50,001 nucleotides of DNA from a virus (lineage: Duplodnaviria > Caudoviricetes): the IMG/VR virus record IMGVR_UViG_3300036845_000765, positions 1 through 50,001 of that record; one strand, 5' to 3'. Position 1 is the stretch's first letter. Every line of letters begins with the position of its first letter. The position numbers and the translations under genes were made by a program. The notes beneath the pieces are model-generated. The model saw only the letters and a list, made by a program, of their open reading frames with translations. It did no database searches and had not been told where the DNA came from. This document shows positions 1-50,001 of the stretch, one piece after another.

Positions 1-182
1 TACTACAACTTCACCGGGGCGCTGCAAGGTGCCTTGGCCCAGTTCCAAGACAACGTCAAGCGTGCACCCAACGACAAGGAAATCAAGGAAATCGGCAATC
101 ACCTGATCCAAGAACAAACCGCTAACACCTGGTTCGGTGGCGCGTTCGGTGGGGAGCCGTTGTATAACATCTCCGTGCCTTC
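1..182. repeat. Terminal redundancy / circular overlap, left copy (matches 49820-50001)
   Basis: Direct comparison: identical except positions 45, 48, 55 and 56 versus 49864, 49867, 49874 and 49875. Confidence 0.97.
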
Positions 183-363
183 CGAAGACGTGGACCGAAT
201 CACTAAAGACAAATACTGGGAACAGCATAACATGCGGCCCAGTCCTCAGATGATTCACAATTACTATGTTCGCGAACAATACAACAAACTCTTCAAAGGC
301 TCTGCGTCCGCTGGGGAGGAGTCCATCGTCTCCGGCACATCTACAAGGCCATCCGCCGAATGA
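1..363 (+). CDS. C-terminal part of an internal virion (ejection) protein that starts at 48380 and spans the join (about 600 aa in total)
   Basis: Frame of the 48380 ORF reaches 49820 on a codon boundary and continues as frame 1 from position 1 to TGA at 363; stop overlaps ATG of the next gene. Confidence 0.85.
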   Translation, partial: YYNFTGALQGALAQFQDNVKRAPNDKEIKEIGNHLIQEQTANTWFGGAFGGEPLYNISVPSEDVDRITKDKYWEQHNMRPSPQMIHNYYVREQYNKLFKGSASAGEESIVSGTSTRPSAE

Positions 364-3300
364 GTGACACTGACTATTCCGTCAACGACTTCATCGCCGA
401 TAACCAGCGTATGGCGAAGATGTTGACCTATGGTGCGATGGATGAAGACCCAGAGCAGGCCACCCGGGCGATCGAGCTTGGTGACTCCTCAGGGGTCCCG
501 GCGTCGGCGATCTATGGCAACGTCGACTCCTTCGAAAAGAAATACAAAGCCGCCCTCCAGTCCGATCTCATCCAACACAATCCACACCTCGCCAACTATC
601 TGGTCGGCGACCCAATGGCTGCGCGGGTGTCCAATGATGACTTGGGCAACCTGGACGAACTAACTCAACAGGTCAACAAAGGCACTGGCAAGTCCAGGCT
701 TCGCCAATGGTTGGATTCGACTTCCGTTTCCCAAACTGTATCCAAGTCCTTCATGGAAGGGTTTGGTGATGAGCCGGTCAGCCCAACTGGGTATCAGGAA
801 TTCTATCAAGGCTATTCTCGGCCCAACGATGTTGAATGGGCCTTGTCCCATCCAGCGCTGAGCTCAGTCCTCTCCCCGATCGGCCGAGCCGAGGGCCTTG
901 GCGAGATCGGGGTTGAAGCGCTCTCCCGAACCACCAACGGGTTGATCAACCTGGGCCACGATGCACTCAGCGCCATGTTCGGCAAAGGCTTCGCGGATGA
1001 GATGGCTGGGGAGGCACAGTATGCTATCACCCGTGGGGACATCGCGACCCCTGGGTTTGGTGGTGGCGCCAAAGGGCCCTTGGGCATAATCGAACAAAAC
1101 CAGCATTTGGTCAAAACCATATCCGATGTCTCCCATGCCTTGGACATTGCTGAACCTTGGTCCCGCATTGGCGAGGATCCACCGGTTGGCCTTCATCCGC
1201 TCATCGACAAAGCCAAGGAACTCCAAGCTAAGGAAGACGCGGATTGGATCGACAAGTCGCTGTCGGCCGCTGCCAAGTCCGCGACTAGGGAGCGTAGTCC
1301 AGAGCTATTTGCCCAGTTCCTCCGGGGCCAGGTAGGCAACCGGGAGATCGGGATCGACCCAGAGGCGATTGCTAAGCTGTACGGAGACAAACCTCCTGCT
1401 CCTGACGACAACATCCTTGGCTGGATACCTGGGTTGGCTGAGAGCCTTGAGGCTGCCAAAGCCACCGGCGCGGATGTCACAGTCCCGCTAGCTGACTACC
1501 TAGCCAAGGTTGATCCGGACATCGCCAAGGAACTCCACGACTTCATTCGGGTTCGGGACAAAGGGGTCACGATCGACGAGGCCAAGATCGAGGCCGAGCC
1601 GAAAACGGCCATTCCCGACCCAGTCGCCTCGATCCGTGCCTCGGCTGGGCTGGAGCCGATCTACGCAGCAGCTGGGGATCGGAAGGTCACACTATCCCGC
1701 AAGGACTACGTTGAGGAAAATGCCCGTGAGTTGGCGCAAGATACCGGTCGTGATTATGACCAGATGTCACCGGAAGACCAAGCTGAAATACGCCGAGATG
1801 CCAACCGAGGCTCCTACAACCTTGACATGCTCGATGAAACTGGAAAGCAGATCGGTTCAATCAAGCTCTCTGAACAGAAAGGGGGCAAGCAACTCTACAT
1901 ACAAATGATCCGCGCTGGTGGTACAGCCTCCATGTACGATCCGAATTTCCTTGGGCCGGCGTTGATCCGTGATCTCAAGCGCCAGCTCAAGTCTATGTTC
2001 CCCAATGCCGAGACCCTAACTGGCTATCGCGTTACCGGGGCTAGAGAAAAGGCTGGTGAGCAGGCATGGATGGCCAAGTCAGCTCTGTCAGTGGTCAAGC
2101 TTGATCTAGGTGAAGATCCCCAAGGGTTTAGGGATCTCCTAAGCCCCTACTGGACCCAAATCGGTCCTGAGTCCTTCGCCTACACCCGTCCAGAATGGTC
2201 CCCTCGCGAAACCCAAATCGCCAACGCGGTGGCACAGGAGGCGGAACGGTTGGCACCGGGGATTGACGTCCAAACCGTTCACAAACTCCTGTTCGAAGCT
2301 GCCGGGAATGGTGTTCGGGGACTATTCAATACCCAAACCAAACAGATGTTCATCTCCCTTGAATCCAAAGCTGGGCAGGTGGGGATTGTCAGACATGAGG
2401 TTGTTCACTGGCTTCGCAGTTCTGGGTTGTTCTCGGAGGGTGAATGGTTGACCTTGGCCAGGGCAGCGCATGACCAGAATTGGATTGAACGGTATAATAT
2501 CTCCGCGCGATACAAGAACTTCGACCCAGAAGCCCAGCTTGAAGAAGCCATCGCGGAAGGGTATCGGCATTGGGCTATGGGAGAGGGTGTAACCAAAGAC
2601 ACCGGGGTATTCCAGAAGATCAAGGATTTCTTCGAAGGGATCTATCGGCAGGTTAAGCAAGTCCTTGGCAAAGACTTCACCTGGGAGGAGCTGTTCAAGG
2701 AGATCGATGCTGGCAGGGTCGGACGGCGCGAAGGGGAGGATGAAGGCCTGGGCCAGCAGGTTTTGGCGAGCTCAGACTTAGCCAATGACATAGCAGGGCC
2801 CGAATCATTTCAGTCACCCCGACACGCTAAGATTAGACTCGATCAATTACTACGAGACAAAGCCCAGTCAAAGAAGCTGGGGGATGATGTGGAATCTACG
2901 GACTATATGCACTATAACGTGGCAATTAGAAGGCTTAGAGAGTATTTAAAGCAGAGTAGGGACGGTGGTTCAGGGCGGGTTTTGGCATCGGCTGGGGAAG
3001 GTGAAAAGCCATCTCGTGGACCAATGGCTCGGGAGGTTGCTCCCCAGCACCTTCCCTGGTATGACAAGGGCTTCCGCGGAGAGCCTCGTGGCGGCAACGA
3101 AGCTGAGCAAGCTGCTTGGGACCGCGGGAAGTTGGATGCGAGCAATGCTGAGCGTCAGGCTTTGGCCGGGCCCAGCAAGCCTGTTGAACAGCCAAGTCCT
3201 GGGCCCGCAGCTGAGCAGCCAACGGCCAAGTCTGGTGAAGCTGGCGAGGAAGAACCCTTCGGCCTATACTCCCGGGGCAAAGCTCTCGGCGTGACCGACG

Positions 3301-6300
3301 CTCACATGGAGCGCATGCACGATCTCATCCGCGAACGGAACGAGAAGGACTTCGAAGCTTCCCAACGCCGGGCCGAGGTTCGCCAACGGCGCCGGTCCAA
3401 TAAAGACTGGAAAGAACGTCGGACTGTTCTCCGCGATGAAGTCCGAGAGCAAATGTCCTCTCGGCCCGATCTGGCTCTAGACGCGGTCCTAACCAAATAC
3501 TCTGTGAAAATCGACCCGGCCTACCTTTCCGAAGACCAGCGTTCGCGCCTCCCCAAAGACTACCTCCAAAAGAAAAACGGAGTCAACCCAGATGACCTTG
3601 CTCCTTACTTTGGCTTTACCTCTGGCGATGCCATGGTCGAGCGCCTTGGTATGCTTACCGAAGAACGGCGACGAGCTGGTATGTCCCAGCGCGATTACCT
3701 CAATCGATCCATTGATGTGGAGACTGACCGAAGACTTAACCAGGAGTTCGGGGATCGGGATAAGCATATCTTGGATGAGGCCAAGGATCAGGCGTTGAGT
3801 GAGACTCAGCTTAGGTTGGTTCATGAGGAGACCATGCAATTCGCGGTCAAGGCTGGGCAGGAACCGCAGTTCACCTTGGATCAAACCCGGGCCATGGTTC
3901 GGCAAGCGTTCGATTCCGTCCCGGTCGGCCAGATCAAATCTGACAAACTCCTCCAGAACGCAGGCAAGCTGGGGAAGAAGATTGAGGAAGCCGGGTCCAA
4001 AGGTGACTGGGCCGAGGCTTATCGCCTGAGCCAGCAGCGGAATCACACCGTGATCGCCGCGAAGATGGCTAGGGATTATGAAAAGGCCCGGGCTAGCTTG
4101 GATCGAACCGCGAAGTCAATGGGCAAGCGGGAACCACCGTCGGTCACTGCGGAGTATGCTAATTGGATTCATGATATGCTTAGTAGGGTTGGGTATAGAA
4201 TCCAAAGGCTTCCCCAGGATCTCGCCGAGAACATTGGGCGCCAGAACGAAAAGACCATTGGGGATTTCAAATCCGCCAAGGAAGCTGAATGGTCATTGGG
4301 TGGCGGGGCGGCTCTGCGGGAACTCCCAATCGCTGGGTGGATCTTGGATGATCCGGCGTTTAAGAAGCCCATTGATGAACTAACCCATTCCGACTTCATG
4401 GCGTTCAAAGGTACCATCGATGGGCTGGTCAAAGCTGGCCGGGATGAAAAGAAGATCTACGCTGCTGGGGAGGTCGCGGATCGGGCAGCGGTGATGGGCC
4501 AGATGATGGGTCAGCTTGGTACCTTCAAGATGAGAGCTTACAAAGCCACCGTCGGAGCCGTGGACAAGTTCCTCAAGCTCCCCAGGTCCTTCTTCGCGGG
4601 CCAGACGGTTATGGAGACCTTGCTCAACCGTTGGGATCGTGGGGACGCCCTAGGCGTGTTCAACCGGTATATCACCTACCCGTTGGCCAAGGCGTCCAAC
4701 TACAAGAACGTTCTCGAGCGCGATGCGGCTGATCAGCTCAAAGCCCTAGGCCGACCCAAAGACCTGAACAAAACCGTGGCCTCCCCGTTCAATGATCATC
4801 TAACCCGAACCGAAGCCAACCCAGATGGGGAGCCTTATTCCAACTTCACGCGAAACAACGTCCTGGCTATGCTCCAGAACGCCGGGAATAAGTCCAACTG
4901 GACCGTGCTGGCCAAGGGGTTTGGGGAGGACCCGGCTAAGCTCTGGGCTTGGTTGGAGAAGAACGTTACCCAGGATGATATCGACCGAGCACAGAAGCTG
5001 GGTGGGATCTTCCAACACTATGTCAAACTGGCCGACAGTGTCTACGAACGTCTTACCGGCGCGACTGTCCAGAAGATCCCGCTGGAACCAGTCACCTTCA
5101 ACACCCGCGAAGGGCCAGTCACCATGCCGGGCTGGTACCATCCGTTGATCAAAGATTCCCGGCGCGAGGAGGTTTGGGAGAAGGATGACGACACCGGGAT
5201 CTGGACTCGGCGGCCAACCGGGAAGCGCGGGTCAGTGGATGATGGGGATTACTTTCATGCGTCGACGTCGAATGGGTATACCATGAAACGTACCGGTGCC
5301 ACCTACCCGCTCGAACTCAACTTTGACATGGTCCCAGCTCGGCTTCAACAGATGATCCATGATATTGCTTACCGCGAAGTGTTGCTGGAGACCAACAAGA
5401 TCTTCTCCAGCAAGGCCTTCCGCGCGGAGGTTCTCAAACACTATGGCGAGGAATACCGGGATCTGCTCGAACCATACCTCCATGGCATCGCCGGGGCAGA
5501 GTCAATACCGTCTAAGGCCTTGGCTGGCTGGGCCAACCTAGCCGAAGTGTTTCGTCAGAATGTAATCTCCAGCTTGATCGCGTTCAATCCCTACACCGCA
5601 CTCAAGCATGGGCCAACTGCGTTGGTTATGTCCAGTCGGGAAGTCGGACCGGTTAAGTTCGCCAACGCGCTGATGCACTACTACGGCAAATCCCCAGACC
5701 TAACCATGACCAATTCCAAGTTCGCGATGACCCATTCTGAAGAACTCCAACGTCGGGAGCGCCACTGGCAAGAAGCCATCCGTGGCCAACTCGACAAACT
5801 CGGTATCCAAACCAACCCGGCCCAGGCAGTTCGCAACTTCATGATGGAGAAGGGGGCTTGGCTGGTTGCCAAATCCGACATGATGTCGGCCAAACCCACT
5901 TGGACCGCGGCGTTTAATGAGGCTATCGCGGCTGGGAATGACTTTGGCACGGCTGTCCAACTCGGCGATCGCGCAGTCCGGCGAGCCCACGGGTCCACAG
6001 CAGCCACTAACCAGCCATTGTTCGTTTCCAACAAAGCCGGACTCCAGCGTTGGTTCACTTCGGTGTATGGGTTCTTCGGGACCAACATGCAGCGGAGGAT
6101 CGAGATCGCGCATGATCTGAATGACACATACCAGCTTGGCCGCCAGAAGCAATGGTCAGCAGCAGCAGCACATTTGCCTGGACTGTTAGCCGACGTGATG
6201 ACCTACGTGGTCTGGCCGACCATCGTCGAGGAAGCCGTCACCGGCCTAACCACTCAGGACAAAAAGGGCTGGGGACAACACCTCGCTGCGGGGGCATTCT

Positions 6301-6644
6301 TGGGCCTCTCGACTAGTGTTCTCTACCTCCGCGATCTGGTCCAGGCCGTTGTCCACGGTCGCGATGTCTCAGCGGGTCTCCTCGGTGCCCCGTTCCAGGA
6401 TGTCGCCAACGTGGCGAGGGACTTCGGCAAAGGGAACAAATCCTGGTCTCGCCAGAATGCTGGACGGACTGTGGGGCATATGCTAAACCTAATCGGTGAC
6501 GGAACCGGTATGGCCCCGCATACTCTCAACAACGCGGTTAAGTTCGGCATCGACCTTGTCAACCACCAAGCCCATCCCCACTCCCCAATGGAAGTCTTCC
6601 GCGGTGCTACCCGTGGGCAAACTCAACGAAAGGTTGAACGATGA
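360..6644 (+). CDS. Giant internal virion/DNA-ejection protein (2094 aa, T7 gp16-like position; polyvalent-type with HExxH zincin-like motif)
   Basis: Last and largest gene of the ejection cluster; RHEVVHW...EEAIAE motif; helical, hydrophobic C-terminal region. Confidence 0.75.
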   Translation: MSDTDYSVNDFIADNQRMAKMLTYGAMDEDPEQATRAIELGDSSGVPASAIYGNVDSFEKKYKAALQSDLIQHNPHLANYLVGDPMAARVSNDDLGNLDELTQQVNKGTGKSRLRQWLDSTSVSQTVSKSFMEGFGDEPVSPTGYQEFYQGYSRPNDVEWALSHPALSSVLSPIGRAEGLGEIGVEALSRTTNGLINLGHDALSAMFGKGFADEMAGEAQYAITRGDIATPGFGGGAKGPLGIIEQNQHLVKTISDVSHALDIAEPWSRIGEDPPVGLHPLIDKAKELQAKEDADWIDKSLSAAAKSATRERSPELFAQFLRGQVGNREIGIDPEAIAKLYGDKPPAPDDNILGWIPGLAESLEAAKATGADVTVPLADYLAKVDPDIAKELHDFIRVRDKGVTIDEAKIEAEPKTAIPDPVASIRASAGLEPIYAAAGDRKVTLSRKDYVEENARELAQDTGRDYDQMSPEDQAEIRRDANRGSYNLDMLDETGKQIGSIKLSEQKGGKQLYIQMIRAGGTASMYDPNFLGPALIRDLKRQLKSMFPNAETLTGYRVTGAREKAGEQAWMAKSALSVVKLDLGEDPQGFRDLLSPYWTQIGPESFAYTRPEWSPRETQIANAVAQEAERLAPGIDVQTVHKLLFEAAGNGVRGLFNTQTKQMFISLESKAGQVGIVRHEVVHWLRSSGLFSEGEWLTLARAAHDQNWIERYNISARYKNFDPEAQLEEAIAEGYRHWAMGEGVTKDTGVFQKIKDFFEGIYRQVKQVLGKDFTWEELFKEIDAGRVGRREGEDEGLGQQVLASSDLANDIAGPESFQSPRHAKIRLDQLLRDKAQSKKLGDDVESTDYMHYNVAIRRLREYLKQSRDGGSGRVLASAGEGEKPSRGPMAREVAPQHLPWYDKGFRGEPRGGNEAEQAAWDRGKLDASNAERQALAGPSKPVEQPSPGPAAEQPTAKSGEAGEEEPFGLYSRGKALGVTDAHMERMHDLIRERNEKDFEASQRRAEVRQRRRSNKDWKERRTVLRDEVREQMSSRPDLALDAVLTKYSVKIDPAYLSEDQRSRLPKDYLQKKNGVNPDDLAPYFGFTSGDAMVERLGMLTEERRRAGMSQRDYLNRSIDVETDRRLNQEFGDRDKHILDEAKDQALSETQLRLVHEETMQFAVKAGQEPQFTLDQTRAMVRQAFDSVPVGQIKSDKLLQNAGKLGKKIEEAGSKGDWAEAYRLSQQRNHTVIAAKMARDYEKARASLDRTAKSMGKREPPSVTAEYANWIHDMLSRVGYRIQRLPQDLAENIGRQNEKTIGDFKSAKEAEWSLGGGAALRELPIAGWILDDPAFKKPIDELTHSDFMAFKGTIDGLVKAGRDEKKIYAAGEVADRAAVMGQMMGQLGTFKMRAYKATVGAVDKFLKLPRSFFAGQTVMETLLNRWDRGDALGVFNRYITYPLAKASNYKNVLERDAADQLKALGRPKDLNKTVASPFNDHLTRTEANPDGEPYSNFTRNNVLAMLQNAGNKSNWTVLAKGFGEDPAKLWAWLEKNVTQDDIDRAQKLGGIFQHYVKLADSVYERLTGATVQKIPLEPVTFNTREGPVTMPGWYHPLIKDSRREEVWEKDDDTGIWTRRPTGKRGSVDDGDYFHASTSNGYTMKRTGATYPLELNFDMVPARLQQMIHDIAYREVLLETNKIFSSKAFRAEVLKHYGEEYRDLLEPYLHGIAGAESIPSKALAGWANLAEVFRQNVISSLIAFNPYTALKHGPTALVMSSREVGPVKFANALMHYYGKSPDLTMTNSKFAMTHSEELQRRERHWQEAIRGQLDKLGIQTNPAQAVRNFMMEKGAWLVAKSDMMSAKPTWTAAFNEAIAAGNDFGTAVQLGDRAVRRAHGSTAATNQPLFVSNKAGLQRWFTSVYGFFGTNMQRRIEIAHDLNDTYQLGRQKQWSAAAAHLPGLLADVMTYVVWPTIVEEAVTGLTTQDKKGWGQHLAAGAFLGLSTSVLYLRDLVQAVVHGRDVSAGLLGAPFQDVANVARDFGKGNKSWSRQNAGRTVGHMLNLIGDGTGMAPHTLNNAVKFGIDLVNHQAHPHSPMEVFRGATRGQTQRKVER

Positions 6645-7300
6645 GCCTAACCGAAGTAATGCCGTTACTAATCGCCGCGATGGCCGTGTTCGGTGGCGTT
6701 ACGCTGGGCTTGATGGCACTGGCTTGGCGAGCGCTGGGGATTGCTCATGATCTCGCCAAGCTGGCATTGAGTCAGGGGATCACCCCGCCACCCAAGCTCC
6801 CGGTCATTCTCAAATCCTCGTCAACCGAGGTGGTGCCACAGACCAAGCCCAGCGCTGTGCCGGTGCCTACCGCTCCAACCCCAGTGATCGACCCAGCGCT
6901 AGTCGCCGCTGTGAAGAAGTTCGAAGGGTTCTCGGCTAAGGCGTATGGGGATTTCAAGCAATACTCAATCGGGTATGGAACCAAAGCCACCGGGCCGGAT
7001 GAAACCATCACCGAGGCCGAAGCTGAAACCCGCCTGAACGAAGAACTCGCCAAGGCCGAGGCCGCTGTGGAGAGCTTCGCGCCTAATGCTCCCAAGGGCG
7101 TCAAGCAAGCCCTAACCGATCTGACCTACAATTCCGGCACTGCCTGGATGAAAGCCGGGCTTGGGCAACTCATCCAAGCTGGTGACTACACCAGTGCCAA
7201 AGAACGTATCCTGCAATACAACCATGCAGGTGGGGAGGTCAATTCTGGCCTAACCAAACGTCGGGAGGCAGAAGCTTCCTGGTTCGACAACCCTCTGTGA
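6641..7300 (+). CDS. Endolysin, GH24 phage lysozyme with N-terminal signal-anchor (SAR-like) and Pro-rich linker
   Basis: FEGFSAKAYGD...SIGYGT, ALTDLTYNSG and GLTKRREAE motifs; Ala/Gly-rich hydrophobic N-terminus. Confidence 0.9.
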   Translation: MSLTEVMPLLIAAMAVFGGVTLGLMALAWRALGIAHDLAKLALSQGITPPPKLPVILKSSSTEVVPQTKPSAVPVPTAPTPVIDPALVAAVKKFEGFSAKAYGDFKQYSIGYGTKATGPDETITEAEAETRLNEELAKAEAAVESFAPNAPKGVKQALTDLTYNSGTAWMKAGLGQLIQAGDYTSAKERILQYNHAGGEVNSGLTKRREAEASWFDNPL

Positions 7301-7314
7301 AAGGAAAGACGACT

Positions 7315-7572
7315 ATGCCGATTGATGAAGGAACTGTCAACGCTGTGGAAGGTGCCGTCAACGCGGTGGTGCCGATTGTGATTAGTCTCGTCCCCGGTGC
7401 CGGGGTCGCCAGCCCGTTCATCGCTGCTGGGCTGCCTGCGTTGGAGAAGATCCTCAACGCTGCGTTGTTCACTACCAGCTCGACGAAGAGCGGGTTCAAC
7501 TGGGAAGCTGGGTTTGCGGAATTGATGACCCATCTGAATCCGGGTGGTGCGAACTCGGCGAAGCTGAGCTAA
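7315..7572 (+). CDS. Small hydrophobic protein in the lysis cluster
   Basis: ORF with AAGGAAAG RBS; hydrophobic middle segment. Confidence 0.6.
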   Translation: MPIDEGTVNAVEGAVNAVVPIVISLVPGAGVASPFIAAGLPALEKILNAALFTTSSTKSGFNWEAGFAELMTHLNPGGANSAKLS

Positions 7573-7597
7573 CCCAACCAAACCCGGCGAGGACTCC

Positions 7598-8053
7598 ATG
7601 GCAGTGCAGGAAAACGGTTATGTCTCACGAGGCAATCTAATCGCCGTTACCACCGTTGCTGGGACTGTCCTCGCTGGGGCCGGTGGGTTCTTTACGTTTA
7701 GCTATAGCACACAACAGCTTCAGATCTCTGATTTGAAGCATACCATCGAAGGTGTGGAAGGTAGCTACCTGCGGAAAGAAGAACACGCAGAATTTCTTCG
7801 CCGGATCGAGGGTAGGATTGAGTTGATCGCGGCCCAGGTTCTCCGTGACGAACATGATATAGTCCCACGGTCCGAGCACGATCAACAATGGTCTGCAGAG
7901 AAAGATCGACAGACGAGGATGCAAGCGGATATCAAGGAGATACAAGCTCAGCTCGGAGGGAATTTTACATTGCATGATAAGCTGATCGAAATCCAAAATC
8001 ATCTTGACGCGTTGAGTGCTAGGCTGAATAAGGATAAGACCAATGCCAATTAG
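7598..8053 (+). CDS. Membrane-anchored coiled-coil protein (possible spanin-like lysis accessory)
   Basis: N-terminal TM followed by heptad-rich helix; GAGGA RBS; lysis context. Confidence 0.5.
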   Translation: MAVQENGYVSRGNLIAVTTVAGTVLAGAGGFFTFSYSTQQLQISDLKHTIEGVEGSYLRKEEHAEFLRRIEGRIELIAAQVLRDEHDIVPRSEHDQQWSAEKDRQTRMQADIKEIQAQLGGNFTLHDKLIEIQNHLDALSARLNKDKTNAN

Positions 8054-8588
8054 ATTGCCAATTCCGGCTGGGCCGAAGATCACTATTCGCTTCGTCCTCC
8101 ATGAAGGCTGGGCCGCGGACGCCATCGCCATTAGCGAAGGAACGTTCATGCCGTTCGCGCCGGGGCACGCAGAAGGGATTACACCGGAGGGTACCCACAT
8201 CGGCCAGTTTGGGGAGGCCCATGTCAACGCGGTCAAAGCTGGGATGCAGGAGCTACCGGAAGGATATGACACCGGCCAGATCCGGACCCTTCCCAATGGC
8301 CGGCCCTGTGATCTCTGGGTTGATCTGGCCTGTACCCAAGCCCAGGCGGATGCCTTCTATTCCTACATGCGGGCCAGCCTTGGGGAGCCCTATGACTGGC
8401 GAGCGATTCTCGGCTTCGCCATTCCCTTCCACGCCCACGAGCTCAACCATGCTATCTGTTCCGCCAAGGTAGCGCTAGGCCTGCGCAAGGCTGGGATCTT
8501 CCCTTGGCCTCTGCCGGTGCCGGCCCATTTGATCAACCCAGGCCGATTGTTGCTTTTGCTCAGCGTACTCACCGAGGTTCCTCATTAA
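8043..8588 (+). CDS. Permuted papain-like (NlpC/P60, YiiX-type) hydrolase
   Basis: His (PGHAE) precedes GEPYDW...ICS Cys motif, as in circularly permuted NlpC/P60 enzymes. Confidence 0.65.
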   Translation: MPIRLPIPAGPKITIRFVLHEGWAADAIAISEGTFMPFAPGHAEGITPEGTHIGQFGEAHVNAVKAGMQELPEGYDTGQIRTLPNGRPCDLWVDLACTQAQADAFYSYMRASLGEPYDWRAILGFAIPFHAHELNHAICSAKVALGLRKAGIFPWPLPVPAHLINPGRLLLLLSVLTEVPH

Positions 8589-8599
8589 GGCTGGGCCAT

Positions 8600-8908
8600 A
8601 TGGAAAACGACCCTGGGTTTTTCCACAACTTGGGTTTGCATATTCAAGCCATCATTGGGGGTGGTCTTGGCGGTGTCGCCAGTTCCTTCCTTCGCCGACT
8701 GGCTAAGCCTGTGGAGATCATTGGCACGGTGTACATCGGCATGTTCACAGCGAACTACTTCCATGAAGCTGTGGAACACTACCTAGGCGTTTCTGAGCAA
8801 ACCGCCGGGGCGATTCTCGGCATCACCGGAGTTATCTTCTGTCAGTTCATCGTTGACAAGGCAAAGGAATGGCGGTTGTTTCAAGCAAAGGGTCCCGCGA
8901 ATGATTGA
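8600..8908 (+). CDS. Putative holin
   Basis: About 102 aa, 2-3 hydrophobic segments, AIIGGGLGGVAS motif, basic C-terminus. Confidence 0.65.
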   Translation: MENDPGFFHNLGLHIQAIIGGGLGGVASSFLRRLAKPVEIIGTVYIGMFTANYFHEAVEHYLGVSEQTAGAILGITGVIFCQFIVDKAKEWRLFQAKGPAND

Positions 8909-9308
8909 CCAAGTCTTTGATCCGGCTATCGCGCTGGTTGTGTTTAGGGTAGCGAGTTTCTTCTGCATGACCCTATTGGTCTACGTGGCCCAGCAAACCG
9001 AGTTCGACCCGGTGAACTCGTGTGATCCACGGTGGCTGAGATGGGTTCGTAGGGGGTTGTTCTACATCGCGGCGCTGGCATCGGGGGCGCAGGCGTTGGT
9101 GCCGAGTATTTGGACTTTGGTTGTTCAACTGGTCGCTGCCGACTTCATGCTCTTGATCAACGCGGTGTCCCTCCATCTCCGCGCTCCCAGAGATCCGGGT
9201 AGCCATGCCCGATCCTCGCGACAGCCCAATGCTAATCCTCCCCACCGTCCATCCTTGGCTTCGCAGCCCGCCACATTCGCTGACCGGTCAGATAGTTCCC
9301 AGCGGTAG
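8901..9308 (+). CDS. Multi-pass membrane protein (lysis cluster)
   Basis: Three hydrophobic segments; overlaps the holin stop; 3' end overlaps the convergent ATPase gene. Confidence 0.55.
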   Translation: MIDQVFDPAIALVVFRVASFFCMTLLVYVAQQTEFDPVNSCDPRWLRWVRRGLFYIAALASGAQALVPSIWTLVVQLVAADFMLLINAVSLHLRAPRDPGSHARSSRQPNANPPHRPSLASQPATFADRSDSSQR

Positions 9309-10491
9309 TTGGGACTAGCATTCCCGCGTTTTCCATGTTTTTGAGAAGCCGGTCCAGGGAATGGGCGGGGACGAGGTCCTTCGCGAACATGATGATCTTG
9401 CCTTCGCGAATGGGTTTGCCGAAGGTTAGGACGTAGTGGTAGATTTCGTCCATGGCTCGGGCATCCGCGTTGCCGGCACCAGCCTTAAATATATCCGGCA
9501 TGGTTTGCTCGGCTTCGAGAAGCCAGCCTAGCGCTCGGTTGAAGTCGTCAACGGTGAGCAGAAGTACATCCGATCTTTCGATGGCCGACACCATGGCCAG
9601 TTTGTACAGGTGGACCCGTCTCCGAGTAGCGTAATGGATGAGCTTGGGATGGGTTGGCACATCAGGCTCCCCAAGTGATCTCCAATTGGTGATTGCATCA
9701 CGAAACTTCGTTGTGACCTCGAATTGGCCCACCAGCCCAGAGATACACAGCAAATCGTGTACAAGATCAGGGCTGAGGTCAGTGTTATGTGTTTCGCTGA
9801 AATCATCGCCAATGGTCCTTTCATCGCTGAAGACGAAGATGATCCGGGAACAGAATCCCTGGTCCCAGGCGGATGGGGGGAGGTAGTCCATTAATATACT
9901 TGGTTGGGCACCGACGATCATGTTGAGCTGGGGGCGTTTTATTTTGATATTGATCTGCCCAGTGCGCCGGGTTTGTCCGTAGGGTTCACAGAGGTGGCAG
10001 TGATTGATAAACCCCATGGCTTCTTCGCTGTACTTATGCATAAACGCGGTTAGCTCGTCCGCGGTTATGTACATTGTGTTGTATTCGATTTTCCCCTCGG
10101 GCATGTGGAGCATGGAACGCTTGGATTTGTCGAGGTCGTCAATCATTGACGAGGCTGACATTGAGGTTGGCGCGGGGAGGGGTTCTGGGATTTGCATGTA
10201 GTAGCGTTTGGCCCTGGAGATTGTTCGGGTTTTGCCGACACCTGGGTGGGCAACTAGTCCACAATAGATATTCGGATACAACCGGTCCCCCTGGCTGATC
10301 ATCCAGACCTTTTGCTCCACCACCGCGGCGACTACCGAGATCCCAGCCCAGAGACGGAAGATGTATGGGGATTCTAGCTGGGAGGTGCTATCTACGAATG
10401 ATTCGATCCAGGATTGACACTTCCGGAGTGCGTGACCGTTGGTCGTGGCCGGTGTAGTCGCGGAGTCCATCGGGGTTATCGGCACTTGCAT
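9232..10491 (-). CDS. P-loop ATPase, DUF3987/YfjI-like putative replicative helicase
   Basis: Walker A AHPGVGKT, Walker B ITADE; directly downstream of DNA polymerase. Confidence 0.7.
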   Translation of the reverse strand: MQVPITPMDSATTPATTNGHALRKCQSWIESFVDSTSQLESPYIFRLWAGISVVAAVVEQKVWMISQGDRLYPNIYCGLVAHPGVGKTRTISRAKRYYMQIPEPLPAPTSMSASSMIDDLDKSKRSMLHMPEGKIEYNTMYITADELTAFMHKYSEEAMGFINHCHLCEPYGQTRRTGQINIKIKRPQLNMIVGAQPSILMDYLPPSAWDQGFCSRIIFVFSDERTIGDDFSETHNTDLSPDLVHDLLCISGLVGQFEVTTKFRDAITNWRSLGEPDVPTHPKLIHYATRRRVHLYKLAMVSAIERSDVLLLTVDDFNRALGWLLEAEQTMPDIFKAGAGNADARAMDEIYHYVLTFGKPIREGKIIMFAKDLVPAHSLDRLLKNMENAGMLVPTTAGNYLTGQRMWRAAKPRMDGGED

Positions 10492-11884
10492 CGCCTTTGT
10501 TCCAGCCAGTTTTGCAATCGTAGGGGATGGTCATGGTTCGGCCGTGCTGGAGAGGGATGGTCTCCGGCAAGGCCGCGGCGAGGATGGGGACAACGGTGTC
10601 TTCGGCCTCCTCCGGGTACATGAATGTCAACGCGTCGTGGTCTTGGAACATAACGACATATGGTGCCCGCCGACCCATCCACACTCTGAGCATCGCGCGG
10701 TTCACGATGTCTGCGAGACTTCCCTGGGGATCAAAAGCAATAGCTCCCCTGAGCGTCTCTGGATCTGAACGCCGGCCAAAGAACCATCGTTTTCTTCCAG
10801 CAAATGATACAAGCTTACCCGATCTTCGGAGTTCATTGTCAACGTGAATGTGCCATCTTGTATGTCCCGGAAATGCGCCAAAATACTTTGGCTGGAATCC
10901 GGCAACGATCCGAACTGGGAGCTTGGTTTGCTCAGCGAGCTCTTCTGGCTGGCCGAGGTAGTTGGATCCGTGACCAAGTTTCTTGCACATGAATCGGTAT
11001 GTATAATGACGATAGAAGGGTTGTTCCGCGATATGCTTATCTCTGACCAATTCTCCCGTCCACGGAAGACTTGGCCAGCACATTCGAGCAACTGCTGTAT
11101 GCACGTCTCCAGATTCAACTGCATCTAGGTATCTCCCATCTTTGAAAAGGTTCCACTCAATGGCTCCGACGATATAGGACTCCCCAGACTTCGCGTCGAA
11201 CTTGGCGAATTTGCATCCTGGGTCAGCAACGAATACACTTCTAAGGCTCTCCTCGATGTTCTGAAAGTTTCCGCCAGTGCCAAATTCAGAGAAGCTAGAA
11301 CTAAAACGGCCAGTGTTAGTTCCGGCGATGTTGTAGGATGTTCGCATTCTTCCGTCATGGTCTACTCCCATTTGGAGGGCATCGATTTTCTTGGAGATTT
11401 CGCGTAGGGCAATGATGTGAGCTACAATCGGCTTGGCGACGGTGTAGGCACGGAGCTTCTCCAGGGCTTCGCGATCACAGGTGGGCCGGCCTTGGCGGCG
11501 GATGGTGGGGATTTGGAGATGGTTGTAGAAGAGGTTCATTACATCTGGATTGGAGCGCCAACTGAACGTGGGCATCCCGACACCGTCGAGGACGATTCGG
11601 TTTAGCTGGCGTTCGAGATAGTCGATTTTGTCGTAGAAGTCCGCGACTACCTCGTTACTCCGGCGTTTATCGACTAGCGTTCCGCGAAGTCGCATTTCTA
11701 GGACTGGGCCTTGGAGGGCCCGGCTAAATGCGTAGGTCGCGGAGGTGAGAGGGTCGAGGTTCGGGAGGATTTCTTCCAGGACTTCGAGGGTGACGACGCA
11801 GTCCAGTCCGTTGTAGATTTGGTCCCGAAGCCATTGGTTGCCGATATCATTTGGATTGGTGGTTTCTGTGTGGATGATTTTCAT
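10388..11884 (-). CDS. polA: DNA polymerase family A, polymerase subunit (carries ExoIII motif at its N-terminus)
   Basis: GTNTGRFSS, NFQNI, motif A FDAKSGE, motif B RFMCKKLGHGSNY, motif C QDHDAL; YNGLD near the N-terminus; start overlaps upstream stop. Confidence 0.92.
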   Translation of the reverse strand: MKIIHTETTNPNDIGNQWLRDQIYNGLDCVVTLEVLEEILPNLDPLTSATYAFSRALQGPVLEMRLRGTLVDKRRSNEVVADFYDKIDYLERQLNRIVLDGVGMPTFSWRSNPDVMNLFYNHLQIPTIRRQGRPTCDREALEKLRAYTVAKPIVAHIIALREISKKIDALQMGVDHDGRMRTSYNIAGTNTGRFSSSFSEFGTGGNFQNIEESLRSVFVADPGCKFAKFDAKSGESYIVGAIEWNLFKDGRYLDAVESGDVHTAVARMCWPSLPWTGELVRDKHIAEQPFYRHYTYRFMCKKLGHGSNYLGQPEELAEQTKLPVRIVAGFQPKYFGAFPGHTRWHIHVDNELRRSGKLVSFAGRKRWFFGRRSDPETLRGAIAFDPQGSLADIVNRAMLRVWMGRRAPYVVMFQDHDALTFMYPEEAEDTVVPILAAALPETIPLQHGRTMTIPYDCKTGWNKGDASADNPDGLRDYTGHDQRSRTPEVSILDRIIRR

Positions 11885-12114
11885 TGGTGGTTGATTGACC
11901 AATGAGCGACACATGCAAGCTCAGCGTCAGCTCTTGTGTTGTATTCTCCAATGTCATGGCGCTTTGTTGCATTGGGATACTCTTTTGAGCTTACATTCCA
12001 TTTCAGTGTTTGTTCGTCGTAGGAAATGACATACTGGAAAGGTTTGCGCACAGCCCCCCAGCATTTCATATCCGGGAATGGGGAAGGTAGGCTTATCCAT
12101 TGCATGTTATTCAT
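11881..12114 (-). CDS. Small hypothetical protein inserted between the two polymerase halves
   Basis: 77-aa ORF overlapping both neighbours; visibly more AT-rich. Confidence 0.7.
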   Translation of the reverse strand: MNNMQWISLPSPFPDMKCWGAVRKPFQYVISYDEQTLKWNVSSKEYPNATKRHDIGEYNTRADAELACVAHWSINHQ

Positions 12115-13207
12115 CCCTTTTGATTGTATCCGATTTCTTCCGTTCGCTCTTCCATGGACCGTGGTTGGTATAGATACTCCCCAGGTATCCCAGGCTCTTC
12201 AAGCTTTCCGGTTGGAGCGCGTGGTGGAGGAGCATGGTGTCGTGGACTGCTCCAAGTACACGGATCCCATATGACCGGAGGAGGAAGGCAATGTCGTAGA
12301 GTCCGTTTTGGAAGACTTTGAGGACTGCTGGATCCTCAAGCACCGAACGTATAAGGCTCCAACATTGTCGTTCAAGGTCTTTAGTAGGCCAATAGTTTCC
12401 CGAGTCTGCACGTGAGTCATGGATTGGAATAACAATCGCAAGGTCTCGTCTGGGAGCGAAACCCAGGCAGGTAATCTGCGTCCCGCTTGTTTCAATGTCG
12501 ACCGAAACAAGGCGGCCTGGAATAATGTGTTGCTGGAAGAAGGTTTGGATGTCTTCGATGGTCGGTTCGATCCAGATTTCGACTTTGGGGCGGGAGACAT
12601 TCGGGGTTTCCTTTTCGGTGAGGATCTTGCTCAGGTCCGCGACTACTGTTGGTCGGAGTTGCCATTGTCGGTTGACCGCGGAAGGGTGGTAAGTAAGCAG
12701 GCATTTATAGTCAGCAACACAGTGAGAACTACTAGCAGTGGTGCCACGAAGCTTAGTAACGCCGGTGTTACCCAGGAGAGCCCAAATAGCAGCGTTGCCA
12801 AGGCACACAATGAGATTTGGATCCACATGAAGAATTTCATCACCAAGCCGTATGATTTCCGACTCATAACCCATCTGTGCATATCCCGCTTTGGTAAGTT
12901 TTCCATATCCTGGGATTCCTGTTGCTTTGGGCCCGCAGAGTTCGCTGAGATCATTCCCAGGTGGGCGAAGGTTGAAGACGTTGGTTCGATAGAGTTCTGG
13001 GTGGGCGGTCCAGATGCGGTCGAGGGGCCAAGGGTCTCGGGTGGCCCAGAAGGATTGGATGTTGGCGTGGTCGGCTGGGGTGAAGTCGATCACCCCAGCG
13101 TCGTTGAGCATACGGAGGAGTTCACAGCCGGTGGTGCCGCAGAAGCCGCGTTTGATCTTGGCTTCGTTTTCTCCCCAACACTCACCTATAAGGACTATCG
13201 GTTTCAC
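12107..13207 (-). CDS. Uracil-DNA-glycosylase-like domain fused to partial 3'-5' exonuclease (N-terminal half of split PolA)
   Basis: UDG-like IGECWG, YRTNV, CLGNAA, TYHPSAV; ExoI VDIETSG, ExoII FQNGLYD, HDTML; GTG start overlaps upstream TGA. Confidence 0.88.
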   Translation of the reverse strand: MKPIVLIGECWGENEAKIKRGFCGTTGCELLRMLNDAGVIDFTPADHANIQSFWATRDPWPLDRIWTAHPELYRTNVFNLRPPGNDLSELCGPKATGIPGYGKLTKAGYAQMGYESEIIRLGDEILHVDPNLIVCLGNAAIWALLGNTGVTKLRGTTASSSHCVADYKCLLTYHPSAVNRQWQLRPTVVADLSKILTEKETPNVSRPKVEIWIEPTIEDIQTFFQQHIIPGRLVSVDIETSGTQITCLGFAPRRDLAIVIPIHDSRADSGNYWPTKDLERQCWSLIRSVLEDPAVLKVFQNGLYDIAFLLRSYGIRVLGAVHDTMLLHHALQPESLKSLGYLGSIYTNHGPWKSERKKSDTIKRDE

Positions 13208-13554
13208 TTGCAGAGATCTTCCACGAGCTTCCCATACCCAACCACGTCTTCCCAATGCTGGCGCTCCATGGACTTTCCGCTGAGGATCCTTGAGAACTTC
13301 AACGCGATCATGTCCATGGCTTCGCGTTCCACATCGGTCAACCGGTCCCAACCTGTGGATGCACGAAAGCATCGCTTGAGCATTTGGGAAACCAGGGCGT
13401 TCTCGGCGAAGTCGCCATGGGTGGATTGTCGGGTGGTTAGGAGGGGGTGGCGTTCTGGTTCTGTCACGTACGTAATACCTCCAGGGCGTAGTTCGGGAGA
13501 GTTGATCTCGGCTTCCATCGCGGACACATCAAACGCTTTCGGGTATTTGCTCAT
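13204..13554 (-). CDS. Conserved phage protein (DUF6378-like)
   Basis: R-x-STHGDF...KFSRIL...HWEDVVGYG pattern. Confidence 0.6.
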   Translation of the reverse strand: MSKYPKAFDVSAMEAEINSPELRPGGITYVTEPERHPLLTTRQSTHGDFAENALVSQMLKRCFRASTGWDRLTDVEREAMDMIALKFSRILSGKSMERQHWEDVVGYGKLVEDLCK

Positions 13555-13566
13555 TCTCAGTTCTCC

Positions 13567-13598
13567 AAAAAGAAGGGTGTAGCATTCGCGCTACACCC
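13567..13598 (-). terminator. Rho-independent terminator
   Basis: 9-bp stem GGGTGTAGC/GCTACACCC followed on the minus strand by TTCTTTTT, just after the SSB-like gene. Confidence 0.8.
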
Positions 13599-13612
13599 AG
13601 GCTGGGGGAGGG

Positions 13613-14056
13613 TTAGTCTACGGCCGGCGCGGTTCGCTGGATCTTGGCGAAGACCCGGTCCGAGCCTTCTTGCTGATCATGCTTGATAAACGCCAACACC
13701 GACGCGTTCGGGGTATTGTCGATGCAGGTGGAGAGGGATGCCCCTTCCTCCAGGCATCCGCAGTGTTCGACGAACTGCTTCATCATGAACAGAGCATCCT
13801 CGGTTACCCAGAGATCATTGTTCAGGGTCTTGCCGTTGATTCCGCCTTCCAGCTTGGCGAGTTCTTCGGGGTCGACGTCTTCCAGGGGCTGGAGGACTTT
13901 GAGCTTGAAACGAAGGCCTGGAGTTTTCTTCTTGCTGGAGACGATTTGCTCAGGCAGGCCCATGACTGAGCAGAGATAGGTTCCTTCGGGGAGGAGCGGG
14001 GGAGGCTTGATTTCATCGACATTGCGGTTGAGGACGTCTTCGAAGTTGAAGGACAT
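13613..14056 (-). CDS. Putative ssDNA-binding protein (DUF669-like OB fold)
   Basis: LPEGTY N-terminal motif; follows AAA ATPase in a recombination module. Confidence 0.65.
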   Translation of the reverse strand: MSFNFEDVLNRNVDEIKPPPLLPEGTYLCSVMGLPEQIVSSKKKTPGLRFKLKVLQPLEDVDPEELAKLEGGINGKTLNNDLWVTEDALFMMKQFVEHCGCLEEGASLSTCIDNTPNASVLAFIKHDQQEGSDRVFAKIQRTAPAVD

Positions 14057-14087
14057 TGGGGAGGGTTCCTTGAGGTTGGGTTGGGTG

Positions 14088-14942
14088 TTATACTCTACGC
14101 GTTAATGTAACCGTCTTGGGCTTAGCCTCCGCGGCGACGGTCGTGGGACCACGGAGGGTGGAGAAGAATTCTGCTAGGCCGGTTTCGATGGATAGGTCGG
14201 TACCGATCTCGAACGGCTTTGGGTTGGCGAGATCGATCATCGGGGTTGAGGAGGTTCGGATACCGATCTTGCCGGATTTGTTTTGGCAAAGCAGAACTGA
14301 AGAGAAGTATTGCGGGATCTTTGGGGAGAGTTTTTGGCCAACGCCTTGAGGGAAGCCTTTGAACGACCCATCGGGCTGGTTGAGATAAGCCACATGGGCG
14401 ATGACGATCACGTTGGTTTCGAAGGCTGCACTGGTTAGATTGGATAGGACCATCTCGATTGCGTCTTGGGCGTCTTTGTAGATTGACCGGTTGTCGACTT
14501 CGCCAGATTTCCCTGGCCGGGCGATTTGGTCGTGGAAGTCGTGAGCGGCGTCGCAGAGTCGGGAGAGGGAGTCGATGACGAGGATGTATTCTGGTCCCCA
14601 GTCGGTTGGGGGGCCGAGATCCACTTCGTCGTATTTCCAATGGTTGAGCATTTTCATGCAGTTGATGAAGGCGGTGGCTTTGCCATCGACTACCGGGCCG
14701 GTTGGGGATGGTTTATACATGTCGCGGAGAGTACGGAACTCCACATTGCCGATCTTGTCTGGGCAGGTCCGGAGGATTTGGTTCTTGAGTGGGTCGAGGA
14801 GGTTATCGAGATCGAGGATGCGCAGGTGGTAGCCGGCGGCGACGAGGGAGGCGAGGGAGGTTGTCTTGCGGGTTTTGGCATCGCCGATGAGGAGGAGTTT
14901 GGTGAGGGTGTTACTTTGATGGTCGGCCAGGGAGGGCATCAA
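14088..14942 (-). CDS. AAA_24/Sak4-like ATPase (recombination)
   Basis: LLIGDAKTRKT (degenerate Walker A), LVIDSLS, VIVIAH. Confidence 0.75.
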   Translation of the reverse strand: MMPSLADHQSNTLTKLLLIGDAKTRKTTSLASLVAAGYHLRILDLDNLLDPLKNQILRTCPDKIGNVEFRTLRDMYKPSPTGPVVDGKATAFINCMKMLNHWKYDEVDLGPPTDWGPEYILVIDSLSRLCDAAHDFHDQIARPGKSGEVDNRSIYKDAQDAIEMVLSNLTSAAFETNVIVIAHVAYLNQPDGSFKGFPQGVGQKLSPKIPQYFSSVLLCQNKSGKIGIRTSSTPMIDLANPKPFEIGTDLSIETGLAEFFSTLRGPTTVAAEAKPKTVTLTRRV

Positions 14943-15702
14943 GTTGGTCCTGGGGTTGAGGTGAAGCTAGCCCGGATGGCAGCGACTTCCCATTCGGATT
15001 TGTAGTTCTGTTTACTTTTGGTTTCGATCACAACGTCGGAAGGGTTGATTGTAATTTGTAAATGCTGTTCAATGTACTGATTGATTGCTTTGTAGATATC
15101 TTCTTGGCTAAGCTCTATCTGGGCTTTCATTAGGATGTTCCTTTTGGTTGAGTGAGCAAGACCTCGGTGTAAAGGGTCAACAAATCCCCATCGCGGATGT
15201 CGTAGGCATCGAGAGTGGCTGGCAGGGATATGGTGATGGTTGTGGATCCGCCGATGGCGAGTTTGAAGGATCCGGTGGCTCGATCGATGTCGATGACACG
15301 GGCGCGGAGGAGTGGGAGGATAGCGCGGGGTTGGTTAGTCATGATCCCATGCCCAGGCAGGGTACATGTCGATATCATACTTACTACACAGGTGTTCAAT
15401 GATCTCTCTGCGATCTTCTTGACTCACTGGGTCGAGTATGTGCTCCAAGATGTGCTTGACTGTGGTCTTGGCTTCGGGGTTTAGGTTGGCACAGGGTTGG
15501 GTCATACCGGTCTTTCCTTCCATTCTGGATCGACCAACGGCCCGACTCCAGGCCGGCCAATCTCCAGGGCCCTGCCACAATCTGTGCAGGATAGTAGGCT
15601 CCAGCCTTCGATCGGTTCGTCGGGGGTTAGTGTTAGGTTGGTGGCGCCGCAGGTCGGGCAGTGTCGGGCCAAGGCTTTCACCGGCTTTTCAACGGGTTCC
15701 AT
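14939..15702 (-). other. Four small coupled hypothetical ORFs (14939-15130, 15130-15342, 15335-15505, 15502-15702; the last has a CxxC...CxxC zinc ribbon)
   Basis: Overlapping start/stop junctions; CPTC...CTDC. Confidence 0.6.
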
Positions 15703-16736
15703 CGATCTTCCTCCGGTAATTGAACAAAATCTGCGTTTAGGTAATGCTTCCGTACTTCCGGGTTCTTGGAACAAACCTCTCGAAACTTACACCCTCCGTA
15801 CATCCCGCAGGCCATGTCATTCATGGGCCAGTAGTTGGCCCGGGCGTAGTCTTCGGCGCAGGTTAGGTGGTATTCGAGGTCGCCAAGCCATTCGTGGATG
15901 ATTTGGTCTGAGCGATAGGCGAAGCCACGAACAAACCGGTTGGGGACTTCGAGAAGCACCTGGGCCGCTTCGACGATCACCCCGCGGATTGGGGAACCAA
16001 GAACGACTTGGCCCGCTAGGGAGTACAAGGTCATTTGGTTGTTCGGCGAGAACCCGGAGAAGTAGTATTGGGTCGGTTCGGTTACGGTGGTTTTGTGGTC
16101 CAGGACGTAGGTGTCATCGTTGAAGGTGACTACTCGGTCGAGGTGGCCGCAGAGGAGGTAGGGTTGGGGAGGGCCTTCTAACTTTTGGCCTCCACAGTTC
16201 GAACACACACCATCATAGTTGTGTGGCCCAACAAAGCCTGTGCCACCACATACATGACATTCTATGGTGCCTGCTCTTGGCCCCCATTCCAGTTCAAACC
16301 GGAAGCTCTGCTCGACCATGGGCCGACCATCTTCCCGGATCACGGTTTTGCATGGGTCGTCGCGGAAGTGGTCAAGATAATCAACCACCAACTGCCGAAG
16401 GGTTTCCGGATTCTTATACCTACCCGCTTTGGTGGTCGGGTCCGGGTCGAAATCACGTGAGCGTTTAAGCAGATTCCCAACAGTCTCACGGATAGCGTCG
16501 TCGCGTGGAAGTCCATTGGCCCTTGCATTCTCGTAATCCTGAATAGCGGCATGATATTCGATCCCAAACCTGAGGTGAACGGACTCGTCCTTGGGTACCC
16601 AGCCTTCGAGGATGGTGAGCTGGTATAGCCTAGGGCAGAGTTTGATCGCGTTGATGGAGGTTGAGTCCCAGGCGAATTGGATCTTGGTGCCTGGGAGGAA
16701 TGGGGATGGTGGGAGGATTGGTTCGGTCATGAGCAA
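15678..16736 (-). CDS. PD-(D/E)xK exonuclease, Cas4/AddB-like, with Fe-S cysteines and an inserted zinc finger
   Basis: LCPR, FGIEYH, GHLDRV, LDHKT, QMTLY, C-terminal CGMYGGCKFREVC. Confidence 0.85.
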   Translation of the reverse strand: MLMTEPILPPSPFLPGTKIQFAWDSTSINAIKLCPRLYQLTILEGWVPKDESVHLRFGIEYHAAIQDYENARANGLPRDDAIRETVGNLLKRSRDFDPDPTTKAGRYKNPETLRQLVVDYLDHFRDDPCKTVIREDGRPMVEQSFRFELEWGPRAGTIECHVCGGTGFVGPHNYDGVCSNCGGQKLEGPPQPYLLCGHLDRVVTFNDDTYVLDHKTTVTEPTQYYFSGFSPNNQMTLYSLAGQVVLGSPIRGVIVEAAQVLLEVPNRFVRGFAYRSDQIIHEWLGDLEYHLTCAEDYARANYWPMNDMACGMYGGCKFREVCSKNPEVRKHYLNADFVQLPEEDRWNPLKSR

Positions 16737-18459
16737 GCCCGAACCAGCGCTGTGGTTAGGATTACCTGACCCATGGTGGTGTATTCCGGATTGTGGTTCT
16801 CGGCTATGAGTGTCTTTATCTCATTCCCGGCCGCGGTGGCGAAGATGTAGCCCCAGCGTTGCCGGGGAATGTCTTGGGATTGGAGCCAGTAGTGCAGGGC
16901 AGTGATGATTTCGTCGGTGTCGTCGTTTTGGGTCATGTCAAAACCTCCTGTTGATTTTCACGATCGGTTTGTTCAACAAAGCAGTCACATCCAACGCTGG
17001 GCCTTCGCTGGGAGCCTTCTTGGTTCGACCACCGGACATTCGCTTGGCCCGCTGTTGGCGTTGGTAGGCGATCACCGCATCGATGTACTTGGGCTGGACG
17101 ATACCGGAGCCAAATGCGATTTCCTCGTCGATGCGGGCCATGAGTTCGTCGATGGTGGAGGGTTCGTCGGAAGGGGGCTCAGGCTCATGGTTGGTATCAC
17201 TGTTGGTATCACTGTTGGTATCGGGTTCGTTAGTCATTCTACTTCCCTCATAGCATATATCTTCCTTTGCTCCTCGGTTAGCTCGTCGACATTGCTTCTT
17301 TCCACGGACACGCAGGGACCTTCACCTTCCTCGAAGCCAGAACAGTCAATGGCAAAGTGCATTCTTAGGTCTTCCCCATAGAATTGATCGAAGTCTCCGG
17401 CTGGATGGAGTTTCTTCGCGCAGAACAAGGTTGTCCCTTCGGTTGTGTAGTCGGAATAACCAAAATCCGCGTGGATGGCAAATTTACAGTTCATGCAGTT
17501 GGGTTCGTTAGTCATTGACAGCCCTCGGGTAGATGGTGAAGTGGCCACTGGTGCGATCCCAGCCTACTTGATGCAGGGTTTTGTGTTCGATGTAGCTGCC
17601 AAGCATGTGCATGAAATGGTTGACGTCTTCGGGCTCACCTTCGAAGATCACCTTCACCGGCTTGGGCTGGCGGCCGAATGGTTCGTTGGTGCTCATTCCG
17701 GTACCTCCCGACGAAGAGCGTCGTCAATACGTGACCAGAGCAATGCTACCAAACCGCCCAGACCGATTACGACTGATCTTGGGGTCTCAATCGGTAAGGC
17801 GATGTCCAAGAAGGCCTGCATTGCACCCGCCGTGAGCACAGATAAAATCCATTTCATTCCGGTACCTCCGTTGTCTCGTGAATAATAAACACCGTTCCTG
17901 GTGGCATGGGTTGCATGATCATCATATGGTCGAACCCGCCGAACTCTTCCCTGGCGAGGTAGAGATCGGCAACGAACTTTCGCCGGTCGTCATCGTTGAC
18001 GGTGATCTTGAGCCCGATTTCCTCCCGGTCCGCGGCTTGCCAGAGGGCTAGGTAGCTGGTGGATGGGGGTTTGGTGGCCATTAGTCACGTTCCGTTTTGG
18101 TTAGGTTCTCAATCATCAACCTCGGAGCCGGACCGGCCAACTGCGGAGTGTCATCGATCTCGCTCAGGAGTTCGATCTCCCCAACCGCCAATGCCAACCG
18201 CTCCGCATAGACCCAGTAGTTGCCTTCATCATCTTCCTTGATCCGCAGACACATGTGGTCGTATTCACTGCTCCCGTGCATTTTGTGACCCTTCTCATAC
18301 ACGGTTTTGTTGAACTCGCGATGGAGCTTTCGCGCGTAGTTGCATCGATGGCGGAACTCGAAGGCTTTTTCGTAGGTGCCCATCGGGATCCGGCCACCTT
18401 TGGGGTCGTCGGATACTCGTTCGAAGAAGTCAATGCAGTCCGGGTAGGACTGTAGGGAG

Positions 18460-18789
18460 TTAGACATTGCCATGGAAGGTGCTTTCAGTTGCTGGGGACT
18501 CAGGGATTGTTGTTGGTTTTGTAGCTATGGCGTACATGACAAGACGGGCTTTGCCGTTGGAGTAGTTGTGTTTGATTAGAGTATAGCGGGTGGGGACTAG
18601 GGCGGTTACCAACCGGTTGACGTTGCTTAGGGTAGCGGACTTCGCGTAGACGGTGTATCCGCTACCGTAGATTGCGCTGGTTATGTCGGAAGGTCCACAG
18701 CCGGGGTGGGTGAGGATGTATTCGAACACCCGTTGGAGGGTTGGGGTGAGCTGGAGGATGTGGTGGCCGCACTGGGGGCAGGTGGTCAT
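18460..18789 (-). CDS. Zinc-ribbon plus winged-HTH protein, candidate transcription regulator
   Basis: CPQCG N-terminus then LTPTLQRVFEYILTHPG...SDITSAIYG. Confidence 0.55.
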   Translation of the reverse strand: MTTCPQCGHHILQLTPTLQRVFEYILTHPGCGPSDITSAIYGSGYTVYAKSATLSNVNRLVTALVPTRYTLIKHNYSNGKARLVMYAIATKPTTIPESPATESTFHGNV

Positions 18790-20748
18790 GGTTAGTTCAT
18801 CCTTCCCTGGGCTAGGGCAGTAATGATCCGCTCATTCATCTTGTAGTTCTCGGAAATGGTCAGCCAGCCCATCGCCAGACGAGTGTTGCGATCCCCACCC
18901 TCGGCTTGGAGTAGGTGGGCCATCATGGCTGCGTCTTCTTGGAGTTCGCGGAGTCGGTCGAGCATTTTGAGATAAGTGATCCCGATGGTGGGGAGACCTG
19001 CGGTGGTTTCGTAGTGGAAGGGCATAGGGCAGCTTCCTGTGGTTGGTATAATGAGGACAGACTAGCTTGGTCAGAGTAGGTGGCGATGATTTCTGGGATG
19101 AGCAAAGCTTCGATCCGCGCTGACTCCGCTTTCATTCGAACTTCGGTGATGGCCCAGGCACGGTTGACTGCGGAGCGGAGTTGGTCGGCAGAGCCAGAGG
19201 TTTGCATTTGGTAGATGAGTTGGTCGAGTTCGCGGAGGGAGCGGACTAGCTTGGTGATGTTGTCTTCTCGAGCTTTGGCTATGCTATTATGCTCTGAGTT
19301 GCTTAATGCCCACTGTTCACTCAACTTACGATTCAGTATGTGCAGATAAGCGTTGTCTTCCTCGAGCTTAGCTATCCTCGCCTTCGCCTTTCGGCCGAAC
19401 CAGTCGATCATCGGTCATCTCCGTGTAGAACCACAACCTCAAACCAACGTCCTTGGGCAAACATACAAACCAGCCCAGGGAAGTTGCCATACTTCCCTTC
19501 GTTGCGAAGTATCAACGCTCCGTTCTCGATCTTTGCGTAGTCGGCGATGACGGTGCGGGTGCCTTTGACAAGGATGACTTTGAATTTCATCAGAACCTCC
19601 GTTGGATGGTTATCTTCTGGGTCAGGGTGGATAGGTCGAGTTTGGGTCGGGAGATGTCAATACTCCACTCTACTGAACTCGGCTCCAGCTTCTCGGCCAT
19701 GGCGTGCATGGCGTCTTCGATGGCGCTGGCGAGGGTTGGGGCGTCGGCGCAGGATTTGAGGAGGTGGCTGTCGGAGTCGGGATCAGCGGCGGGACAGACG
19801 AGGGAACACCGCCAGTGGTCTGGGGCGAATTGGAACAGCCAGGAGATTTGCCAACCGGTTTCGGAGAGTTCGGTTAGCAGGTCGTCCACGCTGGTCATTG
19901 GAATAACCTTCCCATGGTTGCTAGGCACAAACCAAAGAAAGCACCGCGCTGGTGGATTGTTAGACGGATGACGTCTTCCAGGGTTGCTCGTGCAAGGAAC
20001 TCCTCGATTGTGGCTGGGCCAGCTTGGTCCCCGAAGTATTTTTTGAAGAGTCTCCAAATACCGATGATTTCTAGGATGAATATGGCTAGGCCGGCTTTGG
20101 TCATTTCCCAACTCCGATCCGCTTCAACGTGCTCGTCGCGATATCCATATCCGCCTGGGTCACCCCTGCGGCCATGAGTTTCTGGCTGGTTGCGGGGCGG
20201 GAGTTGTAGATCGGGCCAGAGTGTTCCACGGACCGGTGGGCGCCGAGGATGGCTAGGCATTTGGAGAGCCCGCCTTCGGAGATGGGGAAGCGGAGGATGC
20301 ACGGGGAATGGATGCTGGGGACCTCAGCATACACGTTGTTGTCATCCATCCAACAGCGGATGGCGTTGGGTGGGGCGAAGGATTGGAGGGTGGTGGTCAT
20401 AGAAAGCCTCCGAGCTCAGCAAGTTTGTCCTGCATTTCGTTGTACAGCGCATCCACCCGTTTGTATTCGGCATATTCCTCGTCTGTGATTTCTACAACTG
20501 AGGTGCCCATCATGAAGCCTGTGGTGTGCTCAAGTATGCAATAGTCTGGGTAGCGTTCGTCTTTGCAGATCTCGACTTTCATCCTTGCTTTCCTTTCCAG
20601 ATTGCCATGTGCTTCCCAGCATCCCGCACGTTTTCGTAGATTTGGAGCATGCGGTCGGCCATGGCGATTTCGGCTGGGGTGGCTAGGTCGGGGTTGATGT
20701 TGGCTTTGAGTAGCACGGTGGAGATATCGTCGGTGGGTTGTGGAACGC

Positions 20749-21183
20749 TCAAAACCGCCTCCATGGTTTGGGTTTCGCGGGGAGTGGTTGGTGGTTGGTA
20801 TCAGGCCTATGGTTGGTATCACTGCTACTGGACAGACGAGCCTCTGGTTCACCAACGGCCTCTGCGATGGCGTTGTGGAGAGCTATTGGGTCGTCTAGGG
20901 ACATCACGGTAAAGCCTAGGCCTGGGTCCTCCCCAACCATATCCCGATTATCCACCCAACCACCGCGGTCATGGTCCCAATGCCAGCCAGTGTTGACTGC
21001 TCCACGATCGATGAACCTGGGGAGCATCTCGCGATGGCGACAGGTTGAGCGCGAACCAGCGGGGCAGTCACATTCGGTGGTGGTGCAGAGGTAGGTGGTG
21101 ATGGGTTCGTTGTCGTCCCATTTGGTGATGCGGAAGTTGCCGCCGTCACTAGTGACTGATTTGCAGGAATAGAGGATGGTCAT
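20749..21183 (-). CDS. SWIM zinc-finger protein
   Basis: CDCPAGSRSTCRH (CxC...CxH). Confidence 0.7.
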   Translation of the reverse strand: MTILYSCKSVTSDGGNFRITKWDDNEPITTYLCTTTECDCPAGSRSTCRHREMLPRFIDRGAVNTGWHWDHDRGGWVDNRDMVGEDPGLGFTVMSLDDPIALHNAIAEAVGEPEARLSSSSDTNHRPDTNHQPLPAKPKPWRRF

Positions 21184-22404
21184 ACGAATAAGCCTTCCCG
21201 ATCTTTCTTGTATACGTACACATCTTCACAGGTCTCACTATCGATTATTTCTATACCTCCACAATACTCGATATCGAACTTGTCCGCTTCTCTGAAGGCT
21301 TCATCACAAGAATCATACGACCCTTTGTAATCAGACCATCCACCCCCTGGATAGTATGCTTCGTAAGCGAATACGATGTATCGCTTTAGTTTGATTGTAT
21401 TGGTCATGGCTTAGGGAGCCCTTTCGGGTTGTGGCAGGTAATGCACGCGATGTGCTCATGCGCAGGTGCCCAAGGTGCCCTGAGCCATCCTATGTCTAGG
21501 CAAGACCAACATGGCTCGGGCTGCTCAGGCTTGGCCGTAGTCTGATACCAGCTCCGATCAATAAACTCTCGCTGGTTGCTGGCTGGGGTGCAGTCTGGGT
21601 CGAAGCCGAGATCGATCATGTCTCGTCCTCCCAAGGCATCTTTGGCATGGAGGGTTTGATACGGTTGGCACGTCGTGTGGTCTCCGCTCGGACACGGACC
21701 AATGCAATCGGGGTGTCGGTTAGGGATCTGAGCTTTGGGTTAATACCTACTCGTGTGGGTTGTGGGTTGTGGGTCGCTGCACGGCTATAAGCAGCCTTCT
21801 GTCTACGCCATCTGTCGATCAGATCAGTCACCATAAGCCCATCCTTCCTTGCGTTCGTCGTCGATGTCGCGTTGGATTGCAGAGCGGGTGTCACGTTGAG
21901 GTTCTAGGCAGTATTGGTCCCACTGGGCTTGGGTCATTGGGAATTGGTAACCGTAGTGTTGAAGGAACCATTCCGAGTATATGGTATAGGTGTTCACCGA
22001 TTGCTCCGTTTTTGCTTGCGTAGTTCGCTGTTGGCGTTGGCTGGGGAATATCCAAGCCGGTCCAGGCATTGGAGGTAGAACCCTTCGCTGATCAGGCCAT
22101 GGCGAAGCCAAGCATCACAGGTTGGTTTGGCGTTGGAGGGATCTAGCAGATCGATTGACATTGGGGATCACTCCGAGCCTGGGGCACGTTTGCGATACAA
22201 GTCGATATCGTGCAATCGCCAATCGGTATCCAAGTCTTGTTCGTATTCCTTGTGCCCGCACTTGGGACAGACTAGGCCGGAGACTAGTCGAACCTGGACT
22301 TGGCAGCGCGGGCATTTCACCAATGGTGCTGGGTATGGGCGTTTCATTCTTGGGACCCCAAAACGAAAATGGACGGACAGCGTGATTTCTCACATTGTCC
22401 GTCC

Positions 22405-22433
22405 ATTATATCACATTATCGCGTCTTTGTCAA
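22405..22433 (-). promoter_or_regulatory. Consensus sigma70 promoter TTGACA-N17-TATAAT
   Basis: Perfect consensus on the minus strand in an intergenic gap. Confidence 0.92.
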
Positions 22434-22462
22434 GCCTTATTTTCCCTGGTCAGGGCTGGTGA

Positions 22463-23386
22463 TTAGGAATACCAGCCTTCGAGGGAACCGCCACCGGCGA
22501 ACCATTCATCTCGGTTGATGGTTGGGTAGTCGAGGGCGGAGTAGGATAGACCGGCGTAGGGCTTAGGCTGCCCTTGTTCGATGCCAGCCGTGGCAGATGG
22601 CGCAGAACCAGGGGGCTCCCCAACGAAAGGGGGTGGGGATGCCTGTTCGTGGTTGGTATCACTGTTGGTATCACTGCTGCTTGGCACGGATCCGATCGGC
22701 GCAGAGTCCTGTGAGCCAACAGATTGGGATTGGACAGTTGGCAATGGGGAGCCAGTTTGCGGTTCGACAATAGGGTCCACCGGTTCCCTATCCTCCCGAA
22801 CAGACACCAAGGGTTCGACAGATGGGGACGACGAGACAGGCTCCGAGGCGACAGGCTGGGAGAGGGGAGGGCTCTGAGGGTCGAGATAGGTAAACGCGGC
22901 GGGGTCTGGGGGGACCGTCGAAGGCTCGCTTGACGGCTTCTGCCAAGTCCCCCCAACGTCCGGATAGGTCGTAGGGAGAGGGGCACTCTCACCCTCGATT
23001 GGGCCAGACACGGCCTGGGTTGGCTGACCAGCGGCCAACGACTGGGGGTCCATACTGGTACCAGCCTGTGGCTCCCCCAACGTTGTGGGCTCTGCAGGCT
23101 TCACCGGCTCCAACGTCGCCAGAGCAGCCTTGATATGCCCAATCGCGTCATTCGCCACCAGTTCGCGAAAGGATGCTTGGTCCCTCTCCTCCCGAAGCGA
23201 GACCACTTCCCCAGCCAACTCGCTGATCTTGGCTTGGAGACTGTCAATAATCGACTGGCGATCATCAATTGTATCCTTCAGCCGACCAACATTGGCTTCA
23301 TGGTCGGCAATGGTCCGCAGATATTCCGGTTCGGCCTGCTGGGCGCGATAGGCTTCGGCAAGCTGGGCAATGAAATCTTGTGACAT
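22463..23386 (-). CDS. Coiled-coil protein with long Pro/Ser-rich disordered region
   Basis: 307-aa ORF with GGAG RBS. Confidence 0.75.
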   Translation of the reverse strand: MSQDFIAQLAEAYRAQQAEPEYLRTIADHEANVGRLKDTIDDRQSIIDSLQAKISELAGEVVSLREERDQASFRELVANDAIGHIKAALATLEPVKPAEPTTLGEPQAGTSMDPQSLAAGQPTQAVSGPIEGESAPLPTTYPDVGGTWQKPSSEPSTVPPDPAAFTYLDPQSPPLSQPVASEPVSSSPSVEPLVSVREDREPVDPIVEPQTGSPLPTVQSQSVGSQDSAPIGSVPSSSDTNSDTNHEQASPPPFVGEPPGSAPSATAGIEQGQPKPYAGLSYSALDYPTINRDEWFAGGGSLEGWYS

Positions 23387-23902
23387 TCGGGTCTACTCCT
23401 GGGTTAAGTGGACTTTGCCTTTCGGGTCTTGGCGTTTTCCACTTCTTGGGGATGGGGTGCGCGGTTACTTGGAGAACTCCTCGGTAGCCTGGGCTATGAT
23501 CTCGTTGATCAAGAGTTGTAGTACAAACACGCTGTCGGGAGGTGTCAGTACTGGGAACTCAGTGACCAGCACCTCCGCAATCCGGTCAGCACAACGCTTG
23601 ACTTCTTTTGGATGATCGTTCATTGGTTCGCTCCTGTTTGAAAGAGAAAAGCTGGGGAGATCCTGAGGATGTGTAGTGGATCGGCTGTGTGCTAGGGTTG
23701 GTATCACTGCTCCCCGACAGACTAGCTTCTTCGCACCGTTCCCTCATTGCTCTCCCCAGTTGGCACTGCTGGCGCCGGGTTCAGTTCAGGTCATTCCCCC
23801 AGTGATACGCGGTTCGGATAGGCGTTCCGTTTCTCACTGGGGGTAGGGGGAAGGGGAGGCATGGGCCTAGGGTTGGTATCACACCTATGCCTCCCCGACA
23901 GA

Positions 23903-24622
23903 CTAGTGCGCAGTATGCCCGTGGCTCACCGCTTCCGTCTTCGGCTTGGCCCTGGAAGCCACCTTGCCAGACTGCTTGGCAGAGAGAGGAGCACCCTCCC
24001 CGTCAGCCTTGGCTTTGCGGCCTCCCTTCGGCTTGGACTTGACATCCGCACCACTTTCCTCTTTGGCCTTGAACAAGTCCTTGAGGTTCAGCGGAATGCT
24101 GGTCTTGGCATCGGCAGCGCGCTCGTCAAGATTGGCTTGCGCCTGCTTGAGCAACCGCGGATTGCCGGCAAGGACTTCCTTGGCATACGCTGTGATCTCA
24201 GAGGCTTTGTAGGCGTTTTGCTTATGGCCGATGGACCGGATGTGGTCCTTGACCATTTCCTTGGCGAGACGCATCGCCTCGGTCTGCAACGCCCCGGTGA
24301 CTTTGTCGGCGCCGCTGGCTTTCTTGCCTTTCAGAGACCCGGCCTTGAGATCGGCAAGGTTCTTCTTGGCTTGGGTAACCACTGCGGCTTCGATCTTCAC
24401 CTTCTCTTCCGGTGAGGCTTTGGTATGGCCGGTGATTTTGGACATCCCAACCGTGTTGATGATTGCTTCCAGGCCTTTCTGGAAGATATACGCACAGGCT
24501 TCGTCGGACAGGGAGGTTGAGTCAACCTCGATCGTCCCTGCTTTGAACTTCAGCTCGATAGTGTAAGTGGTTTTCTGAACCACCTCCGGGGAGCTGTCTT
24601 CGCTAACCGTCACGTCTGACAT
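23903..24622 (-). CDS. Lys/Ala-rich early protein, possibly DNA-binding
   Basis: Long ORF with a basic low-complexity C-terminal tail. Confidence 0.7.
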   Translation of the reverse strand: MSDVTVSEDSSPEVVQKTTYTIELKFKAGTIEVDSTSLSDEACAYIFQKGLEAIINTVGMSKITGHTKASPEEKVKIEAAVVTQAKKNLADLKAGSLKGKKASGADKVTGALQTEAMRLAKEMVKDHIRSIGHKQNAYKASEITAYAKEVLAGNPRLLKQAQANLDERAADAKTSIPLNLKDLFKAKEESGADVKSKPKGGRKAKADGEGAPLSAKQSGKVASRAKPKTEAVSHGHTAH

Positions 24623-24723
24623 TCGATGCATTCCTTTGTTGGACGTCTTTGGGTTTGAGATGGCGCTATCGGGAAGCATTGGCTAGGCCACACCGCTTGG
24701 CCCGATCTTTGGTCTTCTCACTG

Positions 24724-24767
24724 GCTTAAGCCGGGTAAGGGATTGTTGGTCCCTGCCCGGCGTAAGC
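24724..24767 (-). promoter_or_regulatory. Leader RNA hairpin, copy 1 (possible processing or protein-binding site)
   Basis: GCTTA-C-GCCGGG-C-AGGGA-loop-TCCCT-TA-CCCGGC-T-TAAGC on the minus strand. Confidence 0.6.
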
Positions 24768-24780
24768 GTGATTGGGTTGG

Positions 24781-24960
24781 TTAGGAGATGGTATACCCAA
24801 CCTTAGCGAACTCGCGCTTGAAGTATTCGCGGTCATCCTCGGTCAGCGCCTTGATCTCGGCGGCGAACTCCTGCATGGTCTGGCTGGGCTTGAAGCCGAA
24901 GTAATCCTTGCACGCAGCGATGAAACCCATGGTCTTCGTGGAATTGCTGGCATTGTACAT
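24781..24960 (-). CDS. Small early protein
   Basis: GAGGAG RBS before ATG at 24960; C-rich codon usage typical of this genome. Confidence 0.75.
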   Translation of the reverse strand: MYNASNSTKTMGFIAACKDYFGFKPSQTMQEFAAEIKALTEDDREYFKREFAKVGYTIS

Positions 24961-25007
24961 AGCGTTGCTCCTCGGTTTGCGAGACGGACCGGGTTGTCCT
25001 CTCAACG

Positions 25008-25049
25008 CCTTAAGGCGGGTAAGAGGGAATGTCTCTGCCCGCCGTAAGG
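25008..25049 (-). promoter_or_regulatory. Leader RNA hairpin, copy 2
   Basis: CCTTA-C-GGCGGG-C-AGAG-loop-CTCT-TA-CCCGCC-T-TAAGG; same bulges as copy 1 with compensatory changes. Confidence 0.6.
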
Positions 25050-25539
25050 GAATGATGGTTGGTTACTCTGGATCGACCACCACTGTGAAGACGAATGACG
25101 TTGCGCCTTCGTGCTTGTGAATTGCAAAGCTGATTGCCTCAAGCAATTCCTTGCCTGAGCGATCTTTGCTGTCGTGTTCGTCAATTTCCCTGTCGGGATA
25201 GTTGACTGTCAAATCAAGACCATATTTTGTCATCTTATCGCTCCGTTTGGTTGGTATCGTGGGGGACCTATGGTTGGTATCGTGGGGACAGACTAGCTCT
25301 CAGTTTTGGTCTTGGGTAGCACGCGCTTCACGTTCGCATAGGGGTTGAAGTTCTCCTCGAAGCGTTTCTCGTCAGGAATCACCTGACCTGTCCTGCCTAC
25401 TGTCTTGTGCACCACTATGTTGTCGTCTTCTTGCCTGACCACGACATAGCTTTCGCAAGCCCAATTAAACGACTCACCAACGTCAAAGTCTAAAGCTTGT
25501 GGCATAGTCTCATTCTCCTCTCAGGTTCACCGTCCGACC

Positions 25540-25583
25540 ATTCTGCGCCGTTCCGAGGCGGTTGTCAAGTCACGATTTCGTGA
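25540..25583 (-). promoter_or_regulatory. sigma70 promoter TTGACA-N17-CAGAAT with upstream palindrome TCACGAAATCGTGA
   Basis: Read directly from sequence. Confidence 0.75.
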
Positions 25584-26367
25584 GGCGCTCCAGCTTCCTC
25601 GCCAGCCTTGTCTGTTGTCTTTCACTGGAATATGGATAAACCCTCCGTGGCTTGAACCATCGCCTGGGGATGGCTGACTGGGCAGCACGGAGTTTTTGCT
25701 CTAGGATGGTTGGGAGGGGTTTCATTGGCTCAGCCCTCCACATGATAACGGCTAAGCACGCCTTGGGCTTCATCATAGGGAATGGCAGGGGAGATGTTCT
25801 CCCAAGGATCTCTGGTCTTGGACTTCCCTACCGCCCGCTCCTGCACTCGCCAGAGCCCATTAGGCACACTGACGATCCGATACCCTTCGTTCTTCTTCGC
25901 ATACACTGGGGATCTATTCATGGCTCATCGCTCCTAGGTTTCACCGATACAGACAATCAATAGCCTGACCTACTGCTTGTCTCTGCCCCTTAGGCAATTC
26001 CCCTAACAACACAACCAGCCTTTCACCGTGGTAGGTCACCCGGCAAATCTTAACGCTATCCTCAAACACATCCCAGAGATTACCCACTGGGCAGTGCAGG
26101 ACTTCAACAGGTTTGGCTGTCAACATTTGGCTATTCCCTTGTTTCACAGCTTCTGCACACCCATTGTTGTACCACAGTTATCACAGTGATACCAATCAAA
26201 GCTCTTGTTGATCTCATTGAGATAAGCATGTGGATGGACAGGCTTGGAGCAATGGGGGCATTCCCCGCTCAGGATCTTGCTGCGCCTGATCTCTCGATCT
26301 TCCAGCTCTTTGGTCTGCCGATAGTTCATACCCATTCTCCTCTCAGGCCTAATCGCCCAATCCGTCC

Positions 26368-26411
26368 ATCCTACACCGCCCCGCCGCCGGCGTCAAATCA
26401 CATTTTCGTGA
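26368..26411 (-). promoter_or_regulatory. sigma70 promoter TTGACG-N17-TAGGAT with upstream near-palindrome TCACGAAAATGTGA
   Basis: Read directly from sequence. Confidence 0.75.
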
Positions 26412-26594
26412 TGCGGAATGGGATTGGGCCTATGGTTGGTGGTTGGTATCACTGCGACAGACTACCAATACTTGATCACAAAGTGCAAGATCCCGAGAGT
26501 CACAGCCCCGGCCGCCATAGCCCAGATAATCAACATCACTCCCATCAGCACAGCCTTGCCCATTCCCGCTCTCCATTGTTTCACCAACGCCTCC

Positions 26595-26623
26595 ATCATA
26601 TCACATCCCGCCGCCATTGTCAA
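26595..26623 (-). promoter_or_regulatory. sigma70 promoter TTGACA-N17-TATGAT
   Basis: Near-consensus; outermost leftward promoter. Confidence 0.82.
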
Positions 26624-26716
26624 GCACAATTTCATCCCATTTCCAGGCCTGACCAGACCAACCAAGGATGGAGATTGCCCTTGGCCCGCTATGTGCCCCC
26701 CACTTGGTTCAGGTAG

Positions 26717-26919
26717 GCCCAAGGTGATACCAACATGATACCAAGGTCAGTGAGCCCTCCAGCCTACCCCTTATCCGGGCCTAGGCCTTAGAGTCATCAA
26801 AAAAACCAAAAAAAAAATCGACCCTACGGTATGTACCCCCCCCCCCTCCGGGTACGGGGTAGCTGGGAGATCCCACGAACCTTGGTATGATCTTGGGCTG
26901 ATCTTGGTACCACCTGGGC
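26717..26919. other. Non-coding divergence centre with inverted TACCAA repeats flanking A7/A10 and C11 tracts (origin or terminus candidate)
   Basis: Lies between divergent promoters; homopolymers at 26799-26817 and 26836-26846. Confidence 0.4.
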
Positions 26920-27076
26920 GGGAAGGGTGGAGATGGGTGGTTGGTGGATTGGTGAGGCAGCTATCCAGCTCATGGGGATCGGTGCAGGTGGAGCTTGGGG
27001 CAATTGGGGAAGGGGCGAGGAATGCCCGATTGTGCGTTGCAATGACAAACTAGTCCCATATTGCTGCACCGCATCA

Positions 27077-27120
27077 TCACGAAATCGTGACTGGACACAG
27101 CCCGACCGATGTGAGATGCT
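27077..27120 (+). promoter_or_regulatory. Rightward promoter TGGACA-N17-GATGCT with palindrome TCACGAAATCGTGA
   Basis: Same palindrome and same 1-nt offset from the -35 as at 25570. Confidence 0.6.
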
Positions 27121-27165
27121 CCCTCCCGTCGGCAACCCGCCGTCGCTGTCCAAAGGACCAAGCAC

Positions 27166-27426
27166 ATGACCCAAGCCTCCCAGCTTTCCCCGACCGAACT
27201 CGCCCTCGTCAAACAGATCGCTGAACTGAAAGCCCAGCTTGAGCAAGCCAACAAGCCCAAGGCGATCACGCTCAAGGTCTCCGAGAAAGGCGCGCTGTCC
27301 ATCTACGGCCTTGGCCGCTTCCCGATCACGCTGTACCTCTCCCAGATCGAGCGCCTGATCGGCCATGTTGACCAGATCAAGGCCTTCATCGCCACCAACC
27401 GCTCCCTGTTCGCCACCAAGGCCTAG
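27166..27426 (+). CDS. Small conserved-looking phage protein (coiled coil plus VSEKGALSIYGLGRFPITLY), possibly nucleic-acid binding
   Basis: AAGGA RBS, own promoter, strongly C-biased codons. Confidence 0.75.
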   Translation: MTQASQLSPTELALVKQIAELKAQLEQANKPKAITLKVSEKGALSIYGLGRFPITLYLSQIERLIGHVDQIKAFIATNRSLFATKA

Positions 27427-27735
27427 CCTCCCTGGTGCACGCTGCACTGCGGTAGCTGCACCGCACCACCACCCCAGGCCTCTCGCCCATCCCGGGCGGG
27501 GGGCCAAAATTTGGCGTCTGCGCGGGCCCCAGTGAAGCTCTCCGCTAAAAATATAATTTTCCGGCGCGTGGATGGGCCGCAGTGTTGCTCCCAGACAAAA
27601 ATATATTTTTCTCATCTCCCCATATAAAATATTTTTTCAAAGTGGTTCTCACCTAGGTCCCTCGTAGCGTCTGGTAGGGGAGATAACTTTGGTTATGGAA
27701 GTTATGAGATTGATAAGAAAAGTTATTGGGGAGGG

Positions 27736-27764
27736 TTGATTTGTGGAGCGAAGTGTGGTATAAT
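27736..27764 (+). promoter_or_regulatory. sigma70-like promoter TTGATT-N17-TATAAT for the packaging/structural operon
   Basis: 17-nt spacing, TG-extended -10, upstream of the terS-like gene. Confidence 0.75.
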
Positions 27765-27802
27765 GCGCAGGTAGAGTTGGAATTTGGCGAAGGTTTGAAG
27801 TT

Positions 27803-28480
27803 GTGAACTACGCGCTCCACAGAGGTAGACTGGCTACTGCGCCGAGGATACTAGAGGTTCGCCCGTTGGTTCGGGAGGACCTCGCTGTCCTGCGGCAGAG
27901 GCGTGCGCCGTCGGGAAGGATCAAAGCGTTCCGGAATCATCACCATCGTCTGGCGAAGCTGGTCGCGGCTGGGTTGAAGCGGGCGCAGATTTGTGAAGTC
28001 ATGGGGATCAGCTACTCCCGGCTGAGCCAGTATGAGTCCGATCCGGCTTTCCAGAACTTGGTTGCCCAGTATCGTCCCGAGATCGACGCGGAAGATCAGA
28101 AAGAGATTGACGAGTATCGATCTCTCAAACTCGACAACATGATCCGGGCCGAGCGCCAGATCGGCGAACAGCTCGAGCGAGCGGAGGAAGAGGACGAACC
28201 AATCGCTCTCCGCTCGCTCCTTGCCATTTCCTCCGACGGCGCGGATCGCCTGGGCTATTCCAAGCATTCTCGCCAAACCACTGAAATCCTAGACTTCGCC
28301 AAGATCATGGAACAGAAAATGTCCCTGCTTGGCAAAGGCGTTGTGATTGATGCTGACCGACAGCCCACGGTTGAATCAATCACCGGCGATGGAGGCTCAC
28401 CCACCGGCTCCTCTCCTCCATCGCCGCCCAAACTCACTGGTGAGACGACGCGCCAGCGGGTCCGGGGAGGGGAGACATGA
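27803..28480 (+). CDS. Putative terminase small subunit (HTH)
   Basis: HTH-like AQICEVMGISYSRLSQYESDPAF; immediately upstream of terL. Confidence 0.6.
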   Translation: MNYALHRGRLATAPRILEVRPLVREDLAVLRQRRAPSGRIKAFRNHHHRLAKLVAAGLKRAQICEVMGISYSRLSQYESDPAFQNLVAQYRPEIDAEDQKEIDEYRSLKLDNMIRAERQIGEQLERAEEEDEPIALRSLLAISSDGADRLGYSKHSRQTTEILDFAKIMEQKMSLLGKGVVIDADRQPTVESITGDGGSPTGSSPPSPPKLTGETTRQRVRGGET

Positions 28481-28595
28481 TCGCGCGATGTGGTTATTCG
28501 GGTCATCACATTTCGCTCGCCGATCTGTTTCCCCTTTTCGGTTTAGTCTGTCCTCATTATACCAAGCTTGATACCAACCATAGGTCCCAATCATA

Positions 28596-30113
28596 ATGGA
28601 CCCCCGCCTCGCAGAATGGCTAGTCTCCGTCCGCGACGATCCTGAAGCCTTCGTCATGGGCGCCTTCCCCTGGGGCGAGAAGGGATCTCAGCTCGAAGGC
28701 TACACCGGCCCGATGCCTTGGGCCGTCAACCAAATGCGCCGAATCAAAGCCGGTCTGATCAACGTCAACGACGCGATCATGGAAGCAGTCGCCTCCGGTC
28801 ACGGCATCGCCAAGTCCACAACCGTCGCCCATCTCATCCTCTGGGCATTCATGACCTACCCAGACACCCGAGGAGTCATCACCGCCAATACCGAAACCCA
28901 ACTCAAAACCAAAACCTGGGCCGAACTCGGCAAATGGTTCAACCTCTGCTGGTTCGCGAGGGAATACTTCTCCCTCAACGCCACATCCCTCCTCTCCAAA
29001 GACCCAACCCGAGAACGAACCTGGCGGATCGATATGATCCCCTGGTCCAAAACCAATCCCCAAGCATTCGCTGGCCTCCACAACAAAGGCAAGCGAATGC
29101 TACTAGTCTTCGACGAAGCCTCGGAAATCGAAGACATCATCTGGGAAACCGCAGAAGGTGCCTTCTCCGACCGTGACACCCAGCTCATCTGGCTAGTCTA
29201 CGGCAACCCAACCCGCAACTTCGGCCGGTTCCGAGAATGCTTCGACGGTGGCAAGCACAATTCCTTCTGGCACTGCACCCAGATCGATTCCCGCGATGTC
29301 CCAATCACCAACCAAAAGCGCATCGCCAAACTAATCGCCACCTACGGTGAAGACACCGATTACACCCGCATCCGCATCCTGGGACAGTTCCCGCGCCTGG
29401 GCATGATGGAGTTCTTCTCTGCAATGGACATCGACGCAGCCATGTCCACCGAGCGCGAGGTTTATGTAGATGCCCTCACCCCGTTGGCTCTCGGTGTCGA
29501 CGTTGCCCGGTACGGCAAGAACAACTCGGTCATCTATCCGCGTAAAGGCCGAGACGCCCGTTCCCTCCCAGCCAAGGTCTTCTCTGGCATCAACACCGTC
29601 GCCCTATCCAACCAAGTCTATTCCGCCTGGGAACTCTGGCATCCCGACGGAATCTTCATCGACGGCGGCGGTGTCGGCGGCGGTGTCGTCGATTCCTGCC
29701 GGGCCAAGTCCCTCTACGTCACCGAAGTCCAGTTCGGCGCCAAAGATTCCATAACCGGCCTGATCTTCAACAACACCGGTGAAAAATACGCCAACATGCG
29801 CGCAGCCATGTACGGCGCCGCCCGAGCTTGGCTCCCCAACGGCATGCTCCCGGCCAACCCAGAACTCCGAACTGCGATGTTGGCGATCACCTACACCTTC
29901 AACAAGCAGGATGAAATCATCCTCACTCCGAAAGAAGACATCCTCGCCGACCATCCCGATATCGACCTCGACACCCTCGACGCCTTCTGCCTAACCTTCG
30001 GCGGTCCCTTGGTCCCGAACGCCAACGCCGGTGGCGAACGCCCCGACTCCACCAAACCCCTCCACCAAACAGAGTACAACCCATTCGACCCAGCCTTCAT
30101 GGATGCAGCATGA
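28596..30113 (+). CDS. terL: Terminase large subunit
   Basis: VASGHGIAKS Walker A variant, LVFDEAS Walker B, GNPTR, LGVDVARYG nuclease motif, DAFCLTF. Confidence 0.95.
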   Translation: MDPRLAEWLVSVRDDPEAFVMGAFPWGEKGSQLEGYTGPMPWAVNQMRRIKAGLINVNDAIMEAVASGHGIAKSTTVAHLILWAFMTYPDTRGVITANTETQLKTKTWAELGKWFNLCWFAREYFSLNATSLLSKDPTRERTWRIDMIPWSKTNPQAFAGLHNKGKRMLLVFDEASEIEDIIWETAEGAFSDRDTQLIWLVYGNPTRNFGRFRECFDGGKHNSFWHCTQIDSRDVPITNQKRIAKLIATYGEDTDYTRIRILGQFPRLGMMEFFSAMDIDAAMSTEREVYVDALTPLALGVDVARYGKNNSVIYPRKGRDARSLPAKVFSGINTVALSNQVYSAWELWHPDGIFIDGGGVGGGVVDSCRAKSLYVTEVQFGAKDSITGLIFNNTGEKYANMRAAMYGAARAWLPNGMLPANPELRTAMLAITYTFNKQDEIILTPKEDILADHPDIDLDTLDAFCLTFGGPLVPNANAGGERPDSTKPLHQTEYNPFDPAFMDAA

Positions 30114-30301
30114 AAATCTCCCAACCCGACCAACCAACTCCGGCCTTACCCCAACTCCCCAAGGCCATCCCTCCCCCGCCAATCCCAACCAGCACCCCGG
30201 GAGCCAAGCCCCAGGCCAAGTCAATGAACCAATCCTACCTCAACGCCGGGGCAGCGCCAAGCAAGGATAACATCGGCACCAAACAACTGGTCGGCCAGTG
30301 A
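30110..30301 (+). CDS. Small Pro-rich virion-associated protein
   Basis: Coupled to terL; short pre-portal gene ending KQLVGQ. Confidence 0.6.
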   Translation: MKISQPDQPTPALPQLPKAIPPPPIPTSTPGAKPQAKSMNQSYLNAGAAPSKDNIGTKQLVGQ

Positions 30302-30426
30302 TGTTTGAAAACTGGGTCCCTCCCGAATTCTACTGGATGATTTTGTTAATTGTCATCCTCGGAGGCTCATGGATTGTATTTGGTCTGTGGCATCTGTTTG
30401 CCCACCTTTCAATTGGATGGCTGTGA
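30301..30426 (+). CDS. 41-aa Trp-rich membrane peptide (not in the ORF track)
   Basis: MFENWVPPEFYWMILLIVILGGSWIVFGLWHLFAHLSIGWL; TGATG overlaps at both ends; AT-rich. Confidence 0.7.
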   Translation: MFENWVPPEFYWMILLIVILGGSWIVFGLWHLFAHLSIGWL

Positions 30427-30821
30427 TGCCCCAAGCCCCATCCCTCCCTCCCGACCAAATGGCCTCGGCCCAGGCCAACGCAGGCATGAACCCGATTAAC
30501 TTCATTATAGCGGCTGCGGACCTTAACAACTCTGGGCAATCTCCTTGGGAACCAGGAACCAAAGAGTCCGATTCCGCATTCATGAAGAACATCAACCCGA
30601 AATCCTACGATAGCCTCCACCCATCCCCCAGCGTAGAAGACCGCCGCGACCAACCATACAAAACCCCCTCTCCCGAGGAAACATCGCGGAACGCTAAGTA
30701 CGCTCTCCAAGATCAAGAACAACGGGAAGCTGGGATCTACTCACCTGACCAAGACTCTTCCCTGGCTAAGCAACTCGGCGCTGCCCAACTCGACAAAGCC
30801 CTAGCCAAAAAGAAACGCTAA
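30426..30821 (+). CDS. Hypothetical protein, paralogous N-terminus with the next gene
   Basis: ANAGMNPINFIIAAADLNNSGQ. Confidence 0.7.
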   Translation: MPQAPSLPPDQMASAQANAGMNPINFIIAAADLNNSGQSPWEPGTKESDSAFMKNINPKSYDSLHPSPSVEDRRDQPYKTPSPEETSRNAKYALQDQEQREAGIYSPDQDSSLAKQLGAAQLDKALAKKKR

Positions 30822-31012
30822 TGCCAATGGCCCCAGCAGCACCCCCACTCGACCCATCCACAGACGCTAACGCTGGGCTAAATCCAGTCAACTTCCTAAT
30901 GGCCGCTGCCGACCTCCACAAATCCGGCCAACTGTCGGCTCCCGTCCCAACCGGCACCCCACTCCAAACCGGCAAGCGCGCATCCCGCAAGCCGATCAAG
31001 GTCATTAAGTGA
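30821..31012 (+). CDS. Hypothetical protein, paralogue of the previous gene
   Basis: ANAGLNPVNFLMAAADLHKSGQ. Confidence 0.7.
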   Translation: MPMAPAAPPLDPSTDANAGLNPVNFLMAAADLHKSGQLSAPVPTGTPLQTGKRASRKPIKVIK

Positions 31013-32766
31013 ACGCCCCAATCGCCAACCCGTTCTCAGGCATCTACTCGGAATATGTCACCGAGCAAGACATGCTCTTGCGGAAATTCCAACAAGGGCG
31101 TTTGCTTGGTCTGCGGAACAACCGATACTCGTGGTGGACCCACGCGAGGGAGTTGGCTGATTTCATCCTTCCCCGGAGATATAAATGGCTAATTACCCAA
31201 AATCAACAGAACCGTGGTTCTCCAATCAACCAGCACATATTGGATTCTACTGGCACTATCGCGGCCCGCAACCTGTCTGCCGGAATGATGTCGGGGATAT
31301 CTTCCCCTACTCGACCTTGGTTCAAACTCAAGATTGGACGTTTAGACTCCACGCAAACCAGCCCCACGAGCTTGTGGTTAGCTGAATGCGAACGCCTGAT
31401 GTACCTCGTCTTCGCCGAATCCAACTTCTACACCTCCATGGCGATCTTCTACTTCGACCTCGTCGTCTTCGGCACCGCAGTCCTCCTCATCTACGAAGAC
31501 TTCGACAACGTCCTCAACTGCATCAACCCATGCTTTGGCGAATACTACGTCGACATCGACGGGAAATACCGCCCAGTCATCTTCTATCGCGAGTTCACCT
31601 TCACCATCGCCCAAGTCGTCGCGGAGTTCGGTTACGAGAACTGCTCCCCAATGATCCGCCAGTTCTACGATCTCCAAGACGGCGCGAACCTAACCCGAGA
31701 GGTCATCATCGCCCATGCCATCGAACCGAACACGGATGCGAAGAAGTATGGCATCCCTACCCATTTCGAATATCGTGAGACTTATTGGGAATGGGGAGGT
31801 GCTACAAATCCTCAGGGGGGAACTACTGCGCGCGGCTTCCTCCGAAAGCGTGGGTTCACTGAACGTGCAGCTATCATTGGGCGATGGGATTTGGTCGCCA
31901 ACGATCCGTATGGCCGATCTCCCGGCATGGATGCTCTCCCGGACATCAAACAACTCCAACAGCAAAGCCGACGCAAAGCCCAAGGCATCGACAAAGGCAT
32001 CAACCCTCCTCTAGTCGCCGACGCCCAACTCAAAAACCAACCCGCATCCCTCCTCCCCGGCGGCATCACCTTCCTCCAAGGAATGATGTCCACCGGCCAA
32101 GACGGAATGAAACCAGTCTACGGTTCCTGGCGGCCCGATATCACCGCGATCTCCGAAGATCTCCAAGAAGTCCGCCAGCGAATCAAAGACACCTTCTTCA
32201 ATTCCCTATTCCAAGTCGCATCCCAATTCGAAACCCGATCCAACATCACCGCTGTCGAATGGGACATGCGGAAATCCGAATCCTTGATGATGCTGACCCC
32301 AGTCATCGAGCGTCTCCAATCCGAAGTCCTAGCCCCAGTGATCGACCGGGTCTGGGGAATCATGGATCGCGCTGGCATCCTTCCTCCACCCCCACCCGAA
32401 GCCGCAGGGAAGTTCATCAATGTCGAATACACTTCTATGCTCATGCTCAGTCAGCGAGCCGCCACCGCTGGCTCGATTGAACGTGTACTTCAAATGGCCG
32501 GTCAGCTCGCTGGCATTGACCCATCCGTCGTTGACAATATCGACTTTGATATGGCCATCGACCTCTACGCCAACCTCCTCAACCTCGACCCCCGAATCAT
32601 CCGCTCCCCAGCTTCCCTAGCCCAGATCCGCCAACAGCGCCAAGCCCAGCAGCAACAAGCCGCCCAGTCCCAGCAAATCGAAGCCCTCTCCAAAGCCGGC
32701 GCCAACGCTTCCCAAATCGACGTCGGCGGTGGCCAGAACCTCGTACAGAAGATGCTCCAAGGATGA
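31009..32766 (+). CDS. Portal (head-tail connector) protein, T7 gp8/BPP-1 type
   Basis: DSTG...SPTRPWF, DLVVFGTA, YGRSPG, Gln-rich C-terminal barrel. Confidence 0.95.
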   Translation: MNAPIANPFSGIYSEYVTEQDMLLRKFQQGRLLGLRNNRYSWWTHARELADFILPRRYKWLITQNQQNRGSPINQHILDSTGTIAARNLSAGMMSGISSPTRPWFKLKIGRLDSTQTSPTSLWLAECERLMYLVFAESNFYTSMAIFYFDLVVFGTAVLLIYEDFDNVLNCINPCFGEYYVDIDGKYRPVIFYREFTFTIAQVVAEFGYENCSPMIRQFYDLQDGANLTREVIIAHAIEPNTDAKKYGIPTHFEYRETYWEWGGATNPQGGTTARGFLRKRGFTERAAIIGRWDLVANDPYGRSPGMDALPDIKQLQQQSRRKAQGIDKGINPPLVADAQLKNQPASLLPGGITFLQGMMSTGQDGMKPVYGSWRPDITAISEDLQEVRQRIKDTFFNSLFQVASQFETRSNITAVEWDMRKSESLMMLTPVIERLQSEVLAPVIDRVWGIMDRAGILPPPPPEAAGKFINVEYTSMLMLSQRAATAGSIERVLQMAGQLAGIDPSVVDNIDFDMAIDLYANLLNLDPRIIRSPASLAQIRQQRQAQQQQAAQSQQIEALSKAGANASQIDVGGGQNLVQKMLQG

Positions 32767-32972
32767 CCAAAGCCCCCATCGCCCAGCACTCAATGATCTT
32801 CGAAGTCACCGGCAAGGATGAACGTGGTCGGTCCACAACCAAAGACATCACCATGTACGCACCACCATTCCTTTCCCTGGCCCAACTCGAAGCCCACCTC
32901 GCCGAAGCCATCCGTCTCAACCCGGATCTGAAATTCGTCCACAAATCCTGGGCAGGGCTACCCAATGACTAG
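32763..32972 (+). CDS. Small hypothetical protein
   Basis: ATGA overlap with the portal stop. Confidence 0.6.
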   Translation: MTKAPIAQHSMIFEVTGKDERGRSTTKDITMYAPPFLSLAQLEAHLAEAIRLNPDLKFVHKSWAGLPND

Positions 32973-32999
32973 TCTGTTATTCCGGCAGTGATACCAACC

Positions 33000-33446
33000 A
33001 TGACCCGCGATGGTACCGACCGCAAATCCCTAGCCCGCTTAGCTAAGCAAGCCAAGCAGTCCGAAGCGAACCGGATTGCCTACACCCGAACCATCCTATC
33101 CGACCGCTTCGGCCGCGAATGGATGTGGAACCTCCTAACCCGCTGCCATTGTTTCCACACCTCTTTCGTCGCCGGCCACCCAGATATCACCGCGTTCCAA
33201 CTAGGCGAACAGTCCATCGGTCTCCAACTCCTCGCCGATGTCACCCTCGCCTCCCCAGCCGACTACACTCTCATGTCCAACGAAGCTCTAACCCGGGAAC
33301 TAGCCAATGCCAGCCGAGAATCCAACCCCGACCAACAATCCGCAGACCCAGCCGGGAATCCGGGATCCCTCGGGAACGATCCTGGACAGCCCATCGACGA
33401 CGGCTCCGGATTCCTCGACCCAGACGACCCAGCCAGCTACCACTGA
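33000..33446 (+). CDS. Bbp19-like head-associated protein
   Basis: GREWMWNLL..C..F.TSF...TAFQLGEQSIGL pattern; between portal and scaffold. Confidence 0.65.
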   Translation: MTRDGTDRKSLARLAKQAKQSEANRIAYTRTILSDRFGREWMWNLLTRCHCFHTSFVAGHPDITAFQLGEQSIGLQLLADVTLASPADYTLMSNEALTRELANASRESNPDQQSADPAGNPGSLGNDPGQPIDDGSGFLDPDDPASYH

Positions 33447-34080
33447 GCAGCCTGGGACATCGTTCCTTACCGGGAAGAAGGTCGAAGGTGACGGTAGCAG
33501 TGATACCAACAGTGATACCAAGCCCGACCCTGCCAAACCCGACACTCCAGTCCTCCCCGCTGGCGCGCCCGAGAAATACACCGACTTCAAACTCCCCGAT
33601 GGCGTCTCCATGGACCCCAAGGCCAAAACCGATTTCGAAACCTTCGCGAAATCCACCGGCCTATCCCAAGACCAAGCCCAAGCCGCTGTGGACGTCTACA
33701 CCAAGCACGCCATCGCCGCGGCCAAAGCCCCTTACGACCTCTGGGCCAACACCCAAAAAGAATGGCAAACCGAAATCCTCTCCCGCTTCGGTGGCGAGTC
33801 CGGAGCCGACCGTATGCGCGCTGATGTCAACTCCGTCATCTCCCGAACCCTTCCCCCGTCCCTCCAGAAATCCTTCCGGGCCGCTCTGGACTTCACCGGC
33901 GCCGGCACCAACCCAGACATCCTCGAAGCCTTCTCCATCATGTTGAAGCCCCTCATGGAAGGCAAACCAGTCCTTGGCAACGGCCCAGTGACCCCGGCCG
34001 ACCCAGCCAAACCCGGCGCAGGCCAGCAAGTCGACCTAGCGGCGGCAATGTACCCCCATCTCGTGCCCAATCGGCGCTAA
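33307..34080 (+). CDS. Capsid scaffolding protein
   Basis: Pro/Thr-rich N-terminus, APEKY.F.LPDG, GLSQDQAQ, C-terminal AAMYP; precedes capsid gene. Confidence 0.85.
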   Translation: MPAENPTPTNNPQTQPGIRDPSGTILDSPSTTAPDSSTQTTQPATTEQPGTSFLTGKKVEGDGSSDTNSDTKPDPAKPDTPVLPAGAPEKYTDFKLPDGVSMDPKAKTDFETFAKSTGLSQDQAQAAVDVYTKHAIAAAKAPYDLWANTQKEWQTEILSRFGGESGADRMRADVNSVISRTLPPSLQKSFRAALDFTGAGTNPDILEAFSIMLKPLMEGKPVLGNGPVTPADPAKPGAGQQVDLAAAMYPHLVPNRR

Positions 34081-34178
34081 CCCAATCCAACGTCCACCGC
34101 GGAGCGGTAGAACGGCCCAGCCCAGAGGACCATAGGATGCTCACCAACCCCCACCAACCCTTAACCTAGGTAACTCCT

Positions 34179-35222
34179 ATGGCAATTATCGGCTCGACCG
34201 CCCTAACGTACGCTGACTGGGCCAAACGCCTTGATGACGGCTATCGCGTAGCCTCCATCATCGAACTCCTATCCCAGACCAACGAGATCCTCGATGACAT
34301 GATGGTCGTCGAAGGCAATCTCCCCACCGGCCACAAAACAACCGTCCGGACCGGCCTTCCCCAGGCCACTTGGCGATTGCTCAACACCGGTGTCCCCAAC
34401 GCCAAGTCCACCACGGCCCAGATCGTTGACACCTGCGGGAACCTCGAAACCTACTCGGTCATCGACAAAGACATCGCGGATCTCAACGGCAACACGCCAG
34501 AGTTTCGTCTGTCAGAGTCCCGCGCCTTCCTCGAGGGTATGTCCCAGCAAGTCGCCGCTACCCTCATCTACGGCAACCAGTTCCTCAACCCAGAACGCTT
34601 CACTGGCTTCGCCCCTCGCTACTCCACCCTCACCACCGCGAACTCCCAAACCGCCAACAACGTCCTCTCCGGCGGTGGCGCGGCCTCCACCAACACCTCA
34701 GTCTGGATCATGACCTGGGGAACCGATACCAACCACGCCACCTTCCCCAAAGGCAAGCTCACCGGTCTCCAACAGCGCGACATGGGCGAATGGCCGGTCA
34801 CCGATTCCCTCGGCAACACCTACCAAGCCTACCGCGAACACTTCAAATGGGAAATCGGGTTCGTCCAGCGCGACTGGCGCTACATGGTCCGCGTTGCCAA
34901 CGTCGACGTCACCCAGCTCACCGGCGTCTCCGCGGCCAACCTGATCAACCTGCTCATCCGCGGCCTCTACCGCCTGCCCACCGCGCCAGTCTCAGCTACC
35001 ACGATCCAAACCTCCGACTCCCCAATGGTTCGGGCCGATATGGGTCGAACGGTGATCTATTGCAACCGCATTCTGAGGACGTATTTGGACCTCCAGGCAA
35101 TGAATAAGACTAACGTGCTTTTACGCCTGGAGGAATTTAACGGTCGGCCTATTACAACTTTCCGGGGAGTTCCTGTAAGAACCGTAGACGCTATCTTGAG
35201 CAACGAGGCAACGGTATCATGA
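34179..35222 (+). CDS. Major capsid protein (BPP-1 Bbp17/epsilon15 gp7-like)
   Basis: LTYADWAKR, IIELLSQTNEIL, RTGLP..TWR, FRGVPVR..DAI. Confidence 0.95.
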   Translation: MAIIGSTALTYADWAKRLDDGYRVASIIELLSQTNEILDDMMVVEGNLPTGHKTTVRTGLPQATWRLLNTGVPNAKSTTAQIVDTCGNLETYSVIDKDIADLNGNTPEFRLSESRAFLEGMSQQVAATLIYGNQFLNPERFTGFAPRYSTLTTANSQTANNVLSGGGAASTNTSVWIMTWGTDTNHATFPKGKLTGLQQRDMGEWPVTDSLGNTYQAYREHFKWEIGFVQRDWRYMVRVANVDVTQLTGVSAANLINLLIRGLYRLPTAPVSATTIQTSDSPMVRADMGRTVIYCNRILRTYLDLQAMNKTNVLLRLEEFNGRPITTFRGVPVRTVDAILSNEATVS

Positions 35223-35719
35223 CTCCAGATCTATTAACACAGGATTTAGTCAAAAGATTCCTTCGCTACGATCCTGAGACAGGCGATTGGACTTGGATTG
35301 AGCAGATAAACTCTCGTGTTGAGGTTGGAGATGCTGCTGGAACCATCAGTGTGCATGGTTATCGTATCATCACATTCTTTGGTTACAAGTATCGCTCAGC
35401 AAGGCTAGCTTTCCTATACATGACAGGAAGATGGCCTGACAAGGAAGTTGATCACGAGAATCGTTGCAAGACAGATGACCGCTGGGTTAATCTACGAGAT
35501 GTGACTCGTTCAGATAACCAAATCAATCGGGACTTGCAAGGAAACAACACATCTGGCGAGCGAGGTATTCACTGGGACACTAACAGGAACAAATGGTTTG
35601 CACAGGTCAAAAGAGACAATGTCACTTTCTCTGTAGGCCGATACGATACCATGGAAGAAGCTGTAAGTGCCAGAGATGCCTTCATTGAAACCTACGATTC
35701 GAAAAGGAATGTATCATGA
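35219..35719 (+). CDS. HNH homing endonuclease with AP2-like C-terminal domain
   Basis: YDPETG, VDHENRCKTDDRWVNLR, NTSGERGIHW, GRYDTMEEA; AT-rich relative to flanks. Confidence 0.92.
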   Translation: MTPDLLTQDLVKRFLRYDPETGDWTWIEQINSRVEVGDAAGTISVHGYRIITFFGYKYRSARLAFLYMTGRWPDKEVDHENRCKTDDRWVNLRDVTRSDNQINRDLQGNNTSGERGIHWDTNRNKWFAQVKRDNVTFSVGRYDTMEEAVSARDAFIETYDSKRNVS

Positions 35720-36273
35720 TCCTCGATGGCTACTTAATGTTCACCAACTTCATCGGCGGAGGCACCGGCACTGGCGACTCCCCAACCACTGGTACCCAGG
35801 TCTCCACCAACCAGCTCGACCTCGGCATCATCGGTCTCCCACTCTCGGCCTCTGGCGGCGGTGCTCGCGATATCGGTATCGGCGACGACCCAGCGATGAA
35901 AATCGCAGTGATCGTCACCACCACCTTCACCGGCGGGACCTCGCTCCAGGTCAACATCCAGGGAGCTCCCGACAACGGTTCCGGTGCCCCAGGCTCCTAC
36001 ACCACCATGCTCTCCGGCCCAGTGGTAGTCGAAGCCAACCTGCTCGGCGCGACCTCGACCAGCTTCGCCGGCACCCGCGTCCTCGATGTCGACATGCCTA
36101 GACCCGCTCCGGCCCAGGCACTCCCACGCTTCATCCAACTCCAATACATCACCGTCGGCACCCACACCGCCGGCGCAGTCAAAGGCTTCCTAGTCCTTGA
36201 CCGCAACGACATCCCACTCGGCACCACCGCTGCCCTTTCCGGCTATCCCGCCGGTATCACCATCGCGAACTGA
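35716..36273 (+). CDS. Capsid cement/decoration protein (Bbp16-like)
   Basis: MILD..L.F, STN..DLG, RDIG.G, RFIQLQY..VGTHTAG; follows capsid gene. Confidence 0.8.
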   Translation: MILDGYLMFTNFIGGGTGTGDSPTTGTQVSTNQLDLGIIGLPLSASGGGARDIGIGDDPAMKIAVIVTTTFTGGTSLQVNIQGAPDNGSGAPGSYTTMLSGPVVVEANLLGATSTSFAGTRVLDVDMPRPAPAQALPRFIQLQYITVGTHTAGAVKGFLVLDRNDIPLGTTAALSGYPAGITIAN

Positions 36274-36283
36274 GGAGGGCACA

Positions 36284-36925
36284 ATGAAGCGTATCCTCCT
36301 CGCAACCGGTCTGTTCCTGGGGTTGGCTCTACCAGCCTCGGCCCAGATCAACCTAGTCCCCCAAATCGGCCTAACCACCGGCTACCTGCCCCACACCACA
36401 TATTCCTCAGCCTTCTTCGGCCTTGTCCCCCCAGCATCCGCAACCGATATGGTCTGCATTGCTGGGTCAACCTCCAAAACCGTCCGGGTACAACGAATCG
36501 TCATCGGCGGCACTGCCGCCACTCTCGTCGGCCTACCCATCCAAGTAGTCCGCCGGGCCTCCCTTGACACCGGCGGTACCATTGGCACAACCACTGCCAA
36601 CCCAGGTATCACCACCCAAATCGCCAAGCGCGACACCACAACCGGTGCCGCGACCGCAACCTTGGTCTCCTACACCGCAGTCCCAACCATCAACGATACC
36701 GCGCCGACCTACCTCGACTCAAGCCTGCTCCTACTCAACACCACAGCAGCAGCGACCAACCCACTAATGACCATCTTTGACTGGTCGCGCGACATCGAAA
36801 ACCAACTACAAGTCCCTTCGATCCAACCGGCCGCCACAGTCGTTCAGCAAATCTGTGTCAACTTCGGTGCGGTCTCGATCACCACCGGTGCCCTGAATGG
36901 TCAAATTACCTGGACAGAGGAATAA
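36284..36925 (+). CDS. Secreted beta-rich protein 1 (signal peptide ...PASA|Q, 2 Cys)
   Basis: GAGGAGG RBS; MKRILLATGLFLGLALPASAQ. Confidence 0.8.
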   Translation: MKRILLATGLFLGLALPASAQINLVPQIGLTTGYLPHTTYSSAFFGLVPPASATDMVCIAGSTSKTVRVQRIVIGGTAATLVGLPIQVVRRASLDTGGTIGTTTANPGITTQIAKRDTTTGAATATLVSYTAVPTINDTAPTYLDSSLLLLNTTAAATNPLMTIFDWSRDIENQLQVPSIQPAATVVQQICVNFGAVSITTGALNGQITWTEE

Positions 36926-36928
36926 CCA

Positions 36929-37369
36929 ATGAAACGCCTAGTCATCAACGCAGCCCTGATCCTTGGTTTGGCCGGAGGCCTTGCCTTTGCTCAGACCATC
37001 AACTCGGCACTACAGGTATCTCAAGACGGTCGAGGGATCTTCGGGGTTGACACTAACAACAACCTGTACATCCAGTCCAACCGACACTTGTTGGCTACTT
37101 CCAACGTCTCCCCTGCCCCAGTCCTAACCTCCTGTGGTACCTCCCCAACTATTACCGGTTCGGACTTTAGCTTCAAGCTAGTGACCGGTTCGGCAGCGAC
37201 CACCTGTACCATTACCTTTGGACAGGCATTCGTGACCGCTCCCCAATGCTTCCTTCAAGCAAACGGCGGTGCAACCCAACCAACCTACACAACCTCAACC
37301 ACAGCGCTCACAGTAACCGTGGACATCGCTTCCACGACCTACTCTGGTCTCTGCATGAGCATATCGTAA
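36929..37369 (+). CDS. Secreted beta-rich protein 2 (signal peptide ...LAFA|Q, 4 Cys; fibre-tip/lectin-like C-terminus)
   Basis: MKRLVINAALILGLAGGLAFAQ; CTITFGQAFVTAPQC. Confidence 0.8.
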   Translation: MKRLVINAALILGLAGGLAFAQTINSALQVSQDGRGIFGVDTNNNLYIQSNRHLLATSNVSPAPVLTSCGTSPTITGSDFSFKLVTGSAATTCTITFGQAFVTAPQCFLQANGGATQPTYTTSTTALTVTVDIASTTYSGLCMSIS

Positions 37370-37379
37370 GGAACCTCCA

Positions 37380-38600
37380 ATGAAACTTCCCGCACTCGCG
37401 CTAGCCGCACTCCTCGCTCTCAGCGCGAGTGCGTTCGCCCAAGGTGTCGACTCCACCCTCCAAACCCCAGCCATCTACCCTGGCATCGACGGAGGTTCCC
37501 AGTTCGTCCGGCTCGAGCCCACCCAGATCTTCTGGGACGACTACGGCGCGACCCTGGACACCACCAATCGCTGGACCACCCCAACCACCGGAGGCGGGGG
37601 TAACGCTACCGCCGCTACCAACTCCGGTGGCTCGTCTGTCCTAGGTTCCGGCACCACCGCCTCCGGCTGGTCCATCCTCCAGTCCCAAACCACCTTCGCC
37701 GGGCGCAACCCGGGATACATCACCTTCCAGGAACAAAACAACATCGAGTTCCCGGTCATCACCGGAGCCTACCGCTTCTGGGGATTCGCGACCATCCCGG
37801 GCTCGCCAACCGTAGCCGCCCCACTCACCGACGCGGTTGGCTTTGCCGTCCACTCCAACGGCCATCTCTTTGCGGAAACCTGGGCTGCGGGATCCCTAGC
37901 CCTAGCCATTGACCTCTCCATCCCCGCCACCGGCTATCAACTCTGCCAGTGCATCGGCCAGCCCCCCGATTCCGGAGTCCACAAATACCAAATCAACTTC
38001 CGGGGAGACAACATCCTATGGTGGGTGGACGGCCGACTAGTCTACCGCACCCTCTCCGGCGCGCCCGGCCCAGTAGTCAACACCCTCCCAGTCGCCCACC
38101 TCGCGGTAGCCGGCCTATCCAACATCTCCGCTTCCGCAACCATCACCCTGAACGGTACAACCATCGGCGACTCCTCCCGCAACGCAGTCCAGATCTCCGA
38201 CGGTACCTTCCCCTGGCGCAAGGTCGTTGTGGATGCCAATGGATCACTCCAGACCACAAAGCCGTTCACCCAAATCACTGGCAACGCAGCCGGATCCACA
38301 GCAGCCGTGGTCGGCACCCTAGCCGCAGCCACGGGCAAGCTAACCTACATCTGCGGCTTCAACGTTTCAGCCATTGGCGGCACCGCCTCCGTCTGCCCTG
38401 TCACCGTTGCCGGTACCACAGGCTCGTCTCAGGTCTACCAGTGCGCAGCCAACACCGCCGCCGGTGCAGTTATTGTACCAACCAACGTGTTCACTCCATG
38501 CATCCCGTCCTCCGCAGTCAACACCGCGATCACTATAACCACCACTGCAGACGCCACTGCCACCGCGGTTGACGTCAACTCCTGGGGCTACCAACAGTGA
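37380..38600 (+). CDS. Secreted protein 3 (signal peptide ...SAFA|Q, 6 Cys; ConA/GH16-like jelly-roll)
   Basis: MKLPALALAALLALSASAFAQ; HKYQINFRGDNILWWVDG. Confidence 0.8.
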   Translation: MKLPALALAALLALSASAFAQGVDSTLQTPAIYPGIDGGSQFVRLEPTQIFWDDYGATLDTTNRWTTPTTGGGGNATAATNSGGSSVLGSGTTASGWSILQSQTTFAGRNPGYITFQEQNNIEFPVITGAYRFWGFATIPGSPTVAAPLTDAVGFAVHSNGHLFAETWAAGSLALAIDLSIPATGYQLCQCIGQPPDSGVHKYQINFRGDNILWWVDGRLVYRTLSGAPGPVVNTLPVAHLAVAGLSNISASATITLNGTTIGDSSRNAVQISDGTFPWRKVVVDANGSLQTTKPFTQITGNAAGSTAAVVGTLAAATGKLTYICGFNVSAIGGTASVCPVTVAGTTGSSQVYQCAANTAAGAVIVPTNVFTPCIPSSAVNTAITITTTADATATAVDVNSWGYQQ

Positions 38601-39445
38601 GACGCCTTCTCTTAGCCCTACCCACCCTCCTATCGCTGAGCAGCCCCTCCCATGCCCAGCTATTCCAATGCGCGCCTGGAATCTGTCCCTGGGCTATCTT
38701 CACCGGCTTTGCCTCTGCCATCGCTACCCCAACCCAAACCCTCGATGGCACTGCCACCGGCACCAGCCATGCCTCAACAACCGTTACATCCGCCGGCCTA
38801 ACCACCGCCGGCACAAACGATATCCTCGTCGCCTATGTCTTCAACAACCGAACTGCGGCCCAGGCCAGTGCCACGTCCGTATCCGGCATCACCGATTCTA
38901 GCACCCTAACCTGGGCCCGTCGAGGCTCAGCCTGTTCCTTCCAATCAGGCGCCGCTGGCACTCCGTTCATCACCGCAGAAATATGGTGGGCCTTAGCCCC
39001 AACCGCGCAAGCCTCAAACGTCCTCACCATAACCTTCTCCGCAGTAACCGACAACGCCATCGTCATCGTCTCCGGCGTAACCGGAAGCAAAACCGCAACC
39101 CCATTCGACACCAACGCATCCTTACCCAAATGCGTCACTTCCAGCGCCACCACCGCGCCAACCGCAACCGCGGTCTCCACAACCTGCAACCACACCTTCA
39201 TGCTCGCCGGGACCACCTCAGCCAACACCGCTTCCGACCCAGGAACCCAAACCATCGGCAACTCCCCAGCGATGTTCACAGCAATCAGCCTCAACAACCT
39301 CGCCGCAGCTGGGATCAACTTCCTTCGCGGGGCCAACGAATACCTAGCCAACTCCTCAGCCCAATCCTCGGTCAGTCCAGGCTTCTCCACATCCTGGGCC
39401 GGTTGGGCCATCCTCGTCGATGCACTTCAAGCAACCACCTGCTAA
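38597..39445 (+). CDS. Secreted beta-rich protein 4 (signal peptide ...PSHA|Q, 6 Cys)
   Basis: MRRLLLALPTLLSLSSPSHAQ; Thr/Ala/Ser-rich. Confidence 0.78.
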   Translation: MRRLLLALPTLLSLSSPSHAQLFQCAPGICPWAIFTGFASAIATPTQTLDGTATGTSHASTTVTSAGLTTAGTNDILVAYVFNNRTAAQASATSVSGITDSSTLTWARRGSACSFQSGAAGTPFITAEIWWALAPTAQASNVLTITFSAVTDNAIVIVSGVTGSKTATPFDTNASLPKCVTSSATTAPTATAVSTTCNHTFMLAGTTSANTASDPGTQTIGNSPAMFTAISLNNLAAAGINFLRGANEYLANSSAQSSVSPGFSTSWAGWAILVDALQATTC

Positions 39446-39465
39446 CCAGAAAGGAACTCCCTCCC

Positions 39466-40176
39466 ATGGCCCGTTGGAAACTTACCGAGCCCCACTACCT
39501 TAACGTCCCAGGAACCAAATGGGAACAAACCATAACCGATCGCGCCACCGGCAAACAGATCCGCAAGATCTACAACGTCCCAACCCATTTCCACCCAGAT
39601 GTGGATGCCGACTGCAACCGCCGCGATGGCTTCGATCAGTTCATCATCGTCTGTCACGAAGGCAAAGGCCACCCCGATGGCAAGGACATTGTCTTCGTTG
39701 GCGACCCAACACCGGGAATGCTCCCCATCGACGACGAAGCCCGCGAGCTCTCATCCAAGTTCGCGTGGAAACCAACCCAGGGAACCGACGATATCTCACA
39801 AAGCAACAGCTTCTCTTCCCAGCTTCTCGGCGGTCTCCTCGACCAAATGTCCGAACTCCAAACCAAAGTCGTCGCAGTCCAAAGCCCAGGCATGGACAAG
39901 TTCATGGAAACCATGGCTGCGATGATGCTTCAGCAAACCCAGATCCTCGCCGCGATTGCCGGGAAGCAGGCTGTGGTCGAGCCCCCGGCCGAGCAAAAAG
40001 CTGAACAGCAAATGGTTGAAGAGCTCGATCTCGAACCGGTCATCGACGAAGAGCCTCCCTTGGACGATGCTCCCATAACCAAGCGCGAGATCGACCAAGC
40101 CTCCAAGGCCGCGGCTGCCAAGGACAAGGCTTCCGTGGAACGTGCCATGGAACGTGTCTCCTCCAGGCGAGTCTAA
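39466..40176 (+). CDS. Hypothetical cytoplasmic protein in the structural operon
   Basis: AAGGA RBS; MARWKLTEPHYL. Confidence 0.75.
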   Translation: MARWKLTEPHYLNVPGTKWEQTITDRATGKQIRKIYNVPTHFHPDVDADCNRRDGFDQFIIVCHEGKGHPDGKDIVFVGDPTPGMLPIDDEARELSSKFAWKPTQGTDDISQSNSFSSQLLGGLLDQMSELQTKVVAVQSPGMDKFMETMAAMMLQQTQILAAIAGKQAVVEPPAEQKAEQQMVEELDLEPVIDEEPPLDDAPITKREIDQASKAAAAKDKASVERAMERVSSRRV

Positions 40177-40179
40177 CTC

Positions 40180-40605
40180 ATGCCCAGCCAGCTCGACTTG
40201 GACCAAGGCGGTACCGTTCGCCAAACCCAGCTGGTCAACCTAGGACCCTCCGTTGGCTGGGTCCTAGCTCCCTACGCATGGTACTGGGCAATAACCACAG
40301 CCGGTACCACCAATATCCTCCGAGGAACCTCTGTGGTCACAATCAATGTCAACGGAAATGTCAACGTTCAACTACCATCCGCCAAGCAAAACCCAGCCGG
40401 CCCACAAGCCGTCCCTGGATCCTTCATTGGCGCGCCAGTTACCATTCTAGACCTTGGAGGCTTCGCACCTGGGGCAGTCTATACCATCCTCCCATTCGGT
40501 GCCGAACTCATCGATGGCCTAGCCTCAATCGTGATCTCTTCCCAATACGGTCTCTATCAGCTCCAACCCAACCTCATCTCCGGTGGATGGAATCTTCGAC
40601 AATGA
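40180..40605 (+). CDS. Small fibre/baseplate-like beta protein without signal peptide
   Basis: VTINVNGNVNVQLPSA...VTILD...TILPFGAELIDG pattern resembling fibre-attachment domains. Confidence 0.55.
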   Translation: MPSQLDLDQGGTVRQTQLVNLGPSVGWVLAPYAWYWAITTAGTTNILRGTSVVTINVNGNVNVQLPSAKQNPAGPQAVPGSFIGAPVTILDLGGFAPGAVYTILPFGAELIDGLASIVISSQYGLYQLQPNLISGGWNLRQ

Positions 40606-41939
40606 GAAAGCTCATCCTAGCTCTGGTCATCGCGCTGTTCCCGACCCTGGCGATGGCCCAATGCAACGGCGTCTTCGCTCCACATACCGCCTGTGGCAAC
40701 GGCACCAACAACCCAGCTATCCCAGGCCAAGTGGTTATCACCGCTCTCGGTGCCAATACCTTTGCCAACATCGCAGCACTCCGGGCCAACACTCAGGCAT
40801 TCCCAACTGTCTATGTCCAAGGCTACACGACAGTCGCTGATGGTGGGGAAGGTGTATTCAACTACGTCGCTTCCGACACAACCACCACAGACAACAACTG
40901 CACAATCTTCGTTGATGCCTCAGGCCATCGCTACTACCGGCCACTTCAATTAGATCTATCCGTCAAGTGGTGTGGCGCTAAAGGTAATAGCTCAACCGAT
41001 GACACGACAGCAATTCAGGGTGCTATAAACACTGCCAAAGCCTACACCAACGGAGCTTTGTGCGTTATCTTCCCGCCAGGGAACTATGTCATAAGCTCGC
41101 TAAACGCGACTCACTGGACCGGTGGCTGCATGCGGGGTGCTCCTGGGTCGCAGGGTTCTGTCATCTATGCGGCTAATCAAGTATCGCCCGCACCCATCTT
41201 GGATATAACGTCTTCTCCCGGCACGTACTTCGCCAATCTTCTATTCTTCGGAACGACGGCCGGGGGTGCAGCCCCGGCCGTGTTTCCCAATGTAGGTGTA
41301 CTCATTGCTGCCGGACCTGGCTTATCTGACACCGATCTTATCCGTTTCGATTTCGTGCAGTTCGCTGGGTTTTTCAGCACAGCGGCCTGCTACGTCTATT
41401 CGGTCTCGGACCTCCGGTTCGATTCAGTCAACTGTGTCAACGACAATACGTCCGTCGGCTATGGATTTGTTGCTGGAGGGGTAAATGTCTTTTCGGTGAC
41501 GTCTCCGTATACCACAATCGGAACTGGCACAGGAGTGTCTGGTGATCTTACTTGGTATGGTGGATCCGGGGGTATTGGCGAACTTGCACCTAGTCAATCA
41601 ACCATTCTCCTCGTCGGGGTACAAGGCTATCGGTTCCGCGATGGCGTGATTGGCGCCGGTGCTACATCACATTTCATCCAAATCCAAGGTACGTGTAGCT
41701 CGTGCACATTTGAGTCTATCGAGCTTAACACTACTTCAGGTACTCTTCCAACCGATCTATTCTTCTTCAGCGGTGCAACCATCACTGGTATGTTCATTGC
41801 CAATCTACAATCCGGAGGACAATATTCTGGAAACATGTTGAACGGTGGCAGTTCGACAATAACCGGCGGGGCCATCGTCGGCATGGTTCCTGCTTCCATC
41901 ACTGGGCCGTTCGCGGCTAGTTTCAGCCATCTGCCGTAA
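40602..41939 (+). CDS. Tailspike-like pectate-lyase-3/beta-helix protein with signal peptide (...LAMA|Q, 10 Cys)
   Basis: FANIAALR, GYTTVADGGEGVF, SVKWCGAKGNSSTDDTTAIQGAI, VIFPPGNY; ATGA overlap at 40602. Confidence 0.85.
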   Translation: MRKLILALVIALFPTLAMAQCNGVFAPHTACGNGTNNPAIPGQVVITALGANTFANIAALRANTQAFPTVYVQGYTTVADGGEGVFNYVASDTTTTDNNCTIFVDASGHRYYRPLQLDLSVKWCGAKGNSSTDDTTAIQGAINTAKAYTNGALCVIFPPGNYVISSLNATHWTGGCMRGAPGSQGSVIYAANQVSPAPILDITSSPGTYFANLLFFGTTAGGAAPAVFPNVGVLIAAGPGLSDTDLIRFDFVQFAGFFSTAACYVYSVSDLRFDSVNCVNDNTSVGYGFVAGGVNVFSVTSPYTTIGTGTGVSGDLTWYGGSGGIGELAPSQSTILLVGVQGYRFRDGVIGAGATSHFIQIQGTCSSCTFESIELNTTSGTLPTDLFFFSGATITGMFIANLQSGGQYSGNMLNGGSSTITGGAIVGMVPASITGPFAASFSHLP

Positions 41940-41949
41940 GGACTCTCTC

Positions 41950-43355
41950 ATGACCGACTCCCCAACCGACAACGACCGTCTCGATCGCATCGCGCGCGAA
42001 CTCAAAGACATCCGGGTCATGATGACCAAGGTCATCTTCTACATGACCGAAGCAGAAGCCGAAGTCTCTGAGAAGATGCGTCGGTTCATCATGTACTTCC
42101 ACGACATCCATGACATCCGCAACCTCTATCACGAAGGCGGCCAAGAAGCTCCCGACTGGGTCCGTATGGAACTCCAACGCTGTGACGATCGCTTTCGCCA
42201 ACTGGTCCGCGAAGCCCACACAGACGGCGGGGTGTTCGAAAAGGTCCGCCGCGAAATGGCTGCGGATGAAGAGAACCGCTGGGACCACACTCGCCAACTC
42301 CACGCTCCACCAAAGAAGGAACCATCCCAATGAAACAAGGACGCGTTACCACCACCGGCAATGACTCCAAAGTCGAACCATCCCCACACGCCAAGAACCC
42401 AGGCTATGTCTCCTACCTAGGCAACAAACTCGGCAACCACGCAACCGACTCCGGAGACTTCGCGCCGAACTTCACTCCGGAGACCTCGGGGCGGGGGTAT
42501 AAGGCTCCGGGGATCGGAGCGAGTTCACACAAATCAGGCAGCCAAGGGAAACACTAGCCATGATCTACACCGACGAAATCGCTACCCTACTCCACATCCA
42601 CGACAAAGCCTTCGCGCTGGGCACCCCAACACTGAACATCGCCAACGCCGCGATGGCTAGGCTTAGGCAGATCAATGATCAGATCAAGGTGGACGCCTTC
42701 GAGCCTCCGAAGCTTTCCACCCCTGTTGCTGAGCCTGAACCGGTCGAGCCCAAGAAGGAACCAGAGCTAGTCATCATCCCGGAGCCGGAACCAACCGTCC
42801 ACGAAGACGAACCCCAAACCCACGTAGAGGAAACCCACGACCATGACTGACATTCTTTCCCAATACGGTCCCGGCACCAGCCAGCCCCAGCGACCAGTCT
42901 CCAAGTGCGGAGGCGTGCTTCCGGGTGACACCAAGGACGTGCGGAACTACTCCCCACCGATGGGTCCCAAAGGCATCACTCAGTCCCAATCCCCTGGGCT
43001 CCATGGATCCAATGCTGGCAACACCAACGGCCCGGACAATGGTGGGTCACACGGTGGATCTCCTGGATTGGGCGGAACCAATCACGGGTGCTGTGGCTCC
43101 CAAGGCAAATACTAATCATAGGAGAGTGAAATGACGATTCGGTGTAAGATGAATCTCGAGAATGTGATCGCACAGCAGTGGGGTGGGGTGAAAGCCATCT
43201 ATCGTTGTACATACGACTCAAAGGTTGCTGAAGATGTGAGCTTTCAAAAAGCCACACCATCTGGCTTTGCTGAGTTCCAAGTCGACAATCCAAAAGCCAT
43301 CGAGCAAATGGTTATTGGCAAAAGCTACTACGTCGACTTTACCCCTGCTGACTAA
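41950..43355 (+). other. Five small genes (41950-42333, 42330-42557, 42560-42850, 42843-43115, 43131-43355), two of them Gly/Ser-rich and disordered
   Basis: Coupled ORFs; the last has an FQKATPSG...VDNP motif. Confidence 0.65.
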
Positions 43356-43370
43356 CCCAGAGAGTCTCCG

Positions 43371-44510
43371 ATGGCTGACCAAATCTCAATCTACAACCGT
43401 GCCCTCGCCAGCTTCGGCGCGCGCACGACTGTTCAGGCATCGGAGATTACCTCGCCAGTCTCCAACGAAGCCATCCAAGCCAACCTCATCTACATCCCCT
43501 ATCTCCGTCGCCTCCTCCGCATGGCCCCTTGGCAATGTGCCTTCAACGCGGCCCAGCTAACCTACATCACCTCCGTCTACGGAACTCCCGAGAACGTCAC
43601 CGCGGCGCAGACCATCTGGGCCAAGGGCCAGCCCATGCCGCCCTATGCCTATGAATACCAATACCCAGCGGACTGCGTCATGGCCCGCTGGGTCACTCCC
43701 CAGACCGCCACCGGGTTCGCCTCAGGCATCCCAATCACCACAGCCGTCACCGGGGGAGCTCCAACCTTCTGGCAAGGCCCACCGGTGAAGTTCACAACCG
43801 GTGTGGATCAGTTCTTCAACGTGACCGGTGTAACTGTCCCCGTTGGAGGGGGCGGGTATGCGGTTGGGGACCTTGTGACTTTGGCCCTAGTCCCCAACAC
43901 CTCCATCCTCACCAACCAACTCTCCACCTTCCCAGTCGGCTCTCCCCAAGGCGCTGCACCAGTTGTCACCGTCACATCCATCCAAGGCCCCGGTCCCACC
44001 GGCCCGATCTCCACAGTCGCCCCATTCTCCATCCTCCCAACCGAGGACACTCCATTCACCGGATCGTTGTTCTACCAATACGCTACCCTCCCAGTTCCAC
44101 AAGGCTCCTCAACCGGCGGCGGAACCGGAGCGTCCTTCAACCTCGTCTACGGCGGACCTTCCGACCAGCGCGTCATCCTCTGTAACCAAGAATTCGCAAT
44201 CCTCAACTACGTCAAACTTGTCCTCGACCCCAACGCCTGGGATGATTCCTTCCAAGAAGCTTTCGTCCTCATCCTCGGTGGCGCCCTCTGCAAGGCCCTA
44301 ACCGGCGACACCAAGCGCGCTAACCTCGCCATCGCCCAGGCTAACGCGATGATAATGGAAGCTCGAGGCAATGATGGGAATGAAGGCTTGCGAGTCAACG
44401 ACGTCACCCCAGACTGGTTAAGAACTAGAGGAATTGATTATGTAGAAGACTACAGTGGTCCCTACAATACGGGTTTTAATTATGGGGCTATCTGGCCAGG
44501 ATTCACATGA
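43371..44510 (+). CDS. Tail adaptor (tubular protein A, T7 gp11-like) with internal beta-domain insertion
   Basis: IYNRAL, PWQCA, YEYQYPADC, WDDSFQEAF..ALTGD. Confidence 0.85.
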   Translation: MADQISIYNRALASFGARTTVQASEITSPVSNEAIQANLIYIPYLRRLLRMAPWQCAFNAAQLTYITSVYGTPENVTAAQTIWAKGQPMPPYAYEYQYPADCVMARWVTPQTATGFASGIPITTAVTGGAPTFWQGPPVKFTTGVDQFFNVTGVTVPVGGGGYAVGDLVTLALVPNTSILTNQLSTFPVGSPQGAAPVVTVTSIQGPGPTGPISTVAPFSILPTEDTPFTGSLFYQYATLPVPQGSSTGGGTGASFNLVYGGPSDQRVILCNQEFAILNYVKLVLDPNAWDDSFQEAFVLILGGALCKALTGDTKRANLAIAQANAMIMEARGNDGNEGLRVNDVTPDWLRTRGIDYVEDYSGPYNTGFNYGAIWPGFT

Positions 44511-47407
44511 GCAAGCCAGTCATCCAAACCTCCTTCAACGCTGGCGAATGGGCCCCGGCCCTGAACGCTCGTGTCGATCTTGCCAAGTACCATAGTGGAG
44601 CTGCTCTCCTCCGCAACTTCTTCGTGGACTACCGCGGAGGCGCCACCACCCGCCCAGGGACCAAATACATCGCCTCAGTCATCAACCCCGGCTCAGCATT
44701 CCCGGCTCGGCTGATCCCGTTCCAGGCATCGTCCAGTATCGCCTATGCCCTGGAGTTCGGCCAGAATTACATTGGGTTCTATTTCAACGGCGCCCCGGTT
44801 GTGGAGAACGCAACTACCATCAACACAATCTCCAATGCCAACCCTGGGGTGGTCAGTGACACTGCCCATGGGTATTCCACCCTTGACAGGGTACTCATCA
44901 CCGGCGTCGGCGGGATGACCCAAGTCAATGGGCAGGTATACAGAATAACCGTAATTGACGTCAACCGCTACACACTCAAAGACATCTTCGGCAATGTTGT
45001 TGACACGACCAGCTTTGGCACTTACACTTCCGGAGGTACCGCTCAGCGGGTCTATATCATCTCGTCCCCATACCTATCCAGCGAAGTATTTCAGATCAAA
45101 TATACCCAGAACGTAAGCACTCTCATCCTAACCCACCCAAACCATCCTCCGTACGTCCTGACCCTAATCACCGCGACCAACTGGACCTTGGCCGCTATTG
45201 TCTTCGGCTCAACCGCGCCAGTACCAAGCCCGAGCGCCACCTCCACCCTCGGTGCTGGATCGGTCAACTACTCCTACTGCGTCACCGCCGTCGACGTAAC
45301 CGGCCAAGAAAGCGCACCTGGATTCGGTTCGGCCACGCTAGCGGGTCTGCTAGATCTCAGAACCACTCCCGGGACCAACACAATCTCCTGGATAGCCACA
45401 GCCAACACAGCCAGCTACAATGTTTACAAAGCAGAACTTAGGTATGGCACCCCAGTTCCCAGCGGTGCCCAGTTTGGATTCATAGGCAATTGCACAGGCG
45501 TGTCATTTATCGATAGCAACATCGCGCCAGACTTTGCCACAACCCCTCCTGTGGTTCAAAACCCATTCTCCGGATCCGGAGTCCAGAATGTAACCGTAAA
45601 CTTCTCAGGCAATAACTACCCGGCGGTACCATCTGTCACATTCACCGCTGCACCAGCCGGTGGATCCACCGCTACCGGCTTTGCCGTGATGACCGGGATT
45701 GCCTTCTCAATCGCCTCGGCCGGATCCTTCTACATCGTTGGCGATGTTATAAACTTCGCCCAGGGTGTTGTTGGGCAGGTTGCTTCTGCTACCCCTATAA
45801 TACCCGGAGGTGGGGGTTCGCCCGGATCCGGAGGGAACGTAACCGGCATTACCATCATAAACTCCGGTGCGGTGATTGGTCCTGGGGTAGCGTTGACCAA
45901 CCCACTAGGGCAGGTCACGACCACCAGTGCTAGGGGGACCGGGTTTATTATGAACGCAAACTGGGCTGTGATCTCGGTATCGCTAACCTCAGCCGGGGCG
46001 GGGTATCTAGTAGCCCCAACTATCACATTCAGCGGAAGCTTCGGTGCCGTGGCCACAGCTACGCTCGGTGGCGCTTCCCAGGGTAGTGGGATCGCGGTAG
46101 GGAACTCCACAGTCGCGGGATACTTCCAACAGCGTTTGGTCCTCGCTGGGCCGGTTAGCAATCCCCAGCAATTCAACATGTCCCAGCCTGGACAATACTA
46201 CAATTTCAACATCAGCAACCCTCCCCAGGCTGATGACGCTATCTCTGGAACCCTGGTCTCTGGGCAGTTAAACACAATCAAATCCATGATCGCTATGCCA
46301 ACAGGCCTGATCGTGTTTAGCGATCGCCAAGCTTGGCTGATCAACGGAGGGTTCAACGCTGCGCCGGTGTCAGCATTGGCCACTACCGCGAACTCCCAAG
46401 CCTACAATGGCTCATCCGATCTCCAGCCGATAGTGGCTAACTATGATATCTTGTACGTCCAAGCCAAGGGTTCGGTTGTCCGGGATCTGACCTATAACTT
46501 CTACACCAACATCTTCACGGGTAGCGACATCTCAGTCCTGTCCAGCCATCTATTCTACGGCTACAAAATCGTCCAATGGGCCTGGGCCGAGGAGCCATTC
46601 CGCCTTGTCTGGGCTGTCCGCAGCGATGGTGCCCTGCTATCCCTGACCTTTCTAAAAGAACAAGAAATGCTTGCTTGGTCCCACCATGATACCGGGTTTG
46701 GAACATTCCGGTCGATTTGTACCATCACCGAGTCAACGCCCACCGGCACCGTTGATGCTATTTATGTCATCGTCCAGCGTCAGATAAACGGCCAAGCGAT
46801 GAACTATGTGGAAAGGCTTGTGGAATTACCACAGCCTACCAGTTACAGATTCTCTTGGCAAGTCGATGCTGGGATACAGTATAGCGGAGCCGCAGCCTCA
46901 ACCTTCTCCGGGGCACAGCATCTAGCCGGCATGCCCGTCACCGGATTGGCTGATGGTGTTGTTATCAATTTCACCATGCCAACTTCCGGGACGTTTGTGT
47001 TTGGCAACGGCGGGACCGCTGGCCTAACCAACATCGCACCTTCGTCGGTGGTCACGGTTGGTCTAGCCTTCACTCCCCAGATCCAAACCCTGGCCCTGGA
47101 CCTTGGCGAACCAACCGTTCAGGGCAAGCGCAAGAAGGTTTCTGCAGTGACCGTCCGGGTTGCCAATGCTCTAGGCTTGTACGCAGGCAAAACCCTAACC
47201 ACTACCCAGCCAATAAAGGATCTCATCATCGGCCAAACCGGAACCATGTCCAACGCGCCGGTTACCGATCTCCAAACCACAGATTGCCGACTCTACATCG
47301 ACCCAGCCTGGGACGTGTTTGGGCAATATTTCATCACCCAACCAAACCCATACCCGGCGTCCGTGCTCGGCGTGATCCCAGAGATTGAAATTGGGGATGA
47401 CCCATGA
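44507..47407 (+). CDS. Tail nozzle (tubular protein B, T7 gp12-like) with inserted domains
   Basis: QTSFNAGEWAP, RPGT, YFQQRLVLAG, AWSHHD, VGLAF. Confidence 0.9.
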   Translation: MSKPVIQTSFNAGEWAPALNARVDLAKYHSGAALLRNFFVDYRGGATTRPGTKYIASVINPGSAFPARLIPFQASSSIAYALEFGQNYIGFYFNGAPVVENATTINTISNANPGVVSDTAHGYSTLDRVLITGVGGMTQVNGQVYRITVIDVNRYTLKDIFGNVVDTTSFGTYTSGGTAQRVYIISSPYLSSEVFQIKYTQNVSTLILTHPNHPPYVLTLITATNWTLAAIVFGSTAPVPSPSATSTLGAGSVNYSYCVTAVDVTGQESAPGFGSATLAGLLDLRTTPGTNTISWIATANTASYNVYKAELRYGTPVPSGAQFGFIGNCTGVSFIDSNIAPDFATTPPVVQNPFSGSGVQNVTVNFSGNNYPAVPSVTFTAAPAGGSTATGFAVMTGIAFSIASAGSFYIVGDVINFAQGVVGQVASATPIIPGGGGSPGSGGNVTGITIINSGAVIGPGVALTNPLGQVTTTSARGTGFIMNANWAVISVSLTSAGAGYLVAPTITFSGSFGAVATATLGGASQGSGIAVGNSTVAGYFQQRLVLAGPVSNPQQFNMSQPGQYYNFNISNPPQADDAISGTLVSGQLNTIKSMIAMPTGLIVFSDRQAWLINGGFNAAPVSALATTANSQAYNGSSDLQPIVANYDILYVQAKGSVVRDLTYNFYTNIFTGSDISVLSSHLFYGYKIVQWAWAEEPFRLVWAVRSDGALLSLTFLKEQEMLAWSHHDTGFGTFRSICTITESTPTGTVDAIYVIVQRQINGQAMNYVERLVELPQPTSYRFSWQVDAGIQYSGAAASTFSGAQHLAGMPVTGLADGVVINFTMPTSGTFVFGNGGTAGLTNIAPSSVVTVGLAFTPQIQTLALDLGEPTVQGKRKKVSAVTVRVANALGLYAGKTLTTTQPIKDLIIGQTGTMSNAPVTDLQTTDCRLYIDPAWDVFGQYFITQPNPYPASVLGVIPEIEIGDDP

Positions 47408-47820
47408 TCCAGATCATTGACCTTGTCGATATGCCCGTTTCCCAGTACATCGCAACCAACTGTTCCCACGTCCTCTCTGAGCACGATGCGGCCATGCTCG
47501 ACTACTGCCACAAGCTCGGCAAGGTCTACCTGGGCCTAGTCGACTCCACATTCGTCTGTTGCTGGGGACTGATCCCCGGATCCTTCCTTTCCGACCAAGC
47601 CTATCTCTGGATGTGGGCACCTGGGCCAATCGCGCATCAATTCATCTTCATCCGCCAAAGCCAGATCCAAGTTCGCAAGATGCTGGATCGCTACCCTGTT
47701 ATCATTGGCCATTGCAAGCGATCATCGCGCTCGGCCCAGCGTTGGCTGAAATGGCTTGGCGCGGAGTTTGAGAAGACCACAGCGGATATCATCCCGTTCA
47801 CAATCCAAAGGGCTCCGTGA
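47404..47820 (+). CDS. GNAT-fold virion assembly protein (T7 gp13/DUF2833-like)
   Basis: CCWGLI...YLWM...RWLKWLGAEF; canonical position after the nozzle. Confidence 0.7.
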   Translation: MIQIIDLVDMPVSQYIATNCSHVLSEHDAAMLDYCHKLGKVYLGLVDSTFVCCWGLIPGSFLSDQAYLWMWAPGPIAHQFIFIRQSQIQVRKMLDRYPVIIGHCKRSSRSAQRWLKWLGAEFEKTTADIIPFTIQRAP

Positions 47821-48371
47821 TGGCCGATCCGATGACAGCGATGGCTGCGGTCAGCATTGGCGGAACCATCGCTGGTGGGTTGGTCCAAGCCCAAGGCCAA
47901 CAAGATTCCGCCGACGCCCAGGCTGCGGCACTCAATTACAAAGCCGGGGTTGCTGGTCTCAACAAACAAATCGCCGACCAAAACGCCAACTGGGCCATGG
48001 AAGCTGGCGATACCAAAGCCGCCATCTCCGGAATGAAAACCAAAGCCGAGATTGGCAAGACCCTGACCGAGCAATCCTCGTCCGGCATCGATGTCAACTC
48101 CGGCTCAGGTTCCCGAGTGCGCGAAGCCCAGGACACCATCGGCGCGTTTGATCAAAACGTCATCCGCTGGGATGCCAGCAAAACCGCTTACGGCTATGAG
48201 ACCAAAGCTATGACCGATGTCGCCGAAGCCAATCTCGACACCATGGCGGCTGCGGATGTCAAGCGGGCTGGGGATATCCAAGCCCTGGGTTCTTATCTCA
48301 ACATGGGAACCCAGGTTGCATCCAAGTGGACGCAGGGTAAGTCTAGCGGTTTGTTTGGTTCTAGCTCTTAG
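47817..48371 (+). CDS. Internal virion protein (T7 gp14-like)
   Basis: Ala/Gly/Gln-rich, SSSGIDVNSGS motif. Confidence 0.8.
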   Translation: MMADPMTAMAAVSIGGTIAGGLVQAQGQQDSADAQAAALNYKAGVAGLNKQIADQNANWAMEAGDTKAAISGMKTKAEIGKTLTEQSSSGIDVNSGSGSRVREAQDTIGAFDQNVIRWDASKTAYGYETKAMTDVAEANLDTMAAADVKRAGDIQALGSYLNMGTQVASKWTQGKSSGLFGSSS

Positions 48372-48379
48372 GATCGCCA

Positions 48380-50001
48380 ATGCCCCAAGCTCCCCAAGGC
48401 CTGCTCCCAGATGTCTCGCCCTCCGGCCAGGGAACTCCGGATATCTCCCTCCCAGTCCCGACCGAAGCCTTCGGTGGCGCGGTCGGACAGGCTCTGCAAA
48501 CCCTTGGTGGGGATATCACCAAAAGCTCGGACACGATCTGGTCTCGGGCTATGGAGATGCAGGGACTGGCCAATGAAACCGCGGCGAAGGATGCGGACGC
48601 TAAGTACATGATGCAGTCCGGCGTGATGCATGCTAAGTTTATCAATCTCGAAGGCCAGAACGCTAGTCCCGAAGCCTTGGCCAAGCACATTCAAGATCTC
48701 CAAGATCTCCGGACCAACCTTCGCCAAGGGCTGAACCCAGCCGCAGCGAGGATGTACGACGGCTCCTCCCTATCCTTCATGGCGCGGAATATCTTCAACG
48801 CAGCCGGGCACGCTGGGCAACAGCAGAATGTGGCTGCCAATCAAGCAGATCAATCGCGGATCCAGGCCATCGACAATCACATTGGCGACAACCCCCAAGA
48901 CGAAATCGCCTTCAAGCGCGGTATCGCTGCCAAGTCCGCTGCGATCGAGGATATGGGTTCCCGGTCCGGCTGGTCTCCCCAGAAGGTGGATGAAACCAAA
49001 CAAGAATCCATCTCGACCTCGTATGCTCATCGTATCGAAGGCATCGCCAAGACAAACGCTATCGCCGCGCAGAGGATGTTGGATAGCGGAACCAAGGATG
49101 GGTCGATCACAGACAATGATTCGCTAAAACTCCAAGCAACCATCAACACTCGGTTTCGAGACCAGGGCTCCCGAATCATCACCGACCAGGTCCTCGCCAA
49201 TCGCCGGGATGGCAAAGAACGCGACCAACCAGAACAATACTACATCGACAAGGCCGAAGCCCAGGCCGATCAAACGATGAAAGACAACAACATCACCGAT
49301 CCGTTTTTTAAGGATGCGGTGAGGAAGACTATCCAAACCCAGTTTGGGCACCAAATGACTGTCGAACGCAGTCAGGAGTTCCAAGACAAGCAGACCTTGA
49401 CCAACGCTCTCCAACACACCAACGCGGAAGGGTTTCATCCGCGGTCTGTGGATGAACTGAAATCCGTCGACCCAGCCACCTCCGCAGCCTGGGACCGGAT
49501 GCAGCCGACTGATCAAGATCGGTTCCGAGGGATCCTTCGGGATATCGCGGCGGGCAAGCGGATTGAACCAACCGATGAAAACCAAAAGCGTTATACAACC
49601 CTTCTAGGCATGGCCGGCCCAACCGGTGATCGCAATGCGTTTATGAACACGGACATCTGGAAAGAGAACATCCCTCTGGCCCAGCGCAACCAACTCCTAT
49701 CCCTCCAGCGCTCGGCCGTTCTCCAGTCCGCCCAGGACCCGCGGGTTGGTCACGCTATCGGCATCCTCAAACAAGACGCGTCCTTCGCCGGGATCGACAA
49801 AAAGCAAGACGCGGATTCATACTACAACTTCACCGGGGCGCTGCAAGGTGCCTTGGCCCAGTTTCAGGACAACACCAAGCGTGCACCCAACGACAAGGAA
49901 ATCAAGGAAATCGGCAATCACCTGATCCAAGAACAAACCGCTAACACCTGGTTCGGTGGCGCGTTCGGTGGGGAGCCGTTGTATAACATCTCCGTGCCTT
50001 C
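48380..50001 (+). CDS. Internal virion/ejection protein (gp15-like), open to the window end and completed by 183-363
   Basis: MPQAPQGLLPDV... open frame; codon-aligned with the terminal repeat. Confidence 0.85.
   Translation, partial: MPQAPQGLLPDVSPSGQGTPDISLPVPTEAFGGAVGQALQTLGGDITKSSDTIWSRAMEMQGLANETAAKDADAKYMMQSGVMHAKFINLEGQNASPEALAKHIQDLQDLRTNLRQGLNPAAARMYDGSSLSFMARNIFNAAGHAGQQQNVAANQADQSRIQAIDNHIGDNPQDEIAFKRGIAAKSAAIEDMGSRSGWSPQKVDETKQESISTSYAHRIEGIAKTNAIAAQRMLDSGTKDGSITDNDSLKLQATINTRFRDQGSRIITDQVLANRRDGKERDQPEQYYIDKAEAQADQTMKDNNITDPFFKDAVRKTIQTQFGHQMTVERSQEFQDKQTLTNALQHTNAEGFHPRSVDELKSVDPATSAAWDRMQPTDQDRFRGILRDIAAGKRIEPTDENQKRYTTLLGMAGPTGDRNAFMNTDIWKENIPLAQRNQLLSLQRSAVLQSAQDPRVGHAIGILKQDASFAGIDKKQDADSYYNFTGALQGALAQFQDNTKRAPNDKEIKEIGNHLIQEQTANTWFGGAFGGEPLYNISVP
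49820..50001. repeat. Terminal redundancy / circular overlap, right copy
   Basis: Matches 1-182 with 4 mismatches. Confidence 0.97.

Follow-up and report, generated by a model that had tools for sequence, protein, structure and literature searches.

Short polar modules private to one uncultivated soil podovirus: candidate binding sites of a phage-specific factor

What is a short, polar repeat that occurs both at gene junctions and in frame inside unrelated proteins of the same phage? We examined this in a stretch of 50,001 nucleotides (positions 1 to 50,001 of the IMG/VR record IMGVR_UViG_3300036845_000765; here, the window) from one uncultivated soil phage, a podovirus. The core TGATACCAAC was matched exactly 13 times, against a mean of 0.09 in shuffled sequence, with none of 100 shuffles reaching 13, and the 8-mer GATACCAA was matched 21 times where 1.13 were expected. 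With close variants included, the pattern [TC][GT]ATACCAA[CG] had 22 copies within the window, 20 of which lie at 12 loci between 17190 and 33522 (Table 1), in agreement with an earlier note on this DNA that had counted about 20 cores at about 12 loci and called for a comparison with shuffled sequence. The remaining two copies are at 12164 and in the major capsid gene (34724). The latter is ancestral coding sequence (WG-x-DTNH) and not an insertion; among 40 rows listed for relatives, this site reads DTN in 25 and DTNH in 17, mostly encoded GAYACCAACCAC.

Table 1. Positions of the modules and of related copies in the window
Feature	Position	Strand	Composition	Context
Locus 1	17190..17223	-	three tandem cores, period 12 nt, in frame	codons 6-17 (DTNSDTNSDTNH) of ORF 16938-17237
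Locus 2	19042..19064	-	box A + 4 nt + variant core (TTATACCAAC)	16 nt upstream of ATG 19025
Locus 3	20794..20821	-	core-C-core	C-terminal tail of ORF 20749-21183
Box A alone	22266..22274	-	in frame (LVC)	ORFan 22115-22393
Locus 4	22652..22677	-	two tandem cores, period 12, in frame	ORF 22463-23386
Locus 5	23697..23724	-	box A + 9 nt + core + CCTAGC	non-coding
Locus 6	23853..23905	-	box A, then hairpin with 10-bp stem, core + box C in loop	box A TAG = stop of 258-aa gene
Locus 7	25250..25295	-	box A + 4 nt + core + C + core	box A TAG = stop of 25293-25505; 16 nt upstream of ATG 25233
Inverted copy	26183..26197	+	sole antisense copy, 14/15 identical to tandem form	forms palindrome TATCACAGTGATA (26179-26191) within gene 26144-26335
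Locus 8	26426..26464	-	box A + 4 nt + core + CACCAAC + box C	box A TAG = stop of small hydrophobic ORF; operator-promoter cassette directly downstream
Locus 9	26714..26745	+	TAGGCCC + two cores 11 nt apart	left arm of central imperfect palindrome (26710-26778 / 26848-26916); right arm with degenerate core copies on opposite strand
Locus 10	28544..28587	+	box A + 4 nt + variant core + core + box C	ends 8 nt before large-terminase ATG 28596
Locus 11	32970..32998	+	TAGTCTGTT + 10 nt + core	TAG = stop of 32763-32972; core abuts ATG 33000 of Bbp19-like gene
Locus 12	33497..33522	+	two tandem cores in frame (SSDTNSDTK)	hypervariable linker of scaffold/protease-like gene 33307-34080
Core-like CGATACCAACCAC	34724..34736	+		inside major capsid gene

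Eight of the 12 loci are non-coding. Tandem cores are spaced by 11, 12, 12, 12, 12, 18 and 23 nt, and the distances from core to next start codon are 1, 16, 16, 17, 29, 73 and 106 nt. When orientation was scored on strand arms set by gene direction, all 13 exact 10-mers were sense and none antisense, the 8-mer GATACCAA was 20 times sense and once antisense (Markov order 1-4 expectations for the strand test were 0.05-0.25), and the non-coding or junction loci inside transcription units were sense in 8 of 8 cases. The polarity proposed earlier thus holds for the exact 10-mers, with the inverted copy at 26183-26197 as one exception. Another is the pair at 26725/26736, which lies between divergent promoters in a large, apparently untranscribed imperfect palindrome, so that placement on the mRNA-like strand may not apply to it.

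The core (box B, (GC)AGTGATACCAAC, with 1-3 copies at each locus) belongs to a modular arrangement. Box A, TAGTCTGTC, had 7 exact matches against 0.13 expected, a number reached by none of 100 shuffles. It precedes the core at 8 loci, at the variable spacing that had been described (4, 4, 4, 4, 9, 9, 10 and 15 nt). One-mismatch forms are present at 20831 and 32970; the former, the box-A-like CGTCTGTC, is probably ordinary coding sequence. Box C, CMTAGGYCC, is weakly enriched on its own (6 matches against 1.45 expected, with 1 of 100 shuffles reaching 6), and a fused form, TGATACCAACC[AC]TAGG[CT]CC, is found at four loci. The commonest composite is A-N4-B, with a length of 23 nt. The boxes are almost invariant and sharply bounded, while the spacers vary, those between A and B being CTCA, CCCA, GCAG, GGGGAGCAG, CAGTAGCAG, ATTCCGGCAG and GGGGAGGCATAGGTG. 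Copies are also related as mosaics: 28544-28588 consists of the 19043-19064 block, in which the reported 22-nt identity to 28544-28565 was recovered, followed by the 25263-25281 block. As had also been observed, the ORFs ending at 23903, 25293, 26462 and 32972 use the box A TAG to terminate.

Comparison with relatives, which the earlier note had proposed, revealed empty orthologous sites at loci 1, 3, 6, 10, 11 and 12, that is, at all 6 loci with orthologues; therefore the copies are lineage-specific insertions, as expected of the propagating element that had been suggested. At locus 1, the G005 orthologue starts MTDI-PEPPTD without the 12 codons, and that of G002 has a single diverged SDTDDHN. 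Locus 3 lies within an in-frame insertion of ~16-17 codons (SSSDTNHRPDTNHQPL), at which the G003/L012 orthologue, aligning end to end, shows a 17-residue gap; the conserved terminal PKxWRRF* is kept despite the insertion. Six distinct orthologues of the locus 6 gene end at the same codon position, with TAA and without the module, and the box A TAG stands exactly at their stop position. In L004 and L001, the place of locus 10 is taken by a spacer that is unrelated in sequence but comparable in length and has GAAGG as its ribosome site. No module was found upstream of the Bbp19-like gene (locus 11) among 10 listed of 78 matches (8 distinct records). The linker at locus 12 varies in length and sequence in 43 aligned relatives, and the repeat is absent from all of them. 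Orthologues of the gene downstream of locus 2 are preceded by unrelated sequence, and locus 4 is in a part of its ORF with no homologue, relatives matching residues 3-105 of 307.

The modules are a short family private to this phage lineage. The motif was found in one genome only and was above chance in none of 9 related genomes, complete or partial; GATACCAAC occurs 1, 2, 3, 0 and 0 times in G001-G005, and the top 10-mer reaches 13 copies in this phage (G000) versus 5-8 in eight relatives. Coding insertions are in N- or C-terminal tails or a disordered linker, and in every case they use the single open frame that is hydrophilic. In all, the modules were added at about a dozen permissive places, namely non-coding leaders, protein tails and linkers, and the exact position at which an upstream gene ancestrally stops.

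An assembly or adapter artefact, a concern that the earlier note had raised and that the origin of the motif from one record and one sample might feed, can practically be dismissed. Logan contigs, assembled independently from the same run (X1) and therefore the same sample, covered loci 1-3 and 5-9 at depth ~16-27 with 0 differences; the copies leave reading frames intact and provide working stop codons, and a minor co-occurring variant that alters 33508-9 (locus 12) carries the motif too. The in-frame DTN(S/H) copies were confirmed in ORFs 16938-17237, 20749-21183, 22463-23386 and 33307-34080. Selection for SDTN peptides in several proteins could account for this common frame in four proteins and for the DTNH kept in the capsid protein, but it is very improbable. 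Every coding copy (7 of 7) has AGT for the serine before GAT, a triplet that makes up 7% of serine codons, and aspartate is encoded by GAT in 9 of 9 versus 42% usage. Because these codons are invariant, the repeat is a nucleotide-level unit and not a peptide-level one. With the copies in poorly conserved tails and linkers, and above all with codon invariance and the non-coding majority of loci, the protein-level reading is effectively refuted.

Could the modules be promoters used by a polymerase, sigma factor or activator specific to the phage? T7-type promoters look like private polar motifs of ~20 nt at gene junctions, private polar motifs occur in other family members as well, and the fused form yields a contiguous core-plus-C 19-mer ending ATAGG, which we take to be loosely like T7-type promoters. 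However, consensus sigma-70 promoters located away from the motif already serve both arms, three of them with a common, separate palindromic operator; thus the motif is not the promoter, as had been argued earlier. Most copies lack box C, are tandem or are intragenic far from starts, and no conserved -10-like element was found at fixed distance; a single weak promoter-like overlap with a module was seen, at 28568. Neither an RNA polymerase nor a sigma gene of the phage turned up: there was no match to Sigma70_r2 or, in a search whose control could not have registered, to T7-type RNA polymerase, and the 2094-aa virion-type protein had no polymerase match among PDB sequences. We consider a promoter role quite improbable.

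Sharp, near-invariant boxes with variable spacers and near-uniform orientation point to recognition sites of one sequence-specific factor. Our preferred reading, held tentatively and with rather less than even confidence, is that a phage-specific factor binds the modules as multi-copy, orientation-dependent sites, which would be akin to stoperators or start-associated sequences and would have spread by short templated insertion. The factor would most likely be encoded among the phage's own ORFan early genes and would act orientation-dependently on transcription units of both arms, perhaps as a DNA-bound roadblock or operator like a mycobacteriophage stoperator, which we slightly favour, or through a transcript-level signal for processing, stability or translation like a start-associated sequence. 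New copies may arise by tandem slippage and by short-patch insertion templated on, or gene conversion among, the copies already present, and would persist only where insertion is tolerated. At the large terminase and the Bbp19-like gene the module stands in place of Shine-Dalgarno-bearing junctions; since the junctions of two conserved genes were replaced, it must be compatible with their expression.

As to whether the factor would bind DNA or RNA, copies in probably untranscribed spacer lean towards DNA, and the position of locus 9 by divergent promoters and the palindrome at 26179-26191 fit a DNA-binding protein; the irregular tandem spacing outside genes (11, 12, 18 and 23 nt) argues against a fixed cooperative DNA complex. 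The hairpin described at 23853-23896, with the core in its loop, was recovered (z -2.6). Since folding was clearly better than shuffles at 1 of 12 loci, and an enclosing stem at p<0.06 was present in 2 of 12, display in a hairpin loop is not general. Pfam and PHROGs scans of early ORFs returned no convincing binder, and two Atlas look-ups gave no entry. Of the candidate binders proposed earlier, 27166-27426 and 23903-24679 are conserved in relatives without the motif and are therefore poor candidates for the specificity. No integrase was found in the phage, which makes a function in immunity repression, as in L5, unlikely; neither was a transposase or reverse transcriptase.

A micro-repeat with no function, proliferating by slippage, microhomology-mediated template switching or gene conversion and tolerated at permissive sites, is a somewhat unlikely account. 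In its favour are the empty sites, the tandem expansions in 12-nt units with internal CCAA repeats, the mosaic relations, the copies in the hypervariable linker and protein tails, and the confinement to one genome, in a phage that encodes recombination genes (a Sak4-like AAA_24 protein and a PD-(D/E)XK nuclease). Near-identity would then mean recency, and recent spread alone could explain it; with the motif in one genome, the comparison would not allow purifying selection to be judged. However, a mutational process gives no obvious cause for sense orientation at every non-coding or junction locus inside transcription units, and the antisense frames have no stop codons. Nor would such a process account for boxes sharply conserved next to spacers that are not, or for box A supplying a stop codon four times, once exactly at the ancestral stop, and the genes of mobile elements named above were not found. 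A polar DNA signal of replication or DNA processing is a more improbable alternative. On this view the central palindrome with its poly(A)/poly(C) (26710-26916) would be the origin. The boxes would lie on the leading strand in either replichore, as iteron-like or P4 ori/crr-like sites for an initiator or a primase-helicase, or else as Chi-like sequences. Orientation flips at this palindrome, both arms of which carry inward-pointing copies, the sign of the GC skew changes at ~24-26 kb, a DUF3987 primase/helicase is encoded, and the relative G006 has a similar poly(A)/poly(C) region. But the direction of transcription reverses there too, which leaves orientation unable to discriminate; replication signals have no reason to sit at gene junctions or provide stop codons; relatives share the replication genes but not the motif; and copies are absent beyond 35 kb or below 17 kb, the pattern match at 12164 aside.

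Control signals of a similar kind are known from a few other phages. The lambda-type nut site (boxA-spacer-boxB) is a bipartite RNA signal that follows the first gene in both of the divergent early operons; boxB is a hairpin, and translated copies would be inactive. Our modules are likewise bipartite with a spacer, but there are twelve loci versus two nut sites per lambda genome, and an N-like protein was not identified. Cluster O mycobacteriophages carry 17-bp repeats in >30 dispersed copies, about one third coding, and have no integrase (PMC4351075); the phage studied here also has dispersed, partly coding copies and no integrase, but the Cluster O repeats are dyad-symmetric, making orientation meaningless, whereas our motif is asymmetric and polar. 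In T4-type phages, PeSL cassettes are described as repeated short regulatory modules punctuating a hyperplastic ORFan region and thought to cause indels via recombination (PMC4122927, PMC2839356), each being a terminator stem-loop plus an early promoter; our modules differ in lying off promoter- and terminator-like sites, except for the weak overlap at 28568, and in having a strong hairpin at 1 of 12 loci.

Closer parallels come from two mycobacteriophage systems. The SAS/ESAS of Cluster K are bipartite with a variable spacer and one orientation, with a rare inverted copy, sometimes contain the stop codon of the upstream gene, and are mainly in the non-structural arm, with a function thought to be RNA- or protein-mediated (PMC3203893). 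All these structural traits, including being private repeats, recur in our modules; SAS, however, are 3-7 bp from the start codon, have the Shine-Dalgarno core inside and are conserved across the whole cluster, whereas our core has no AGGAG, the next start is 1-106 nt away or the copy is intragenic, and only one genome has the motif. The relative G006 has its own motif (GGAAGGnAATCTCAA-ATG), which is more SAS-like than that of this phage. Stoperators of Cluster A mycobacteriophages (L5 gp71 type) are asymmetric, with >20 sites in short intergenic spaces and at a promoter region, in both arms, and with orientation strikingly tied to transcription direction (PMC9283540). Our phage is a podovirus whose host uses the sigma-70 consensus, its promoters come with a separate palindromic operator, it has neither an integrase nor a repressor that could be recognised, and its sites are bipartite with variable spacing and often tandem or within coding sequence. 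The two are nevertheless alike in being short, asymmetric and polar sites, present >20 times on both arms, in intergenic spaces and in the promoter region.

The core of the motif (box B, one to three copies per locus) is the most over-represented word of the genome at k = 9-12, its form TGATACCAAC occurring in 13 exact copies against 0.09 expected and the 8-mer GATACCAA in 21 copies against 1.13. With close variants included, 20 copies were counted at 12 loci in the range 17190-33522, and the extended core (A)GCAGTGATACCAAC(C) gave 16 matches at ≤3 mismatches (1.57 expected). Trained on the sense strand without removal of the copies, Markov models of order 1-4 predicted 0.05-0.25 cores. Box A, TAGTCTGTC, was found in 7 exact copies (0.13 expected) and lies upstream of the core at 8 loci, four of which have a spacer of exactly 4 nt, giving a 23-nt composite. 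Box C (CMTAGGYCC), by itself weakly enriched, comes after only 4-6 of the 20 cores, with a 7-nt insertion in one of these. When the exact cores were assigned to strands by gene direction, 13 were sense and none was antisense; the enrichment and the strand bias put forward in the earlier note are thus borne out by the counts. Its further claims also held: the 22-nt identity between two loci on direct comparison, the four TAG stops on an ORF check, the hairpin on a fold check, and the DTN repeats in four proteins. The motif is therefore a real feature, and statistically an overwhelming one.

Four loci are gene-internal, and elsewhere the distances from the core to the next start were 1, 16, 16, 17, 29, 73 and 106 nt. 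Within coding copies, Ser is AGT in 7 of 7, though AGT makes up 7% of Ser codons, and Asp is GAT in 9 of 9; since codon usage is this invariant, the repeat behaves as a nucleotide-level unit. The sense strand is C-rich and A-rich throughout both arms, with a GC skew as low as -0.29 in the right arm, and the CA-rich make-up of the motif is in line with this general composition.

One public run, probably the source sample, contains the motif region; no RNA data set was listed as containing it. Separately built contigs of that run span loci 1-3 and 5-9 with zero differences at a depth of ~16-27, so the motif is not an assembly artefact, a finding that the earlier note had named as one that would refute its claim. 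A minor contig of the same run (depth 8 vs ~39) differs by the loss of 3 nt and by 7 substitutions. Two of the substitutions fall within the first core copy in the scaffold gene (33508-9), while the other copy is intact; the contig indicates a co-occurring strain.

The record is a single contig of 50,001 bases, estimated by CheckV to be 100% complete, from a podovirus with a T7-type portal (PF12236) and an epsilon15-type capsid protein (PF20911). It encodes a split family-A DNA polymerase, a UDG-exonuclease, a Sak4-like AAA_24 protein and a PD-(D/E)XK nuclease, in addition to a DUF3987 primase/helicase, a lysozyme and a 2094-aa LPD22 'polyvalent' protein. The last matches PHROG 9880 (unknown function) and, weakly, ADP-ribosyl-hydrolase chains over residues 1303-1425 (E 0.0046), and it is probably an injected protein. 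Genes run rightward to ~9.2 kb, leftward from ~26.6 kb down to 9.2 kb, and rightward again from ~27.1 kb. Portal identity to the best cultured relatives is only ~37-39%; many uncultivated relatives were present in IMG/VR, from which 80 loci with 62-89% portal identity were taken. No integrase was found in the phage or in four complete relatives. Two adjacent small genes share their first 15 nt, a sign that gene starts may have been duplicated or recombined. The features are collected in the table below.

Table. Positions of the motif copies, control signals and neighbouring features discussed in the text, with the words found in relatives
Feature	Position	Strand	Description
2094-aa protein gene	360-6644	+	LPD22 domain at N-terminus
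Small-gene starts	17223-17237, 17501-17515	-	Identical 15 nt, ATGACTAACGAACCC (MTNEP)
Sigma-70 promoter	22433-22405	-	12/12 consensus, TTGACA-17-TATAAT with TG extension; within early arm
Sigma-70 promoter	26623-26595	-	11/12 consensus
Sigma-70 promoter	27736-27764		Consensus
Non-coding stretch	23625-23905	-	280 nt, after the 258-aa gene
Operator-like sites	25563-25583, 26392-26413	-	Palindromic, TCACGAAATCGTGA; each abuts a -35-like TTGAC(A/G)/CTGGACA box
Operator-like site	27075-27097	+	As above
Operator-promoter cassette	~27075-27120	+	Rightward
Inverted copy	26183-26197		14/15 match; 13-bp palindrome with neighbouring half copy
Motif pair	26725/26736		In left arm of the large imperfect palindrome
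Central imperfect palindrome	26710-26778 and 26848-26916		Arms of 69 nt, 72% complementary, around a poly(A)/poly(C) tract
Promoter-like site overlapping a module	28568-28597		
Minor contig	33486-33553		Variant sequence in the same run
Capsid-gene copy	34724-34736	+	12-nt match to core; family-wide WG-x-DT-x-H
Word in relative G006	L039 3220-4170, 5860-5900		GGCAATCTCAAG, tandem, abutting start codons
Word in relatives G010/G008	420-51397 (G010)	one strand	TGACTGTGCTA, 6 copies in G010
Word in relative G007		both	TAAGGCCAAG, 8 copies

As many early-arm proteins have homologues in relatives, the motif sites could be compared one by one. At locus 1 the protein of the phage under study (G000) begins MTNEP-DTNSDTNSDTNH-EPEPPSD and the orthologue of the relative G005 begins MTDI-PEPPTD, so that the three cores amount to 12 inserted codons; in the G002 orthologue this place is taken by one diverged SDTDDHN. 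At locus 3 the alignment with the G003 orthologue extends over all 144 residues and has a sole gap, of 17 residues, exactly at the module. Here the conserved terminal PKxWRRF*, which overlaps the ribosome site of the next gene, is kept, indicating that the module is translated and is no accidental run-on. The 258-aa gene at locus 6 ends in ...H-TAA in six distinct orthologues; in G000 the same codon is the TAG of box A, and the module follows. At locus 10, the spacer that precedes the large-terminase start in relatives is unrelated, though similar in length, and carries a GAAGG ribosome site. At locus 11, relatives leave no gap between the small upstream gene and the Bbp19-like gene, whose GTG/ATG start the former abuts or overlaps; in G000 this small gene is shortened by the box A TAG and a 25-nt module intervenes. 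Because it replaces the ribosome-site-bearing junctions of two conserved genes, the module must at least permit their translation. The copies at locus 12 are in a linker between conserved GxSFLT and GAPEKY that varies in length and sequence across all 43 aligned relatives. In total, orthologous sites were empty in relatives at six loci, so that the copies are gains of this lineage at permissive positions; the insertions showed no target-site duplication. These empty sites, together with the landing rules, are the new facts. The motif is an insertion module, polar and specific to this lineage, that has proliferated.

The motif is private to G000. The word GATACCAAC occurs 1, 2, 3, 0 and 0 times in five related records, and the top 10-mer count is 13 in G000 vs 5-8 in eight relatives. 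Apart from unrelated coding repeats, scans across sequence collections turned up the tandem form in no further contig: a 14-mer of the motif gave at least 118 single, chance-level matches in viral contigs, and a tandem 20-mer matched 0 viral, 3 genome and 11 metagenome contigs, none of which shares more than the ~30-nt repeat stretch with the window. The four of these 14 that were examined (L216, L217, L223 and L224) hold unrelated IPT/DTN coding repeats. On the other hand, some relatives have words of their own. In G006, CAATCTCAA occurs 11 times, mostly in tandem at small-gene junctions where it abuts ATG with a GGA(A/G)G ribosome site; the small-terminase-like gene contains two copies in inverted orientation. 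Nothing comparable was found in G001, G002, G003, G005 and G009, and the set of G000 is by far the strongest. Since G006, G007 and G008/G010 each carry different, private words, several of them polar, such repeats recur in the group and are not universal.

Single motif matches in relatives are explained by an ancestral codon run in the capsid gene. Among the capsid matches listed, 17 of 40 have DTNH, mostly encoded GAYACCAACCAC, and the G000 capsid-gene copy is, judged from these sequences, ancestral. The WG-x-DTNH run may have been the seed of the motif, the alternative being coincidence; the chance that the motif and a conserved capsid codon run would agree over 12 nt was roughly estimated at 0.003-0.02 and, as it was noticed post hoc, the agreement is a lead on the origin of the motif and nothing more. 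The N-terminal SDTDDHN of the G002 orthologue at locus 1 is another candidate for the seed.

Two other exceptional sites depart from the common orientation. By hand pairing, the inverted copy shows complementarity over ~17 nt to the box A-core module that lies 250 nt upstream of it on the transcript they share. In the central palindrome, the right arm holds degenerate copies on the opposite strand, and both sets face inward. It is located between the leftward 11/12 promoter and the rightward operator-promoter cassette, and is probably untranscribed since these promoters diverge. The region is a candidate origin or other DNA-structural site. A comparable G-run/poly(A)/C-run region is present in G006 (L039:4470-4600).

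Several conventional roles were considered for the motif. In agreement with the earlier note, which had argued against a promoter, the motif was rejected as the main promoter because consensus sigma-70 promoters sit elsewhere and serve both arms; the perfect one implies a second strong leftward transcription unit. Only one of 9 promoter-like sites overlaps a module. The palindromic operator set looks like classical repressor/Cro-type control separate from the motif, and its two leftward cassettes have an identical 15-nt ribosome-site block, CCTGAGAGGAGAATG, in common. The T7-type RNA polymerase profile PF00940 gave no match in the genome, nor could the control genomes give one; the 2094-aa protein matched no polymerase among PDB sequences, and no phage sigma factor gene was found in the genome. 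An intrinsic terminator was rejected, as 0 of 14 terminator-like sites overlap a module, and so was a Rho-loading rut-like bubble, as the C-minus-G of the modules over 60 nt falls at the 57th-90th sense-strand percentile and is not distinctive. The core TGA and the box C TAG are in one frame (by hand), which rejects stops in all three frames. TAG recoding or read-through had no support, with conserved genes open under table 11 and TAG as the stop in 6 of the 31 genes tallied.

At the RNA level, fold z-scores for the 12 loci were 0.54, 1.45, -0.15, -2.60, 2.28, 0.03, 0.64, 0.95, -0.03, 1.31, -1.23 and -1.64, that is, at least -0.15 at 9 of 12. An enclosing-stem test gave p<0.06 at 2 of 12, with odd duplex output to which little weight was given. 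On both, a conserved display of the motif in an RNA hairpin was rejected; no tRNA or Rfam family was found either. The core (GUGAU and CCAACC, with one bulge) may be complementary to the 3′ end of 16S rRNA, a pairing for which helix 45 would have to be opened, and which we take as a lead and not as evidence. The non-coding stretch after the 258-aa gene has a z of -3.3 (0/200 shuffles fold as well) and has the block AGCAATGAG(A/G)(A/G)AC in common with sequence that follows this gene's orthologues in several relatives; it is possibly a conserved non-coding RNA or leader.

As for mechanism, the boxes are sharply bounded while the spacers vary, and all non-coding copies within transcription units have the same orientation, from which we infer that one sequence-specific factor would recognise the boxes and act co-directionally with transcription. 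We lean slightly, and weakly, towards reading at the DNA level, because copies are present in a probably untranscribed promoter spacer and the inverted copy forms a palindrome; the irregular tandem spacing and the in-frame copies fit a transcript-level signal equally. The search for a binder with Pfam and PHROGs on ~45 ORFs gave no usable candidate, two Atlas look-ups gave nothing usable, a homologue search found only the query itself, and among early ORFs no repressor-like or helix-turn-helix match was above threshold, although a remote homologue may be present. Relatives have no homologues of the genes at 18923-19411, 19590-19898, 17234-17515, 22115-22393, 21180-21407, 25293-25505 and 25941-26147, whose ORFan products are the foremost candidate binders. 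A purely selfish or mutational repeat is a serious rival, which we consider possible, if somewhat doubtful. A bolder reading, which we regard as unlikely, joins recognition by a factor to proliferation: an enzyme-less, copy-and-paste 'nano-element', a strand-polar module of 12-50 nt spread by a lytic phage through its own genome, would insert precisely at stop codons and, within proteins, in frame, and would thereby bring new genes into a private regulon whose reader is a single DNA- or RNA-binding protein encoded by an ORFan. The core of such an element may derive from the 12-nt conserved capsid coding stretch GATACCAACCAC, and the family might, given the different private words of G006, G007 and G008/G010, repeatedly invent pairs of a site and its factor. 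Searches of the genome for a Y1 transposase, a reverse transcriptase and an integrase were all negative.

Phage-specific gene control leaves few visible traces, and dispersed oriented short repeats are one kind of them. To our knowledge, they have been worked out only for the stoperators of mycobacteriophages. The motif is a clean example outside actinobacteriophages, with very high copy identity and with ordinary promoters and operators that are separately recognisable. As relatives have empty sites, the gain events can be dated and the landing rules (stop codons, tails, linkers) read. If the boxes bind a factor, this would be a compact system for how a new regulon is installed genome-wide; if they bind nothing, an enzyme-less micro-insertion process would be reshaping phage proteins in frame.

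By analogy, the closest worked-out model would be the stoperator system of Cluster A, an asymmetric ~13-bp site in many copies whose orientation follows transcription in both arms, as also holds for the motif (13 sense and 0 antisense exact 10-mers, 12 loci, one inverted copy). Once bound, the Cluster A sites block transcription elongation in an orientation-dependent way. Stoperators are asymmetric, number >20 sites, located at the promoter and in short gaps between genes, and function in only one orientation relative to transcription (PMC9283540). However, the Cluster A cognate is the monomeric two-domain immunity repressor of a temperate phage, and no integrase was found in G000, nor a repressor-like match above threshold among its early ORFs. 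The closest descriptive match is SAS/ESAS of Cluster K, two-part repeats with a spacer of variable length that are limited to the non-structural arm, share one orientation apart from a rare inverted copy, contain stop codons and have unknown function (PMC3203893). In contrast to the motif, which lies 1-106 nt from starts or inside genes, has no AGGAG in its boxes and is missing from orthologous sites, SAS are 3-7 bp upstream of start codons with a Shine-Dalgarno core, and SAS/ESAS are conserved at orthologous genes across related genomes. PeSL of the T4 type combine a terminator stem-loop and an early promoter, unlike the modules with their overlaps of 0/14 and 1/9, and T7-type promoters have a contiguous ~20-nt conserved sequence in fixed register, unlike the motif with its occasional box C. 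REP/MITE share the presence/absence polymorphism seen at the six empty loci but have terminal inverted repeats or a palindromic unit and a transposase (e.g. RAYT), whereas the modules have no internal dyad and no such enzyme was found. Replication iterons are regular direct repeats at one origin, whereas the motif is spread over 12 loci and 16 kb with spacings of 11-23 nt, and only locus 9 is in an origin-like palindrome. Membership of the stoperator, SAS, PeSL or T7-promoter families is not demonstrable for the motif, which is best filed under the dispersed oriented short repeats of phage genomes.

What the first reader, a model, noticed from the sequence alone, without database searches (positions are those of the whole stretch)
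36284..41939. Five Sec-exported, disulfide-patterned proteins, including a tailspike-like protein, inside the virion morphogenesis operon
Seen: the genes at 36284, 36929, 37380, 38597 and 40602 all begin with a basic n-region, a hydrophobic h-region and a signal-peptidase-I-type site followed by Gln (ASA|Q, AFA|Q, AFA|Q, SHA|Q, AMA|Q). Their mature parts are Thr/Ala/Gly-rich beta proteins with 2, 4, 6, 6 and 10 Cys, always even. They sit between the cement gene and the tail adaptor and look like receptor-binding parts (lectin-like jelly roll, fibre tip, pectate-lyase-3 beta-helix). Established: tailed-phage virions assemble in the reducing cytoplasm and their fibres and spikes normally lack signal peptides; even Cys counts are typical of DsbA-oxidised periplasmic proteins. 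Inference: the phage may route its outer appendages through the periplasm, where they fold with disulfides (possibly with a pyroglutamate cap) and join particles only at lysis. Alternatively they are a secreted exclusion or matrix-degrading arsenal. The neighbouring genes at 39466 and 40180 have no signal peptide and could be the virion-side adaptors.
Basis: partly seen in the sequence, partly recalled or inferred. Interest (0 to 1): 0.88.

Follow-up and report, generated by a model that had tools for sequence, protein, structure and literature searches.

The report
Secreted, disulfide-bonded fibre-like proteins of a soil phage
A widespread family of uncultured soil phages sends all of its host-recognition-type proteins out of the cytoplasm through the bacterial secretion pathway, which is unexpected because tailed phages are thought to build their particles entirely inside the cytoplasm.

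Summary
The window is a complete 49.8-kb BPP-1/epsilon15-like podovirus with a 182-bp terminal repeat. Five tightly packed late genes (36284, 36929, 37380, 38597, 40602) start with classic n-h-c leaders ending A-x-A|Q, and their mature parts have 2, 4, 6, 6 and 10 Cys.

Homologues keep the leaders. All 25 related loci have a leader-bearing gene starting within 15 nt of the cement stop. 117 of 119 SP1 homologues carry a leader, and the other two are truncated.

Leaders and Cys pairs go together. All 46 leader-bearing SP3 relatives have even Cys counts. Four leader-less relatives (three of them in the 68-row set) have lost both Cys of the C-terminal pair. Export into an oxidising compartment is therefore well supported (about 0.9).

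The proteins are built from receptor-binding-type modules: a ConA-like lectin domain, jelly rolls and a pectate-lyase beta-helix. The genome has no other fibre or spike candidate. Gln at +1 fits a general tendency of bacterial signal peptides.

Whether these proteins join the virion at lysis (about 0.45) or act as a free lectin/depolymerase set (about 0.35) is unresolved. Similar leader-bearing clusters occur in other phage lineages. My searches found no tailed-phage precedent.

The parts
35716..36273 (+). Cement (Bbp16-like) gene, the upstream boundary of the cluster
   Evidence: Pfam PF21190 Bbp16, E 7.9e-7, 29.8 bits (cut-off 27.1), and phrog_427.
36284..36925 (+). SP1: leader (residues 1-20, ASA|Q) plus a single jelly-roll domain with 2 invariant Cys (C58, C191) and a C-terminal ...WTEE. 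It is the core gene of the clade.
   Evidence: It is 64-72% identical in 17 related loci. 117 of 119 database homologues have a leader, and 116 of those 117 have exactly 2 Cys.
36929..37369 (+). SP2: leader (AFA|Q) plus a small beta domain with 4 Cys. The N-terminal two thirds are conserved in the clade.
   Evidence: 40-49% identity over residues 1-110. In the Atlas its nearest clusters are all viral, and its model resembles the C-terminal part of 933-aa pectate-lyase proteins. This is a lead only.
37380..38600 (+). SP3: leader (AFA|Q), a ConA-like lectin/GH16-fold domain (about residues 45-270) and the conserved C-terminal 'CT' module (residues 296-406 = 38265-38597, ending ...NSWGYQQ). It has 6 Cys.
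   Evidence: AF2 model with pLDDT 86.5. VIA Z 18.4 to a GH16 lichenase, Z 13.8 to the phage J-1 Dit CBM2 and Z 13.3 to the TM4 gp23 receptor-binding domain. Foldseek agrees. 204 homologues. The CT module is found in 838 representative clusters.
38597..39445 (+). SP4: GTG start overlapping the SP3 stop, leader (SHA|Q), Thr/Ala-rich mature part with 6 Cys, fold unknown
   Evidence: Only 3 homologues were found: one has a leader, and two have none and 4 Cys each (my count from the printed sequences).
39466..40176 (+). g39466: no leader, conserved in every related locus, acidic C-terminal half, function unknown
   Evidence: 34-50% identity. No Pfam, PHROG, PDB or cultured-phage match.
40180..40605 (+). 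g40180: small protein without a leader that always precedes spikes with the 'A|QCNGVF..C' N-terminus. It is a candidate adaptor or chaperone.
   Evidence: An alternative small gene precedes spikes with the alternative 'CPTRP..C' N-terminus.
40602..41939 (+). SP5: leader (AMA|Q), a conserved 25-aa Cys-loop peptide (QCNGVF..T.CGN) and a pectate-lyase-type beta-helix. It has 10 Cys.
   Evidence: PF12708 at 35.5 bits (cut-off 27), residues 120-166. phrog_4250 EPS depolymerase E 1.4e-12 and tailspike PHROGs. Only residues 1-35/49 are shared with the spikes of 5 sister loci.
41950..42333 (+). g41950: conserved helical protein without a leader that closes the variable block
   Evidence: 48-70% identity in sister loci. 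No family hit.
43371..47407 (+). Tail adaptor (43371-44510) and nozzle (44507-47407), the downstream boundary
   Evidence: phrog_394 E 8e-31 and phrog_376 E 1.8e-151. The nozzle is related to BPP-1 Bbp13.
6641..7300 (+). Endolysin with an N-terminal hydrophobic segment. It is a second sign that this phage relies on host membrane targeting.
   Evidence: PF00959 at residues 92-211. The N-terminus is MSLTEVMPLLIAAMAVFGGVTLGLMALAW.

Best explanation
The five genes encode genuine Sec/signal-peptidase-I substrates. They are made late, together with the head and tail proteins, from one tightly packed operon. They are exported to the periplasm, where the leader is cut before Gln and the paired Cys are oxidised.

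The mature proteins are the phage's glycan-binding and glycan-cutting modules: a jelly roll (SP1), a tip-like domain (SP2), a ConA-like lectin plus the CT module (SP3), an unknown domain (SP4) and a beta-helix depolymerase (SP5). My preferred reading is that they are the particle's outer appendages. They would dock onto cytoplasmically assembled heads and tails when the inner membrane and wall are breached at lysis. SP5 would dock through its conserved N-terminal Cys-loop peptide and the co-varying small protein g40180.

Supported by comparative evidence, not measured: the leaders, their conservation, the link between leader and Cys pair, the folds, and the lack of any other fibre or spike candidate. 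Inferred: cleavage, oxidation, and above all attachment to the virion.
For: Export
- The leaders are textbook. In the SP1 alignment the leader sequence drifts while its n-h-c form, A18, Q21 and both Cys stay invariant.
- 25 of 25 related loci have a leader-bearing ORF starting -10 to +15 nt from the cement stop, with 1-7 such ORFs per region.
- 117 of 119 SP1 homologues have a leader, and the other 2 are N-terminally cut.

Oxidation
- Among 68 SP3 relatives, all 46 leader-bearing rows have an even Cys count. The 22 rows without a recognised leader split into 10 odd, 10 even and 2 with none.
- For the CT Cys pair, leader-bearing rows split 37 both / 3 one / 4 neither. Rows without a leader split 2 / 1 / 7.
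- In the leader-less proteins P0020, P0021, P0040 and P0071 both Cys of the pair are replaced.
- 117 of 120 leader-bearing CT representatives have an even Cys count.
- In the clade as a whole, leader proteins are 49 even (2 or more Cys) against 7 odd, and other ORFs are 70 against 94 (Fisher p 3e-9).

Receptor-binding nature
- SP3 has a ConA-like fold at Z 18.4 and resembles phage receptor-binding modules.
- Leader-less relatives have fibre-like N-terminal extensions, and one lies after baseplate-type genes in L002.
- SP1 is 30% identical to the C-terminal domain of a fibre-cluster protein in L003.
- SP5 matches tailspike and depolymerase families. Sister proteins hit tail-fibre PHROGs.

Virion role (indirect)
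- The genome is complete and has no other fibre or spike candidate.
- Gene gaps of -4 to 20 nt leave no room for a separate promoter, and promoter- or terminator-like sites do not exceed chance.
- SP1 (64-72% identity) is better conserved than cement (47-56%), adaptor (45-51%) and nozzle (44-49%) in the same loci.
- Spikes keep only the leader plus a 25-aa Cys-loop N-terminus and swap everything after it, and this N-terminus co-varies with the upstream small gene.
- The same domain architecture works without a leader in another phage lineage, so its function is not tied to the periplasm.
Against: - My literature searches found no tailed-phage virion protein with a cleaved Sec leader.
- Mature SP3-type proteins begin only about 25 residues before the lectin domain. 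They lack the 60-300-residue N-terminal extensions of their leader-less fibre-like relatives.
- The CT module is 50-77% identical across phages whose head genes are unrelated by BLAST or only distantly related (MCP 23% in L057). That fits a shared host ligand better than a lineage-specific virion docking site.
- CT also occurs as a short protein of leader plus CT only.
- One related contig (L027) has SP1, g39466 and the small gene but no spike.
- Virion disulfides can form without any periplasmic route. A siphovirus tail tube has inter-ring disulfides (PMC13576161; search listing and start of abstract only).
- Leader detection rests on my own heuristic, not on SignalP.
Confidence: 0.45

Rival explanations
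1. The proteins are exported but never bound to the virion. They form a soluble periplasmic set of lectins and a depolymerase, released at lysis. This set would loosen the producer's exopolysaccharide, mask or destroy receptors on the dying cell and its debris, or condition neighbouring cells. The disulfides give stability outside the cell.
For: - The mature proteins have no recognisable virion-anchor domain.
- CT is shared among phages whose head genes are unrelated or only distantly related, and it also occurs alone behind a leader.
- There are precedents for secreted phage proteins in or near structural modules. Five Q-rule leader proteins of P. gingivalis phages were read as host-surface modifiers (PMC10367356, passages read). 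Leaders were found in 5% (3,261 of 64,678) of soil prophage CAZymes (PMC13507307, passages read).
- Lambda lom and bor are a similar case (recalled, not checked here).
Against: - The complete genome would then have no receptor-binding protein at all.
- SP1 is a core gene, conserved more strongly than cement, adaptor and nozzle.
- The cluster has fixed synteny inside the head-to-tail operon, with translationally coupled starts.
- The spikes show the modular 'conserved N-terminus, swapped body' pattern typical of virion spikes.
- Lysis would release cytoplasmic enzymes anyway, so export is not needed for mere release.
Confidence: 0.35
2. The N-termini are uncleaved signal anchors. The proteins stay tethered to the inner membrane with periplasmic domains and act in the infected cell, for example in superinfection exclusion, lysis control or envelope remodelling.
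For: The phage's endolysin also has an N-terminal hydrophobic segment. My heuristic cannot tell a cleaved leader from an anchor.
Against: - The h-regions are short (about 10-14 residues) and are followed by a conserved small-x-small site and an invariant Gln. This is the pattern of cleaved leaders.
- Leader-less homologues work in other phages.
- Five to seven such proteins per genome, built of lectin, depolymerase and jelly-roll domains, do not resemble the known exclusion proteins I recall.
Confidence: 0.1
3. The proteins are not exported at all. The hydrophobic N-termini would be structural elements of cytoplasmically assembled fibres, and the Cys would oxidise only after release.
For: Post-release disulfides exist in virions (PMC13576161, search listing only). 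Tailed phages are known to assemble in the cytoplasm (established knowledge).
Against: - A basic n-region, a strongly hydrophobic h-region and an AXA site would be engaged by Sec or SRP in any bacterium (established knowledge).
- The leader sequence drifts freely while its form is kept. That is how signal peptides behave, not structural elements.
- Cys pairs are lost exactly where the leader is lost.
Confidence: 0.05

Closest known systems
Podovirus tailspikes and fibres with exchangeable bodies (P22, SP6/K1-5, CBA120-type; pectate-lyase beta-helix depolymerases)
   Same: SP5 has the beta-helix family signature (PF12708 and tailspike/EPS-depolymerase PHROGs). Only a short N-terminal module is conserved between sister phages and the rest is swapped.
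   Different: The conserved N-terminal module is a Sec leader plus a 25-aa two-Cys peptide, not a folded virion-binding domain. As far as I recall, the known spikes have no leader and fold in the cytoplasm.
Bacteroidetes Q-rule (Gln/pyroglutamate at +1 of SPase I substrates) and the Q-rule leader proteins of Porphyromonas gingivalis phages
   Same: Gln follows the predicted cleavage site in 5 of 5 window proteins, 38 of 59 clade proteins and 60 of 120 CT representatives. The P. gingivalis phage paper reports five phage genes of unknown function that obey the rule (PMC10367356, passages read).
   Different: A Bacteroidota host is not indicated here. Related contigs are binned with Terriglobia, Terracidiphilus, a Comamonadaceae genus, Telmatospirillum and a Scandinavium MAG. 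The genes here form a conserved block of 1-7 leader ORFs by my heuristic, built of receptor-binding-type modules, inside the head-tail operon of what looks like a virulent podovirus (no integrase was seen).
Phage morons and exclusion proteins with leaders (lambda lom/bor, T5 Llp; recalled)
   Same: They are leader-bearing proteins encoded among late or structural genes.
   Different: Morons are single, patchy genes with their own promoter and terminator. Here there is no room for such signals (gaps of -4 to 20 nt), the scan shows no excess of them, and SP1 is a core gene with more than 1,200 database clusters.
Secreted virus-encoded carbohydrate-active 'auxiliary metabolic genes' of soil viruses
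   Same: They are lectin/glucanase-fold and pectate-lyase-fold proteins in soil viral contigs, and a minority carry leaders (PMC13507307, passages read; PMC6172770, search listing only).
   Different: SP3 shows no conserved GH16-type acidic motif by my reading (inconclusive). The proteins sit in the virion morphogenesis operon and look like receptor-binding modules, not metabolic enzymes.
Filamentous phage coat proteins (pIII/pVIII of Ff; recalled)
   Same: They are virion proteins that carry Sec leaders and, for pIII, periplasmic disulfides. They are the only textbook case of virion parts routed through Sec.
   Different: Those particles assemble at the membrane by extrusion. This is an HK97-fold, portal- and terminase-bearing tailed phage.

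Membership tests
Sec/SPase I (type I) signal peptides | A basic n-region, an uncharged hydrophobic h-region of about 10-15 residues, and small residues at -3 and -1 | tested here: met
   My own rule-based scan found all five genes among the 14 best of 41 flagged rows, out of 1,414 start candidates. SignalP was not available.
Sec/SPase I (type I) signal peptides | The form is conserved while the sequence drifts among homologues | tested here: met
   A1 alignment. 117 of 119 SP1 homologues, 120 of 133 CT representatives and 25 of 25 clade loci keep a leader.
Sec/SPase I (type I) signal peptides | Not a lipoprotein leader (Cys at +1 after a lipobox) and not a Tat leader (twin arginine) | tested here: met
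   Read directly from the sequences. +1 is Gln in all five. In SP5 the Cys is at +2 behind Gln. There is no RR-x-F-L-K-type motif (SP4 has RR but no Tat consensus).
Sec/SPase I (type I) signal peptides | Actual cleavage and export | not testable with these tools
   This needs PhoA fusions or N-terminal mass spectrometry.
Periplasmic disulfide-bonded proteins | Even Cys counts, and Cys pairs tied to the presence of a leader | tested here: met
   46 of 46 leader-bearing SP3 relatives have even counts. The CT pair is lost in leader-less forms. 117 of 120 CT representatives are even.
Pectate-lyase-superfamily tailspike/depolymerase (SP5) | Family signature at the start of the beta-helix | tested here: met
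   PF12708 at 35.5 bits against a cut-off of 27, but covering only profile positions 3-48 of 213. phrog_4250 E 1.4e-12.
Pectate-lyase-superfamily tailspike/depolymerase (SP5) | Trimeric beta-helix and attachment to the tail | not tested
The one complex job gave no verdict (see Tried and rejected).
ConA-like lectin / GH16 glucanase fold (SP3 residues about 45-270) | Beta-sandwich fold | tested here: met
   Model pLDDT 86.5. VIA Z 18.4, rmsd 2.8 over 185 residues to 3i4i. Foldseek E 2e-7.
ConA-like lectin / GH16 glucanase fold (SP3 residues about 45-270) | GH16 catalytic E-x-D-x(x)-E motif (motif recalled from memory) | tested here: inconclusive
   By eye, no conserved acidic triad. The window has ..QEQNNIEF.. 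where homologues have ..QWQVNVEF.. or ..QFQVNWEF... No structure-based alignment to a GH16 enzyme was made.
Phage cement/decoration proteins (for SP1) | Jelly-roll fold like known cement or turret proteins | tested here: inconclusive
   Z 7.5 to KHP40 cement and Z 7.9 to the HFTV1 turret. These sit among many generic jelly rolls of similar Z, and the model is only pLDDT 63.7.
Moron | Own promoter and terminator, and patchy distribution | tested here: not met
   Gaps of -4 to 20 nt. 3 promoter-like sites against 4.1 expected, and 10 terminator-like sites against 11.3 expected. The genes are present in 25 of 25 clade loci.
C-terminal sorting domains (T9SS CTD, PEP-CTERM) for the CT module | Match to curated sorting-domain models | tested here: inconclusive
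   No Pfam or NCBIfam hit for the CT region of P0003 or P0086. Some CT proteins carry a precomputed PF27453.1 label. That model is not in the local Pfam copy and I do not know its name.
Bacteroidetes Q-rule | Gln at +1 in most SPase I substrates | tested here: met
   5 of 5 in the window and 38 of 59 in the clade.
Bacteroidetes Q-rule | Host in Bacteroidota with glutaminyl cyclase | tested here: inconclusive
   The host is unknown and MAG binning of related contigs is inconsistent. PF05096 was found in 1 of 2 acidobacterial MAGs. Gln at +1 by the same heuristic: 18 of 57 (Terriglobia MAG), 4 of 15 (Comamonadaceae MAG), 1 of 29 (third MAG).

The most novel reading that the evidence does not exclude
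A large, uncultured group of tailed soil phages finishes its particles outside the cytoplasm. All receptor-binding and decoration proteins are exported by Sec, oxidised in the periplasm (and possibly capped by pyroglutamate), and captured by cytoplasmically built heads and tails only when the envelope is breached at lysis. Tailed-phage morphogenesis would then use two compartments.
Probability: 0.4. Interest if true: 0.92.

Novelty: new variant of a known kind. Interest (0 to 1): 0.78.

Why it matters
Tailed-phage assembly is taught as a purely cytoplasmic process. If the only receptor-binding-type proteins of a widespread phage group pass through Sec and gain disulfides, then one of two things follows. 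Either virion assembly can span two compartments, or these phages recognise hosts in a way that needs no conventional fibre and rely on a secreted lectin/depolymerase set.

Both options change how such genes should be annotated. Leader-bearing lectin-, glucanase- and pectate-lyase-fold genes in soil viromes are easily counted as carbon-cycling 'auxiliary metabolic genes'.

The covariation of leader and Cys pair also gives a clean natural experiment on how proteins adapt when they move between a reducing and an oxidising folding compartment. Disulfide-stabilised receptor-binding modules could also be useful as robust glycan binders.

The group is large. There are 1,211 SP1 clusters at 90% identity, among the 8,000 candidates scored, and 838 CT clusters at 50% identity.

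Tried and rejected
- **Complex prediction.** Complex prediction of g40180 (alignment A2) with SP5 residues 20-75 (alignment A3) gave no verdict (score 0.00, controls not run). It counts neither for nor against binding.
- **Tail-fibre repeat.** I recalled that the 'CPTRPxGDxSNxCASTAFV' N-terminus of the alternative spikes resembles the Pfam phage tail-fibre repeat. Pfam gave no such hit for 10 sister proteins at E up to 0.05, so I dropped the idea.
- **SP1 versus SP3.** The profile comparison matched only the leaders (probability 16%).
- **Cultured phages.** There are no relatives of SP1, SP3, g39466 or g40180 in 50,697 deposited phage records, and no DNA match for the late region. g39466 and g40180 have no PDB sequence match.
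- **SP4.** No relative was found in viral contigs and only 3 in the protein collection.
- **Host.**
  - SP1 was not found in 185,579 species genomes.
  - MCP relatives of 81-85% identity lie on contigs of 1.9-48 kb binned with five different genera, so binning is not reliable.
  - Gln at +1 does not discriminate between the candidate hosts.
  - The E. coli control stretch was too small to use, with 4 leader-like hits.
- **Expression.** No RNA holder is listed. The only run that holds the stretch is a soil-metagenome DNA run that may be the source of the window.
- **Other features.** No tRNA. No diversity-generating repeat pair; the only repeats are the terminal repeat and a 41-nt motif.
- **Literature.** Searches gave no tailed-phage virion protein with a cleaved Sec leader. 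For most listed papers I saw only listings and the starts of abstracts. I read passages of PMC5723332, PMC3556154, PMC8951688, PMC10367356, PMC5837995 (plus its section 16) and PMC13507307. The supplementary gene tables of PMC10367356 could show whether its Q-rule genes lie in structural modules.
- **Closed or limited tools.** Model coordinates are not exposed, so Cys-Cys distances in the two AF2 models could not be measured.

Full report
**What the window is.** The window is a whole IMG/VR virus record that CheckV rates 100% complete. It has a 182-nt direct terminal repeat (1-182 = 49820-50001, 98% identical), so the unit genome is 49,819 bp.
- The late genes are on the + strand: terminase 28596, portal 31009, scaffold 33307, major capsid protein 34179, an HNH gene 35219 and a Bbp16-type cement gene 35716.
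- The block under study follows. After it come the adaptor 43371, the nozzle 44507 (related to BPP-1 Bbp13), internal virion proteins, a 2,094-aa LPD22 protein and an endolysin.
- The capsid protein is about 50% identical to epsilon15/phiV10-type phages.
- The - strand carries primase, a DNA polymerase in two ORFs and an exonuclease.
- I saw no integrase and no tRNA.

**The observation.**
- SignalP was not on hand, so I used a crude rule-based scan over all 1,414 start candidates in six frames. The five genes fell among its 14 best of 41 flagged rows. The remaining rows are alternative-frame or internal ORFs.
- SP1-SP3 have good Shine-Dalgarno motifs. The SP4 and SP5 starts overlap the preceding stop. 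No in-frame downstream start with a ribosome-binding motif could give a leader-less form.
- Mature Cys counts are 2, 4, 6, 6 and 10.
- Gaps between the nine genes from cement to g41950 are -4 to 20 nt. Promoter- and terminator-like sites do not exceed the shuffled expectation. The five genes therefore belong to the morphogenesis operon and are not morons.

**Do relatives keep the leaders?** Yes. Scans of IMG/VR and of species genomes gave 25 related loci with 80-90% capsid identity (L004-L027 and L030).
- In 25 of 25 loci a leader-bearing ORF starts within -10 to +15 nt of the cement stop. The region up to g41950 or the adaptor holds 1-7 such ORFs. The heuristic misses a few leaders that lack a basic residue.
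- In an alignment of 11 SP1 proteins the leader sequence drifts, while A18, Q21, C58 and C191 are invariant.
- A profile search found 1,211 SP1 clusters at E up to 0.001 among the 8,000 candidates scored. Of the 119 listed relatives, 117 have a leader and the other two are N-terminally truncated. 116 of the 117 have exactly two Cys, and 105 of 119 end in WTEE.
- A more distant relative (L039, capsid 67% identical) has no such block.

**Leader and cysteines go together.** SP3 has 204 relatives. They combine a jelly-roll domain with various C-terminal parts, often a module I call CT (window residues 296-406). CT is 50-77% identical across very different proteins.
- In a hand-picked set of 68 rows (67 of the 119 listed relatives plus SP3), all 46 leader-bearing proteins have an even number of mature Cys (2-10).
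- The 22 rows without a recognised leader have 0-10 Cys: 10 odd, 10 even and 2 with none. At least two of these 22 (P0015, P0062) do carry a leader that the stricter script missed.
- The two CT cysteines are both present in 37 of 44 leader-bearing rows with residues in both columns. They are both absent in 7 of 10 leader-less rows.
- In P0020, P0021, P0040 and P0071 both are replaced together.
- A full-library search with CT alone found 838 representative clusters. CT lies at the extreme C-terminus in nearly all of the 150 best. Of 133 new representatives, 120 have a leader, and 117 of those 120 have even Cys.
- Across the clade loci, leader proteins split 49 even (2 or more Cys) to 7 odd, while other ORFs split 70 to 94 (Fisher p 3e-9). 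This rests on crude ORF calling, and the proteins are related and so not independent.
- I take this as strong comparative evidence that the leader-bearing forms fold in an oxidising compartment.

**What the mature proteins are.**
- *SP3.* It modelled well (pLDDT 86.5). Residues 45-270 are a ConA-like lectin/GH16 sandwich (Z 18.4 to a lichenase, Z 15-16 to ERGIC-53-type lectins, Z 13.8 to the phage J-1 Dit CBM2 and Z 13.3 to the TM4 gp23 receptor-binding domain). I see no conserved GH16-type acidic motif, so I read it as a lectin, but that check was by eye only.
- *Leader-less relatives of this domain.* They have long fibre-like N-termini and lie on contigs of up to 343 kb, which I take to be prophages. 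One of them lies after baseplate-type genes in L002.
- *SP1.* The model is a single jelly roll (pLDDT 63.7) whose best matches are generic: small capsid proteins, a turret, a cement protein, XepA, Ena pili and TNF/C1q. Residues 39-213 are 30% identical to the C-terminal domain of a fibre-cluster protein in L003, where both Cys are replaced.
- *SP2.* It has only viral look-alikes, and its Atlas model resembles the C-terminal part of long pectate-lyase proteins. This is a lead only.
- *SP5.* It carries the pectate-lyase signature and tailspike/EPS-depolymerase PHROGs.
- *SP4.* It has three relatives: one with a leader, and two without that have 4 Cys each (my count from the printed sequences).
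- *Sister phages.* Their leader proteins hit tail-fibre PHROGs and a Gly-rich domain.

**Hints about attachment.**
- Spikes of five sister loci share with SP5 only the leader and about 25 mature residues (QCNGVF..T.CGN.....P). Everything after that is unrelated.
- A second spike type begins with Q..CPTRP.GD.SN.CASTAFV.
- The first type always follows a g40180-like gene, and the second follows a different 117-131-aa gene. Linkage alone could produce this co-variation, but the peptide is invariant at 14 positions where g40180 is only 46-53% identical.
- SP1 is more conserved (64-72%) than cement, adaptor or nozzle in the same loci.
- No other fibre or spike candidate exists in this complete genome.

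**Points against a virion role.**
- The SP3-type mature proteins lack an N-terminal anchor.
- CT is shared by phages whose head genes are unrelated or only distantly related, and it also exists alone behind a leader.
- L027 lacks a spike.

**The phenomenon is wider than this clade.** CT-bearing loci from other phage types also show runs of leader proteins with paired Cys.
- L057 is an 86.9-kb contig whose capsid protein is only 23% identical. It has six consecutive leader proteins with 4, 4, 4, 6, 10 and 8 Cys, lying between the head genes and a nozzle-like gene.
- L068 has five such proteins, L056 has three, and L064/L065 have two next to the terminase gene.
- In contrast, the lineage of L055/L070 carries the same lectin+CT architecture without a leader and without the Cys pair, and has no leader genes nearby.
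- The function of these modules is therefore not tied to the periplasm. This fits proteins that act outside the cell, whether on a particle or free.

**Host and the Gln.** The only run that holds the stretch is a soil-metagenome DNA run.
- Close capsid relatives sit on short contigs binned with Terriglobia, Terracidiphilus, a Comamonadaceae genus, Telmatospirillum and a 'Scandinavium' MAG. Such binning is not reliable.
- With the same heuristic, Gln is the commonest +1 residue in 400 kb of the Terriglobia MAG (18 of 57) and in 200 kb of the Comamonadaceae MAG (4 of 15), but not in the third MAG (1 of 29).
- Gln at +1 is the rule in Bacteroidetes, where it is cyclised (PMC5837995, abstract and section 16 read). 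P. gingivalis phages were noted to encode five Q-rule proteins (PMC10367356, passages read).
- The Gln therefore looks like adaptation to the host's signal peptidase substrates rather than a phage invention. The host remains unknown.
- The endolysin also has an N-terminal hydrophobic segment, so the phage depends on host membrane targeting in more than one way.

**Verdict.** Export and periplasmic oxidation are well supported (about 0.9).
- I rate virion appendages added at lysis at 0.45, because the proteins are the only receptor-binding-type modules of the genome and because of the operon position, the core status of SP1 and the spike N-terminus pattern.
- I rate a free lectin/depolymerase set at 0.35, uncleaved anchors at 0.1 and no export at 0.05.
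- My literature searches gave no precedent for Sec-routed virion proteins in tailed phages.
- The finding is real, conserved and broad. Its most interesting reading can be tested by particle proteomics.

Noticed in passing
window 1-182 and 49820-50001: A 182-nt direct terminal repeat (98% identical). Because of it, the ORF at 48380 continues in frame into 1-363, giving about 600 aa, so it is not cut at the window end.
   Followed up: partly
window 17162-17202, 22624-22664, 26414-26454: Three copies of a 41-nt motif ending GGTTGGTATCACTG lie in the early region. They may be phage-specific promoters or regulatory sites.
   Followed up: no
window 10388-11914 and 12107-13372 (- strand): The DNA polymerase is split into two ORFs that match consecutive parts of phrog_17 (profile positions 556-783 and 809-1232), with about 190 nt between them.
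   Followed up: no
window 35219-35719: An HNH/AP2-type endonuclease gene is inserted between the capsid and cement genes. Related loci carry it elsewhere or lack it, so it looks like a mobile homing gene.
   Followed up: no
window 6641-7300 and 7297-8053: The endolysin has an N-terminal hydrophobic segment and a Pro-rich linker, so it is of the SAR or membrane-tethered type. It is followed by a 91-aa hydrophobic protein and a 151-aa protein with one N-terminal membrane helix and a coiled coil, which is a spanin-like candidate.
   Followed up: partly
L073-L092 (Terriglobia MAG G001) and L094-L103 (Comamonadaceae MAG G003): Gln is the commonest residue after predicted signal-peptide cleavage sites in these two non-Bacteroidota genomes (18 of 57 and 4 of 15 by a crude heuristic). 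A Q-rule-like bias may therefore exist outside Bacteroidota. A plant-type glutaminyl cyclase (PF05096) is present in the Terracidiphilus MAG G002.
   Followed up: partly
L002 4162-5148 and L005 8071-8979, L023 12511-13434: Leader-bearing Gly-rich proteins (the L005 protein matches Pfam Gly_rich_2) recur next to fibre-type genes in unrelated phages and prophages.
   Followed up: no
L057 9139-14530; L068 5536-13127: Runs of five or six consecutive leader-bearing, even-Cys proteins occur in phage lineages whose head genes are unrelated, or only distantly related, to those of the window. One of these contigs is 86.9 kb.
   Followed up: partly
proteins P0086, P0097, P0100, P0109, P0122: Some CT-module proteins carry a precomputed Pfam label PF27453.1 that the local Pfam copy does not contain. 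Its name and definition should be looked up.
   Followed up: no
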